Shown here: in pieces, positions 1-64,000 of the stretch | Layout of the letters: each line of letters opens with the position of its first letter | Numbering within the stretch: the first letter of the stretch is position 1 | DNA from: Azolla caroliniana | Taxonomy: Eukaryota > Plantae > Polypodiophyta | Assembly: GCA_043228905.1 (NCBI GenBank) | Contig: JBHGNT010000017.1 | Location: 806,001-870,000 of the forward strand | Reading direction: 5' to 3' | Length of the DNA: 64,000 nucleotides | Position numbers and translations under genes: made by a program | The notes under the pieces: generated by a model | What the model was told of the DNA's origin: nothing | The model's input: only the letters and a program-made list of their open reading frames with translations | The model's database searches: none

Positions 1-33
1 AAAGCCGTTGCAACCATTCGGCAATACGTCGAC

Positions 34-3000
34 GTGAGCGTTCTACAACATGTGGCGAACGACACCAACGCATATGAGATGTGGCGGAAGCTGTCGGGCC
101 TCTATGAGAGGAAGAATGCGTTGAACCGGACCTCCCTGATGAGGAAGATAGTGAATCTCAAGTACCGGGACGGCGAGAGTATGGTGGAACACGTAAGCAC
201 GTTCATGGGATTCGTGAATCAGCTTGCGGCGATCAAGTTCCCGCTGGAGGATGCAATGCAAGCCATCATCCTGATGTGTACATTGCCGGAAAGCTGGGAG
301 AACTTGGTGGTGACTCTCAGCACCTCCTGCACCGAAGATAACTTGTCCCTACAAACGATAAAGACAAGTATTTTGAACGAAGAAGCGCGTCGGAGAGATA
401 AAGAACCGGCCTCCGACTCGAAGGCGCTGCTTACCGAATCGGATCGGGGAAGACAATGGAACCGGAGTCCGCAAAGACGGGAGAAGTCGGGGACCCGGTC
501 GCAGTCAAGAGGAAGGCCCACATGCTTCCACTGTGGGAAGCCGGGGCACTTCCGAAAGAATTGTCGGCATTACCAAAAAGACAACGGAGCCGACGACACC
601 GATTCGAAGAAGTCACCGGAGAGAAACGGTGCATACCGGGGAGCCACGGACCGGAGAGGTTCGGATCGGCGAGGGCAGGACCGGAAAGGAACAACGGCAC
701 TCGCGGCAAGTGAGGAAGAAATCATGCTCATCACCGAAGAAGGTGAACTAAACATTGCCGGCGATGAGACGACCTGGGTGGTCGATTCCGGAGCATCGTT
801 CCACCTGACCCCAGAGAGAAGATACTTCTCATCCTACACAGCCGGTGAGCATGGCTGTGTTCGGATGGGAAATGAAGGTACGTGCCGGATTGCCGGCATA
901 GGAGACGTGTGGTTGACAACCCCGACCGGATGCAAAATGCTGCTGAAGGATGTCCGACACGTTCCGGAGGTTCGATTGAACCTGATTTCGGCCGGGAGGC
1001 TAGACGATGAAGGCTACACAGGTAGCATCCGGAACGACGTAATGAAGTTCAGCAAGGGGAGCCTGATAGTGGCTCGGGCCCGGAAAGACAACACACTGTA
1101 CCTGATGAATGCCCGGTTATGTCCGGAAGAGCTGAATGTGGCAGCCGACACTGCCGGTGAGCTGTGGCACAAAAGACTGTGCCACATGAGTGAGAAGGGG
1201 ATGAAGAGGCTTGCGGAAGACAACCTTATTCCAGTGAAGCATGTGCACCTGGAGAAGTGCACCGATTGCCTGGCCGGTAAGCAGAACCGAACCTCCTTCC
1301 ACTCAAGGCCACCGACGAGACGTAGCGCACCATTGGAGTTGGTGCACACTGATGTGTGTCAGGTAGAAACGAAGTCACATGGCGGAGCCCAGTACTTCGT
1401 AACATTCATTGATGATCACAGCCGGAAGCTGTGGACGGCACCGATGAAGACAAAGGACCAAGTGTTGTCCGTCTTCAAAGAACTCCACGCGAGAGTGGAA
1501 AGGGAATCCGGCAAGAAGCTGAAAGCGATACGAGCGGATAACGGAGGGGAATACCGGGGGCAGTTCCAGGAGTACTGTCGCTCGAAGGGAATCCGACTCG
1601 AGTATACTGTGCCGAAGACGCCGGAACTAAACGGGCTGGCCGAGAGGATGAACCGGACCATAATGGAGAGGGTCCGGAGTATGCTGGCGCATGCGGAATT
1701 ACCCAAGGGGTTTTGGGCTGAGGCGATGTCGACGGCGACATACGTGATAAACAGATCACCCTCAGTACCTTTGGACGGAGACACGCCGCAGAGAGTGTGG
1801 ACCGGTAGGGAAGTATCCTACCGGCATCTGAAGGTGTTCGGGTGTCTCGCATACGTGCATGTGGCAAAGGACCGGAGAGGAAAGCTAGATCCAAAGACCC
1901 GGCCATGCATATTCCTCGGTTACGGCGACGATGAGTTCGGCTACCGAGTATGGGACCCGGTCGACTAGAAGATATTCAGGAGTCGAGACATCATCTTCAT
2001 GGAGGACAAGACACTCGCCGACTGGGAGTCGGAGAAGAAGATGAAGAGCTCCAAGTCGACCGGTGAGGATCAACTCTACGAGGAGCAGTCCCGACCGGCA
2101 AGGGACCGGTTAGCACTCGAGGATCCGGCCGAAGACGGTGAAGAAACAGAACCGGCCGAAGAATGGATTCGGATGAAGAAGAATCAGAAGAACCGGTTAC
2201 CGAAGCTCCCGAACGGAGATATCCTCTAAGAGAGAGGAGGGCCCCCCGGAGATTTCCGGATCCAGAGCACGTGCTGCTAACCGACGAGGGGGAGCCGGAG
2301 AGCTTTGAAGAAGCAAAGCATGACACCCAGAGCCGCAGGTGGTTGAGTGCCATGCAGGACGAGATGGATTCCCTGCATGAGAACCACACATATGAACTTG
2401 TGGAGTTGCCGAAAGGAAAGCGGGCACTTCGAAACAAGTGGGTGTTCAAGCTGAAACCGGGAGATGCCGGAAACCTCCCGAGATACAAAGCCAGGATCGT
2501 GGTGAAGGGGTTTCAGCAGAAGAAGGGCGTCGACTTCGACGAGATATTTGCCCCGGTAGTGAAGATGACCTCCATCCGGACGGTGCTGAGCATAGCGGCA
2601 AGCATGGACCTCGAGGTAGAACAGATGGACGTGAAGACGGCATTCCTTCACGGTGACCTCGAAGAAGAGATCTACATGCAACAACCGGAAGGATTCGAGA
2701 AGAAAGGGAAGGAGCACCTGGTATGCCGGTTGAAGAAGAGCCTTTACGGACTGAAGCAGGCTCCCCGGCAATGGTACCGGAAGTTCGACTCCTTCATGAC
2801 TGACGAAGGGTACCTCAAAACGCAGTCCGACCACTACGTGTTTGTGAAGAAGTTCGAAGGAGGAGACTTTCTAATACTCCTCCTGTACGTGGACGACATG
2901 TTGATCGTCGGACGGGACCAGGTCAAGATACGGATGCTGAAGAAGGCTCTTCACCGAACCTTCTCAATGAAGGACTTGGGTCCGGCGAGGCAAATACTAG

Positions 3001-3863
3001 GGATGCACATCATCCGGGACTGGAAGAAGAAGCAGTTGTGGCTGTCACAGGAGAAGTACGTGACGAAGGTGCTTCACCGGTTCAACATGTCGGAAGCAAG
3101 ACCGGTCGGATCGACCCTCCCGGCAAACTGCAAGCTGTCCAACAAGCAAAGTCCCAAGACAAAGGCTGAAAAGGAGGATATGATGAAAGTGCCGTATGCC
3201 TCAGCCGTCGGGAGCTTGATGTACGCGATGGTGTGTACCCGACCGGACATAGGATATGCAGTCAGAGTGGTGAGCCGGTACATGAGCAATCCCGGCAAAG
3301 ACCATTGGAACGCGGCCAAGTGGATACTTCGATACCTGAAAGGCACGGCAAACGTGTGCCTCCGATTCGGCTCCGGTAAGCCCGAACTCGACGGCTTCAC
3401 CGATTCGGATATGTCGGCTGATGCAGATACCAGCCGGTCCACATCAGGGTATGTGATGACGTATGCAGGGGGAGCCGTTTCGTGGCAATCGAGGCTGCAG
3501 AAGACGGTTGCGTTGTCAACCACGGAGGCGGAGTACATGGCGGCTGTTGAAGCCGGCAAGGAAGTAATATGGATGAAGGACTTCATTAGAGAGCTCGGTA
3601 TCCGGCAGGAGGAGTACCGACTCTACTGCGACAGTCAGAGTGCAATCCACCTTGCGAAGAACGCGGCCTATCACTCCCGGACGAAGCACATCCAGCGAAG
3701 ATATCACTGGATCCGGGAAAGGATAGAAGACAAGGAGTTCGTGCTGACAAAGATCCACACGGACGAGAACGGGTCGGATATGCTGACCAAGGTCCTCACA
3801 CCCGACAAGCTGGAAGCATGCCGGAAGAGGATCGGATTGGAAAGACATCCCATGCCGAAGTGA
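34..3863 (+). pseudogene. copia gag-pol polyprotein with one premature stop and one frameshift
   Basis: Zinc knuckle CFHCGKPGHFRKNC, protease WVVDSGASFH, WHKRLCH...CTDC, integrase FIDDHSR/DNGGEY/AERMNRT, RT QMDVKTAFLHG and LYVDDML, RNase H FTDSD...TEAEY. TAG at 1966-1968 is followed in frame by KIFRSRDIIF; frame changes near 2100-2165. Confidence 0.95.
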
Positions 3864-3873
3864 AGGGGGAGTT

Positions 3874-4483
3874 TGTTGGGATTACGATCCCTTCGGATGG
3901 GATGGTCGGATGTCGGAGATGAATGCCGACGAGCCCGGTTTCGGTTTCGGATCCGGATGATGAAGACCCCGGCTTCGGTGCCGGATGACGAATGTACCCG
4001 GAGAGCGATCCGGATGCAGGGACATATCCGTGAATATGTTTGCTATGGGCCCCTGAGGCTATAGTTGTAAATAGCCCCAAAGTCATATATGTATAAATAT
4101 GACTTAGGGCAAACAGTTTTGCTGCTGCTGATCATTTTTCTGTTTTTCCACTCAAGAGGAGTGAAGAGGGAGCAGCCGTGAGAGAGAGAGAGAGAGATAG
4201 AGCGTGAGAGAGGAAGAGGACGACGCCTCTGTGTATTTCCGCCGTCTGTGGCGAGGACAGCGAGCTCAAGGTCGTCGCCTTGCAGCTCGCCATTGTATAC
4301 TTCTCAGTATAGTGTTGGTTTGGAGTCTTGTACTCCCGTGGTTTTTCCCGTCTAGGGTTTTCCACGTTAATCCCTGTGTATTCGTGTGTTTCTCTCTGTG
4401 GTTCCTATTTTCTGCTGCATCGATTCGCGCCTACTCGGTTGTGGCCGAGTGGTGAAGGTTAATCGAAGGGTCGATTCCCGACA
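3874..4483 (+). repeat. 3' LTR of Copia-1 (610 bp)
   Basis: Starts TGTTGGGA just after PPT GAAGGGGGAG and ends TCCCGACA (inverted termini). Contains TATAAATA and a GA tract. Confidence 0.9.
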
Positions 4484-4807
4484 GGAGCCGACCTTCAAAT
4501 TCTTCCTAGGTCCGGCTCTCAGCCTGTACCTTGAGCACCTTCGCATGGATGCTCGACGTTGCCACCCGAGGGAATCCGGCCAGTCAGCCGTCCTCCGGAA
4601 TGTCCCTCATCACCATTTCAGCTCGGTAGGCCTCCAAGTAGTTCGTGGCCTCCTTTGCACCGAACCGGCCTATCGTGCTGACGATTGCTTCAATGGCCCT
4701 ATCGAGGGCGCCTGTGCCTTCGCGCGCACTCACTATCCGATCCACAGCTGAAGCCATGGCTTCTGCAAGCTCCGATCCACTCATCTTCCTAATCCTCTGC
4801 CACTTGC

Positions 4808-4825
4808 TTCACGTCGGGTTCACCA
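4808..4825 (-). promoter_or_regulatory. primer binding site complementary to tRNA-Trp
   Basis: Plus strand TTCACGTCGGGTTCACCA matches the 3' 18 nt of plant cytosolic tRNA-Trp as I recall it; 4 nt from the LTR end. Confidence 0.85.
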
Positions 4826-4934
4826 AATATGTCGCGTTGTCGTAGTGTAATTCGCACACTACGTGAAAAATTACATTTTTGGTCTCTCCGGATAGGACAT
4901 GGAGTACCCGATGAGAACCGGAAGAAGGAACCGG

Positions 4935-5705
4935 TGTCACGAAGTTTCGCGAGTACGTTTAGATTCTAGTCGGGACCACGGGGGTCTTGGACTAGGGAGA
5001 AGAGGAGAAAGGTTAAGACAACGAATGGAAGATTAGCTCAAGAGGAGAAGAGAACGAATATGACATTATGATAGAACGAATATGACATTATGATACTCAA
5101 CAAGAAGTTCTATTAAGAAATGAATGATTACAATAATCCTGGCCGCATAGGCCGCACCCCACGATATATGAAACCGTAAGCGAATTAGTAGGAAGAAGAA
5201 GAATAAGAAAACCCTAAGCGAACCCTAACCCTAAAACGAAATGGGAAGAAGGAGAACCCTAGACTAAGTGGTATACCTCACTTACACTCAAAATTAGGCA
5301 ACCCCTTCAAATGTGACCCCTCACTCCCCTTTATAGATGTAAGGGGTGAGGCCCAATACAAGATGAGTGGTCAAATTCCCCCTTCTCCTTTTCAAAGGAG
5401 AATATTTGATCTCGATCTTGAGACCATCAGCCATAACTCTCACTCACCTAGCCGTCCTATTCAATGCCCATCACTCCTACACTCTTGTTCCTTATGTACC
5501 TCTCCCTAGTCTACAAGGGCACATCACATTTACTCTCCACGAATTCCGTGGTGCCCCTTTGGCACCTTAGATTATTACCCTTCCCTTACATTTTGGCTAT
5601 CTTATTCTTATTACACAAATATACAAGTGCATGTGCACATGTTGCACACCACTGATTTGCCCTTTCTATCCCGGTTTCACACCGTGGCCGGAAATCTTCA
5701 CGACA
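4935..5705 (-). mobile_element. solo LTR (TGTCG lineage), TSD CCGG
   Basis: TGTCACGA...TCACGACA with CCGG on both sides. Ends resemble the LTRs at 15939 and 32759-33278. Confidence 0.85.
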
Positions 5706-5927
5706 CCGGTAAGGACCGAAACCGGTAAGGAGACCCGGCAAGAGCTGGATGAAGAAGGCCGGTGAGAGTCGGTGAGAAACGGACGAAGAGATCGGTAAGG
5801 AGGTCTCGGTAAGAACCAGACAAAGAAAACTAGCAAGCACCGGATGAAGCAGAACCGGAAAGAGCCGGATGAAGAAGGCCGGTGAGAGTCTCTCACCGAT
5901 GAAGAGACATATTTGTAAATAGAAGAA

Positions 5928-5933
<6 letters not shown>

Positions 5934-5980
<47 letters not shown>
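5934..5980. repeat. (TA)n microsatellite
   Basis: Directly visible. Confidence 0.95.
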
Positions 5981-5985
<5 letters not shown>

Positions 5986-6023
5986 GCATAGGGCAAGATT
6001 TGAACCTTGCATCTCCATGTTAA

Positions 6024-6524
6024 TGTTGGGAGACAGGTCCCTCCGGATGGGAAGGAAGAAGAACAGTGCCGACGAACAAACAGGAAACGGTATGAGGAGT
6101 ACCCGGCTACCGAGAGCTGGATGATACAGTCCCGGTGAAGACCGGATGAGGAGTACCCGGCTACGGAGAGCCGGATGATACAGTCCCGGTGAAGACCGGA
6201 TGAGGAGTACCCGGCTACGGAGAGCCGGATGATACAGTCCCGGTGAAGACCGGATGAGGAGTACTCGGCTACGGAGAGCCGGATGATACAGGCTCGGTAT
6301 GAACCGGATGAGGAGTACCCGGCTACGGAGAGCCGGATGGTGCAGAACCGGTGAGAACCGGAGGAAGAGACATATTCGTAAATATGTTTCTGAGAGCCCA
6401 TCGAGGCTATATTTGTAAATAGCCGAAAAGTCATATTAGTATAAATATGACTTAGGGCAAACTTTTAGTTGTTGTTGTTATTCTTCCTTGTTGGTGCAAG
6501 AAGAAGAGTGAGCACGTAATAGTG

Positions 6525-6561
<37 letters not shown>

Positions 6562-6829
6562 GTCGTTGCCTCTGTTGTAACCGCCGCGTGTGGCGAAGAT
6601 CTGTGAGCACGAGGTCGTTGCCTCAGTGAACTCACTGTTGTACATTCTCACATAGTGACAGTTTGCAGCCTGTGGGCTGCCGTGGTTTTTCCCTCTTTGG
6701 GTTTTCCACGTAAACCTCCTGTGTATCTTCCTCTCCTTTGTGTCGTGTTTTAATTTCCCGTTTTTTGTGTATCATTCTACGCTCGGTTGTGGCCGAGCGT
6801 CGCGCATAAGGAACATCGGGTTCCTGTCA
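6024..6829 (+). mobile_element. copia solo LTR related to the Copia-1 LTR, TSD GTTAA
   Basis: TGTTGGGA...CCTGTCA with GTTAA on both sides. Shares TATAAATATGACTTAGGGCAAAC and CTCGGTTGTGGCCGAG with 3874-4483. Confidence 0.9.
6090..6345. repeat. 54-bp tandem repeat, about 5 copies, in the LTR U3
   Basis: Unit GATGAGGAGTACCCGGCTACGGAGAGCCGGATGATACAGTCCCGGTGAAGACCG; seen as an 18-aa repeat in ORF 5586-6434. Confidence 0.92.
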
Positions 6830-7442
6830 GTTAATACTGTTAAGCCTTATCATTATACTAGCGTATTATGAATTTTAAAGTTATACTAAACTTTATCCCA
6901 TGTAAAATTTCTAGACATGCATGGTACAAAAAGTTATTCATGCATAGACACTCGAGTAAAAAGAAAAGATGAGATAGAAAGCTAATCATGCACATGCAGT
7001 GTGCATGAAAACTAAAAATAGGAAAAGCACGACGCTTGCATGTAATAAACTTAGACTCTTCCAACACTATATAAGGAAGAGAGAAAGATGTATATAGGTT
7101 GTTGATTATTTTACAAGGGTTGATTAATATAATATAATTGTGGGATCCACGAGTTTGCTAACTATTTTTCTCTCTTAATTTGAGTACTCACTAATACACT
7201 ATACTCGTGGGATTCATGAGTTTTTCATATCTTTCTTTCTTACAATATATTTCATATTCTTAATTGCTTTAGAATTTTCTTTCCTCCTAGTCCAAAACCC
7301 TAGCGGTTCCCACCCGACTCACGCAACGATCCAGAGCCGTAAGGCACGACAGCGTGCGTATAGAATGAGGCGGGAATGCGGGGGTCTTGGACCAAGGAAT
7401 AACCGATCAGGAGTAGGAGCAAGAGAGACAACGGCCGTGCTT

Positions 7443-7444
<2 letters not shown>

Positions 7445-7496
<52 letters not shown>
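7445..7496. repeat. (CA)n microsatellite in the Gypsy-A LTR
   Basis: Directly visible. Confidence 0.95.
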
Positions 7497-7499
<3 letters not shown>

Positions 7500-8036
7500 T
7501 ACACAGAAACCGCAATCTATTGAAACAAGATAAGTGTGCGTAAGTATATAAATATATAAAAAAAGGGGGTTACAACCAACGGGCTGGTGAGCAACAAATC
7601 TCTCACGACTACGCACACGCACACACTCAGAAGAATGAGATGGAGACCCTGCCGGAAGCACACGGGCGTTCCGCAGAGCAGAGTCAGCCTCTCGAAAACC
7701 TGCACAGAGAAAGACAAAGGAGAAGAGCTCGGTCCCTAGTCCGACAACACTTTGTCCTCGACCAAAGCGATCCCCATTACGATTCCTCTCCCTCTCTTTT
7801 ATAGCCCAAGGAGGGAGGCCATCACAACCCGTTACATCATCTTTACTCTCTGTCCTTTCGGACAGAGATACGCTTGGATTTTCTACCTAACAAATGCGTG
7901 CTACCTAGGATATTCACATCAGCCGACTTGTACCTAGATATATACATTACAACAAAACTTGTGCCTACGTATAAGGGCCAGTTCATGCACATTATTCTCC
8001 GATTCCACCTAGGGACGGTTTTTTCCACGACAACGT

Positions 8037-8356
8037 CGAGGAGGCCTTTGCTTGCGTGGCTGTCCTTCGGGAATGGGAATCGAAGTGTTTGCCGAGTTGA
8101 CATGCTTCGCATACTCGATCGACTCGTTTTGACTCGAATGTCAAAAGTCCGATGATGACTCCCTTGGTTTGCATCGCTTGAAGCCGTTGGAGGTTTATGT
8201 GGCCGATTGTCTTGTGCCACAACTCGATGCTTGTCTCGGTTTTGAGACCTTTGGCGTACATTGCCAATTTCACTTTGTTCGAATCGAGGATGAACATTCG
8301 GTCGTCTCTTTGCCCTTTAGCTATGAGTTGTCCATCTTTCTCAATGAAACAATCTA
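8037..8356 (-). pseudogene. copia pre-integrase/integrase fragment
   Basis: ELWHKTIGHINLQRL...VCEACQLGK, then in another frame FPFPKDSHASKGLLDV up to the Gypsy-A insertion. Confidence 0.8.
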
Positions 8357-8520
8357 GTGGAGTTATATCAAATATTGCACTCACAAGATTTGTTCATCAA
8401 GAATGCCCACTTAGTCCATTGTTTGTTTACTATAGTTTTTCATCCTTTGTTGGTGACGTTATCAAAGGTTGATTTTTTTTTCCCCAAAAAAGGAGCTACT
8501 TTACCATTAGTTAGGAGAGA
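8357..8520 (+). pseudogene. LINE reverse transcriptase fragment
   Basis: ALTRFVHQECPLSPLF resembles the L1-type RQGCPLSPLLF motif. Confidence 0.55.
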
Positions 8521-8583
8521 TTTTTACACAAAGGCTATACAAGGTGGCTTATATATATCAAAGCTTTAAATTAATAGTGATAT

Positions 8584-11500
8584 TATTGGTCTACACCTTC
8601 CATCTAGGTATCATAGACAACAATCAAACCTCCAACATCCCATGTCATAAGTGTCATAGCCATTGCATCTCCACACATCATATGGTTATAAAAGGATAAT
8701 TCGCCATTCTAGAAATGCAACATGCATTCTAAAAATATTTTGAAGGTTCTAAAAACTTCCACAATATGCATTCTAAAAATAATTTGAAGGTTCTAGAAAC
8801 TTCTGGAGCATGGATGCACAAGCAGTGCTAGGGAACATGTAAAAAATATGGTTGTTCATCTTAATCCCAATCAAAGTGAGCAATACCAATTACGGAATCA
8901 TAAGTACAATTCATTTACTCTTGATCAATATCTTCTCTTGTCTCTTATCTCACATTCCTTGTCTCCTATCTCCTCTACTCTAACTATCCGTGACACTAGG
9001 GAACAGTCGGTAGCACAATGTTTGATAGATGATTGTTTCATATTTCCACAATGCTCATTTGAGAATCTAGAGAAGGGGATGCTTGTATTGGACCAAATTT
9101 CCTACATCAGGATTGTATATTAAGGATGACAAGGATCCCTAGTTAGAGAAAGCTCTATTTTTTGGTACTTGGGGTAGAGTAAATAATAAAGTTTGTATTT
9201 TGGTGCCTCTGTATCTCTATTTCTCTGCTTTCCATTGATATCTGTCTACTTTGTTTCATCACGTACATAGTGTGTACTATTGTTCTAGACAATATCGTCA
9301 TATTGTTGAAGAACCTAGTAAGTCGTCCAACTCCAACATTTGGTAACAGAGCTAGAGGTTCGTCCCCTGTCGGTTGTCATTTGTTCCTGACGAGGATGTC
9401 AAGACTGCTTGATGGCAAACACACAATCTATGAGAGAAATAAGCACTTTCTTTGTCAAGTTCGTGCTCACTTCGGCTAGATCATATTTTAGATAAACCAG
9501 ACGGTTGTATCTTCTCCTTGATCATAGTCACTCAGAGCAGAACTTCAAACCAGTCGACTCTTGATTCGTGCTCAACTCGGTAAATTATATTTCGGGTAAA
9601 CCAAATGGTTGTACCTTTCCCTTGACTGTAGCCACTTCAAGTAGAACTTTAAAACCAATCAACTCTTGTTGAAATGACTTCCACATCTGGCTCATCAGAG
9701 ATGAGTCTTCGGAAGTTCGATGGCATGAAATTTAACTTCGGGAATGAGAAGATGCAAGATTCTTTGATCGTGAAGGGTCAGATCGACCCGATCGAGAACG
9801 AAAATGCTTCAGAAGAGTACAAGCCAAATGAGTGGACGAAGTTGGATTGTATACTAGCTCATGCCAACATTTAGATGCACTTGTGTGGATCAATTTATTA
9901 TACGGTGCAATCATGTTTGACAATATACCAGCTATGGAAGATGTTGTCAGACACATACGAATAGAAGGTGGCCGTCACAAAGATTTATTTGATTCAGCGC
10001 CTCTACAATCTTCAGATGGAGGAATCTAATTTGGTCCAGGCACACCTTAATGAATACGAAAGCATAAATTCCCAAAATTCGGCCCAGGGAGGACCATTGA
10101 TGATGAGTTGAAAGCTCTCCTACTGATGAGCAGTCTTCCTCGTTCATGGCAAACTTTCGTTATGACCCTATGTAATGCGTTAGCTACAACCATCAAGTAC
10201 TTCGAGATCACGAGCTCGATCTTGTCAGAAGACACTCAGAGGAAATCATTCGTACACTAGTGGGCAAGTGATGCCAATGTAGTACAGAGTTCGACTGACC
10301 AACCGAACAATTGGGGAAGAAGTTCTTCTGGAATGTAGGCTAGAACTATTGAGGCCCAAGTAACTCCAGATATACTTAAATCTGCAATTACTACAAGAAG
10401 CTTGGAGACATAAAAGCTGAATGTCGTGCTCTCAAGGTGAAGAATGAAAAACTTTTGAAAGCAGAGCACAAAGGCAACCGAACAAAGGAAGTCAAATTTT
10501 TCGGCGCAACTTCCATTGTCGGCCATTTGGTCGACCCGAATATATTGGCGATAGAAAATACAATCGAGTTGGAAATTCTGTACACAACTGAAGAATCAAC
10601 GTTTGTGCCTTTTTTCAGGTGCCTTTTTTCATATGACTCCTCATCGGTTACAATTTCTTCATTATTTGGCTCAGAATGCCGACTTGGTTCGAGTTGGCAA
10701 TTCACAACATTTGTGCCATAGTCAACGTCGACATAGTAGAATTAAACCTTTTCGGTGGTTTATTTTAGTACTAGACAACATCCGACATGTCCTAGAGTTG
10801 ACACGATTGCTTATTTCAGTGGGACAACTTGATGAAGTAGGCATTCATGTCGACTTCTTGTTAGAAGGATGGAGACTCCACAAGGAACCTCTTGCTTGCT
10901 CGAGGGTTGAAGGTACACTCATTATACCCATTATATGTCACACTGAGAGAGGGTCACCTATTCTTGGTGGATATTCCCATGTCATCCCTATGGCATGGTC
11001 GATGCAGTCACCTAAGTAAAGCCGACATCATGCAGTTATCCAGATCTGACTACATCCCTAAACTCTCCTTCTCCAATCATCAATTCTACGAACATTGTTG
11101 CTATGGCAAGCAAGCCATGACATCACATCCAATGAAAGAGCCGAGCGAGTCGAATCCACTCAACTTAGTCCAGTCAGTCCCTTGGCGGCGTTCTTATTTC
11201 AATGACATTACATTCATCAACGACATGACTAGGAAGGTGTCTCCGACAAAAGATCGTGTGTTACAATCTTCACAAAATGGTTGGCGATGTTGGAAAATCA
11301 GACTAGTTGAAAGCTAAAATGCCGACGGTCTGATGATGGTAGGGAGTATAAATCGGATGAATTTGTTTGATTTTTTGCCAACAACGCAAAATTAGACGAG
11401 AATATACATCTCCATATAGTTCAAAGCAAAATGGAATTATAGAGCGCATGAATAGAACAATTCAGGAGCGAATTGTCGCCATGTTGCATCATGCCGGACT

Positions 11501-12536
11501 TTCGGATGTGGTGCTACTCACTACAATGCACATTATCAATATGTCACCGAGTAGGTCTCTTGAACTTCAAATTCCGCAAGAGCTCTAGACCGGCAAGAGA
11601 CTAGATTATGATAAGCTACAGATTTTAGGATGCGAAGCATTCACACTTGTGCTGAAAGATGAACGAAGAAAACTTGAGCCTAGGTCAAGAAAATGCATTT
11701 TTCTTGGATATGGACTTGACGACAATTTCGGCTATTGACTCTGGGACCCGGAGACTCGATAAATCGTCTGAAGTTCGGACGTCGTCTTCAATGAGTCAGA
11801 GATGCACAAGGTGGCCGAAAGGCTGATTGAGTTAAGTAGAGGTACCTTTTCGGACATGCTGACTCTTCTAGATGGATCATAAGATAACACGAGGTCGGCT
11901 TCACTGGTAACCGAAACCTTAGTTCCCGATTTGGCCCAACGAAATAGACTTGATTCGGTCTAGTCGAATCATTCAACCAAATCGATTTTGACCTATCCGA
12001 ATATCTAAAATATGGAGGTACCAAGTACAACCGTATCCAAACCGGCTAGCCTAGTTTTACCACGCTGATCTGAAAAACTATTGTAGCCTCCTAAGAGGTA
12101 CTTTCCTAACCTCTTCTTTATTGATTTAGGCAAGCCAACAACATATAAAGAAGTTTCGACAACTGCTAATTCGGCTAATTGGCGACTTGCAATGGAATTA
12201 GAAATGAATTCCATCCAAGAGAATCAAACGTGGGACCTCGTAGAATTGTCAAAGAATCGATGTGTACTTCTATGTAGATGGGTCTTTCGACTCAAGGAGA
12301 CATCTGATTCAACAAGTCCCAAGTATACGACAAGATTAGTTGCAAAGGGCTTCTAGCAAGAATACGAAGTTGATTTTGATGAGATCGCCACCGAGAATCT
12401 AGAGCTTATTCAGCTATATATGAACATGGCCTTCCTTCATGGTGACCTTGATGAAGAAATTTACATGGAGCAGTCAAAAGGCTTCATGTCATTAGATCAG
12501 AAACATCTAATCTCCCGACTCAAGAAGAGTCTATAC
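8584..12536 (+). mobile_element. old degenerate Ty1/copia element (5' LTR about 8584-9338, PBS, fragmented gag-pol)
   Basis: LTR end CTCCAACA followed by TGGTAACAGAGC (Met-i PBS, 1 mismatch) at 9341-9352. Fragments KFDGMKFNF, LWHGRCSHLS, QNGIIERMNRTI, AFLHGDLDEEIYMEQ with many stops. LTR start is approximate. Confidence 0.85.
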
Positions 12537-12928
12537 TGTCAGGTCCATAGCCAAAGACAAGTTTAAAGTGACGAAGAGAATGAGAAGTGGAAAATAAAAG
12601 AGGAATGAGAGAGAAATAAAAAGATTTTGATAATGTATTAACAATCAGAACAAGGGTTACAAGAGTATGCCGAAGGTTGGCATTGAATTAGAATGGCTCA
12701 TCAATACCTAGATACATGTTTATATGGCATGCTTTGGCTAGCCACCTCATAGACACACATGATGGCTACTTGGCATTCATGCAAGCATAATACTTGGCAT
12801 TTATGCAAGCATGACGCTTGGTAATCATGCGTTAGCCTATGTGATGACTTCATTTCATATAAATGTATTCATCTAATGGAAATGTGTCTTAGTGGTTTTA
12901 TCTTATATTGCAATATAATACTTTTACA
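12537..12928 (-). repeat. probable LTR of another element
   Basis: TG...CA segment that interrupts the copia RT, followed by ATACTCTCTCTC (PPT-like on the minus strand). Confidence 0.4.
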
Positions 12929-12944
12929 ATACTCTCTCTCGTTC

Positions 12945-13533
12945 CGGTTGGATGCAAGATATAGAAAAATGGTTTGGTAGATGGGATGCGAGACACTTGC
13001 TTCATGATGCATCACTAGATTCCCCTATAAATGAGGCCTTTTTGCAGCGCCAATGTATCATGACATGGGACAAATGTGGAGGCTCACGCTTCACACATTA
13101 TACTACACATGTTGCACCTAACTACAAAACCATATTCTTTGTGGAACGGGGAAACCGTACACATCGATACATGTTAGAGCCCATCCCGTTATCTGTTATT
13201 CGAACCATTGCTTCCATGTGACTTAGCTCACATGCATTGTGATGTGAGACAGGGCATTGGGGCACAAGTGATGAGAATGGTCGGCTATGCACACTCTGCC
13301 CTAAACAAGTTCACGAGTCAGAGTATCACACTTTGATACAATGCCCTGCCTTTGACAATATTCGACCATGCTTTCCATTTCTCTTTGACCGAGCCCAATC
13401 TTTGCACGAATTTCTCTCACAACCACAATGTGCACTCTCGATTGCAACATTCATTGGTAAAGTTCTTGAACATCAACAATCACTACTCACTTTCACACGT
13501 ATCACGTTAAATGTAATATTGTTGGTCTCATAG
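12945..13533 (+). pseudogene. LINE ORF2 C-terminal fragment
   Basis: CETGHWG...RLCTLCPKQVHESEYHTLIQCPAFDNIR is the C-terminal CCHC-type motif of non-LTR ORF2. Confidence 0.7.
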
Positions 13534-13569
13534 GTCATATTTGACCTCCGAAGAAGATAATATAATCTA

Positions 13570-13882
13570 GGGAAAAGTACTAGGATACCCCTGGAAGTTC
13601 GTCTATTTACCAGAATGCCCCTGGAAGTTCCAAATTTACCAAACTACCCTTATGTCCAAAAAATTACACTTTATAAAGTAATTATACACTCAAATATTTG
13701 GTAAATAGGGCTAGTTCGGCTCCATTTCTTCCATCATTGGTAAATAGGGTTTGTAGATTTGAGTGTATAATTACTTTATAAAGTGTAATTTTCTGGACAT
13801 AAGGGTATTTTGGTAATTTTGGAACTTCCAGGGGCATTCTGGTAAATAGACGAACTTCCAAGGGTATCCTGGTACTTTTCCA
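13570..13882. mobile_element. Mutator-type MITE (313 bp)
   Basis: About 125-bp terminal inverted repeats (GGAAAAGTAC...GTACTTTTCC) and a 9-bp TSD TATAATCTA at 13561-13569 and 13883-13891. Confidence 0.9.
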
Positions 13883-14050
13883 TATAATCTATCTATTTAT
13901 CTCTATCTCTCTCACTCTCTCTCTGTCTTGACAATGAATACTCTCTCTCTCTCTTTCTCTTTTATTTTGGTAAAAGCACACAATTATATTAATTGTATGT
14001 AAAATCCACTTAGTTACAACACTTCTTAGTCTCCTCTACTTATCATATGC

Positions 14051-15234
14051 CTATGTAGGGAGAGGGACATTCTGTAATGCTACTAAAAAACCTGAATATG
14101 CATTTGAGGAAATGATCCCCACATGCTCTAACATCCAAAAATTCCACATGAGAATACCTTTAAGCTTCTTTATATAGGCTTTCACCCCACGTCTATTATC
14201 AAACATGAAAGCATTACGCATATTCCAATTGTGTTGTAGACCCCAATAACTTAAAAATTGGAACAATATCTCCATCTCATCATTTGATCCATTTTGAACA
14301 TATTGAGAGAAAACCCATTATTGAGGTCTCAAACAACGGGTTAAAACTTGCCAAATGTCCGATAAGTACTTCCAAATGCTACACACTATAGGACATTTAA
14401 TGAACCTATGTGTACTATCCTCCAATGGAACGTTGCAAAAGAAACAAGTGCCAGACCTTAGTCCTGGTCTCTTTAAGGACGAACCTAATGGGAGCCCACC
14501 AATCATGACTCTCCATATGAATACCTTTGCACAAAATGGTAGATGGGAATACCAACCACGTTGTAATATTTTCCACCACCTTGCATCTGGCTTATATACA
14601 TTCCACAACTTCATTGCTTTAGGAGATAGCCAAGATAATGATGCCATCGCATGATGATACAATATATTTGTAGTGACATGTAACAACCGTGTACCATCTT
14701 GTAACCGCCAATCTACCTAAGGTGCAAAATTGGTTTTCAATGGCAAAGATCCTTGCAACAATGGTATATCATGTAATTTCTCCCAAATAAATCCATAATT
14801 TTGGGGAATACATAACATCTCTTGGCATCTTCAAAATCCGACAACCTTTGACATTCATTATCAACCACATCTTCCAAATGTACAATCCCCAATCGAAATA
14901 AACAATTGAATTGAGATCTCAACTTCTCTTTCCCATGCCAAAATAACACTCGAGAAGAAAGAAGCAATTTGTTTTTAATGAGTTACAATATGCTCGATCA
15001 CTTGATGGTCCCCATTCAAAAAGAGATAATGCATCTTGCCACGATCTTACCAAATGTTGTCCGCATACACAATGTCAAATATTTAGAGGAATACTTACAG
15101 TCAGTAGTGACCACCATGATGCTTGAATCTTTGTTTTCCCATGCACCAATCCTTCGTGCTCAATAAAATATTGCATCATAGATATCCATGGTTGATCTTG
15201 TTGACATATATCTCGTAATAATGTAAATCTATGA
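14051..15234 (-). pseudogene. L1-like LINE ORF2 3' fragment (zf-RVT region)
   Basis: KVFIWRVMIGGLPLGSSLKRPGLRSGTCFFCNVPLEDSTHRFIKCPIVCSIW. Confidence 0.8.
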
Positions 15235-15757
15235 TGTCGCGAAGTTTCGCGCGCATGTGTTACTTGGGCGGGACCACGAGTGTTTTGGACTAGGGAGTAC
15301 TCAAGGGATAAATAAATATTTATTTATTTATTTTAAATCTTATAAATATAAAGCACTCTTAGAACCCACTCTATGAATCCTCTCTAATAATCCTCTCTAC
15401 GAATCCTCACTCTATGAACTCTCTCTACGAACCCACTCTACGAACTCTCTCTACAAATCCTCGCTACGAACCCACTCTACGAATCCTCTCTTCGAACCCG
15501 CTTTGCAAACTTAAGTCGAAGTAATCGTTGTGTCTTAAGTTATCTCGTCGTAATACCCTTTGGTGAAGTGTCTTCTGGAGACACCCTGTGTTAGGCCATT
15601 GTCCGGACCTAAGGATTAACAGAGTTTTTGGCGACCACGATTCCTGCACAATCGCAGCGAACAATGGCGGGAATGGATGATGCGACCAACGAACGACCCG
15701 GTTACGGAGCGAGCAAGGCGACTTGCTGAACGACTGAGGAAGCGAGAGGCTTTCCAA
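15051..15757. repeat. internally deleted tandem duplicate of the neighbouring segment
   Basis: 15051-15505 matches about 15754-16230, and 15511-15757 matches about 19001-19247. Confidence 0.88.
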
Positions 15758-15938
15758 ATGTTGTCCACATACACAATGTCAAATATTTAGAGGAATACTT
15801 ACAGTCAATAGTGACCACTATGATGCTTGAATCTTTGTTTTCCCATGCACCAATCCTTCGTGCTCAATAAAATATTGCATCATAGATATCCATGGTTGAT
15901 CTTGTTGACATATATCTCGTAATAATGTAAATCTACGA

Positions 15939-18676
15939 TGTCGCGAAGTTTCGCGCACATGTGTTACTTGGGCGGGACCATGAGGGTCTTGGACTAGGGA
16001 GTACTCAAGGGATAAATAAATATTTATTTATTTATTTTAAATCTTATAAATATAAAGCACTCTTAGAACCCACTCTATGAATCCTCTCTAATAATCCTCT
16101 CTACGAATCCTCACTCTACGAACTCTCTCTACGAACCCACTCTACGAACTCTCTCTACGAACTCTCTCTACGAACTCTCTCTATGAATCCTCTCTATGAA
16201 CCCACTCTACGAATCCTCTCTTGGAACCCGCTCTACAAACTCTCTCTATGAACTCTCTCTAAGAATCCTCTCTATGAACCCACTGTACGAATCCTCTCTT
16301 CGAACCCACTCTACGAACTCTCTCTATGAACTCTCTCTACGAACCCACTCTACGAATCCTCTCTTTGAACCCGCTCTACGAACTCTCTCTACGAACCCAC
16401 TCTACGAATCCTCTCTTCGAACCCACTCTACGAACTCTCTTTACGAATCCTCTCTACGAAAGAAAGAGAGAAGAAAGAAACACAAATGATATCGGCCAAA
16501 GAAATAAATACGTGTTCGATTCCAACGCTAGAGGACCCTTTATAAAATAGGGTTAGATTACAATGGCAACTTCTAGTCAACCACAAGCTCGATGAAAACA
16601 TAAATACTAAATGCCCTTAGAGACAAGAGCAAATCCGAACACGACGAAGATGAACACACGAGCACCACCACAATGCTAACCCCAACGAACCACGACCACC
16701 CGAACGGCAAGCACACTGGCTTGCAATGACGAATGGGGCGAAGCAATGTCGATGCAACGAAGCTTGGGCTCATGAGCACTTCGAGTGCCGACATGAAGAA
16801 GAAGAGCACGTTGCGATGAGGGGATGAAGGGGTATGAGATGAAGAGAAGTGGTGGAGAAGAAGATGAAGAGTTGCGAAGGAAAAATGGCGATAGTCTCCT
16901 CCTCCCAAAACGTCCTCCCTAATGAGCCCCCCTCGACCTCCTTTTATAGGAAAAAAAGAAGGGGGGTCGCCAATTTTGTCTTCAATGCAAAAGGAATAAA
17001 ATTCCTTAAATCACGCTACATTGTAAGACTAGATTTGAACCGTGCACCTCTAGCTAGAAGTCAATGTGACTCTCCACTAGCCCATTAACTCTCTCTTATA
17101 TAATATGTAATTCTATCTCTATAAATTCGTAGCCTGTCTCCCCTCTCTCTTACTTTTTACACGAGCTTCTATACATCATTTCCACCATTTTCTTTTGCAT
17201 GTGCACAATTAATTGCCTTTGTGTGCACACGCATTGCACATGCACATTTTGACCCCCCCCCCCCCTTTCGCAAGTTATTCCCACTCTCCAGCACGCCACA
17301 TCACGACATCCACCCCCACCAAACCGCACATCCTCTGGTATGTGCCAAGAATGGCGGGCTGAGGGTGGTCAATAGTTCATTTCCTCTTCCTTATTGACCC
17401 CGTGGCTTGTTGTTTGCTCGCCTTTATCTTCGTCAAGGTCATCGAGGTTTGGCTCCCTATCGTGTCGCCTTTTGAAGATTTTGACCCACTTCCTTGCTAT
17501 TGGTACTGCTAGCTTAGTCCCATCAAGTTCAGCGAGGTGGTAGGTAGCATTATCGTTTGCACTCGTTACCACGTACGGCCCAAACCATCGCTTTGCGAAT
17601 TTTCGCATCGAACTATGTTGATTGTCGAGACTGCTATCATACACAATCACCCAGTCTCCTTCTTCGATCTTCTGAGGGCGTAGTCGGTGTGTCTTGTCGA
17701 ACCAGGCTTTGTTACTTAGCCTAGTCGCTTCTAACCTCCTCTTTGCCAACTCCAAGTCTTGGGGTCTTCTCTCAAGTTTCCTTATCCTCGTTGCTAGAAG
17801 CTCTTCTCGACTCATCTCATTTTCCCACGATATCACTACCCATGACACGATCGTGTCTTCAATGGGCATCACCGGCTTTTGTCCGTACATGAGTTCAGCT
17901 AGCATGAAACCTGTAACTGAGCTATGAGTTGTTCTGTCGGCCCACAAGACATAAGGTAGTAACTGAGGCCAATTCCCGACTCGCCCATCGCAAGCTCTTA
18001 CAATGGCTTTTACGATAGGCCCATGTCCGCGTTCTATCTTTCCATTAGCCTCCGGGTTATAAGCCTTCGTGAGAGAGAGCTTCACTCCAAGTCATTCAAA
18101 GAGCTCTGTAGCTTCGTGAGCGTTCAACTCTCCTCTGTCGGCCACTATCTTTCCCACACATCCGTACCGGCAGATGACATCCTCGAGTAATAATTTACAC
18201 ACCCCCGCTGTCGTTTTGTTTGCCAAGGCTTGCGCTTCTACTTGGTTTGTTAGGTCTTCTCTTGCTAGCACCAAGTATTTCATTTGGCCCACTCCCATCG
18301 GCATTGAAACCAAATTCACCATCCATTTGAAGTGTATGGTGAGTGGGTAGGTCAGGTGCAACTCATCCCTATGGCGTATGTTGGAGTGTATCTGGCAGCT
18401 TTCACACGTCCCCACGAAATGGGTGACATCCTTGTACATTCCCGGCCACCAATACTTCTCCTTTAACTTCTCTAATGTTGCCCATGTTCCTCTATGGTCC
18501 GCCCAAGGACTCTCGTGGAACTCAGACACCAATGTTGTTTTGTCCCCTTCCTTTATGACCACTCGTTGTGGCATCCCCGTCCTCCTCTTTGGGTGCCTCT
18601 AGAGGAATCCCCCTCGTAGGAAGTACTTGTACGCTTTCTTTCGGACTCTCTATGCTTCCTCCTTCGACCATGAACT
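15939..18676 (-). mobile_element. Gypsy-E (TGTCG lineage): integrase, PPT and 1.37-kb 3' LTR (15939-17308), truncated by Gypsy-C
   Basis: ORFs 18092-18574 and 17369-18085 are homologous to the integrase at 30300-31484 (CESC, VADRGEL, KIERGH, WFGPY). PPT at 17309-17329. Outer flank ACGA. Confidence 0.9.
16065..16459. repeat. short-unit minisatellite inside the Gypsy-E LTR
   Basis: Many variants of CTCTACGAA interleaved with CCCA, TCCT or CTCT. Confidence 0.9.
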
Positions 18677-19166
18677 TGTTACCCGGCCGACCAGAATGTG
18701 AAAAGGGATGGTTATTCGGAATATATTTAATTAAGTAGATTAGATTATAATTATGTAGTGAACAGACGGACCAGAATCGGTATGCCGATCCAGATCCGGA
18801 CCGATTCCGAACAGGTGCCGGTTGGCATCGTTTTGTACGCAGCACCGGTGACCTATATAAAGACCCGATTACAATGTATAAATCTAACGGAGAATTAATA
18901 TAAGCTTCTTGGTTTTACCTTCACGTATTGATCACCGTTCTGAATTAATTGTTATATCTTACGCGTGTATTAAGTGTATGCCTTATTGTTAAGTAGCTAA
19001 TTAAGTCGAAGTAATCGTTGTGTCTTAAATTATCTCGCCGTAACACCCTTTGGTGAAGTGTCTTCTGGAGACACCCTGTGTTAGGCCATTGTCCGACCCT
19101 AAGGATTAACAGAGTTTTTGGCGACCACGATTCCTGCACAATCGTAGCGAACAGTGGCGGGAATGG

Positions 19167-21128
19167 ATGATGCGACCAACGAACGACCCGGTTACGGAGC
19201 GAGCAAGGCGACTTGCTGAACGACTGAGGAAGCGAGAGGCTTTCCAACAAGCGGCAAAAGAAATCAGAGTGGATCGCTCATTTTCGAAAGTGATCCGGAG
19301 AGTGGCCAAGGAATCACTTCGGCTACCACAAAACGCCTACCTGGACAAAGGAAGCAGTCTACGCAGCCTTTGGGAAGCAGAATCCCTTCTTCAGGCATTG
19401 GTAGTGGGGGAAGGCGAATCCGAAGCATTTTCGGCATTTGAATCAGGTTTGACACCCCAGGCGGACCAGAGGATGAGGAGTCGGATACCTTTGCCGACAC
19501 CAGAACCCGAATCGACAAGGCTGGAAACTCCGGTACCAGAAGTTGACCACACTCCGGAACCAGAATTCGATGACGAGAGACCTCCGACACCGGAAGTCGA
19601 GGAGGAGAAGCCTCCAACACCACAAGAGGAGCAAGAAAGACCTCTGACGGCGACAGAAGACCGGGGAAAACCTCCATCACCACCAAAGGAGGAACGACCA
19701 CCGACACCACCATCCCGTGTACCGACACCGAACGACGATATGTCGTTCCAATATCCCAAATACCGGGATGATCCAGACGTGGAAGCCCACGTCCATGCGT
19801 TTCAGCAGACCTGGGAAGCGAACCATGTGACCCAACGCTTAAATACAGTCGAAGAGGAACGCTCAAAACGAGCAGAGTTCGGCATGACCTTGGAGGGACC
19901 GGCCGCCAGATGGCACCGAACACAGATTCCCAGCACCATCCCCACATTCGAAACATTAAAGACAAAATTCTTGCATTTCTTCCACAAGGAGATGGACCAA
20001 CGGGAAATGGTCGGCTTATTTTACAGTATCCCGCAGGAACCAACGGAGAACATCCAACAGTTTGTCATCCGGTTCCAGCGGATACACAGTCAACTCAACG
20101 GACACCACCGGAGGAAGAAACAAAGGCCATATTCTTAGCAGCATTCCGGGAACCCTTACGGACGGTGTGCACCGTCATCGATTTCCGCACTAGCAGCATA
20201 GATCAAGTTATTGATCGAGTTCGGGAAATGGAAAACTCGAGTTCATGGCTAACCATGGGCGCACTTCAGCGTACGCTACCGACAAAAGAGGATCTCCATT
20301 TCCAACAAGCAGTTCAATGTACGATATGCCTGAATGTCGGACATTCAGCGCTTGAATGCACCATGCGTGCCCAATGCTTGCTCTGCCACTCCAGAAGTCA
20401 CACAATGGAACGGTGTGAGTGTAACTTGTTAAATCGACAAGCACCACCGGTCCGGCAAATTGAGCCACAGAGCAACCAAGAGGAAGAAGAAGAATGTTGG
20501 TGGCGAGAGGAACGCTACCAACTGGCATAAGATGTCTGGTACAACGACCGAAGAGATGCGTATGACCGGTATGAAAGACAGGATATATATCGGGACTATA
20601 ATGGACGGTATGAAAGATATAATCGGGATCATTCCCCTAGTTACAACCACCGACGAGACGACTATGGCAAGGATGACGACCAGCCACGTCAAGGATACCG
20701 CAACAAAAAGAATTTCAATAAGAAATGTCATTTCAACAAAAAGGGGGGTCATCCACGAGAACCGGAAAAGGGCGCTCCAAGCAGCCAACCAGACCAAAAC
20801 CAAGCACTTGCCCCTGGTCCGCCACCAAGCACACACACCGAATCCAGCAACGCCCGGAAGCCGTACTGCTATTATTGCCGGCAAGAGGGCCACTATAGTA
20901 ATCAATGTCCGGCGAAGAGCTACGATAAGCGACCAACGGTGAACATGGTAGACGCGGAAGTCGCGGACCTAGAACAAGTCACTACAAGGTCAAAAGGCAA
21001 AGCCACGGAGTGGGAAACTCAAGAAGCCATCCGGAAGCAGGCAACCGAATGGGTGAAGAAGGCAAATGAACGAAATGCGGCCGAGCTCGAACAACAAAAG
21101 GAGAATGCCAAAGAGCTCACCGGCACGG
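19167..21128 (+). pseudogene. Gypsy-C gag (frameshifted)
   Basis: Pro/Glu-rich N-terminus, Gag core YPKYRDDPDVEAHVHAF, knuckles CTICLNVGHSALEC, CLLCHSRSHTMERC and CYYCRQEGHYSNQC. Confidence 0.85.
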
Positions 21129-21923
21129 TGTCGCATCATTATGCGCGTGTGTGTAGAAGGGGCGAGACCACGGGGGTCTTGTACTAGGGAGTGGAGGAGA
21201 AAGAATGAGACACAAAATGGAAGCTTAGCTCAAGAGGAGGTGAGAAAGAATAAGGCAATAACATAGAATAGACGGGGCAAGATGCTCAACAAGTTAGCTT
21301 AAGGAAACATAAACGCTTTACAATAGTGGCCGCCATGGCCGCACCAAACGACTATGAGAAGAACCCTAAAGGAAAACCCAACATCCGCCCCCACCAAACC
21401 GCACATCCGCCCCCACCAAGGAGAAGAGGTGAGATTTTTTCGGCCATGGTGATAAACCGAGGTCCGTCGTGTCCTCGTTGGCCTTGCTCGGGTTCATTTT
21501 CCATTTCGAGCACGCCCATCCCTTCCACACGAACCGTCGTAGCATCCCGTTCCACCGTATCCGTTGCACGTCCTGGAGCCGACGGATCCAACGGATCCAC
21601 CACGTCCACCGTGTGTCCCCGAAACATCGACTCCATCCAAACCGTCATATCCATCGCACGTGCCTTCCTCCCCGGTCAGTCCTCCCGAATGCCATTGCCG
21701 ATCCGGTCACTCTTTCTTTGTCCGCCACGTAGGTCCTCCAATTAGGCCCTCGGTCACCCCGTTTGCTCGCCGGATTCCGCCCCTCGCGTACCGCTTGTGT
21801 TCTATCTCCGGCTCGATCCTCTCTTTGTCTCGAACACCTCGTGCCGATTCCCTCCGTTCCGCGCTCACCTTCCATAGGCTCTTTCCGTGTGCCCTTGTTG
21901 TCTCCCGAACATGCGCTCGTTCT

Positions 21924-24181
21924 TCAGTCCCTCAGTGACCTCATTACGCGCTCCTTGCCTCTCCTTTGCCTGTCGTGCTCTCTCGCCGTAGAGTGTACCG
22001 TCATCCCGACCTCCGTGTCAGTGTCCCTCGAGGCTCTCGTTACCACCTTGCCTTGACTTGCGCCCTCTTGGCCCGCTTGGCCTTGCATGCCCTCCGGGAA
22101 GCCGCCGCATTTTCTCTTCCCGGTGTGTACCCCGTTGTTCTCCGCACACCATCCTTCGCTCTCGCCACCCATCCGCCGATCCCGGCACCTTACGGCTTCG
22201 TCTCTCGCCGCTTGCTTGCCTCTCAAAAGCTCGACCGGTTCGCCGTTGCCGGTCACTCGTTGCCGCTCTTCCGGGTGCATGCTTACTTCTTGGCCCTTCG
22301 CCGGCCGTAGTGCATGCTTCGTATTACGCACCTCATCTGTTGTAGACCCGACCTCCGCGCCGGTCTCTTCGTCCTTTGTTGCCGTAGCCCCTTCCGACTC
22401 CGGCTTGCCGTCTGGACCGTGCTCGTCCGTCTTCACGTACCGGGCACCCGTTCTGGTAGCCTCATCCATTCCGGTCTCCGACTCCTCACCGCCACCCGCC
22501 GTCTCTTCAGACTTATGTTGATCCATAACCGCCGAAGTCTCAAGAATAGGTGTGCAGAGTTCCTCTTGCTCTCGGTCTTCCGCCGAGCCGTAATCACCGT
22601 GCTTGGTTAGCTTCCTTCTCCCGCGCACCGGCTCCCACCGGGTGTTGTGGCCCGTTCGCCTCGACCTCCAATCATGCCGACTTAGTCTTCGCCCAGATCG
22701 GTCTCGGCCGATCGAATTCCTGTTTGGTCGGCTCCCTTCCGTAATCGTAACCGGTCGGTACATGTTTGTCCGCACAAATCCGGCCTTGCCGGCTCTTCTT
22801 CGGTTCGGGCCTGGTTGACCGGACCCCGCTCCAATCTTCTTCTGTCTCGTCTTCCGATCGTGTTGGATTATTGACCGGTTCATCTTCCGGTCGGGTCGGT
22901 TCCCGACTCTCTTCTCTTTGCTGCTCCCGACCTCTCTGTTGGTCCTCTTGTATACGCCCGTTCTGGGCCTCGCATCCTCATCGCCAATGCCCTTCTCTCC
23001 GGTCTCATGTTGGCATTCTAGCACAATCGTCGTATTCTCCGGCCCCAGTGTCGAGGGGTCTCTCCTCCGTCCGCTATGACCTTCCTCGTCGTCGTTTCGA
23101 TCGTCCGCTTCTACCGCAGCCACATTCAGTCTCTCCGGTCTCATGTGGGCTCTCGGGGCCGTCCGCCGAAGTCTCTAGAATAGGCGTCGAAAAAACCCCG
23201 GTACCGTTACTCGCCGATGGCACGTTCGTAGCCACCTTCGTTTGAACGCCGGAGGTTGGTCCATGGCTATCTCTTCCTCGTTCTCCTCGTCGTCGTCTTG
23301 GTCTCGGTTGGCCGCCTTGGCGTCGCCACCACCCGTCTCTCTAGGACTCACGCCAGCACTCGGGCCGACCGCCGGAGCCTCTAGGATCGGTGTGGGTAAG
23401 GACCCGGCATCACCGCTCGTTGTGTCCGTAGCCGCCTCCGTTCGGACGTCGTTGTCCGCGGCTCCCCCATCTCCGATTCCGCAAGCCTCGATTATGCTTG
23501 CCGCCCCTTCTTCCTCGTTTTCCTTGCCGTTGTCTTGGTTGCCCTCCTTGTCGCCGCCACCGCCCGTCGCTCTAGGTCTCACGCCGGCACTCGGGCCGGC
23601 TGTCGGAGCCTCTAGGACCGGTGTGGGTAAGGACCCGACACCCCCACTTGTTGTGTCCGTAGCCGCTTCTATACGGACGTCGTTGTCCGTGGCTACCCCT
23701 CCTCCAATCGCGCAAGCCTCGATTACGCTTGCCGCCGTCCCTTCCATGTTGTCGTCTCAGCTGCCTGCCTTGCCGCCGCCACCGCCCGTCACTCTAGGTC
23801 TCATGCCGGCACTCGGGCCGACCGCCGGAGCCATTAGGGCCGGTGTGGGTAAGGTCGTGACATTGCCGCTTGTCTCCTCCCCACTCGATGGTTCGGGCCG
23901 CCATGTCCCGAATCCGTAGTTACCGGCCTCCATGGCCGTCCCTTCACCGCAAGGCAAGAGGGTCGCTTGCTCCACACCCTCTCCCATGTCGCCGTCTCAC
24001 GCTCTTTCGGCCTCCGCATAGGCCCCGTCCTCCACGCGTAGGGAGGCTTCTTCCTCCGCATCCTTCAATCTGCTTGGGGCGAACTCCGTAATAAGCCCTT
24101 CCTCGGCTTCGAAATTCACCTTCACGCTCTCGCACGCCTCCCATACCCACGCCTCGAAGTCGTACTCCTCCGGTTGATCGC
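21924..24181 (-). pseudogene. distal part of the Gypsy-B ORF: acidic, Gly/Ala/Thr-rich repeat region
   Basis: Joins 32271-32721 in frame (KSLT|RDQPEE) once Gypsy-H is removed. In-frame TGA at 23997 and 23757. Confidence 0.65.
23130..23880. repeat. about 220-230-bp tandem repeats (3 clear copies plus degenerate ones)
   Basis: CTAGG..TCACGCC.GCACTCGGGCCG..GTGTGGGTAAGG recurs near 23341, 23572 and 23794; peptide LPTPxLxAPxxGPSAG. Confidence 0.85.
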
Positions 24182-24897
24182 GCGTTGTCGTGAAGAAAAC
24201 CGTCCCCAGGCGCAAACCGTGTATAGCGTGTGTAAACCAGCCCTTACACGTGGGCACGCCCCTTGTGGTACAGTAGATAGGTAGGCACAAAGGTCAGATC
24301 CTAGGTAGCAATATTCTATAGGGAGAATCGAGGAGTATCTCTGTCCGAAAGGAAAGAGAATTAATGTGATGTAAACGGGCAAAGCGGCCTCCCTCCTTGA
24401 GCTATAAAAGAGAGGGAGACGGGGGAGAGAGGGGTATCACGCGCTAGAAGGAACGAAGTGTTGTCGAACTGGGACCAAGGTCTTCTTCTCTGTCGTTCTC
24501 CATAGCTTTCTTTTGCGCAGCTTCTCAGGAGGCTGATTCTGCTCTGTGGAACGCCCGTGTGCTTCCGGTAGAATCTCCATCTTGCTCTCCTGTGTGCGTG
24601 GGGTGATCAGGCGTCGGCATCTACCTCGCCGACCTGATCGGTTGTAACCGTTCGAGTCATCTCCATACTTACAAATACATGCCTATATTTACATACATAC
24701 TCTAGTGTTCTCAACTCGTGTCTCCTGTGTTGTTGTGCCGCGTCCCCGTGCGCTTCTTTGTCTATACGTGAGTGAGCGTCTCTCTCTCTCTCTCTCTCCC
24801 TCTTTCCTCACCTATTCCTCGGTCCAAGACCCCAATGGTCCCGCCTTGTTCTCCACGCACGCGCGTAACAACGCGACATTTTTGGTGAACCCGACGT

Positions 24898-25864
24898 TGT
24901 CGTGAAGATTTTCGGCAATAGTGTGAAAATCCCATAAAACGTACAAAATCGAGTATGAATCACGTAGTACAATAATTGTGAAGATAACATTTTAAATAGA
25001 TTTAATATCTAAGTACAAAATGATGGAGGTTTCGAATGCACTTTATTACACGAGAAACGGACAACTAAATGTCAAGATATGAGGGTATAAAGTTTGTAAA
25101 AGGAAAATTGTGAGATATCCCACATAGGCACGACAAATGTCTATGTGTGGAGCATAGAGAGTTCAAGGTAACTTGAACTAAGAGTGGAGGTGGGCTAGCT
25201 ACTCGTAAAGCGTTTTGGCCAACCAAAACCAGACCGGCGATGGAGCCGGTGATCCGACGGCGGCACCGGTATCCGACACCGGTATCCGGCACCGGTATCC
25301 GACGGCATCCGGCGACTCACCGGTATCCAGCGAACCGGCGTCCGGGGACTAGATAAATAAATATATAAATATATATACATATTTACATATACAAGGAGGG
25401 CAAATAAGGATTCGAACCTTGCACCTCCAAGTTAGGAGTCAATTGGCTTACCATTAAGCCATGCTATTTAGTTGAAATTATATTTCTATCATTGTACTTT
25501 TACATGTAAATTCTCATACATGAGAACTAAAATGAGTGACATGGTTATCATGCACCACATGTAATACATAAGCGCCAAATGGCAAACATGCAATTTATGC
25601 ATGTCTTGTACCCTCACATGCATCATATGCATGAGAGCATCTATAAAAGAGGGAAGGGGGAGGAGAAAAAGGACGGTTTGTTTTGTATGAAAATTAAGAG
25701 GAAGAAATTCGTTATCAAATTGATCGTGTAATCTCAACTTCTCTCTTTCCCAATCTATCTTAAGTATTTTCTCGCCAAAGCTTATATCGACTCTAAATCC
25801 TTCTGGTCCAGAACCCCGGCGGTTCCGCCTCACGATCCGCACGTAGTGACGGATCTTCACGACA
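24898..25864 (+). mobile_element. solo LTR inserted in the PBS of Gypsy-H, TSD ACGT
   Basis: TGTCGTGAAGAT...ATCTTCACGACA (12-bp inverted termini) with ACGT on both sides. Homologous to 47409-48456. Confidence 0.92.
25400..25466 (-). other. tRNA-like segment with RNA polymerase III A-box and B-box inside an LTR
   Basis: Minus strand TGGCTTAATGG (25461-25451) and GGTTCGAATCC (25418-25408) at tRNA-like spacing. D-like and T-like stems form; no acceptor stem. Confidence 0.65.
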
Positions 25865-25892
25865 ACGTGAACAGGCGGTAGAGGAGTAGAAG

Positions 25893-28070
25893 ATGAGGGG
25901 GTCGGACCTTGCAGAAGCCATGGCTTCGGCTGTAGACCGTATAGTGAGTGCGCACAAAGGCATCGGCGCCCTTGATAGGGCTATCGAGGCGGTTGTCGGT
26001 ACGATCGGCCGGTTTAGTGGAAAGGATGCCATGAGCTACTTGGCGTCCTACCTGGCTGAGATGGTAATGAGGTACATCCCGGAAGAGAGGCGTCTAGCCG
26101 GATTCCCTCGAGTGGCGATGTCGGGTATCCATATGGAGGTGCTCGAGGTACGGGCCGAGAGCCGGACCTGGGAGGAGTTCGAAGGTCGGCTCCTCGAAAG
26201 ATACGGGCTTGAAGATGCGCTTCGACTTTCGAAGTGGGACTTCATGGAGTGGGTGGAGACCCCCGACAAAGGAAGGAACGCATCAGTGCTCCTTTGGGAG
26301 TTTGAGGAACGCTTCGCGCGCCTCTCGGTGCTTGACCGGACCGTTCTAGACACAAGCCGTGTCCTATTGTTTGTTAAGTCGGTTGACGAGCGGGATCGGG
26401 AGCAGGTAAGCCTCCTATTGGAGACTGATGATGGGCTGACGGCCGACTGGGCCGTGGTGAAAAGGGTCTGTGGCCGTTTCGACAAACGGCGGGAATGGGT
26501 TGACAAAGGGTCGACAGGGGCGGGCTCTGTCGCAGCAAAGAAGCTCGAGCGAAGGGAAGAGACCCGAGATTGGCTCGAGACCGGTTCGGCTTTAACCGGC
26601 GTGGTCAAGGACTCGTCCGGGGGAGCAGCTCTGGAGGAGCTGACGCGGATGGTAAGGGATCTTCAGATCGCCCAGGCACAGAGGGATGGTGGCGAACAGG
26701 CCCGTGATCGACGACCCCTGGCTGAAAACAGGTGCATGTGGTGTGACGCGGTTGGGCACATCCAAAAGGACTGTGAGGACTTTGCCGAGGCGATGAGAAG
26801 CAACGTGGTGTACCTGTGGAACGGTCGGGTGCACGCCAGCGAGACCCGGAGGGCCCTGGACCTAAACGTCGGGCGAGGGGGTATGAAAAGGCTGATGGAG
26901 GAGGCGGCGGCTCGTCACGCGGACACCGTCCACTACTCGGCGTCAGCTAGTATTCGGGTCGGAGGAGACGAGGCCCCGAAGATGAACAAAGCCGGGTTCT
27001 GGCCGACGATGCTGGAAGGCCTCGCCGGCGCACGGCTGAGGAAAGAAGAGGTGGACCGCGCGGAAAAACGGGTCCGGGAGGTAATCGGGTGGAGTGACCC
27101 GATGGAAGAAAAGACGGGCTTCGTCGAGGCCGCTTGTCAAAACTACGAGGCTCTGGTGGAGGACAAGCGGGTAGGGAAACCCGGAGGGGCCGGGCCCTCG
27201 CAGCGATATGAAACTCGATTTGGGCAAAGACGGAATGAGGCCGTTGTAACCGACGCCCAAGATAATCCCAAGAAGGGCGGGTACCGGCTGGGCACAGAAA
27301 TCGAAAGATCCACGGACCTGCGAAAGGTCCTGGAAGAACGAATCCTCGACAGCAAGGTGGAGCTATCGCTGAGGGAAGTGCTCGGGATCACCAAGAAGGA
27401 GTTCCACGACTCCATCGTAGACTTGGTGAAGAGGAAGAGGTTGTCGACGGAGACAGAACCGGAGAAGCCGGTAGAGGTGCGGACGACGCACATAGAGGAC
27501 ATGGCGCTGGAAGACGAGTTGGCGGAGAGCCACTATTCGAGGCCGCACTGGGCCAAAGCGACCACGGAGACCCCCGTAAAGATCGGAGATGTTCATGAAC
27601 CGGTGGTGGCGTTGGTGGACCACGGTTCAAAAATCAATTTGATGTCCATGGACTTTTATAAGAAGGGGAAATGGCCAATCAACACCAAGCACGGGTGGAA
27701 AATACGGGCGGCGACGCGTGCCACCGAGGAACTGCATGGAGCCTGCCCGAATGTACGAGTAAAGATCGGCGATGTCGAGATTGACCAGCACTTCTTCGTG
27801 CAGGAGACGTCCTCACATCCGGTTATACTCGAAGAACCATACATCACGGCAACACGGATGGAGACCAAAGTGCTGGACAACGGCTCGGCCTATGCGAGGG
27901 TCAAGAGCCAGGATGGGCGCCACTCGGTCCAGGTCCTGACGGTGAGACCGAACCATGAGAGGAACCGCGAGACCCTCGGGGGCGAAAGCCGGGAGGATTT
28001 TTTAAGAGGGCTATCAAGGCGTGGGGCCACGATAAGCCGGACACTCCGGGAGAACCCCACAAGTGTATGA
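25893..28070 (+). CDS. Gypsy-H Gag-protease ORF (725 aa)
   Basis: Gag core RFSGKDAMSYL, knuckle CMWCDAVGHIQKDC, aspartic protease-like ALVDHGSKINLM. Confidence 0.85.
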   Translation: MRGSDLAEAMASAVDRIVSAHKGIGALDRAIEAVVGTIGRFSGKDAMSYLASYLAEMVMRYIPEERRLAGFPRVAMSGIHMEVLEVRAESRTWEEFEGRLLERYGLEDALRLSKWDFMEWVETPDKGRNASVLLWEFEERFARLSVLDRTVLDTSRVLLFVKSVDERDREQVSLLLETDDGLTADWAVVKRVCGRFDKRREWVDKGSTGAGSVAAKKLERREETRDWLETGSALTGVVKDSSGGAALEELTRMVRDLQIAQAQRDGGEQARDRRPLAENRCMWCDAVGHIQKDCEDFAEAMRSNVVYLWNGRVHASETRRALDLNVGRGGMKRLMEEAAARHADTVHYSASASIRVGGDEAPKMNKAGFWPTMLEGLAGARLRKEEVDRAEKRVREVIGWSDPMEEKTGFVEAACQNYEALVEDKRVGKPGGAGPSQRYETRFGQRRNEAVVTDAQDNPKKGGYRLGTEIERSTDLRKVLEERILDSKVELSLREVLGITKKEFHDSIVDLVKRKRLSTETEPEKPVEVRTTHIEDMALEDELAESHYSRPHWAKATTETPVKIGDVHEPVVALVDHGSKINLMSMDFYKKGKWPINTKHGWKIRAATRATEELHGACPNVRVKIGDVEIDQHFFVQETSSHPVILEEPYITATRMETKVLDNGSAYARVKSQDGRHSVQVLTVRPNHERNRETLGGESREDFLRGLSRRGATISRTLRENPTSV

Positions 28071-31000
28071 TAGCGAAGAAACCGTGTACTATAAGTAGGA
28101 AATTTTGGTTCTCCGACAACGGAGGGTGTACGATAGTTGACGTTGTTGGACGGAAGAAGAAAAGGGCGGAGGAGCGACTTCGGGCATGTGGCGTCCTCGG
28201 CCTTGGAGAGGAAATCAACGGAGCCGTGGAGGCGGTCTCTTTCGACGATACCTTGGGGGAGCTGCGAGAGGTAGTCGGAGGAGTCCTTAGAGAGGACCGG
28301 ACGATTCCGGTGTGTTCGGAAAGGATGTACGAAGTCATCGCGGACTTCAGTAGAGGGCTCGTCGGGTCAGACGGCCCGGGTGGACACGAGGAACAAGACT
28401 GTGGACCGGAAGATGAGGCCAGTCGCGGCTCCCTTGCCGGAGGGCAACGAGTTGCGAATAAAGGGGGTTGCGTCGGACCCGAGTTTACGAAATCCGGCCC
28501 GCATAGGACACACGTTCACCGACATAACGTTGCGCAAGCTCAAAATCAGTGGGGGCGGCTTCCTACTGCTGGCAGAAGAGGACCGTTTTCGGGAAATGCT
28601 CGGAAGGCACGGGAAGGCTTTCGCATTCTCACCGGAGGAGATCGGGTGCATAGACCCGACAGTCGTGGAACCGATGGTGATATTCATGGTACCGCATGTG
28701 CCGTGGAGTCTCAAACCGATTCCTGTACCCAGAGCTCACATCCCGAAGCTGATGGAGCTGTTAAAGCAGAAGGTCGAGATGGGAATCCTCGAATCGTCGA
28801 GTGCCCCATACTCGAATCGGTGGTTTACCGTGCCGAAGAAGGATGGCACGCTGCGCTTTATTCAAGACCTGCAGCCGGTCAACAAGGTGACCATTCGAAA
28901 CGCAGGAATCGGACCAACAATAGACGAGTTCGCAAAGGCCTTCACCAGAAGGTCGATTTACTCGGTCGGTGATCTCTACTCGGAGTACGATCAGTTCCAG
29001 CTAGCCATAGAGAGCAGAGACATCACGACAATGCGAACTCCTCTCGGCCTAGTACGGATGTGTACCCTACCGCAAGGAGGGACGAACTCGGTGGCTCACA
29101 TGGCGAACGCAATGAACAAGGTGCTGAAGGATTGTATCCCGGACATCACCATGCCATTTCTGGACGACGTCCCGATCAAGGGATGCCCGGTGGAGGAAAG
29201 GGACGAGACGATCGGACCAGACGGGTGCCGGAAATTTGTGGCGATATACATCGATGACTGCGAGAAGGTGCTACGGAGGTTGGAGGGCGCGAAGCTCACC
29301 TTCTCCGGGGGAAAATCGGCCTTCGGGCAAGCAGAGATCATGGTCGTCGGACACCTATGCGGGTCGTACGGCCGGAAACCGTCTCCGGCTAAGGTAGAAG
29401 CCATCTCCGCGATGAAGGACGATTGCATCTCGGTCACGGAGGTTCGGAGGTTCTTGGGAGCATGCGCGTTCTACCACATATGGATCCCGCATTACGCTCA
29501 TGTCGCGGAGCCGTTATACAAGTTGCTGAAAAAGGGGCGAAGATTCGAGTGGAGAGACGAGCATACGGAGTCTGTTCGGAAGATGAAGGAAGCACTTGCC
29601 GCGGCTCCGGCGCTCCGAAAGGCTATCTATGGAAAGAGCACTCCAATTTACATAACGGTAGACACGAGTCCGACCGGGATCGGATGGGTCGTCAACCAGG
29701 AGGACGAGGACAGCATGCGTTTCCCGATCCGGTTCGGCGCGAAGGTCCTCAGCGAACGACAGTGAGGATACGCCCAGGTTAAACGTGAGCTCTGGGGTAT
29801 CGTTTCGGCGGTAAAGGCCGATAAAGACTACCTAATCGGGGCAGAGGTAATTATCGAGACGGACTGCCTGTCAATTCTTGGCATGGTTTCCGGATGCGCG
29901 ACGCCGGACCTGGCAATGCTCAGGTGGATAGCATACATCAAGTCCCTGAATCCGGAAATACGACACATTTCCGGGAAAGACAACGCCATGGCCGACATGC
30001 TTTCAAGGGCAAGGTTCGAAAACGACGGCGGCATGGTTTCAGAGGACGAGGAAGTCGGCGTGGACTTCTTCGAGGCGGCTTACGTGACAGCCAATGGGGA
30101 ATGCTCTCCAACGCTTAACGACTTCGACGAGAGCAAGTACGACGGGGAGTGGCTGCAGATCGGCGGGTTCCTGAAAACAATGACACCGGACGCGGCATGG
30201 ACAACGGACGAGGCCAACCGGATTCGGAAGAAAGCCTACCGATTCTTTCTCCGGGACGGATACATCTGGAAGCACCCGAAGAAGAGGAACGACATCCTGC
30301 TCCGAGTGGTGGCGAAGGAGGAACAGGAGGATTTGCTGGCGGCGTACCATGATAGCCCGTGGGCTGGATACCGTGGAACGTGGGCCACGTTCGAAAAGCT
30401 AAAGGGGAAGTACTGGTGGCCGGGACTATACCGGGACGTGCATCGGTTCGTGACGACTTGCGAAAGCTGCCAAGTGCACTCCATGATCCGACACCGGGAC
30501 GAGCTTCACCCAACCTACCCTCCGACCGTCCACTTCAAATGGATGGTGGATTTGGTGACAATGCCAATGGGGGTAGGATAGATGTGGTATCTGGTGCTAG
30601 CTCGGGAGGATCTAATAAACCAGGTTGAAGGCCGAGCCCTGCAGAACAAGACGACTGCAGCCGTATGCCGGTTTTTGATTGAGGACGTGGTATGCCGATA
30701 CAGCTGCGTAGGGAAGATCGTGGCTGACCGTGGTGAGTTGGACGCAGAAGAGGCCGAAGAGCTGTTCGACCGGCTAGGAGTCAAACTTTCGCTCACCACA
30801 GCGTACAATCTGGAGACGAACAGGAAGGTAGAGCGCGGACACGGGCCGATTGTCAAAGCGCTAGTCCGGGCGTGCGGAGGCCAGGTCGGGAACTGGCCAC
30901 GGCTGCTACCTTATGCCTTGTGGGCGGACCGGACTACGCATAGTTCAGTGACCGAGTTCATGCCGGCCGAGCTTATGTTCGGACAGAAACCGATCATGCC

Positions 31001-31484
31001 AACGGAACGGACAATCTCCTCGTGGGCCACGGTGGACTGGAGGGATGAGATGAGCTGGGAGGAACTGTTGGCGGCGCGGATTCGACAGCTCGAGCAGAGG
31101 CTGGAGGACGTAGAGCGAGCCGCGGAGAAACTTCGGGTAGTGAGGATAAGGAACAAAGCCCGGTTCGACCGAACACACCGGCTCAGGCCAAGGAAGATCG
31201 AGGAAGGCGAATGGGTGCTAGTCTACGACAGCAGCCTCGACAATCAGCACAAGGCCACGCGGAAGTTCGCAAGGAGGTGGTTCGGGCCTTACGTAGTAAC
31301 AGGTGCCAACGGCAATGGGACGTACCATCTCGCGGAGCTCGACGGTACGAGAATGGCGATACCGGTAGCGGGGAAGAGGATCAAAGCGTTCAAGAAACGA
31401 CACGACGGTGAGCCGGAGCTAGGGAGCACGGACAGCAACGACGAGCAGCCCGAGGCGGAGGACGAACCGGTAAACGAGGAATAA
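28067..31484 (+). pseudogene. Gypsy-H pol (RT-RNase H-integrase), disrupted
   Basis: RT GTLRFIQDLQPVN, LPQGGTNS, FLDD; RH TVDTSPTGIG; IN H...H...CESC, MVDLV, ADRGE, VERGH, GPY. Stops at 29763 and 30579, frame change near 28380. No chromodomain. Confidence 0.92.
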
Positions 31485-32153
31485 AAGCAAGGACCGATTT
31501 TCTCCAAGTAGGAACCCAATTTTGGCGCATACCGGTGGATGCGCGGTTAGGTGGGGGTGGATGTCGTGAAGAAAACCGTCCCCAGGCGCAAACCGTGTAT
31601 AGCGTGTGTAAACCGGCCCTTACACGTGGGCACGCCCCTTGTGGTATAGTAGATAGGTAGGCACAAAGGTCAGATCCTAGGTAGCAATATTCTATAGGGA
31701 GAATCGAGGAGTATCTCTGTTCGAAAGGACAGAGAATTAATGTGATGTAAACGGGCAAGGCGGCCTCCCTCCTTGAGCTATAAAAGAGAGGGAGACGGGG
31801 GAGAGAGGGGTATCACGCGCTAGAAGTAACGAAGTGTTGTCGAACTGGGACCGAGGTCTTCTTTTCTGTCGTTCTCCATAGCTTTCTTTTGCGCAACTTC
31901 TCAGGAGGCTGATTCTGCTCCGTGGAACGCCCGTGTGCTTCCGGCAGAATCTCCATCTTGCTCTCCTGTGTGCGTGGGGTGATCAGGTGTCGGCATCCAC
32001 CTCGCCGACCTTATCGGCTGTAACCGTTCGAGTCATCTCCATACTTACAAATACATGCCTATATTTACATACATACTCTAGTGTTCTCAACTCGTGTCTC
32101 CTGTGTTGTTGTGTCGCGTCCCCGTGCGCTTCTTTGTCTATACGTGAGTGAGC

Positions 32154-32194
<41 letters not shown>

Positions 32195-32270
32195 TTTCCT
32201 CACCTATTCCTCGGTCCAAGACCCCAGTGGTCCCGCCTTGTTCTCCACGCACGCATGTAACAACGCGACA

Positions 32271-32721
32271 ACGTCAAGCTCTTTTCCGGCGGTGGTTTGT
32301 AGCCGCCCACCGCCCTCTCCTTTCCGTCACTCGCGGGCCAAGTCGTTGCCGACCGCTCCCCATCATATTGCCGGCGTACCCACTTTGGTTTCGCGTATCC
32401 GTATGCCTCCATTAGAGCTCCCTCGAAGGAATCCCACGACTCGTGAGCTTCTTGAAGCTCCTTGACCTCTTTATGCATCGATACAGCCGCCACTCGACGA
32501 AAATACTCTAGCCGCATCGCTTCGTCCACGCCCCACTCCGTCATCTCGGCATCGTACGCTTCCAAGAACCTCGGGACATCGTCCCCATTGAATCGGTCGG
32601 CTCGATCGACCACCCTCACGACGTCTGGTTGAGCCGCATCTCGCCTCGCCTTTTTCCATCGCGCATCCATTACGATCTTTGCCATCATCTCCTCGAAGTC
32701 GAAATCTTCTTCCATCTCCAT
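32271..32721 (-). pseudogene. N-terminal Gag domain of Gypsy-B
   Basis: DRFNGDDVPRFLEAYDAEM...SWDSFEGALMEAYG aligns by eye with the Gypsy-H Gag (RFSGKDAMSYLASYLAEM...TWEEFEGRLLERYG). Confidence 0.8.
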
Positions 32722-33282
32722 GCTCCCTTGTCGCTCTTCACATCGGGTTCACCAAAGATGTCGCGTCATTACGCGCGTGCGTGTAGAAGGGGCGGGACCA
32801 CGGGGGTCTTGGACTAGGGAATGGAGGAGAAAGAATGAGACACAAAATGGAAGCTTAGCTCAAGAGGAGGTGAGAAAGAATAAGGCAATAACATAGAATA
32901 GACGGGGCAAGATGCTCAACAAGTTAGCTTAAGGAAACATAAACGCTTTACAATAGTGGCCGCCATGGCCGCACCAAACGACTATGAGAAAAACCCTAAA
33001 GGAAAACCCAAGAAGAAAACCCTAACCGAAACCCTAAAACCGAATAGGAAACCCTCGACCTAAGTAGTATGCCTCTCTCCCTCAAAATAGGCAACCCTTT
33101 CATAAGTGACCCCTCCCTTCCTTTTATAGCCCAAGGAGGGAGGGACCTTACAATGTGGGATAAAATTTCCCCTCTTATTTCTATACACCATTTCCTAGTA
33201 TACATGTGCACATGGTGCACACCACCGATTTGCCCATTCCACCCCGGTTTCCGCCTATGGACGAAAATCTTCACGACAACGG

Positions 33283-36200
33283 GGCAACCCGAAAACCCAA
33301 CATGGCAGGCGTTACAAGAATGCCAAATCACGCTGCCGTTAGGACGGCTATTGCAACTGGTACCACGGTTCACGAAAGGACTGAAGACCGGAAGGACGGC
33401 AGCTAACACACCACCGGCTCCGGCATTCTTTTCAAATCCGGAGGAAGGACCGGCAGTGGTGGACACATGCAGTCCAGCAATCACAGCCATCATGAAGGGA
33501 AAAGAGCTACCTGACACGATTATCGATGGAGGATCCGGCGTGAACGTGATCAGCCTCCGAACGTGTAACATGCTAGGAATCCAAGACTGGGAGCCGTGTC
33601 CGTTTTGGCTTCGGATGGCAGACACTAGCTCAGTACGGCCGACCGGATTAATACGCGATCTGGAAGTGACCATCGGGGGTCACACATTTCGCATTTCCGT
33701 AGTAGTTCTCCAGCTACAAGCTCAAGGAGCTTACCCACTATTGTTGGGACGACCCTAGTTTAAAACGGCACACATAAAGCAAAACTAGAGGAAGAACATA
33801 ATTACGTTCCGGCGAGGAAAAGCAAAAGTACGAGTACCGACTCAACCATGATCCGGTACCGGCAAGGAATCAATGCCGCTATATGCAGAATGTGTTAACA
33901 TGCTGGAAGGATTGGCGGACGAAGAGTTCAATCAATACTTACAGGAAAATCCGAAGATCGTACCTCTATTCGAGATTGATGTAGCCGAAGCAGTATCACC
34001 GTACATATTGCAACCGGATGGAACCGACGAGGAGCCGGATAAAGAGGCAATCCGGGAATTACGGCAAGCATAGGAGGCACTGGAAAAAGAAATGGCAGTA
34101 TCACAGTGCATGAAAGCTTCCCAACTAGAAGAGGTAAACCTAGGTACCACAGAGGACACAAGACTGGTGCACATCGCCAAGGAAATGACTTCGGAGAATG
34201 AAACGGCAATGATCACACTCCTAAAAGAATTTCGCGATGTGTTTGCCTGGTCCTACGAAGACATGCCGGGACTCGATCCTCAGTTATATCAACACCAAAT
34301 ACATCTGAGCAAAGACGCCAAACCGGTAGCGCAACGGCGTTACCAGATGAACCCGAATTACGCAGCAAAGGTCAGAGAAGAAATCGACAAGTTGTTGAGA
34401 GTGGGCTTCATCCGACCAGTAAAGAAAGCCACATGGTTCAGCCCGATAGTGGTAGTACCCAAAAAGAAGGGTAAGATCAGAGTGTGCGTCGACTACTAGA
34501 AATTGAATGCGGCTACGATAACAGACGCCTTCCCATTTCCATTCACGGATGGAGTCCTGGATGTGGTCGCCGGTCATAAGGTGTACAGTTTTCTGGATGG
34601 TTTCAGCGGCTATAATCAGATCCGGATGCACCCCGCCGACCAGGAGAAAACCGCTTTTGTCACCGAATGGGGAGTCTTTGTTGCCATAGTGATGATGTTT
34701 GGACTAAAAACGGCACCGGCAACCTTCCAACGAATCATCATGGAAATTTTCGGGGAATTCATTCCGGCATTCATGCAGGTGTTTTTAGATGACTTCGTTG
34801 TTTATAGCCAGGAAGGGGATCACCTTTAGCACCTCCGACTATATCTAGAAAAATGTAGGGTTTACCGACTAAGCCTGAACCCGGCAAAATGCATGTTCGG
34901 AGTAACCAGCGGAGCGTTACTGGGTCACATAGTCAGCAAGGATGGTATCGCAGTGGATCCGGACAAAGTAAAAGCAATCCTGGAGGCACCGGCACCAGCC
35001 ACGGCAAAGGCACTAAGCTGGTTCTTAGGACAAATTCAATGGCATAGCCGAATGCTCCGGTATCTGGCAGACTTGGCTACACCACTGCATGCCGCAGTAC
35101 ATCGGACACAGTTCCGATGGACGGACACAGAAGACCAAGCTTACCGGGCACTAAAAGTACTGTTGTCACAAGCACCGGTGGTGCAACCTCCGGATTGGTC
35201 CAAAGAGTTCCATGTGTTCGTTGACGCGTCCGACATTGCAATCGGGAGCGCACTGATGCAACTGACAGAACCAAAATGGTACCGGCCAGTCTATTATGCC
35301 AGCCGGAAGTTGTCCCAAGCAGAACGTAATTATTCCACGACGGAAAGGGAGGCTTTGGGAATGATCTACAGTGTCACCAAGTTTAGACACTATCTGTTGG
35401 GAAGGAAATTTTCCTTTCACGTAGATCATTCGGCGCTCCTCTATTTGGTGTCCAAAGCATCACTCACCGGTAAGCTGGCCTGGTGGCCCGGTGAACGTTA
35501 CTACTGCAAGAATTCAAGTTCGAGATATTCCACCGACCCGGCATACACCATGCGGTAGTGGATTATTTAAGCTAGCTAAATTCCGGCGAAACCGGTGACG
35601 GAGTCCCAAACGACTTTCCGGATGTAGAGTTGTTTAGAGTCACAGCAGAAATGGCTCACCAATAGTTCGGTCGCAGAGGAAGACAAGTGGCTCACCAATA
35701 TGCACCAATTTTTTAGCACCGGTTTACCTCCGGAGGAGATGAACAGAGACGAAAGGAAACGCTTAGCGGTTCAAAGCCGGCACTTCTATCTATTGCAGGA
35801 CACACTGTACCACAAAGGCGCAGATGGCATACGGCGGCGTGCAATGCGCAGTGACGAAAAGGAAGTAATATTGCGTGAGGCACACTGCGGCGTGCACGGA
35901 GAACATTATGCCGGAGACGCTACGGCAAGGAAAATATGGCAAAGTGGACTATGGTGGCCAACAACATTGAAAGATGCAGTCTGGTACGCTAAAGAATGCG
36001 ACCTATGTCAACGAATGGGGCAACCAATCGAACAAGCCAGAATGCCTCACCAGCCCGTGCTACCGTTAGAACCATTTCAGAAATGGGGGCTAGATTTTGT
36101 CGGTCCATTCAAACCACCGGCAATGAGAACCGGCAACCAGTACGTGATCGTCGCTAAGGATTACTGCACGAAATGGGTGGAAGCAAAAGCACTATGCGAC

Positions 36201-36890
36201 AACACTGCAACATCCACGGCAAAATTTTTATATGAATGCATTTGGTGCCGATATGGATGTCCGATAGAGCTCATAAGTGACCAAGGTGGGCACTTCTTAG
36301 GGCAAGTAGTGGAATGTTTGACGACATTTTATGCGGTGGTGCACAAATGAAGCACTCCCTATTATCCGCAAGCCAACGGATTAGCAAAGTCAACAAATAA
36401 AACACTACAGAATATCCTGCGGAAAATCGTCAATGAGAACCGAACGGATTGGGATACAAAGCTGCACAGTGCACTCTAGGCCTACCGAACGGCATATAAA
36501 ACAAGTATCCGCACAACACCATTCCGCTTAGCATTCAGATTAGAAGCAGTGATGCCGGTAGAGTTCCAGGTCCTGAGTTTACGAATACAAATTCGGGAAT
36601 GCCTGAATGAGAAGGAATCGGAAGCTATCCGGTTAAACGCGCTGTGTGAATTGGAAGAACACCGGCTAGCCAACATCATGCACCTAGAACTAGAGTAGCG
36701 GCGAAGGAAGGCGTTCGTGGATCGTCACCGAAAAGGGAACGAAAAGATGTTCGGCATCGGTAAGCCGGTACTCGTTTTCCAGACCCGGATGGGTAAAATG
36801 TCGGGGAAGCTACGGTTTCGGTGGACTGGACCATATTGGATTACGCGAGAGTTTAACGGTTCCTACCAATTAGGGACACTCGTTGGTAAG
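33283..36890 (+). pseudogene. Gypsy-C pol (PR-RT-RH-IN) with many stops
   Basis: IIDGGSGVNVI, FRDVFAWSYEDMPGLDP, FLDGFSGYNQI, FLDDF, FVDASDIAIG, ECDLCQ, WGLDFVGP, ISDQGGHF, WTGPY. Confidence 0.93.
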
Positions 36891-37373
36891 TCGGAAGCGT
36901 CGGCAAGCGGTCCAACGTCCGGCAAGGATTACAATCCGGATAGGGGTCCAGTGGGGCCGGTTGCTAATTAGCAAAACCATTTATCTTAAAAATATAAAAA
37001 AATATAAAAAAATCAAATCAAATCAAATCAAAGTAAATCATGCAAGGGCAAGGGGTGAACGGACACATGCAAAAGGAAGGAGTGAACAGGCATTTTGAAA
37101 AGGTACATAGTGGGCTATTAATAGGGTATTAAACCGCCGCCACATGGCACGTCATTCTATTTTAGTACATGACGTGCACATGCGCAGGTAATGAAAAAAA
37201 TAATAAGCGCCAACATGCAACAAGAAGACCCCCGCCACATAGAAACCCTCACATTTCGCGAACAGAGGAGCACAAACGCAGACAGGCGATTGAAGATCAG
37301 TTGACGCGAACCCACGCACACAAAGACTCCTCACACACAACCCTCACCAGCGCTCACCGACCTCGACGAAGCC

Positions 37374-39044
37374 ATGGACTGCCAAGCTCTCTCTGAAGTA
37401 GCCAAGAAATGGCTAAGGCAACACAACTTAGAGGGTTTCCTCACCATCATGGAGGCGCCACCGCACCGGGAGGCGGAGAAGATAGTCAAAGAAATCGACA
37501 CGGAGCTGATTACTGAGGAGGCCATCCATGTGTTGATTGGCCTTCCGGAAGGGGGAATCTTCACTATCAACAACCCTACCATGAAACAACTCCGAAAATA
37601 CTTTGGGGAATACTCTCTGGCAAGCAAGGCCTACCGGACACAGGGCGACGAAGATACTCTCTTTCAAGAGATTGCCCGGGTACTCCATGAATTTGGACAT
37701 GTATACCCTCGACCCCCCTGCATGCCCCAGAACCGGGCCGGCTTAATCATAGCCACATATGAAGGCGTGAAGGTGGATTGGCCGGTACTGATTGCAGATG
37801 GCCTCTATGCGACCATCAACTCTGTCAGAGGCAAAGAGGGTCGGAAGATATGGACGGCAGTGGCGCAATGGCTCACTCTATTGGTGCCACCTATCGAGAC
37901 CGTCAAGAGCATGAAGCGGGGAAGAACAACCAAAGGCACCCCGAAAACGGCCTCTAAACAGCAACAGTTGTCAGCATCTAAGGCAACCAAAAGGAAGGTG
38001 GCCGACACGGACCAGGCGGCAAAGGAGCGTGCCAACAGGAAGCGGCAGGCGGAAACGCAAGAGGAGCCACCAGTGCAGCCAATCAAGATCAGGCTTAGCC
38101 GACCAGTTCAACAAGCGCCGAAACCCTTGGCAGCGAAAATCAACATCGGGACTCAGGAGGAGGAAACGGAGGAGGAACCGTTAGAGCACCTCCGGCGGCG
38201 CCAAAAGGCAAGCACCTCTGAACATGTTGGGGAGCGTTCGGACCCAAAGAAGGATGGAACACCTGTACCCCGCCCTGAGCAGCCCGCACCAAGGATGGAA
38301 CCGGAACCGGTAAGGACAGAACCGGCCACAGAGCCCCCTACACAACAACCTCTACCGGCGGGTCAGGATACGGCAAGACCCGATATGCAAGCGTTGGAAG
38401 TACAGTTGCCGACCCCACCGGCAAGCCAAGAGCATTCAGAGGCGGAGCGGCCAATGGAGCCGCAACCAGAACGACAAAGTGGTCACCAACAAGAGCCAGA
38501 GTTGCAGCTCGACGCAACTGGACAAAACCGACCACTGGCCAACGACACCAACAGCCAACCCTCCAGGCAGACGCAACAACAGGGCACCGGTAGCCAATGG
38601 CTCCAGTGGATTGGAGAACAGATTTCCGGAGTGGTACACTACATAGAGGCGGAAGAGAAAGCGCAGATGGACCGGTTGCTCGTCACAACCAGAGAACTAG
38701 AGACAGCCCGGTCAAGGATCCGGAGCCTAGAACAAGACTTGGACCTGGCCACAGAAGAATTGGCCTTAACCGGACCACAGCTCCAAGCACCAGTGACTCC
38801 GATAAATGTACAGAATAAAGAAGCATCAGCAACTGTACATAGCAATAAGACCCTGGAGACGGAAACAGTCCCGGAGATAGTGGCGGCGCAAGCAAAAGAG
38901 CTTGCTGAATTAAGAGATGTACTGGCCGCACAGGAAGCATTACGCACCCGAGAGCGGGACTTGAAGAAAGCGGCAGAAGAAGAGCAACGAAAGACTGTTG
39001 AGAACCTCCGCCGGGCAGAAGAGAATCTGCGGAAAGGACATTAG
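37374..39044 (+). CDS. extra 3' ORF of Gypsy-C (556 aa, probably longer originally), function unknown
   Basis: Long sense ORF downstream of the integrase: globular-looking N-terminus, Pro/Gln/Glu linker, coiled-coil-like end that continues past the TAG to about 39217. Confidence 0.7.
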   Translation: MDCQALSEVAKKWLRQHNLEGFLTIMEAPPHREAEKIVKEIDTELITEEAIHVLIGLPEGGIFTINNPTMKQLRKYFGEYSLASKAYRTQGDEDTLFQEIARVLHEFGHVYPRPPCMPQNRAGLIIATYEGVKVDWPVLIADGLYATINSVRGKEGRKIWTAVAQWLTLLVPPIETVKSMKRGRTTKGTPKTASKQQQLSASKATKRKVADTDQAAKERANRKRQAETQEEPPVQPIKIRLSRPVQQAPKPLAAKINIGTQEEETEEEPLEHLRRRQKASTSEHVGERSDPKKDGTPVPRPEQPAPRMEPEPVRTEPATEPPTQQPLPAGQDTARPDMQALEVQLPTPPASQEHSEAERPMEPQPERQSGHQQEPELQLDATGQNRPLANDTNSQPSRQTQQQGTGSQWLQWIGEQISGVVHYIEAEEKAQMDRLLVTTRELETARSRIRSLEQDLDLATEELALTGPQLQAPVTPINVQNKEASATVHSNKTLETETVPEIVAAQAKELAELRDVLAAQEALRTRERDLKKAAEEEQRKTVENLRRAEENLRKGH

Positions 39045-39227
39045 GCCTACCAGCGGCTGAAGGAGGCGAAAGAGAAGGCGCTGCAAGAAAAGGAGAAGCT
39101 GAGATGGATGGCGGAAACAGAGATCGAAAGGCTGAAAGAAAAACTCCGTCAGCAAAAGGACCGGGAAGACCGCGCTCGCCGGCAACTCAACCAAAAGTTG
39201 AAGCAGAAAACCAATGATTTTGAGCAC

Positions 39228-39265
39228 CTCTCTGATTCCGCCTAGGGACGGTTTTCTCCATGACA
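39228..39265 (-). repeat. terminal fragment of a Gypsy-A/H-type LTR at a deletion junction
   Basis: GATTCCGCCTAGGGACGGTTTTCTCCATGACA matches 8001-8032 and is followed by ACGT. Confidence 0.75.
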
Positions 39266-39329
39266 ACGTGGGCTCAAGAGGGAAGATCGAGAAAGATGCG
39301 ATAGTGAAGAGACATGGAATGAAGAACCT

Positions 39330-40448
39330 GTGTTTGAGGGAAAAGTCCATGATACTCAAGGATGCAGTCATGAAGAGACATGTTACAAAGAACGTGGGCT
39401 TGAGGAGACAGATCAAGATCTACACAATTATGACAAAGACAAAGATCATTACAAACTCACAAAGAGTGCTCAAGATCTACAAGGTTATGATTGTAACAAA
39501 GATTACTGTAAACACAAGAGGAGGAATCAATGTCGAGCTCTTCATGGATGTGCTAATGAAAAAGTACTCGACAAAAGTCGTGACGGTGAGTGTAGTTGGG
39601 ATCAAGACTCTCATGGTTTAAATTTTGATGACAAGTATGATAGGTTTAATGAGAGCCACGGACAAGAGAATAAGTTGGGAAGAGACGAAAACTTTACATT
39701 TAAACGTGATGATGGTGATGATAATAATGATACACACGATTTAAGGCTTCATGATAGTAAGAGAGAGTTTATTATTGATGGTGAGAGTGAGTGCCAAGAG
39801 AAGAATGAGGGTTATGATGATAAAAAGTTGTGCACTTTCTGTGGATATAGTTATGATAAGGGTAATTATGAGGGTGAGAGTGACGAAGAGGAATTGTGTG
39901 TTTTAGGTTGCCTTGGTTTTCTTCAGGATAGATTTTATAAGAGTTTCACTAAATCAAATGGTGACATTCATGAGGATATCCATTATGAAAATAGAATAGG
40001 GATTTGTGATGATGAGGAAATTCTACAAAAATATGTCCATAAAGATGTAGGGTTACTTAATGATCACAAGGGTATAAGTAAGGAAAATCTAGAAAATGTT
40101 ATTTGGGATGTGTATAATGATGATGTTGATGTTGTGAGTATGTGTGGGAAGGATGGGATTAAGATTGATAAGATTGTGGGTAATCTAGAAAATGTTATGA
40201 TGGTTTGGGATGTATATGATGATAATGTTGGTGTAGTGAGCGTGTGCAGGATGGATGAGTTTAGGGTAGATGATATTGAATATGATGGTTATCTCGTAAT
40301 AAATAATTTGGTGACTAAAGATGTTGTTAATTCAAAGGATGACTATAATGATGATGTACGTATAATTAACAATGAGGTTGTTATCAAAGAAGATGATGTT
40401 GTGGTAAAATGGATGATTATTACTTATGAAGAAAAAGGAAAGAAGTGA
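39330..40448 (+). other. Asp/Glu-rich low-complexity ORF (372 aa), probably internal to a degenerate retroelement
   Basis: No recognisable domain; internal repeat ENVIWDVYNDDVDVVS/ENVMMVWDVYDDNVGVVS; followed by a purine tract and TGTT at 40491. Confidence 0.35.
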
Positions 40449-41448
40449 TTATGAGGACTACCCATGGGAAGGAAGGGAAAGATGGTGGGATGTTCAACTA
40501 AACAGAGGAGGTTGTATTGCCAATGTTTCCATCTCCCATCTCAAAGAAAAGGATTGGCTAATAAGAAGAAGCACCCAGTTTTTGGATTCGGTTTGACAAG
40601 TCGCATCAACTGCACCCCAAGTAGATCGAAGGAGGTTGGGTATTGTTCTACAACAACAACCTTGACAACACAAAACGATAAAGAAAGTTTGCAAGAAGGT
40701 GAAACGTGCCAACAACAACGCCACCTACCAACTCGTGGAGCTAGACGGATCAAGGTTGGCCATACCCATTACGGCGAAAAGATCTTCAATAAAAGACAAG
40801 CTGCTTATCTTATCTTATTGGTGACTTGTCTTGATTCTCAACATTGATGTCAAGGGTTCAAACCCGGAATTAGAATTTCCATCCATCCATCTATCTATCT
40901 TAAACACTTCTTCAATTCTCATCTCTCTCTCTCTCTCTCACACAACCACATTAGTGTGTCACTTCAGCTACTACAATTTCATTTCGTGTGGTCATTCACT
41001 CTATCTCTGGAATTCTCGTCAAGAAGGAAATAGCACCGGAAAAGATCATTTCGTCGTCGTCGTCGCCCGCTAAACGTTGCACACCACATTACCGCCGCCT
41101 ACACATCAATCCACCGCACCGTTGATTCTAGTTCAGGTGCATCTTCGACAACAAAGAACAACTCGACAATAAACCTAAAACGGCTAATTCATCTCCTCCA
41201 TAACCACTAGCGGATAGAGGCCCGGTGCTTGTCCGCACCTGTGTGACACGCACATCGCGACATTTGGTGAGTGTGTTACGCGCCACGCGACAAAGGTCTA
41301 TACAACACACGCCTAATTCTCAAATGCCAACTCGTGCACCTAATGCGGATCTTGACAACTTGCTCCATCCACAATAGAGAGACATTTATGTGGGACCGAG
41401 GATGACAAAAGTAGTTGAAACCTGTTGGCAAGGAAACACACAAGAAAT

Positions 41449-42045
41449 TGTCGGGAATCGACTGGCCACAACCGGTTCCATGTTCATATTCGTGTGCAGA
41501 AAACCAAGAACTAGTACACAGACAGAAAAATGTAAAGATACAGAGACACCGATATTTGACGTGGAAAACCCGAAATGGGAAAAACCATGGGGGTCTACAA
41601 ACCCCGAATAAAACAGATCACTATGGTAGAGAGGAAGTACAAATACGGAACTTGGAGGCAACGACCTCGAGTTCTGCTTCGTCGACAGACAGCTACAGAG
41701 TTACACTCTTACTCTCTCACACACGGTTACAGAGGCAACTACCTCATTCTAACTTTACAATAATGATCAACTACATTTACTAAAGTTTGCCCTAGTTGCT
41801 TATAAACAAAAGCAATTTTCTAGCTATTTACAAGTATAGCCCCCAATGATACATTGTATCGAGTTGAGGCTCATAGGAGACCTAACTCAATACATTGTAT
41901 CGAGTTGACGCCCCTAGGTGCACCAACTCAATACAATGCATCGAGTTGGAAGGTCAACTCCATACAATGTACTGAGTTGGAGTCCTAACTCAGTACATTG
42001 TATTGAGTTGAGAGTCCAAACTCCATACATTGTATCAAGTTATTC
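41449..42045 (-). repeat. truncated copia LTR (Copia-1 related) with tandem repeats in U3
   Basis: Reverse complement ends GGTTGTGGCCAGTCGATTCCCGACA like 4438-4483. ATACATTGTATCGAGTTG-type repeats at 41848-42040. Confidence 0.75.
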
Positions 42046-42901
42046 TCTTGCCTTGCAATTACTCGATATAGTTTAGGGTTTAGAAACAAAATGTCTGTAC
42101 ATTTTAGGGTTTGGGCTTACCTGGAGTCTGTCCTAGATTTCTTTTTGCTCGAAATGTTGAGTTGTTGGTGGAGTAGGTGTGTGTTTGTGTCCTCAGTGCT
42201 CGGTGTTCATCTATCCTCTCGTGCTCTCGCGTGCTCTCCGGTCGCCCATGTGCAAGTGAGGAAAAAAAGGAATAATTTGTCGACCTATTTATAGGAGGAA
42301 AAGTTAAGTAAGGTTAGTTAAGCATAACTATAGGGTTAGTTTAGGGTACATGTGCACTAATGTTGGAGAACAAGATACCTCATGGTGGGATGTGTTCTTT
42401 AATTATCAAGAAGAAATTGTTAATAATTGTATCGTCGGTACATGGACCATGCAGATCCCCTTTACATTGTCGTGGAGGATTCCGGCCATAGGGGGAAAAG
42501 AGAGTCGGATGAGCGTGAACGGGGGTGTGAACGGATTCACACAAATTTAAACCGTTTTGATGTACCAATATGTGTAAATAGTAAGGTGTTAGTCTAAGTA
42601 TTGATAGGTACTACATAGACTATCTTAGTAGGTACTTTATGATCACACATATAGAGAGGAATAAGGGATTGATGGGAGAAAATCAAGGGGGAAATCTAAG
42701 AGAAAATTGACTATCTTAACAGCTTGATGGGAAGGTTTCTCTCTCTCCTGGAGCAATAAAAAGGAGGGAGAGAAGACTTAGAGATCCATACACGATTTTA
42801 GAGGACGAAATGTTGCGGGACCGAGCTTGGCAAGTTTTTGTCTTCCTAATCTCTATTTCTAACGTCGTGCTGTGAGGCTTCCATTTGCGTTGGCAACCCA
42901 T

Positions 42902-43765
42902 TGTCGCGAGTTTTCATGTGGACATGTCGGAACAGGGCGGAGCCACTGGGGTCTTGAACCAAGGATTCGGTAAGCGAAGAGGATTATCCGGATCGGCCTC
43001 CAGGTAACCTCATGGGAGAGTGGTTCAGACAGGTGAACTCACGGGCTCAGCACGCATTATCGGTTCCGGACCTGCGCCGAATAGGGAACAATGAGCTCAC
43101 GGGCTCTCACACCAATCATACACTCAAACGGAGATAGAACCGAGATGAGATCACAAGCTCCAGACGCGACAAACACACGACAAACAAAAACGGTGTGGAG
43201 TTACCCGAACATGAACAGAGACTCGGCAAAAACTAACAATTAATTAGAGGAAACAAAAGATTACAACCGGATGCAGTTGGCAACAGAGCTATGAGCTCCC
43301 GACACACACACACTAGCAAGCCTCTAATCAGGAGCACACGGCTACCAGGTGAAACATAATGCTCACAACACAACGACCGAAATAGCGAATGGGAAAACAG
43401 AAATCTACAGAGCTCGGTCCAGCACCACTTCATTCTCCAAATTGTGGATCCCTTTCTCAGTCTTCTCTCCCTCCTTTTATAGCTCAAGGAGGAAGAGACC
43501 GTTACATCAGGCTGTTATGACAAGCGCTTTGAATCCCTGATTCTCTCCTCAATCTCCTTCAATCAATCACCTTTATTTCTCTATTCGTGTGACAATAAAG
43601 TACCTATCAAATCCCTTCTACCATGTATTCCTCAACACTCAACTAATACTAGGTTATTTATTGTACATGTTTGTACATAAAGACAGTCTTGTGTGCATCC
43701 GTGCACACCCCCGTTCCCGCACTCTCCGGCCCCTTTTCTCCTTGTAGCCGGAATTCCCCACGACA
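42902..43765 (-). mobile_element. solo LTR (TGTCG lineage), inverted relative to its host LTR
   Basis: TGTCGCGA...CCACGACA. Flanks CCAT and CTGT are each one deamination from CCGT. Confidence 0.8.
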
Positions 43766-43801
43766 CTGTGTGCTCCGGATCGGAGGCTCGCTAGTGTCTA
43801 T

Positions 43802-44351
43802 TGTTATCCGTGGGACAAAAGGATACAATGTGAAACCAATCTAAGGATATGAGTAGGTAAAGTAGGTGAAAAAATGACAACCGAGAATTAGGAAGGTAAC
43901 GGAATACATGTCGCCGAGAATGAAGGCCGAGAAGAAAGGATTGACTAAAGTGCTCTAAGCAGAAAGGGAAGCTATAAAACGAGGAGCAGAATCAACAAGA
44001 AGGGAGGACAATGAGGGAGAGTGATCACCCTACTCTAGAGCAGATTATTGTTATCTATCTAACTGTATGAGAATAGAACTCCGGTCGTGAGCCGTGTAAC
44101 CTTTGCATCTGAATCTATTAATATATCTATCTTTATGGGTCTAATATGTTCAAGCGTCTATCTCTGTTAATCGGATTAAATTTCTATCTTAGTTTCAAAG
44201 TACAATTTATTGGGCCGGTTGTGGCCGACTAATTTTTTAAATCAATTACTTGTGCAATCCCGGGTTCCTTGTCCACCACTACGTACCATGACCCCCTTGA
44301 TCCGATTACCCTAGAAGTGATCCAAGGTGTTATCTCCAAGTAGAGACAACA
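43802..44351 (+). mobile_element. solo LTR, TSD TCTAT
   Basis: TGTTATC...GACAACA with TCTAT on both sides, TATAAAA and a CCGGTTGTGGCCGA motif shared with the copia LTRs. Confidence 0.8.
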
Positions 44352-45499
44352 TCTATGTGTGTGTGAGTGTCGAGAGTGCGAAGCTCTATTGCCAGCTGAG
44401 TTTGGTTGTATTTCTCCTATTACTGATCAATAAATACCTCTTTGTTTCTAGTTTTCTGTCTTTCTTGTCTCTACCCATGACCTTGTCCCGTCCTCTTTCC
44501 TTGCTTGTGCATACTCGAGAGTGTGACCCATGAGTTCATTGTTGCTTTCCAGCAACAGGTGTGGAACTGTATATGTCCCTTAGCCCATGTGCTTAGTTCC
44601 CGACATCCAGAGGCTTGTTCGGATCAAGGACACGTTACCCGGCAAAGTCATCCAGAAACCGGTCCAGTGAAGTTATTTGGAAGCTTATCTAGACAACTTT
44701 CTTCCCTCACCGGCTCCTTGGTCCGAGGCCCCGATGGTCCCGCTTCGTTCCTACAATTTTGGATTAGTAAGGATTTGGACGTGGTGATGCATGAAAACCA
44801 AAATCAAATGCAGTCTATAAAGGTGCATTGGTACAACACTAGAAGCAAAAATGCATTTATAAGCAAGTATGTGTTAGAGATGATGGAATGTCCAAGGTCA
44901 AGAGGAAAAGAAACATTTGTAACACATCATCCCTTGACATTAGTGAGGTGGATATTATTGTTTACGAATTTATGCTAACAAAAATTGGACATTTAGGGAA
45001 GTCAACAATAGACATAATAAAGCAAAAATTACCGATTCTACAAGATCTTCAACACATAATTTAGAACCATCTGGTTTCAAATGAAGACAATGCTTTAATA
45101 GGTACATTTGAAGATGATGAGGAACAACCAACCTTGTATATTAGTTATAGTAGTGATTCTAGATCATCAAAGGAGTGATTTATGTAAACCCTAAACTCTT
45201 GAATGTAATTTTGGTATCAAATTGTAATCAAATTCAATTTGTAATACTCAAATGACATAAAAGTTACGTTTTGAAATCTGTCGCTTTGTATGAAGATTGT
45301 TTATTTAAAAAAACATTACTTGTTTTTTTGAGAAAATACACATTGTAACTTTTAGATAAGAGCCTAAATTTTATGACTTTCCAACTTTATGAAATTGTGC
45401 ATTTTTAAGCTTTTCCAACTAATTATTGAGAACATGTGATTCTGGTATCATTGTGTTTTGTGAAATGGGTATATAAACCCCAAAATCAAACGGAATATT

Positions 45500-48400
45500 C
45501 CTTATCCTCCCATTTTTGTGTGATTCTTCCACTTGTGAACACAAACCTGTTCACAATTATGTATTGAACCCTCAGGTGTTGGTAGGAGACATCTTTTCCT
45601 ATCCACACCCTCTATGGGACATCACCTTTCAATGGCACTAAGGGAGACCTATTGATTAGATAAACAGTTGTATACATCACCTCAGCTCAGTACGATTAGC
45701 ATCTCCATAATCGTCCGATTCATCCTCTTTGCAAGCCCATTCAACTCAGGGGTCTTCGACACTGTGTATTCGATTTGAATACCTTGGGCATTGCAGTACG
45801 CCTCGAACTGCCCTCTGTATTCAACACCATTGTTGGTTCAGATAGCCTTCAACTTCCAAATCTACTCTCTTTTGGCCATTGCCTGGAACTCCTTGAAGAA
45901 CGACAGTACTTAGTCGTTCGACTTTAGTACCAAACCCACAACTTTCGATTATAGTCATCTATGAACGTCACAAAATACTCCCCACCTCAATGTGATGCGG
46001 CATCTACATAGCACACATCGGTGTGTACTAGTTCTAGTGTAGGTTCTCTTCTCCTTGGTGGTCTCATGTGGAATGCAACTCTGTTTTGGTTTCCGACTAA
46101 GCAGTCAACACACTTCTCCAAGTGTACTCTTTTCACTTCTGGGAGAAGCTTTTGATCCGCTAGGATGTGCATTCCCTCTTCACTCATGTGGCCAAGCCTC
46201 TTATGCCACAATTCTCCACTCGAGTCGGCTACCACATTTGCTTTCGACTTGCACAGTCTAGCTTGCATCATGTACAATGTGCCTTGTTTCTGTGCTTAGG
46301 CCACAATGAGATTTCCCCAACAGAACTTCTACTTGCCACTTCGAAAGCTATCACTATAGCCTTTGTCTCCATCCTTCCAGTTGATATCATATTCAGCCTG
46401 AAATCAGGCACGTGTCAGACATCCTTCAAAGTGAGCCGACAACCGGTCAACATTATCATACATACATTTCCGACGCCGACTATCTTTACATAGCCATGAT
46501 CATCGGTTGTGTAAATCAAGAAACACTCTCTTGACGGAGTTATATGGAAAGATGCACCTGAGTCGATTACCCAGGTACACTCTTCACTTGCAAGATTTGT
46601 GCTTGCCTAGTCACAAATGAACAAGATCTCCTCTTCGGTTGTGGCTATGGTAGATGTGCCCTTCTCCTCATAAATCTCACTGGGTTCAATATCCTTTGAG
46701 CCACCTTTTTCCTTCTTAAGGTGTTGACAATCCTTCTGGAAGTGTCTAGGTTTTCCATAGTAGAAGCATGTAAGCTTACCTCTGAACTTGGATCTGGCAT
46801 GGGATTTGTCCCTTCTTTGTGGACTTCTCTTTTTGTTCCTTCCTCTATCGTGTTGAGCCATATTTGACTCCGATTCGGATTGGACAACCTTGTCCTTCGT
46901 TATTGTCTCCTCGTTCAAGAGACTTGACTTCACCACTTGTGAAGACAGGTCTTCTTCTTGACACGAGATGTTGAGGGTCACCATCGGATTCTCCTAGTTG
47001 TCCAACAGTGTGCCAGCAACAAGGCCTACATAGCATCATCAAGGGGAAACTTGGTTGTTGCAAGTTGGTTCATATACCCCATGAATGTGTTGATGTGTTC
47101 CACTCTGCTCTCCCCATCCTTGTACTTCAGTTGTATGATCTTCCTCCTCAAAGATGTCTTGTTCAGGGCATTCTTCCTCTCGCAGAGCCCTAACAACTTC
47201 TACCACATCTCGTAGGCATTTGTGTCGTTCACCACATGCTGAAGGACACTAACGGTTATGTACTGTCTGATGGTGGCCACTGCCTTCCTATTGAGGAGTT
47301 TCCATTCAAACGCTAATAATACCCTCGTGGATATTTGTTCTCTATCGATGGGCTAATATAAATCTTTGAAGATGAGAAGATCTTCCATCTTGATCTTCCA
47401 GTCTACGTTGTCGTGAAGATTTTTGGCAACGGTGTGAAAATTGCATGGAATGTACAAAATTGAGTGTGGTTCTTCACACACAATATGAAACAATAATAAT
47501 GAAGATATTATTTTATATTAGTTTAATATCTTGGTACAAAAAGATGGATGTCTTCAAGAGCTTCTGAATGCATTTTATTACATGTGAAACGGACAACTTA
47601 GTGTCAAGTTATGTGAGTGTGAAGTTTGAGAAGAAGAAGAGGTAAACAAAATTGTGAGATATCCCACATAGATAGGACACTATCTAGATTCAAGAGTATA
47701 TAAGTAGAGCCATATCTTTTTATATTTTGTCTATGTGTTAGGAGCCCAAAAAGGTTTGGTTGTATAACTTGGACAAATGGATGCGGCCAAGTTTTTCAAA
47801 ATGGTTTTGGAGAACCGGAACCGGACCAGACGGACGGCGACGAATCCGGAACCGGGACCGGGATAGACGCACGGAGATGGAACTGGGAATGGAACGGCCA
47901 GATTGCGACGAGACCGAGACCGGGACTAAACGGCAATGGAACCAGGCCGGCCAGACGGACGAACGGCACCGGAACCGGACTAGATCGGATCATCGGACCA
48001 GATGGACCAGATCACCGAGTCAGATGCGGACTGGAAAGATAGATCGAACGATTTCGGTGTGAAACGAACAAAATCACATGCATTTCATGCATTGTATGCA
48101 TGTCTTGTAGCCTCACATGCATCATATGCATGGGGGCGTCTATAAAAGAATAGATGAAAAATATCAAAGGGAGCGAGGTATTAATCAAGAATTTAATAAG
48201 AAGAAAAATTCGTTATCCAATTGATGATCTATCTTGTTCCTCAAATCTAAAGTCAAGGGTTCAATCTTAATCTCTCTCTACATTTCCATCTCTCTCAATC
48301 TAAAGTCAAGCGTTCTATCGTATCTCAATCTCTCTCTCTTTCAATCTATCTTAAATACTTTCTCGCTAAAGCTAGTGCAAACTTCGAATCCTTTCGGTCA

Positions 48401-49050
48401 AGAACCCTGGCGGTTCCGCCTCACAAGCCGCACATAGTGACGGATTTTTCACAACAACGTAGTTGTGTGAGTTCAAGACCATCATTCCTACAAATCCACT
48501 CACACTTCCTTCCATCTTTGCACTTGTCACTCTAATACCAGTTTGATGAGATGGGATCTTAAATCTTTCCTTAAGATACGCAGAAATATGCAGCATGGAT
48601 ACAAAAAACAGGAAATGGACAAGATATACACAATACATAGTTTTACGTGGAAAACAATAAACAGGAAAACTACGAGAGAACAGATCTTCACTATTATAGT
48701 GGATATACCGGAGAAAGTTAAAATAGATTACAACACTCTCTCTTACAGAGTGTACCAGCCACACCGGGCTCTTGGTATCTACTGTTACACACACAGTTAT
48801 GGTGCCGCTCACCTCTTACATGTCTCTCTTCTTCTCTCTCACTCTAACCTACACACACTTAATGTTTTGCCCTAGACGTATTTAGACTTCAGCAGAATAT
48901 GTGTTATTTACAAATATGCCTATTCTTATTATTATCTAATAATAACAGTAACAATCGTTAATCAACTGCCTAATCGACTAGTCATTTCGACTAGCCGACT
49001 CCTGTGTCGACTGTCATGTCGGCCCGATTAGTTGGCCTTGTCGTCGACCA
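45500..49050 (-). mobile_element. degenerate Ty1/copia related to Copia-1 (5' LTR, PBS, gag-PR-IN; 3' half missing)
   Basis: PBS TGGTATTAGA at 48531-48540. Fragments SVLQHVVNDTNAYEMW, WVIDSGASFH, GELWHKRLGHMSE, LELVHTDVC. Ends are approximate. Confidence 0.85.
47409..48456 (+). mobile_element. solo LTR (TGTCG lineage) in the copia gag, TSD ACGT
   Basis: TGTCGTGAAGAT...TTTTCACAACA with ACGT on both sides. Homologous to 24898-25864. Confidence 0.9.
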
Positions 49051-49518
49051 TCCGGTCGGCCCAACTAGTCAGTCTTGCCTAAGTAGGAGCCAACCAAACA
49101 AGGGGAAGGTAAAGATGAGAAAGCCAACGTAGGTGGCAGAGCCAAGAAAGGAAAAGTCGACCTGAAGATGAAGGCCAAGACTAGGACATGGTCAGATATT
49201 GTCAACGGCCTAGAAGAAGACGGATTGGAGACAGTTGATTCGGTCAAGAATAGTGATTCGGATGAGTTGAATCGCATGAAGGCCAAATGAACGAGAAGGC
49301 AGCCTAAGATGATATCAAGGCAAGAGAGTCGAAGGATCAAGGGGCGCCGAAGTCGTAGAGGCCAGAAGAAGGCCAACAAAGGCCTTAGCAACAGAAGAGT
49401 TGATCGAGTAGATCAAGGAGCGCTAGACCTAACGAGTTGTGGAACACAACCTAGGAGGCATGAAGCAAGGAGATGTTGGAACAGGGGACTAGGTAGAGCT
49501 GACGAAAAACCTAAAGTT

Positions 49519-49790
49519 GAGGGGGAGTGTTGAGCGAGCAAGCTCAACTTGGGCCGGATCAAATGAAGTCGATAACCGGATCGAATGGAAACCGATCGGT
49601 TAGGCCTAGATCAGCTGAAGAAGCTGAGAGCCGGATCAGACAAAGACCGATCAGCTAGGCCAGATCGGTGGGGAGCCGGTAGGCCATTAGGAAAGATATT
49701 CCTAGTAATAGGAATATTTTTTAGAGTTACTAGGAATAGTTTTGGGAGTCAATGTCAGTAGCTCATTTATGAGCTTTGAAGTACTTGTCA
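49519..49790 (+). repeat. PPT plus start of a copia-type 3' LTR
   Basis: GAGGGGGAG immediately followed by TGTTGAG at 49528. Confidence 0.5.
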
Positions 49791-49841
49791 GTACAAAACA
49801 CGATCACGATGAGGCGAATGGGCTAGATCGAGCTACCAAAT

Positions 49842-50239
49842 CGCTCTGATACCATGTAAAGAATCAAGAGATGGATTCTTGTGAAGCGGAAGAGATGTGA
49901 GTTGTGTGTGTGTGTGTGTGTAAGAGAGAGAGTGTGTGTGTGAAACACTGAGAATACGCAAGGTAAAAGTATATTGACAAAGGAGAAATACTCAACATTA
50001 TACAAGGTGGGAGGAGGGTGCTTTATATAGTCACCCTCTCTCTTCATTAACTACAAGACTCATGGAGCATGGGGAATTTGTAAGCTCATAAGTTATGTGT
50101 CATAGAATATGATTCTATGACTCATACTAAATGCTAGAATACAAAGAGGTGACATAATGGTGACTCTTGACCGTTGGAGTGTCTATTCACTCTCAAGGTG
50201 AGTTCACACACTAGACCAAATTGAGCTTGATTCTCAACA
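49842..50239 (-). mobile_element. 5' LTR (49855-50239) with an adjacent Met-i PBS; internal part lost
   Basis: Plus strand CGCTCTGATACCA (TGGTATCAGAGCG on minus) abuts TGTAAAGAATCAAG...CTTGATTCTCAACA. Confidence 0.8.
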
Positions 50240-53200
50240 ATTTTGTTTGATAGTTTTGGAGTTGTTCCTCCGAGTTGTATATGTTGATCCCACTGTGGAT
50301 TTGGGTAAACGTTGTTGTATTCTATTTGCTAACTAATGTGAAGTAGTGTTTTTTGGAAGAAAAAAAAACAAAGTGTTGCAATTTTATGGGATAATAGGTT
50401 CCCGCTCATAAATTGTGGCAAAGTTTAGATTACTATTATGGTCTTTGAGAAATGATGAAATCAAATGATTTCTTCTTTTTACTTCAATGGGCTTTTGTAA
50501 ATAATTGTTCATATTTTCAACTCAAAGAGACAATTATCATTTCTTACATAACTATATTAGTGTTAGCTCATAATGGTTTTATAATGTCTAGAGAGAGCAT
50601 CTCATCATTTGGTGTGTAAAACTATTACCCATCATATATTTATGTGTCCCTAGCTAATGTACATGTATAAGGCCTTCTTTGTGACTTATTCTAACTTCTT
50701 GCATGTGATATAGAAGAGGGAGAATAATCATCACATATCTAGTGGTAAACTTTTGACAATGAATACCATAAGGTCTTGATCTTGATGCTCTTTTCTTGAG
50801 CCACTCAATGGCGGTTATCTTGCCAAAGCATCTTATGAGGTTGTCAATCTTGTAACTTAAAATAGATTTAAGATGTTGGTTTGTGCAATCAATGGCACTT
50901 ACCTTTGCAAAGGATCTTATATGGTTATTAGTCCTGAGAAATAATGTGATTTTACATGGTTTGTGCACTCGATGACATTTACCTCGACCGAAGATCTTAT
51001 CATGACATCGCTCTTACGACTTTATAAGTTGACTATAAACTTTCGAAAATTCTCATTGACTACGAGTTTTTAGCAAGTTAACACCTTCAAAAGTGCAGAA
51101 TTGGGGAGATATGCGTGATATGGCTTATACTATAACACACGGAAAGTCATGTTCAATATTGGTGAGTTTCCTCAACCATAGAGATTTTGACATCAAGTGA
51201 TTTAAAAGGTGAAAATGCCAAAAAGTATTAGTATTTTTTTTTCCAAAAAGTATTAGTATTAGTCCACAACATGAATATGAACCTCTAGCAAAATGAAATA
51301 ACTCATTATGTGCATGTGCACCATTAATGTATTTGTAGCGCCTATATAACAATATGAAGATACATCTTCAATGTTAAATCAGTCTAGCATGATAACTAAA
51401 TTGAAATTATGGACTTAGTTTATGACAATAATCTAATATATATTGTTTGTATGATTGTAGACCCGTAGCTAAGTATATATGTAGTTTGCACTTCTATGAT
51501 AGACTATCGATATAGAGGATCATTGTGAGTATTGTTTGGGGTGATACACATTTACCAATCCAAGTGAATGTTATTGATGCATATTGTTCATGGAAAATCG
51601 CATAATGAGAAAACTATACATATGGTAACGTGAAGAACAATAATTGTTTGCTTTGATAAGGTAGAGAATAATAATCATACATGAATATGTGTTGGTGTGC
51701 GCAATTGTGTTGATTGCTTACTAAACTAAAAAAATCTAGATAACTTTGGGGTGGAGGTAGTACAAGTAAGTGGGTATATTGATTGTTTATTGAATTACTT
51801 GAAATTTTTCAACCTTCTTGGGTTAGAAAGAGAGTGGGTAAGGTAGTTCGGTTGAGCATCAATGTCGTTATTCCCTCGTAACAAAGTAAGGGACATTGGA
51901 GTGCCCTTAGTATATTGTACTCGGAAGGCATGTCATGACTCATGACTCATGCTTAGGAGTATATCTCATCCACCAACATTTCATTCCTTTTTTGTGCTTC
52001 AGAAAAAACATGGTAAATTTAACCAATTTTCAAACAACAATTTAGGATTCTCAATTCTATTGAAGGTAGATCATATTTTGTCTGTTCACAAGTTTGATGT
52101 AGAGTTTCATATAAGATTTCAATTCATGTGAGTCTAAACATGAAGTGACATGAACACAAAACACAATGATATGTAATGTGTTGATTATTGGCATATGTGT
52201 CCACATTAAGTCTTTTGGCTTTTGATAATTTACCAAGAGACGAATATCACGTGTCACTTGTTTGATTGTTGAATAGCTTAGTAGGAATGCAATTCATTAT
52301 ATTCACGCATATAATGTTCATGTATACAATTTTGTCTTTCAAGTTTGAGAGCTAAGAAAAAGGTTGTGCACGTATAGTAGCCCTAAGAATAACATTGGGT
52401 AGTGTATGTGGCTACTATTTGCTCTACGTATCTATCATATATTTATTTGTTTTGCTACTTAATTAAAGGCATTGCTTGCATTTGTGAATGGCAAAACCAA
52501 ATTTCATTGACTTTCAAATTAGTATTATGATATATATACACAAATGTAGGGACTTCATAGATGGGGTATGATGCAAGCAAAATTAACCTTCAAACTTCTA
52601 CATAATAGGGTGTACAACTTGAACCTCCTTCTCATTACTTCTTTCACACTAGGATATATGGAAGCAGAAGAATAGGTGTGGATAAATAATGCGCAAATTG
52701 CAACATTACTTATAGAGAAGTGCGCCCAAGAGGCTTCGTTGCCATTGGGCAAGAACCTTTCAAGCAATACCACAAAATCATAAGTATCATTCATAGTATG
52801 CATAATATGTGTGGCGAGCAAGTACTACAAGTGGTTCTCACATGTTGGGCACACAAAACTAATTATCTTATATGTTCTTTGCCTTGCATAATTGTTTCAT
52901 GAGACAACTCTTGTTTTAGATACTCTTGGGTATTACTCTAAAAATTACACAATCAAACATTTATAAATCTTTCTTTCCCTTAACATATAATGATTATTTC
53001 TATGAAAGATTATAACCACCTCCCCACATTCTTCACTTCCTAATTCCTTTGAGACATTCATTGATCATACCGTCTTATGTAAATATGTATTTCGGTGAAA
53101 ACCTACAACCACCCACACACATTCTAAGCCACGTAAGTTCTTCTAAAGACTCACATATTTTCATTTGATCATACCATCATACGTCAAGATGTATGTAGCA

Positions 53201-56200
53201 TAGTTTGTGCATTTATATTGAGTGCAAAAGGATGTCATGATTATGATACATACCCATGTATGATTTTTTTGTGGTGGGTATGCTTCCAAGTAGGCAAGGA
53301 TTGCAATGAAAATTATACAATACTAGTAATATCTTCATCACACACTCATGTTGGTTGTCTATGAAGAGCTTTTCAGCATGTATAAATGGTGTATTAGGCA
53401 ATATCTTGAGAACTTATTGACGTAAGTGGACAAGGTGTTTAATGTTTGACCATATGTTGAAGCTTGATTCATCTCCTTATCTCAAGGATCAAAGTGGCAT
53501 TTGTCCTTTTCTAACACTAAGCATTGGGGTTACTGATGGTCCATTCGGATGCTACTTTATGAAGAGGTTGTTAATGAATGAGATACTCGAAGAGATGCGA
53601 CATAACCAAAAGAATGGAAGATTATCTACTTTGATTGGATAGCTCAATGAGTAGAATATGATGTCCTTAGCTCTTTTTTGCAAGATCGTTCTATGTTTGT
53701 TAGTTATATTATATACATGATACATCATCCATAGACTAGTACTTGCCAAAGTGTCATCAATTGTATATTATTTTAAATGTTGCGATTAGTATATGAATAA
53801 CTTAGCTTAATTTTCTAAGTGTAGTATGTGGTCATGGTCTCTCCCCCTTGTTCTAGAGAAACATAACATCATCCATAGGAACCATCATCCTCCAAATCCC
53901 AATAATCATGATAAGCCACATTGATTGTTAGCCAAATTTTAAAATTGGGGATTTCCGAAAAAAGGATGCAAGTTTTGTCACATTAATGGTGAAGCTTTAT
54001 GATTGCAAGAATATTTTTGGTAAGTGAGATCACATGATTTATCAACCGGTCATCAAAATGTTGACAAGTTTTGAATTGATACACAAAGGTAGATGGTGAG
54101 GAACATAAATTGTTTGTGCATATTAAAATATAAACCATTGATCTTTATTTCATATAGTAATGTGTTGCGGATCCAAATTGATCAACAATTTAGTTTTAAA
54201 TAGCGTTAAATTCATAATTGGTTCTCTTTTATTGTGATGCAATTGTGGCAACATTTGCCTTGCTTCAAGGCCCCAATTCTTTTATAGACATCGTAATATC
54301 AACAATTTCCAAACTAATTACTAGAGGATTTCACTTGTGAATTATTCTTTGTTGTAAGTGATGCATTGTATGAACAACCATGATGTTGTGGTCCTTCCAT
54401 CTTACTTTAGTATTGATGTTACACAAGTCATAAATTGGTTCATACATAGAGGGGTTGTGTGCATACTATTGTTTTATTCCATAAAGCAATGGACCTTCCA
54501 CACAACAATGTAACAAAAATGACATGTGGAAATCCCTAATTGCCAATGGGTTAAATATTTGAACTTAGTTGATAGATGATGTTTACAAAATGATAGACAA
54601 ACAATGTGAATGGTATGTGGCAACATGCACTCTATGTGATCATTATCAATCCATGCAAATGAAGAGGATTTTAAAAAGTTTGGGTAACAACTTGATAACT
54701 TAAATGTATTGAACGTTTTTGTGTGAGAAGAAATAAAAGGAATCCTAACGACATGATATGTCTCCTCTCAAATGGACACATTTGTCAGAAAGTCTCTTGA
54801 GAGGGAGAGAGTTTAGATTTTTCTATCTATTCAATACATAGTATTTATTCTCAAGTGTAAAAACATTGTTCTCTTTTGAATTAAATGACGTTAGTCAAGT
54901 TTGAACAAGGGTACACTCAAAAGAAGAGAGGCAGAGAGGCAGATAGATGCATTTTATTACCTCCTTCGAAGATAGATGGATTTTATTACCTCCTTCGAAG
55001 ATCCTATATAACCTGTGGGGCCAAAGTGAAGCATTTTCATTTGGTTTATATGGAGATGATAATGGATTCTCGATGCTCAAGAAATTTACTAATGAATGTT
55101 GTAGTCAAGACACCTCATTTCAATTGCGAGGGATATATGTGCATAGTGCAAGGATTGGTCGGGGTTGAGAGTATGGTACTCCAAAATATTTTCTAGTTCG
55201 GGGCAAAGTAGTGGAGGCAAATGAAGAGAGAAAGTTAGAGTGGAAATACCACATCCATTATTTTGATTCGAAAATTCTAATTGCCAAGTTGTGATTCAAT
55301 ATCTCTCATTAACCATGCTAATGTTGCTATAGACAATAATGATAGTATCCTTTCTTTCTTTCCAAGCGTTTATTGCCAATCAATTGTTCAATAGCTAATA
55401 ACCAAGCCCTCATTAATCCCAATGCTATCTCTCAATCAATTCATTATTCACATAAATTACACGAAGATGAGTGTTGCTTCATCAATACCTACACTCATGA
55501 GTTCATGAAAAGAAGTGAAATTTTAGATGACGAAAATTTTCCGACAAACGTTTGTTGTCCGTGTAAAATCAAATCCATTATGATTTATAGGCATGCAAAT
55601 TTACTCATGGCATTTACATATACATAACCAAATCAATTTGCATAATCTTGGAATTGATTGAGCAAACTTGCATTTGGACCACGCCAATTATTCCTTAATC
55701 AATTCTTGTATTAGATTCTAAGACATCTGATCTAGTCCAATTCAATAAGTGTTTCTTTGTGTTTGTATGGTAACCAAATATAACAACCAAATAACTTTTA
55801 TGATCGGCATTTGTTCTCCCAACACACGTACTCTGAACATTTGTAACACTACAAAACCATGAAATTTTCACATATATGCTCCCAAAACTCGACAAAACCA
55901 CAATTAAGTCCCAAAATCTAGACACATCTACATGGATGCTCCATAACCAAAACACCAAATAACATGTGTGCTCCAAATACTCAATGGAAATATGTACTAT
56001 GCGATCTTATCCTACAACCATAAGAATTTGGCTATGAAAACATGACAAAACCACATGTATACTCCAAAAGCCTTGCAAATCTACGTAATATGCTCTAAAA
56101 TTACCATGATGATGTGCATTCTTTAAAGGTGTGGCAATTCCAAGTGTATGATCTACAAACTAAACAAAGCCACATGCAAGCCTTAGAATCCGACATGTAA

Positions 56201-57149
56201 AAAACATGGTAGTTAACCACAATTTATGCTGCTCTGAACAAATTAACAAGCATATGATCACATCTAGTACTTATAACTAATTAAATCAGTTAACTCTAGG
56301 CCCACATGTCTAAACCACAATGATCTATACCATGCTTGGACATTTGTATAAGCTCGATAGATTTACCATCAAGCTTCTTCACCTTATGGTGCAAACATTG
56401 TTTTATGAATCACGTGGGTTTTCTGTCAACTTCCAAAAACACATATTGTGAGCTCTAATTAGTGAGGCTCATCTCAACGATGTTCAAAGCATGTTAGCCA
56501 ACATCAACCATCAATTGGTCAAGATTGGATATGACTAGATCAAATGCACATAAGCAATACCTCAAGTGGGCTAAGATGGTATGTTGATGATGAGAAGATC
56601 GAGATTCTCAAGCCGAGATGACGTGGCACATTCATCACGAGGAGATCAAACCTCGTAACATATCAAGAGACATATCGATCAGGATGAGATTTGGACAGAT
56701 GGGGAGGGGGGGGATGAAGTAAACATGTTGATTCCCAAAACGCGTGGGTTGTTTGTCTACCAACATAAAGGAACATGTCTAGGATGTTGTAGTTATGTAC
56801 AGGGCTCGTACCAACAATATCAAGGGTATGCTAGCCTACATTGAATATAAATTTGATAAAGACAAAGGAGGGACTAGACAAGTATGTGTAAGCTTAACAC
56901 CTGGGAGGGGAATGGATGTTTGGAACATCAATCACGGGAGGAGATTGGGCCCAAGGACAAGTGTCACGTTGACGATGAGGAGATAGGATCCCAAAGTGGA
57001 TGACACATTACTGATTGGGGGAAGGGGAGGGGATGAGGCGGCACGTGCGTGTCGATGTCCCGGAGATTGGACACACATTGTTGAGGATGAGAAAATGGAT
57101 CCGTAGAGTAGAATGAGAGGGGTACCACGTGAACCCACCCCTAGCTACC

Positions 57150-57188
57150 ATGTATGTATGTATGTATGTATGTATGTATGTATGTATG
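57150..57188. repeat. (ATGT)n microsatellite
   Basis: Directly visible. Confidence 0.9.
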
Positions 57189-57369
57189 TGTATGTGTAGG
57201 TATAAATATGTGTGTGTGCCTTGAAATTTTGGATTGGGGTGGGGTTTAGTATGAGCTGCCCAATTCACACCCAGAAATTTTGCGGAAAAATAATAATAAC
57301 AATAATAATTGCTGAATTATGTAAAATGCCTAAATAAATAGATAAAATTAAAACAGTTTGATAAGAATA

Positions 57370-57815
57370 GAAAGCCAAGCTCTCCGTTCTTAGCTGCACC
57401 CTCCTCCTCCTCCTCCTCCTCCTCCTCCTTAATTCATCTCCATTTCCATCTCCATCTCCATCTCCGCCTTCTTCAATTCCTTTTCTCATTTCTCGCTCAG
57501 ATTCGCTTGGTGCAGGTCGGGAAAAAAGACTTGAATACTTCCTTTTATTTATTGTAGTACAATTTGTTTCTTGTTTCTTTCTAGTTTTTAAGCCTTCCTG
57601 TCTGTTTTTCTTCCCCATCTGCATCAACTGAATCTGAGTCAGAGTTGATCTGAGCCTCGTCGGACGCTTTTAATTCTTATCAACTTGTCTATTTTTTTCC
57701 TTCGATTAAAAGCTTATAATTTCCTCCTGAGTTTTTGTGTATAAAATTATCAGGCGAACTGTTTATCACTATCATTATACGACGGTCTTCCGTGGTTTCT
57801 TATCCTGGTAAGAGC
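57370..57815 (+). other. possible 5' UTR exon(s) and first splice donor of a host gene
   Basis: Pyrimidine-rich (CTC)n leader, CTG/GTAAGA donor-like site near 57808, then long T-rich intron-like sequence; CACGTG boxes upstream. No CDS seen. Confidence 0.35.
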
Positions 57816-58490
57816 CCGTTTAAATGTATTTCTCTCTCTACCGTCTACCCTAATTTTTGTGTTTAATTTGCTTTTGTTTTTGGATTCTCATAGTGATTAC
57901 TCTTCTTAATTGTTATGTATATGTTGGAACCTGTTTGAGATATGGGCTTTAATTTATTTCTTTCTATATTTTCTTGCATCTAAGATTTGGATCTGTTTAT
58001 GTCTGTGTTTTAAATTTTCTTTATTTTTTTTATATTTTCTTGCACCTGAGACTTGGATCTGGTTAATTCCTGTGTTCTAGTATTGATGTTACTGTTAAAA
58101 AATGTTCTAGTTAAATCGTGAGGCAATGTCAGATATAGCTTTGATTTATATTTTATACACTTTCTTATCCGGGTTTTCTTATATCCTGATCTCTTTATAT
58201 TTTATGCATTTTCTTTATCCGGTTTTTCTTATATCCTGATCTCTTTAATGTCTATGACGTCGATTATCTTCGAAATTTATTTTTCTATGATTTATGTGTT
58301 TCTGTTTTCTGAACTTATCTGATTTATTTTAAGATATGGATTTTAGATATAAATGTGTTGGTTATTTAGTTTTTTAGTGTAGTTTCTTTAGGCTTGTCCA
58401 GTAACGTGATCTCCTTAAGCAAGATTGAGCTTTCATGTAGGATGCATTGCTTGACATCAAATGTTTGTATGTAAAGGAGTACTAGTAAGT

Positions 58491-58990
58491 CGGCTTATCA
58501 TCAAGATTTTGGACAACTAGTAACTTGGCTTATCAGTAAAGTTTTTTGCTAAAGACTAATAATTATTCTCGTGCTCATAGTTATGATGTTAATTATTAAT
58601 CAAACAGAAACTGTTTGTCTAAACTAGTGTTAGGTTTTATTGTGATATTTTGTCTTTAAATCTGGTTCTCTTTATAAATAGGGTTAAATTTTCTTCTCTT
58701 AGCCAATATTTTAGCTAAATGTCAGGGTGATGTGTAATTTCGGCTTATCATCAAGATTTTGGATTACTAGTAACCTGGCTTATCAATGAAGTTTTTTGCT
58801 AAAGATTAATAATTATTCACGTGCTCATAGTTATGATGTTAATTATTAATCGAACAGAAACTGTTTGTCTAAACTAATGTTTGGTTTCATTGTGATATTT
58901 TGTTTTTAAATCTGTTTTTCTTTATGAATAGGGTCAAATTTTCTTCTCTTAACCAAAATTTTAGCTAAATGTCAGGGTGATGTGTAATTT
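58491..58990. repeat. 250-bp tandem duplication
   Basis: CGGCTTATCATCAAGATTTTGG at 58491 and 58741; both units end GTCAGGGTGATGTGTAATTT. Confidence 0.92.
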
Positions 58991-60619
58991 TTGTTTATGT
59001 TTTAGGGTCTGGCCATAGTAACGAATCTTTTCTGGATGATCGAAATTGGTACTTAAATATATGGATTTTTGTGAATATCTTTGATCATATGGTTACTTGA
59101 TCGTAATGTTATTGTACTTTGTGAGGTTTATGAAAGTGTGTTATGATTTGGTTTATGTCAAATATGGTTAGATTCTAAGCAATAAATTATGTGAATGTAT
59201 TTCGTGGATTTGGCGATCGGTTAGGTGGGAGCTGAAATATTTGTAATATCTTGAGTCTTTTTGAATTAGTCGATTTGTTGGTGGTGTATCTATGAGTCAT
59301 CTTGAATGGATAGTTTAAACCTGAATTTAGGTTATTTTGATCATTTGTATATTAATTTAGGTTATTGTTTTCTATCCGGTTCGATCTCAAATATTTGGTT
59401 GAATATTTGAGATTAATTATCAAGCGACATGAGATTGCTTGCTTGTTTTGTAGTGGAAGGTGTTATCCAACTCCTTGGAAGGTAATATTTGCAAATAGTT
59501 GGAATCATTTGTAACTCTTATATTTGTGGTATTTGAGATGTATCCATGCTACAATGCCTATAAAGAAAGGGCGTGTACTCGAGAATGTGGTATTTGTACA
59601 TGATAGCTTATGGGATTGTCTCAATGGTTAGAATTGATTTAAAGGCCATGTTTTTGGGACATGGTAAAATCTCATGTTGTGAATTAGTAGTAGCTAATGA
59701 ACTTACCTTAGATTTTGTGGGTACGTATTTGTAAATAATATCTTATAGGATTATCTTGTTTAGAATTGACTGAAGGGAGCCATTTTGCAACATGGTAGAA
59801 TCTCATATTGTGTATTAGTTGTAACTAATGAACTTATCCTAGATGTTGTGTGTATGCACTAGAGAACATGGCATTTGTACATGATAGCTTTTGGGACATA
59901 GTAGAATCTATAATGTATTAGTAACTAATGAATGTACCGTAGATTTTGTTGTTAGGTACTTGAGAAAATGGACTTCTCTTATATAGCATTGATTTAAAGG
60001 TAGTTTTTTTGGACGAATCTCATAATGTATTAGCAAATAGTAACTAATGAATGTGATCACATATTTTTGTTTAAAATGATTGTTGACATGCATGTTTTTG
60101 TCTAGAATTGGTGTGTTGCATCTAACTAATGAACAAATGCCGGAAAATGGTCATTGCGTCGAACATGGTAACACCATCAAAACCAATATTAATTGTAGTT
60201 GTGTTACTTTTTAACTAGTATTGAAGACTTTCAATTGTTAAGGTGGCTAATTGTAATGCAAAGTGTATATGAATTGGACATGTGGGTAAGCTTATAACAA
60301 TTGTTGTCGTTGACGTTTTGTTTGAAGAATGAGAGTTTTAGGTAATTGTGGGTGATGTTCCATGTGTGCAACTAGAGTTGTAAAGTTATCATGTTTGTTA
60401 GTAGCTCCACATAATCGATTTAGAAACTTCTAATGTAGATGCTAATATAATTATTCTTGGAACATATTGTCTAAATGTAGTGAATGTGTTTGATATAGAA
60501 GAATAAATTTTGACACAATCCCTTTTATTATCAAAACTCTCTTTCTCACTCACTCTCTAGTATCTTTGGAGGCATATGGGACAATGGATAAAAGAGATGG
60601 GGAGTAAAATGTTTATTGG

Positions 60620-61070
60620 AGTCTCAAGTGGTGCTATGGAGTAAGTGATCATTGAGGATAGTTTATTGAAGACACTAAAGGAAGGAAATGGAAGATGTTA
60701 TCGGAGTTCTCAAGTGGTGCTATTAAGTATGTGATCATGGAGGGTAGATTATTAAGTGATCATTGAGGATAGTTTATTAAAGACAATAAGGAAGGTAGTG
60801 GAAGATGTTGTGGGAGTTCTCAAGTGGTGCTACTAAGTATGTGATCATGGAGGGTAGATTATTAAGTGATCATTGAGGATAGTTTATTAAAGACAATAAG
60901 GAAGGTAGTGGAAGATGTTGTGGGAGTTCTCAAGTGGTGCTATTAAGTATGTGATCATGGAGGGTAGATTATTAAGTGATCATTGAGGATAGTTTATTAA
61001 AGACATTAAAGATAGGAAGGGAGTGGAAGATGTTCTGATAGTTGTCAAGCAATGTTGTTAAGTATGTGAT
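60620..61070. repeat. 120-bp tandem repeat, about 3.5 copies
   Basis: AAGTGATCATTGAGGATAGTTTATTAAAGAC recurs at 60754, 60874 and 60974-60990, with a diverged copy near 60643; spacing is not perfectly regular. Confidence 0.8.
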
Positions 61071-62095
61071 GTAGGATAGATTTTTAAAGGCAGTAAGGAT
61101 GAAGTGGCAAGATGAAGTTTAGTAAACACTCGATATTGATTGCAATACAAGGTGAAGATGCCAATACGTCTCATGGGCTGAATTCGGTCTTAGCAAACAT
61201 TAATCTCTCTCTCTCTCGCACACACACACTTCTTTCTTACCTGTAAGACTCAACTTTCAGAGAGCCTAGCACTTCCTTGAATTTGCTCACAAAAGTTAGG
61301 TGTTGAGGTAGCATCATGGTATCATCGCCCATGTATTGAGGATATGCAAGGTTTGTAATGGAAAGTTACAAAAGGTGATATTTTTATTTAATCCCATTTG
61401 TCAAATTTGGTTAGTTTAAGAAGGTAAAAACTATTTTATTCTATTGTGCATGTGTGTCTCAAGCATCTTTGGAGGTATATGGAAGAATTAGAGCTATAAA
61501 GTCAATAGAAGTGACAATTTCTATAACGTCAAGTGGTGGAATTTTGTATTGTGTTGCATGTTGTGTAGGGGTGATGGAATTTCATAATTTTAATGGTATT
61601 ATTGTTGCATATCATGTGTGTATGGTTGATGGAATATCATATTTAATAATAGTATTCATGCTAAGCTAGAATGGTGGTTCTTTAACTTCATTTGGTCTAT
61701 GCATTGGCGAATTGGACCAAATGGTTCTCAAAGCTTATGTAGGAAGAAAGCACTAAAAAAATTGTTATTGGGAATGTAGTCATATTGTTTTGGTTGTATT
61801 ATGTATATGAAGATGCTTTTTGTAAATACTTTAGGAGATGCACAAATGTTTATAAGGGCATGCATGAGCTCTAAATGTGTCTATTGTTTCAAAACAAATA
61901 TTATGCTTATAAAAAGCTACTTGAAACTGAGGAAAGCTTTGGATATTATGGCTTTAAAGCTAATAAATGGGCTATTTATTGCCTAGAAGATGTAAAGAGA
62001 ACATATAATGGATTTGAGAACATATGCATTGGTGGGGAAATGAAACATTGGGTCTTCTTAAGAAATAAAGTTTCATTACTTTGGTGGAATTGGCG

Positions 62096-62325
62096 CATCT
62101 CTATAACAAAATTATTATCTTACAAAGCTTTTTCCCCAAAAAAATTGTCATTATCTTTCTTGTTTTGTGGAATGGATCATTTCCAATTGAGATTATTGCC
62201 ATGGAATTGATGCTTCTCTATAACAAAATTATTATCTTACAAAGTTTTTTCCCAGAAACAAATGTCATATCTTTCTTGCTTTGTGGACTGGATCATTTCC
62301 AATTGAGATTATGGCCATGGAAAAT
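62096..62325. repeat. about 118-bp tandem duplication
   Basis: TCTCTATAACAAAATTATTATCTTACAAAG occurs twice. Confidence 0.85.
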
Positions 62326-63079
62326 GCTTAGGGAATGGTTGAGTAGTATATGGTAAGTTGTTCTCATCAACTTTATGTAATAAGATGAGAAGCATACAAA
62401 AACCAAGAGACATGTGAAAGCAAAAATTGTATGGTCTAAATTGAAAGGTTGGATGTGATACACTTCCTTTATGGTGAATCAATAGATTCTTCTATAAACA
62501 AGGCCTCTTTGCAACGTTAATGTACCATGACATGGGGAAAACATAGAGGTTCATGCTTCACAAAATTGTACTATATATATTACATATAACCACAAAACCA
62601 TTATTATTTTTTTGTCGAATGAAGTAAATACACATTATGTTAAAAGAGTTCATCTAGTTGTCCATTTGGGCGATTGCTTTCGACTTATTCATGACATGGG
62701 GAAAATATTGAGGTCACTCTTCACAAGTTATAATACATATATTTTACCTAGGCACAAAACTGTATTCGTTGAACAAAGAAACATTAATAATGTTGAGAGT
62801 TCATCTACTTGTAAGTCGTCCACTATTTGAGTGATTGCTTCCATATAACTTAGTTCACACTTTGATACAATGCTCTACCTCTGGTTACATTTCACTGTGC
62901 TTTTACACATCTTCAACCAAACCCAATCATTATACCAATAGTAATTGTGTGCACTCTCAATAGCGGCATTTAATAGTAAAGTTCTTAAGCATCGAGAGAC
63001 TATTCACTTTCACATGTATTACATGAAAACATTATATTTTTGGTCTCATGGGTCATATATAATCTCCAAAGAGTGTAAT

Positions 63080-63083
<4 letters not shown>

Positions 63084-63131
<48 letters not shown>
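63084..63131. repeat. (CT)n microsatellite
   Basis: Directly visible. Confidence 0.95.
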
Positions 63132-63136
<5 letters not shown>

Positions 63137-64000
63137 CACACACACAAACAAACAAACAATCAAATAGGTCTTATTGTGCATTTCAAAACATATGATTAAT
63201 AGTGGAGATTAATGTTGAGTTCAAGAAATAGTTTTTGACACATTGGTAATATCAAATGCATTCAACCATAATCGAGTTTGCTTTGCACGTTGCCAATACG
63301 GATCAATCCCATACATCCATTCCTCTCACAAACACAAAGTGCACGCTTGATTGCAACATTTATTAGTAAATGTTTGAACCTCAAGTGTCACTACGACTCA
63401 ATTCCACACATATGTAAAAACAATTTACTTATGTCATATTTGATCTCTAAGGAAAATAATAAAATCTCTCTCCCTCTCTCTACACCGTGGTCATCCTTGC
63501 CTTCAATATGTATGTTGCTATAAGGGTTATTGGACTCCCCATGTCCATATGAATCCAATAAAAGCATCTTTTAGTCATGTCAAATTGTGCATACCAAAGT
63601 GTTAATAATTAGGTAATTAAACATGGGTTAATTAGTACCTAATTATGTGATTAGTTGATAAGCGAAAGATTAAGTGATATGTGTGTGAGAGGAAGAGAGA
63701 CAGAAGTACACTTATGAACAACACAAGATGGGGGATGATTAACTCTATATTAAATTAACATTATCATCATCAAATACAATTTAATACCTACAATGAGGTA
63801 TAAAAGTGTAAGTCCTATATTAAATGTACTTAAGAGTAACTAACTAAACTAAGTTGAGCTTGATCTCTCACACAAAGTATCACCCTCATGTGAAATCTTT
63901 CTGTGTTGAATTGGCAACACCTCCCATGATTGTAGAAATATTATTCTAGATCGTGGCTCTCATTCACAAGATAGGAATCATGCCACCTCAAATAATTTAC

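What the first reader, a model, noticed from the sequence alone, without database searches (positions are those of the whole stretch)
4834..48460. A Ty3/gypsy lineage that integrates at CpG-centred 4-bp targets (NCGN)
Seen: nearly every insertion with TGTC...GACA termini has a 4-bp flank centred on CG. Paired flanks: 4838-7351 GCGT/GCGT, 4935-5705 CCGG/CCGG, 21129-33278 ACGG/ACGG, 24186-32270 GCGT/ACGT, 24898-25864 ACGT/ACGT, 47409-48456 ACGT/ACGT, 42902-43765 CCAT/CTGT (both derivable from CCGT). Single flanks: ACGT (8033, 39266), ACGA (15935), ACAT (42464). The other solo LTRs here have 5-bp TSDs without CG (GTTAA, TCTAT). Established: most plant LTR elements make 5-bp TSDs with weak sequence preference. 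Inference: this chromodomain-less integrase reads CpG or methyl-CpG directly, steering it into other GC-rich transposons and away from AT-rich host DNA. I cannot tell whether this is already described.
Basis: partly seen in the sequence, partly recalled or inferred. Interest (0 to 1): 0.82.

Follow-up and report, generated by a model that had tools for sequence, protein, structure and literature searches.

The report
CpG-targeting Phygy-like retrotransposon lineage
These plant jumping genes almost always insert at a four-base site centred on CG (most often ACGT, almost never TCGA), a real pattern already published for the moss Phygy retrotransposons to which they likely belong; whether the enzyme senses DNA methylation remains untested.

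Summary
All 11 flanks read as stated. 9 of 11 independent window insertions keep a central CG and 2 fit CpG decay (P about 1.5e-11). Outside the window, 54 of 57 distinct target flanks of the same LTR lineage are NCGN and 3 are decay forms, against 3.6% background. The motif narrows to A-CG-T favoured and T-CG-A avoided.

It is already described. Neumann et al. 2019 list the Phygy lineage with 4-bp NCGN TSDs (100%), tRNA-Trp priming and no extra domain. The window lineage matches these traits, but no Phygy reference sequence was available for a tree.

The steering claim is not supported. Flanks average 42% GC and are not CpG-rich. No methyl-reader domain is present. Methyl-CpG reading is untested.

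Smaller additions: the host is likely a fern, and the RT sits in a clade with fungal elements, apart from Tat-like gypsies. The scan noted NCGN targets before in another, likely fungal, genome (e1-10582392; not checked by me).

The parts
24186..32270 (+). Element A, the most complete NCGN-lineage element; TSD GCGT/ACGT; 7114 bp without its nested solo LTR
24186..24878 (+). 5' LTR of A (TGTCGTG...CGCGACA), 95% identical to the 3' LTR
31562..32270 (+). 3' LTR of A, preceded by a polypurine tract at about 31538-31561
24879..24897 (+). PBS of A, interrupted at its own ACGT by solo LTR sB1; tRNA-Trp identity is recalled, not from a call
   Evidence: intact PBS in L006, L007, L020, L027, L054
25890..28070 (+). 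gag(-protease) ORF of A, with DUF4100
28275..31484 (+). RT-RH-IN of A with two in-frame stops; H2C2, DDE and GPY/F SH3-like CTD; no chromodomain
24898..25864 (+). Solo LTR sB1, TSD ACGT/ACGT, inside the PBS of A
21129..33278 (-). Element D: 5' LTR 32759-33278 with PBS, truncated 3' LTR 21129-21384; TSD ACGG/ACGG; sits in the gag-pol of host gypsy C, and A sits inside D
4830..8032 (-). 5' LTR of element F (flank ACGT at 8033-8036); PBS directly below 4830; gag remnant 4483-4814
4838..7351 (+). Solo LTR I, TSD GCGT/GCGT, inserted 8 bp from the end of the LTR of F
4935..5705 (-). Solo LTR B, TSD CCGG/CCGG, inside I
15939..18649 (-). Truncated element E: 3' LTR 15939-17308 (flank ACGA), PPT, and an integrase remnant 69% identical in DNA to that of A
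39229..39265 (-). 37-bp LTR-start remnant J, flank ACGT at 39266-39269
42468..44755 (+). LTR H (flank ACAT, a CpG-decay form), split by G; its 3' terminus is not preserved
42902..43765 (-). Solo LTR G, flanks CCAT/CTGT, both derivable from CCGT by CpG deamination (inferred)
47409..48456 (+). Solo LTR sB2, TSD ACGT/ACGT, inside a copia element (40% GC, 2% CG locally)
19001..39228 (+). Host gypsy element C (Tat-related RT); not part of the NCGN lineage; target of D; ends approximate
6024..6829 (.). Contrast: copia-type solo LTR with 5-bp TSD GTTAA
43802..44351 (.). Contrast: solo LTR with 5-bp TSD TCTAT

Best explanation
This is a chromodomain-less Ty3/gypsy lineage, likely the published Phygy lineage or its close kin in a probable fern, that makes 4-bp target duplications centred on CG with ACGT favoured, and its integrase likely selects that site by itself, probably without needing methylation. 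Shown: 4-bp stagger, CG centre, outer-base bias (A favoured before CG, T avoided), PFV/Ty3-like integrase with no extra reader domain. Inferred by analogy with foamy virus: the intasome bends the target and unstacks the central pyrimidine-purine step, and base contacts narrow YR to CG. The candidate contacts are the conserved CTD beta1-beta2 loop and the Glu at the position of PFV Ala188. Nesting in young elements would follow from where CpG survives: 8.9% in element A against 1.4% in the AT-rich tail.
For: Window 9 of 11 and outside loci 54 of 57 CG-centred, the other 3 being decay forms. The non-LTR pattern hits give 4 of 39. Contigs of four runs under four organism codes, laid on the sB2 junction, stop after matching ACGT in 47/22/28/58 cases and CGT in 21/22/13/29, against 39/20/29/35 with no flank match, whose consensus is PPT-like (72 rows not shown). 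The symmetrised outer base is A 68, G 20, C 19, T 1 of 108, against 23% A and 34% T in background CG sites (P 1e-23). The Phygy traits match. Pfam finds no chromo, MBD, SRA or CXXC domain in 8 of 8 scanned proteins, 6 of them of this plant lineage. The integrase model (pLDDT 85) matches PFV and Ty3 integrases and ends in a low-confidence tail. In PFV, central YR unstacking and base contacts by Ala188 and Arg329 are established (PMC4005685 passages). D-R-G-E-L and the CTD loop are nearly fixed in the plant rows and variable in the distant rows.
Against: No Phygy reference protein could be placed in the tree. Element A (7114 bp) is below the published Phygy range of 7656-9968 bp, and Phygy was defined from one moss. 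One 3' flank (L079, TCCA) is neither CG nor a decay form, and two solo-like loci have unmatched CG-centred flanks (L068 ACGT/ACGG, L075 ACGC/CCGT). The window's E flank (ACGA) and L083 show that the T-CG or CG-A outer base is avoided but not barred. In PFV the Ala188 contact lies outside the duplication, so it cannot by itself explain the CG centre. The 57 outside flanks come from one numbered series of assemblies, so few hosts are sampled. Nothing here separates CpG from methyl-CpG.
Confidence: 0.62

Rival explanations
1. The integrase prefers methylated CpG, through direct contact or through the changed bendability of the methylated step, and so is sent to silenced repeats without a chromodomain.
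For: At least 9 of 11 window insertions lie in other retroelements, and 29 of 57 outside flanks have some repeat similarity, 20 of them within 150 bp (a lower bound, since the library was small). 13 of 16 transitions between the LTRs of A are in CG or CHG context, so these elements are likely methylated.
Against: No reader domain. No local CpG enrichment around the sites. CG availability alone explains the spread in the window. TSD decay shows methylation after insertion, not before.
Confidence: 0.18
2. The NCGN preference arose separately. This is a fungal-related gypsy lineage distinct from Phygy that converged on the same target, TSD length and primer.
For: The RT lies in a long-branch clade (support 100) with a Colletotrichum pol protein, away from Tat-like gypsies. 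Atlas look-alike clusters are mostly Basidiomycota and Oomycota. No Physcomitrium protein was among the named hits listed. CG-centred 4-bp TSDs also occur in Ginger1.
Against: Four traits match Phygy together (NCGN, 4 bp, Trp-type PBS, no extra domain). Most Phygy copies have broken ORFs and may be missing from protein sets. Phygy is reported in a liverwort by REXdb HMMs, and this lineage is abundant in Riccia.
Confidence: 0.15
3. The pattern is a selection artefact: the reader picked CG flanks in CpG-rich nested repeats.
Against: A flank-blind set of 57 outside junctions gives 54 CG against 3.6% background (P 1.5e-74). Read contigs agree.
Confidence: 0.01

Closest known systems
Phygy, non-chromovirus Ty3/gypsy lineage of REXdb (Neumann et al. 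2019, PMC6317226; I saw passages, sections 8 and 9, and supplements 5 and 6)
   Same: 4-bp TSD with NCGN preference (100% of 186 elements), tRNA-Trp PBS (81%), no chromodomain or aRH, coding sequence filling most of the interior
   Different: Described from the moss Physcomitrella patens; this host is likely a fern. Element A is 7.1 kb against 7.7-10.0 kb. The outer-base bias (ACGT favoured, TCGA avoided) is not in the text I read. Tree placement against Phygy was not testable.
Ginger1 DNA transposons (Bao et al. 2010, PMC2836005; passages)
   Same: Gypsy-like integrase with GPY/F motif, TGT termini, 4-bp CG-centred TSD
   Different: Cut-and-paste element with TIRs and no RT; prefers CCGG (75%) and CCGT/ACGG (24%) where this lineage prefers ACGT; found in animals.
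Fungal non-chromovirus Gypsy clades Ylt1 and SN_1006 (Novikova et al. 2010, PMC2864245; section 5)
   Same: Chromodomain-less fungal gypsies; the nearest non-plant relatives of this RT are fungal or oomycete
   Different: No named Ylt1 or SN_1006 sequence was in my tree, so the label is only a lead; their TSDs were not obtained.
Prototype foamy virus intasome (Serrao et al. 2014, PMC4005685; passages)
   Same: Integrase fold (top Foldseek match) and a central YR step at the target
   Different: The passages describe a preference for flexible YR steps in general; here only CG is used.

Membership tests
Phygy (REXdb) | RT-RH-INT clusters with Phygy reference elements (the primary definition) | not testable with these tools
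   The REXdb FASTA and the per-element table are too large to read; no named Physcomitrium protein among the listed hits
Phygy (REXdb) | 4-bp TSD | tested here: met
   4 bp fits best in 7 of 7 pairs; reading frames of host C on either side of D agree only with 4 bp
Phygy (REXdb) | NCGN target preference | tested here: met
   9 of 11 in the window and 54 of 57 outside, the rest decay forms
Phygy (REXdb) | PBS complementary to tRNA-Trp | tested here: inconclusive
   One conserved PBS in A, D, F and six loci; its assignment to plant tRNA-Trp is recalled and was not checked against a tRNA set
Phygy (REXdb) | No chromodomain, no aRH, order GAG-PROT-RT-RH-INT | tested here: met
Phygy (REXdb) | Typical size 7656-9968 bp (the authors call size of little weight for classification) | tested here: inconclusive
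   The one near-complete copy is 7114 bp, slightly below the range
Chromovirus (Tcn1 and others) | C-terminal chromodomain; mostly 5-bp TSD | tested here: not met
OTA Tat (TatI also has 4-bp TSD and Trp PBS) | Additional archaeal-type RNase H; RT grouping with Tat | tested here: not met
   PF13456 is absent from the precomputed domains of the relatives (one weak E 0.047 hit on the ordinary RH); RT is far from Tat
Selgy | tRNA-Ala PBS, about 5 kb, variable 4-bp TSD | tested here: not met
   Size 7.1 kb and a fixed CG centre
Ginger1 DNA transposon | TIRs of 40-270 bp, no RT | tested here: not met
   Direct LTRs, PBS, PPT and RT are present
Ylt1 / SN_1006 fungal clades | RT clusters with named Ylt1 or SN_1006 elements | not testable with these tools
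   Only unnamed proteins and one Colletotrichum pol were available

The most novel reading that the evidence does not exclude
CpG targeting is an old trait of one cross-kingdom gypsy clade (fungi, oomycetes, liverworts, mosses, ferns) whose integrase reads methyl-CpG with its catalytic core and C-terminal loop. That would be a chromodomain-free route into silenced DNA, and Phygy would be the plant branch of that clade.
Probability: 0.12. Interest if true: 0.72.

Novelty: new member of a known kind. Interest (0 to 1): 0.24.

Why it matters
The headline motif is published, so the finding mainly extends it. It adds a likely fern host, a sharper motif, a fungal-related RT placement and candidate integrase residues. 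A near-absolute CG requirement is rare among plant LTR integrases. It gives a clean test system for how an intasome reads its central base step and whether 5-methylcytosine matters, a question the papers I saw do not address.

Tried and rejected
No whole genome is held, so no genome-wide logo was possible.

IMG/VR scans for fungal relatives with flanks led nowhere. One search found none. One search found two distant contigs (L122, L123) with terminal repeats and no flanking DNA. One search found none.

Cluster look-ups gave no organism names. The careful IQ-TREE run and the one-clade test did not finish; the quick tree and FastTree are used. No tRNA gene lies in the window to check the PBS against. 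No host gene was identified among ORFs of 48.5-64 kb, judged by eye only.

GingerRoot is not a match (6-bp TSD). The Drosophila gypsy motifs in PMC3276498 are ATAT or TATA types. A recalled CG-rich target for Drosophila ZAM was not confirmed in that paper.

Paper searches: 'NCGN' with 'retrotransposon' gave 2 papers, only Neumann 2019 being relevant. 'Phygy' gave 18. CG-dinucleotide insertion preference gave 3, none relevant by listing. Ylt1 target site gave 2, not read. Ylt1 with moss gave 2. Subscription papers are not covered, and the two Neumann supplements I could not read bear on membership.

Rejected: steering to GC-rich DNA; host element C as the source of the NCGN sites.
Full report
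Observation. For the seven paired elements, 4 bp is the best duplication length. The reading frames of the host element on either side of insertion D agree with a 4-bp duplication and not with 3 or 5 bp. HMM searches with LTR-start and LTR-end profiles listed the termini in the window. Apart from those facing a PBS or PPT and one segmental duplicate (15235), they give 11 independent events. Nine keep CG in at least one copy. Two (G, H) fit CpG deamination, which is inferred. With local CG rates of 1.6-10.4%, 0.52 are expected (P 1.5e-11). The contrast solo LTRs with 5-bp TSDs are confirmed.

Anatomy. The window is a nest of retroelements. The NCGN termini (TGTCG...CGACA, shared U5, one PBS, one PPT) belong to a lineage whose pol is seen in element A (24186-32270) and remnant E. 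A second gypsy, C (about 19001-39228), and two copia elements are targets. Several insertions use CG sites in the lineage's own signals: I sits 8 bp from an LTR end, sB1 in a PBS, and locus L115 next to a PPT.

Independent test. No genome was held, so I scanned metagenome contigs for the LTR start. The scan stopped after 11 of 64 parts with 121 loci. Using downstream sequence only, 77 were LTR starts (53 by BLAST, the rest by a flank-blind PWM). Of these, 20 were preceded by the PPT and dropped, leaving 57 distinct target flanks: 54 NCGN and 3 decay forms (CCAT, ACAT, GTGT). Background CG was 3.6% (P 1.5e-74). The strict set gave 33 of 36 plus 3 decay forms. The remaining 44 loci gave 4 CG among 39 distinct flanks, one of which (L119) is a true LTR start too short to score.

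Of 11 clearly called 3' target flanks, 9 were CG, 1 a decay form and 1 neither (L079). I left out L002 and L047 (contig ends) and L038 (end mis-called). Among solo-like loci, L011 and L065 had matching TSDs, L016 a decayed match, and L068 and L075 unmatched CG flanks. All LTR loci come from one numbered series of assemblies, so these are many insertions from few hosts. Contigs from four runs under four organism codes laid on the sB2 junction mostly continue into ACGT or CGT before diverging, and one search showed the same in one run at the junction of A.

Refined motif. The first base was A 38, G 11, C 8, T 0 and the fourth T 34, G 12, C 10, A 1. Symmetrised, A is 68 and T 1 of 108, against 23% and 34% in background CG sites. 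TA, CA and TG are each about twice as common as CG in the flanks, so a general YR preference does not explain the data.

Steering. Flank GC is 42%, and CG density does not rise towards the site. 29 of 57 flanks show some repeat similarity, 20 within 150 bp; short-read assembly and my small library both bias this downward. The window's AT-rich tail holds 219 of 2846 CGs, so 0 of 11 insertions there has P 0.41. Nesting is therefore explained by CG supply: 8.9% in A against 1.4% in the tail.

Relatives. The nearest named proteins are from Adiantum nelumboides (67% over two thirds of the query) and Riccia. In the quick tree the closest named row is the Adiantum protein, with support 85. A fern host is likely; an earlier scan note says the same (e1-10618240). 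The RT lies in a long-branch clade (FastTree 1.0, 129 rows; SH-aLRT 100, 40 rows) that includes a Colletotrichum pol, while C groups with Tat-type elements. Atlas look-alikes are mostly basidiomycete and oomycete clusters. The Ylt1/SN_1006 label is a lead only.

Mechanism. Pfam finds H2C2, rve and a weak SH3_Tf2-1, and no chromo or methyl-binding domain. The model of relative P0375 (74-row alignment, pLDDT 85) matches PFV and Ty3 integrases, with a disordered tail. In PFV the two central base pairs are unstacked, YR is favoured, and Ala188 and Arg329 (CTD beta1-beta2 loop) contact bases (PMC4005685 passages). Here the position aligned with Ala188 is Glu, nearly fixed in the plant rows, and the beta1-beta2 loop (about residues 379-395 of P0375) is strongly conserved in plant rows and variable in distant rows. 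I infer target choice by the intasome itself: bending at the central step plus base contacts that narrow it to CG. Residue roles are untested. Methyl dependence is neither shown nor excluded.

Known literature. Neumann et al. 2019 write that Phygy elements have an insertion preference for the NCGN motif (passage). Their supplement lists 186 elements with 4-bp NCGN TSDs (100%), tRNA-Trp PBS (81%), 7656-9968 bp and no extra domain. Jedlicka et al. 2019 confirm mostly 4-bp TSDs for Phygy and its nesting into Tcn1 (PMC6911290 passages). Phygy is reported in a liverwort (PMC12885004 passages). Ginger1 has CCGG/CCGT TSDs. I also saw passages of PMC7466625, PMC9002660, PMC6839031 and PMC3276498, which added nothing on CG targeting. 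My ten searches found no paper on the mechanism of Phygy targeting or on NCGN in ferns; the library lacks most subscription journals.

Verdict. The feature is real and strongly supported, but its headline is known. It is best filed as a likely Phygy-type lineage in a new host group, with membership untested by tree. The open part is how the integrase reads CG and whether methylation or fungal ancestry is involved. Interest 0.24.

Noticed in passing
window 19001-39228: Host gypsy C groups with Tat-type RTs but its close relative P0250 shows no aRH. It has a short candidate 5' LTR ending at 19045, a different PBS, and a long extra ORF (37305-39044) with no Pfam match. It may be the PPT-less, dual-tRNA lineage noted elsewhere in this genome; its 3' end is lost here.
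   Followed up: partly
window 21385-24185 and 32275-32758: The interior of element D has only a short gag-like start, GC-rich ORFs and three 231-bp repeats, with no pol. It is probably a non-autonomous derivative with 97% identical LTR parts.
   Followed up: no
window 16034-16527: An array of 13-bp units inside the 3' LTR of element E. The segment 15046-15757 is a rearranged copy of 15750-16206 and 19001-19247.
   Followed up: partly
window 24898-25864 and 47409-48456: These solo LTRs end in short inverted repeats (TGTCGTGAAGAT...ATCTTCACGACA), resembling the termini of Ginger DNA transposons.
   Followed up: no
window 41240-41310: Two closely spaced CGCGACA LTR-end-like motifs, the first followed by TTTGGTGAG, beside a copia-like LTR stretch at 41542-41599. 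Not resolved.
   Followed up: no
L122:1-8465 and L123:1-4419: IMG/VR contigs with distant integrases of this clade (27-28% identity) and identical 114-123 bp terminal repeats, probably retrotransposons assembled as circles.
   Followed up: partly
window 39266-40791; L034:328-1000: The acidic ORF and integrase remnant next to J match the interior of another NCGN-lineage element (81%), suggesting a subfamily with extra 3' sequence.
   Followed up: partly
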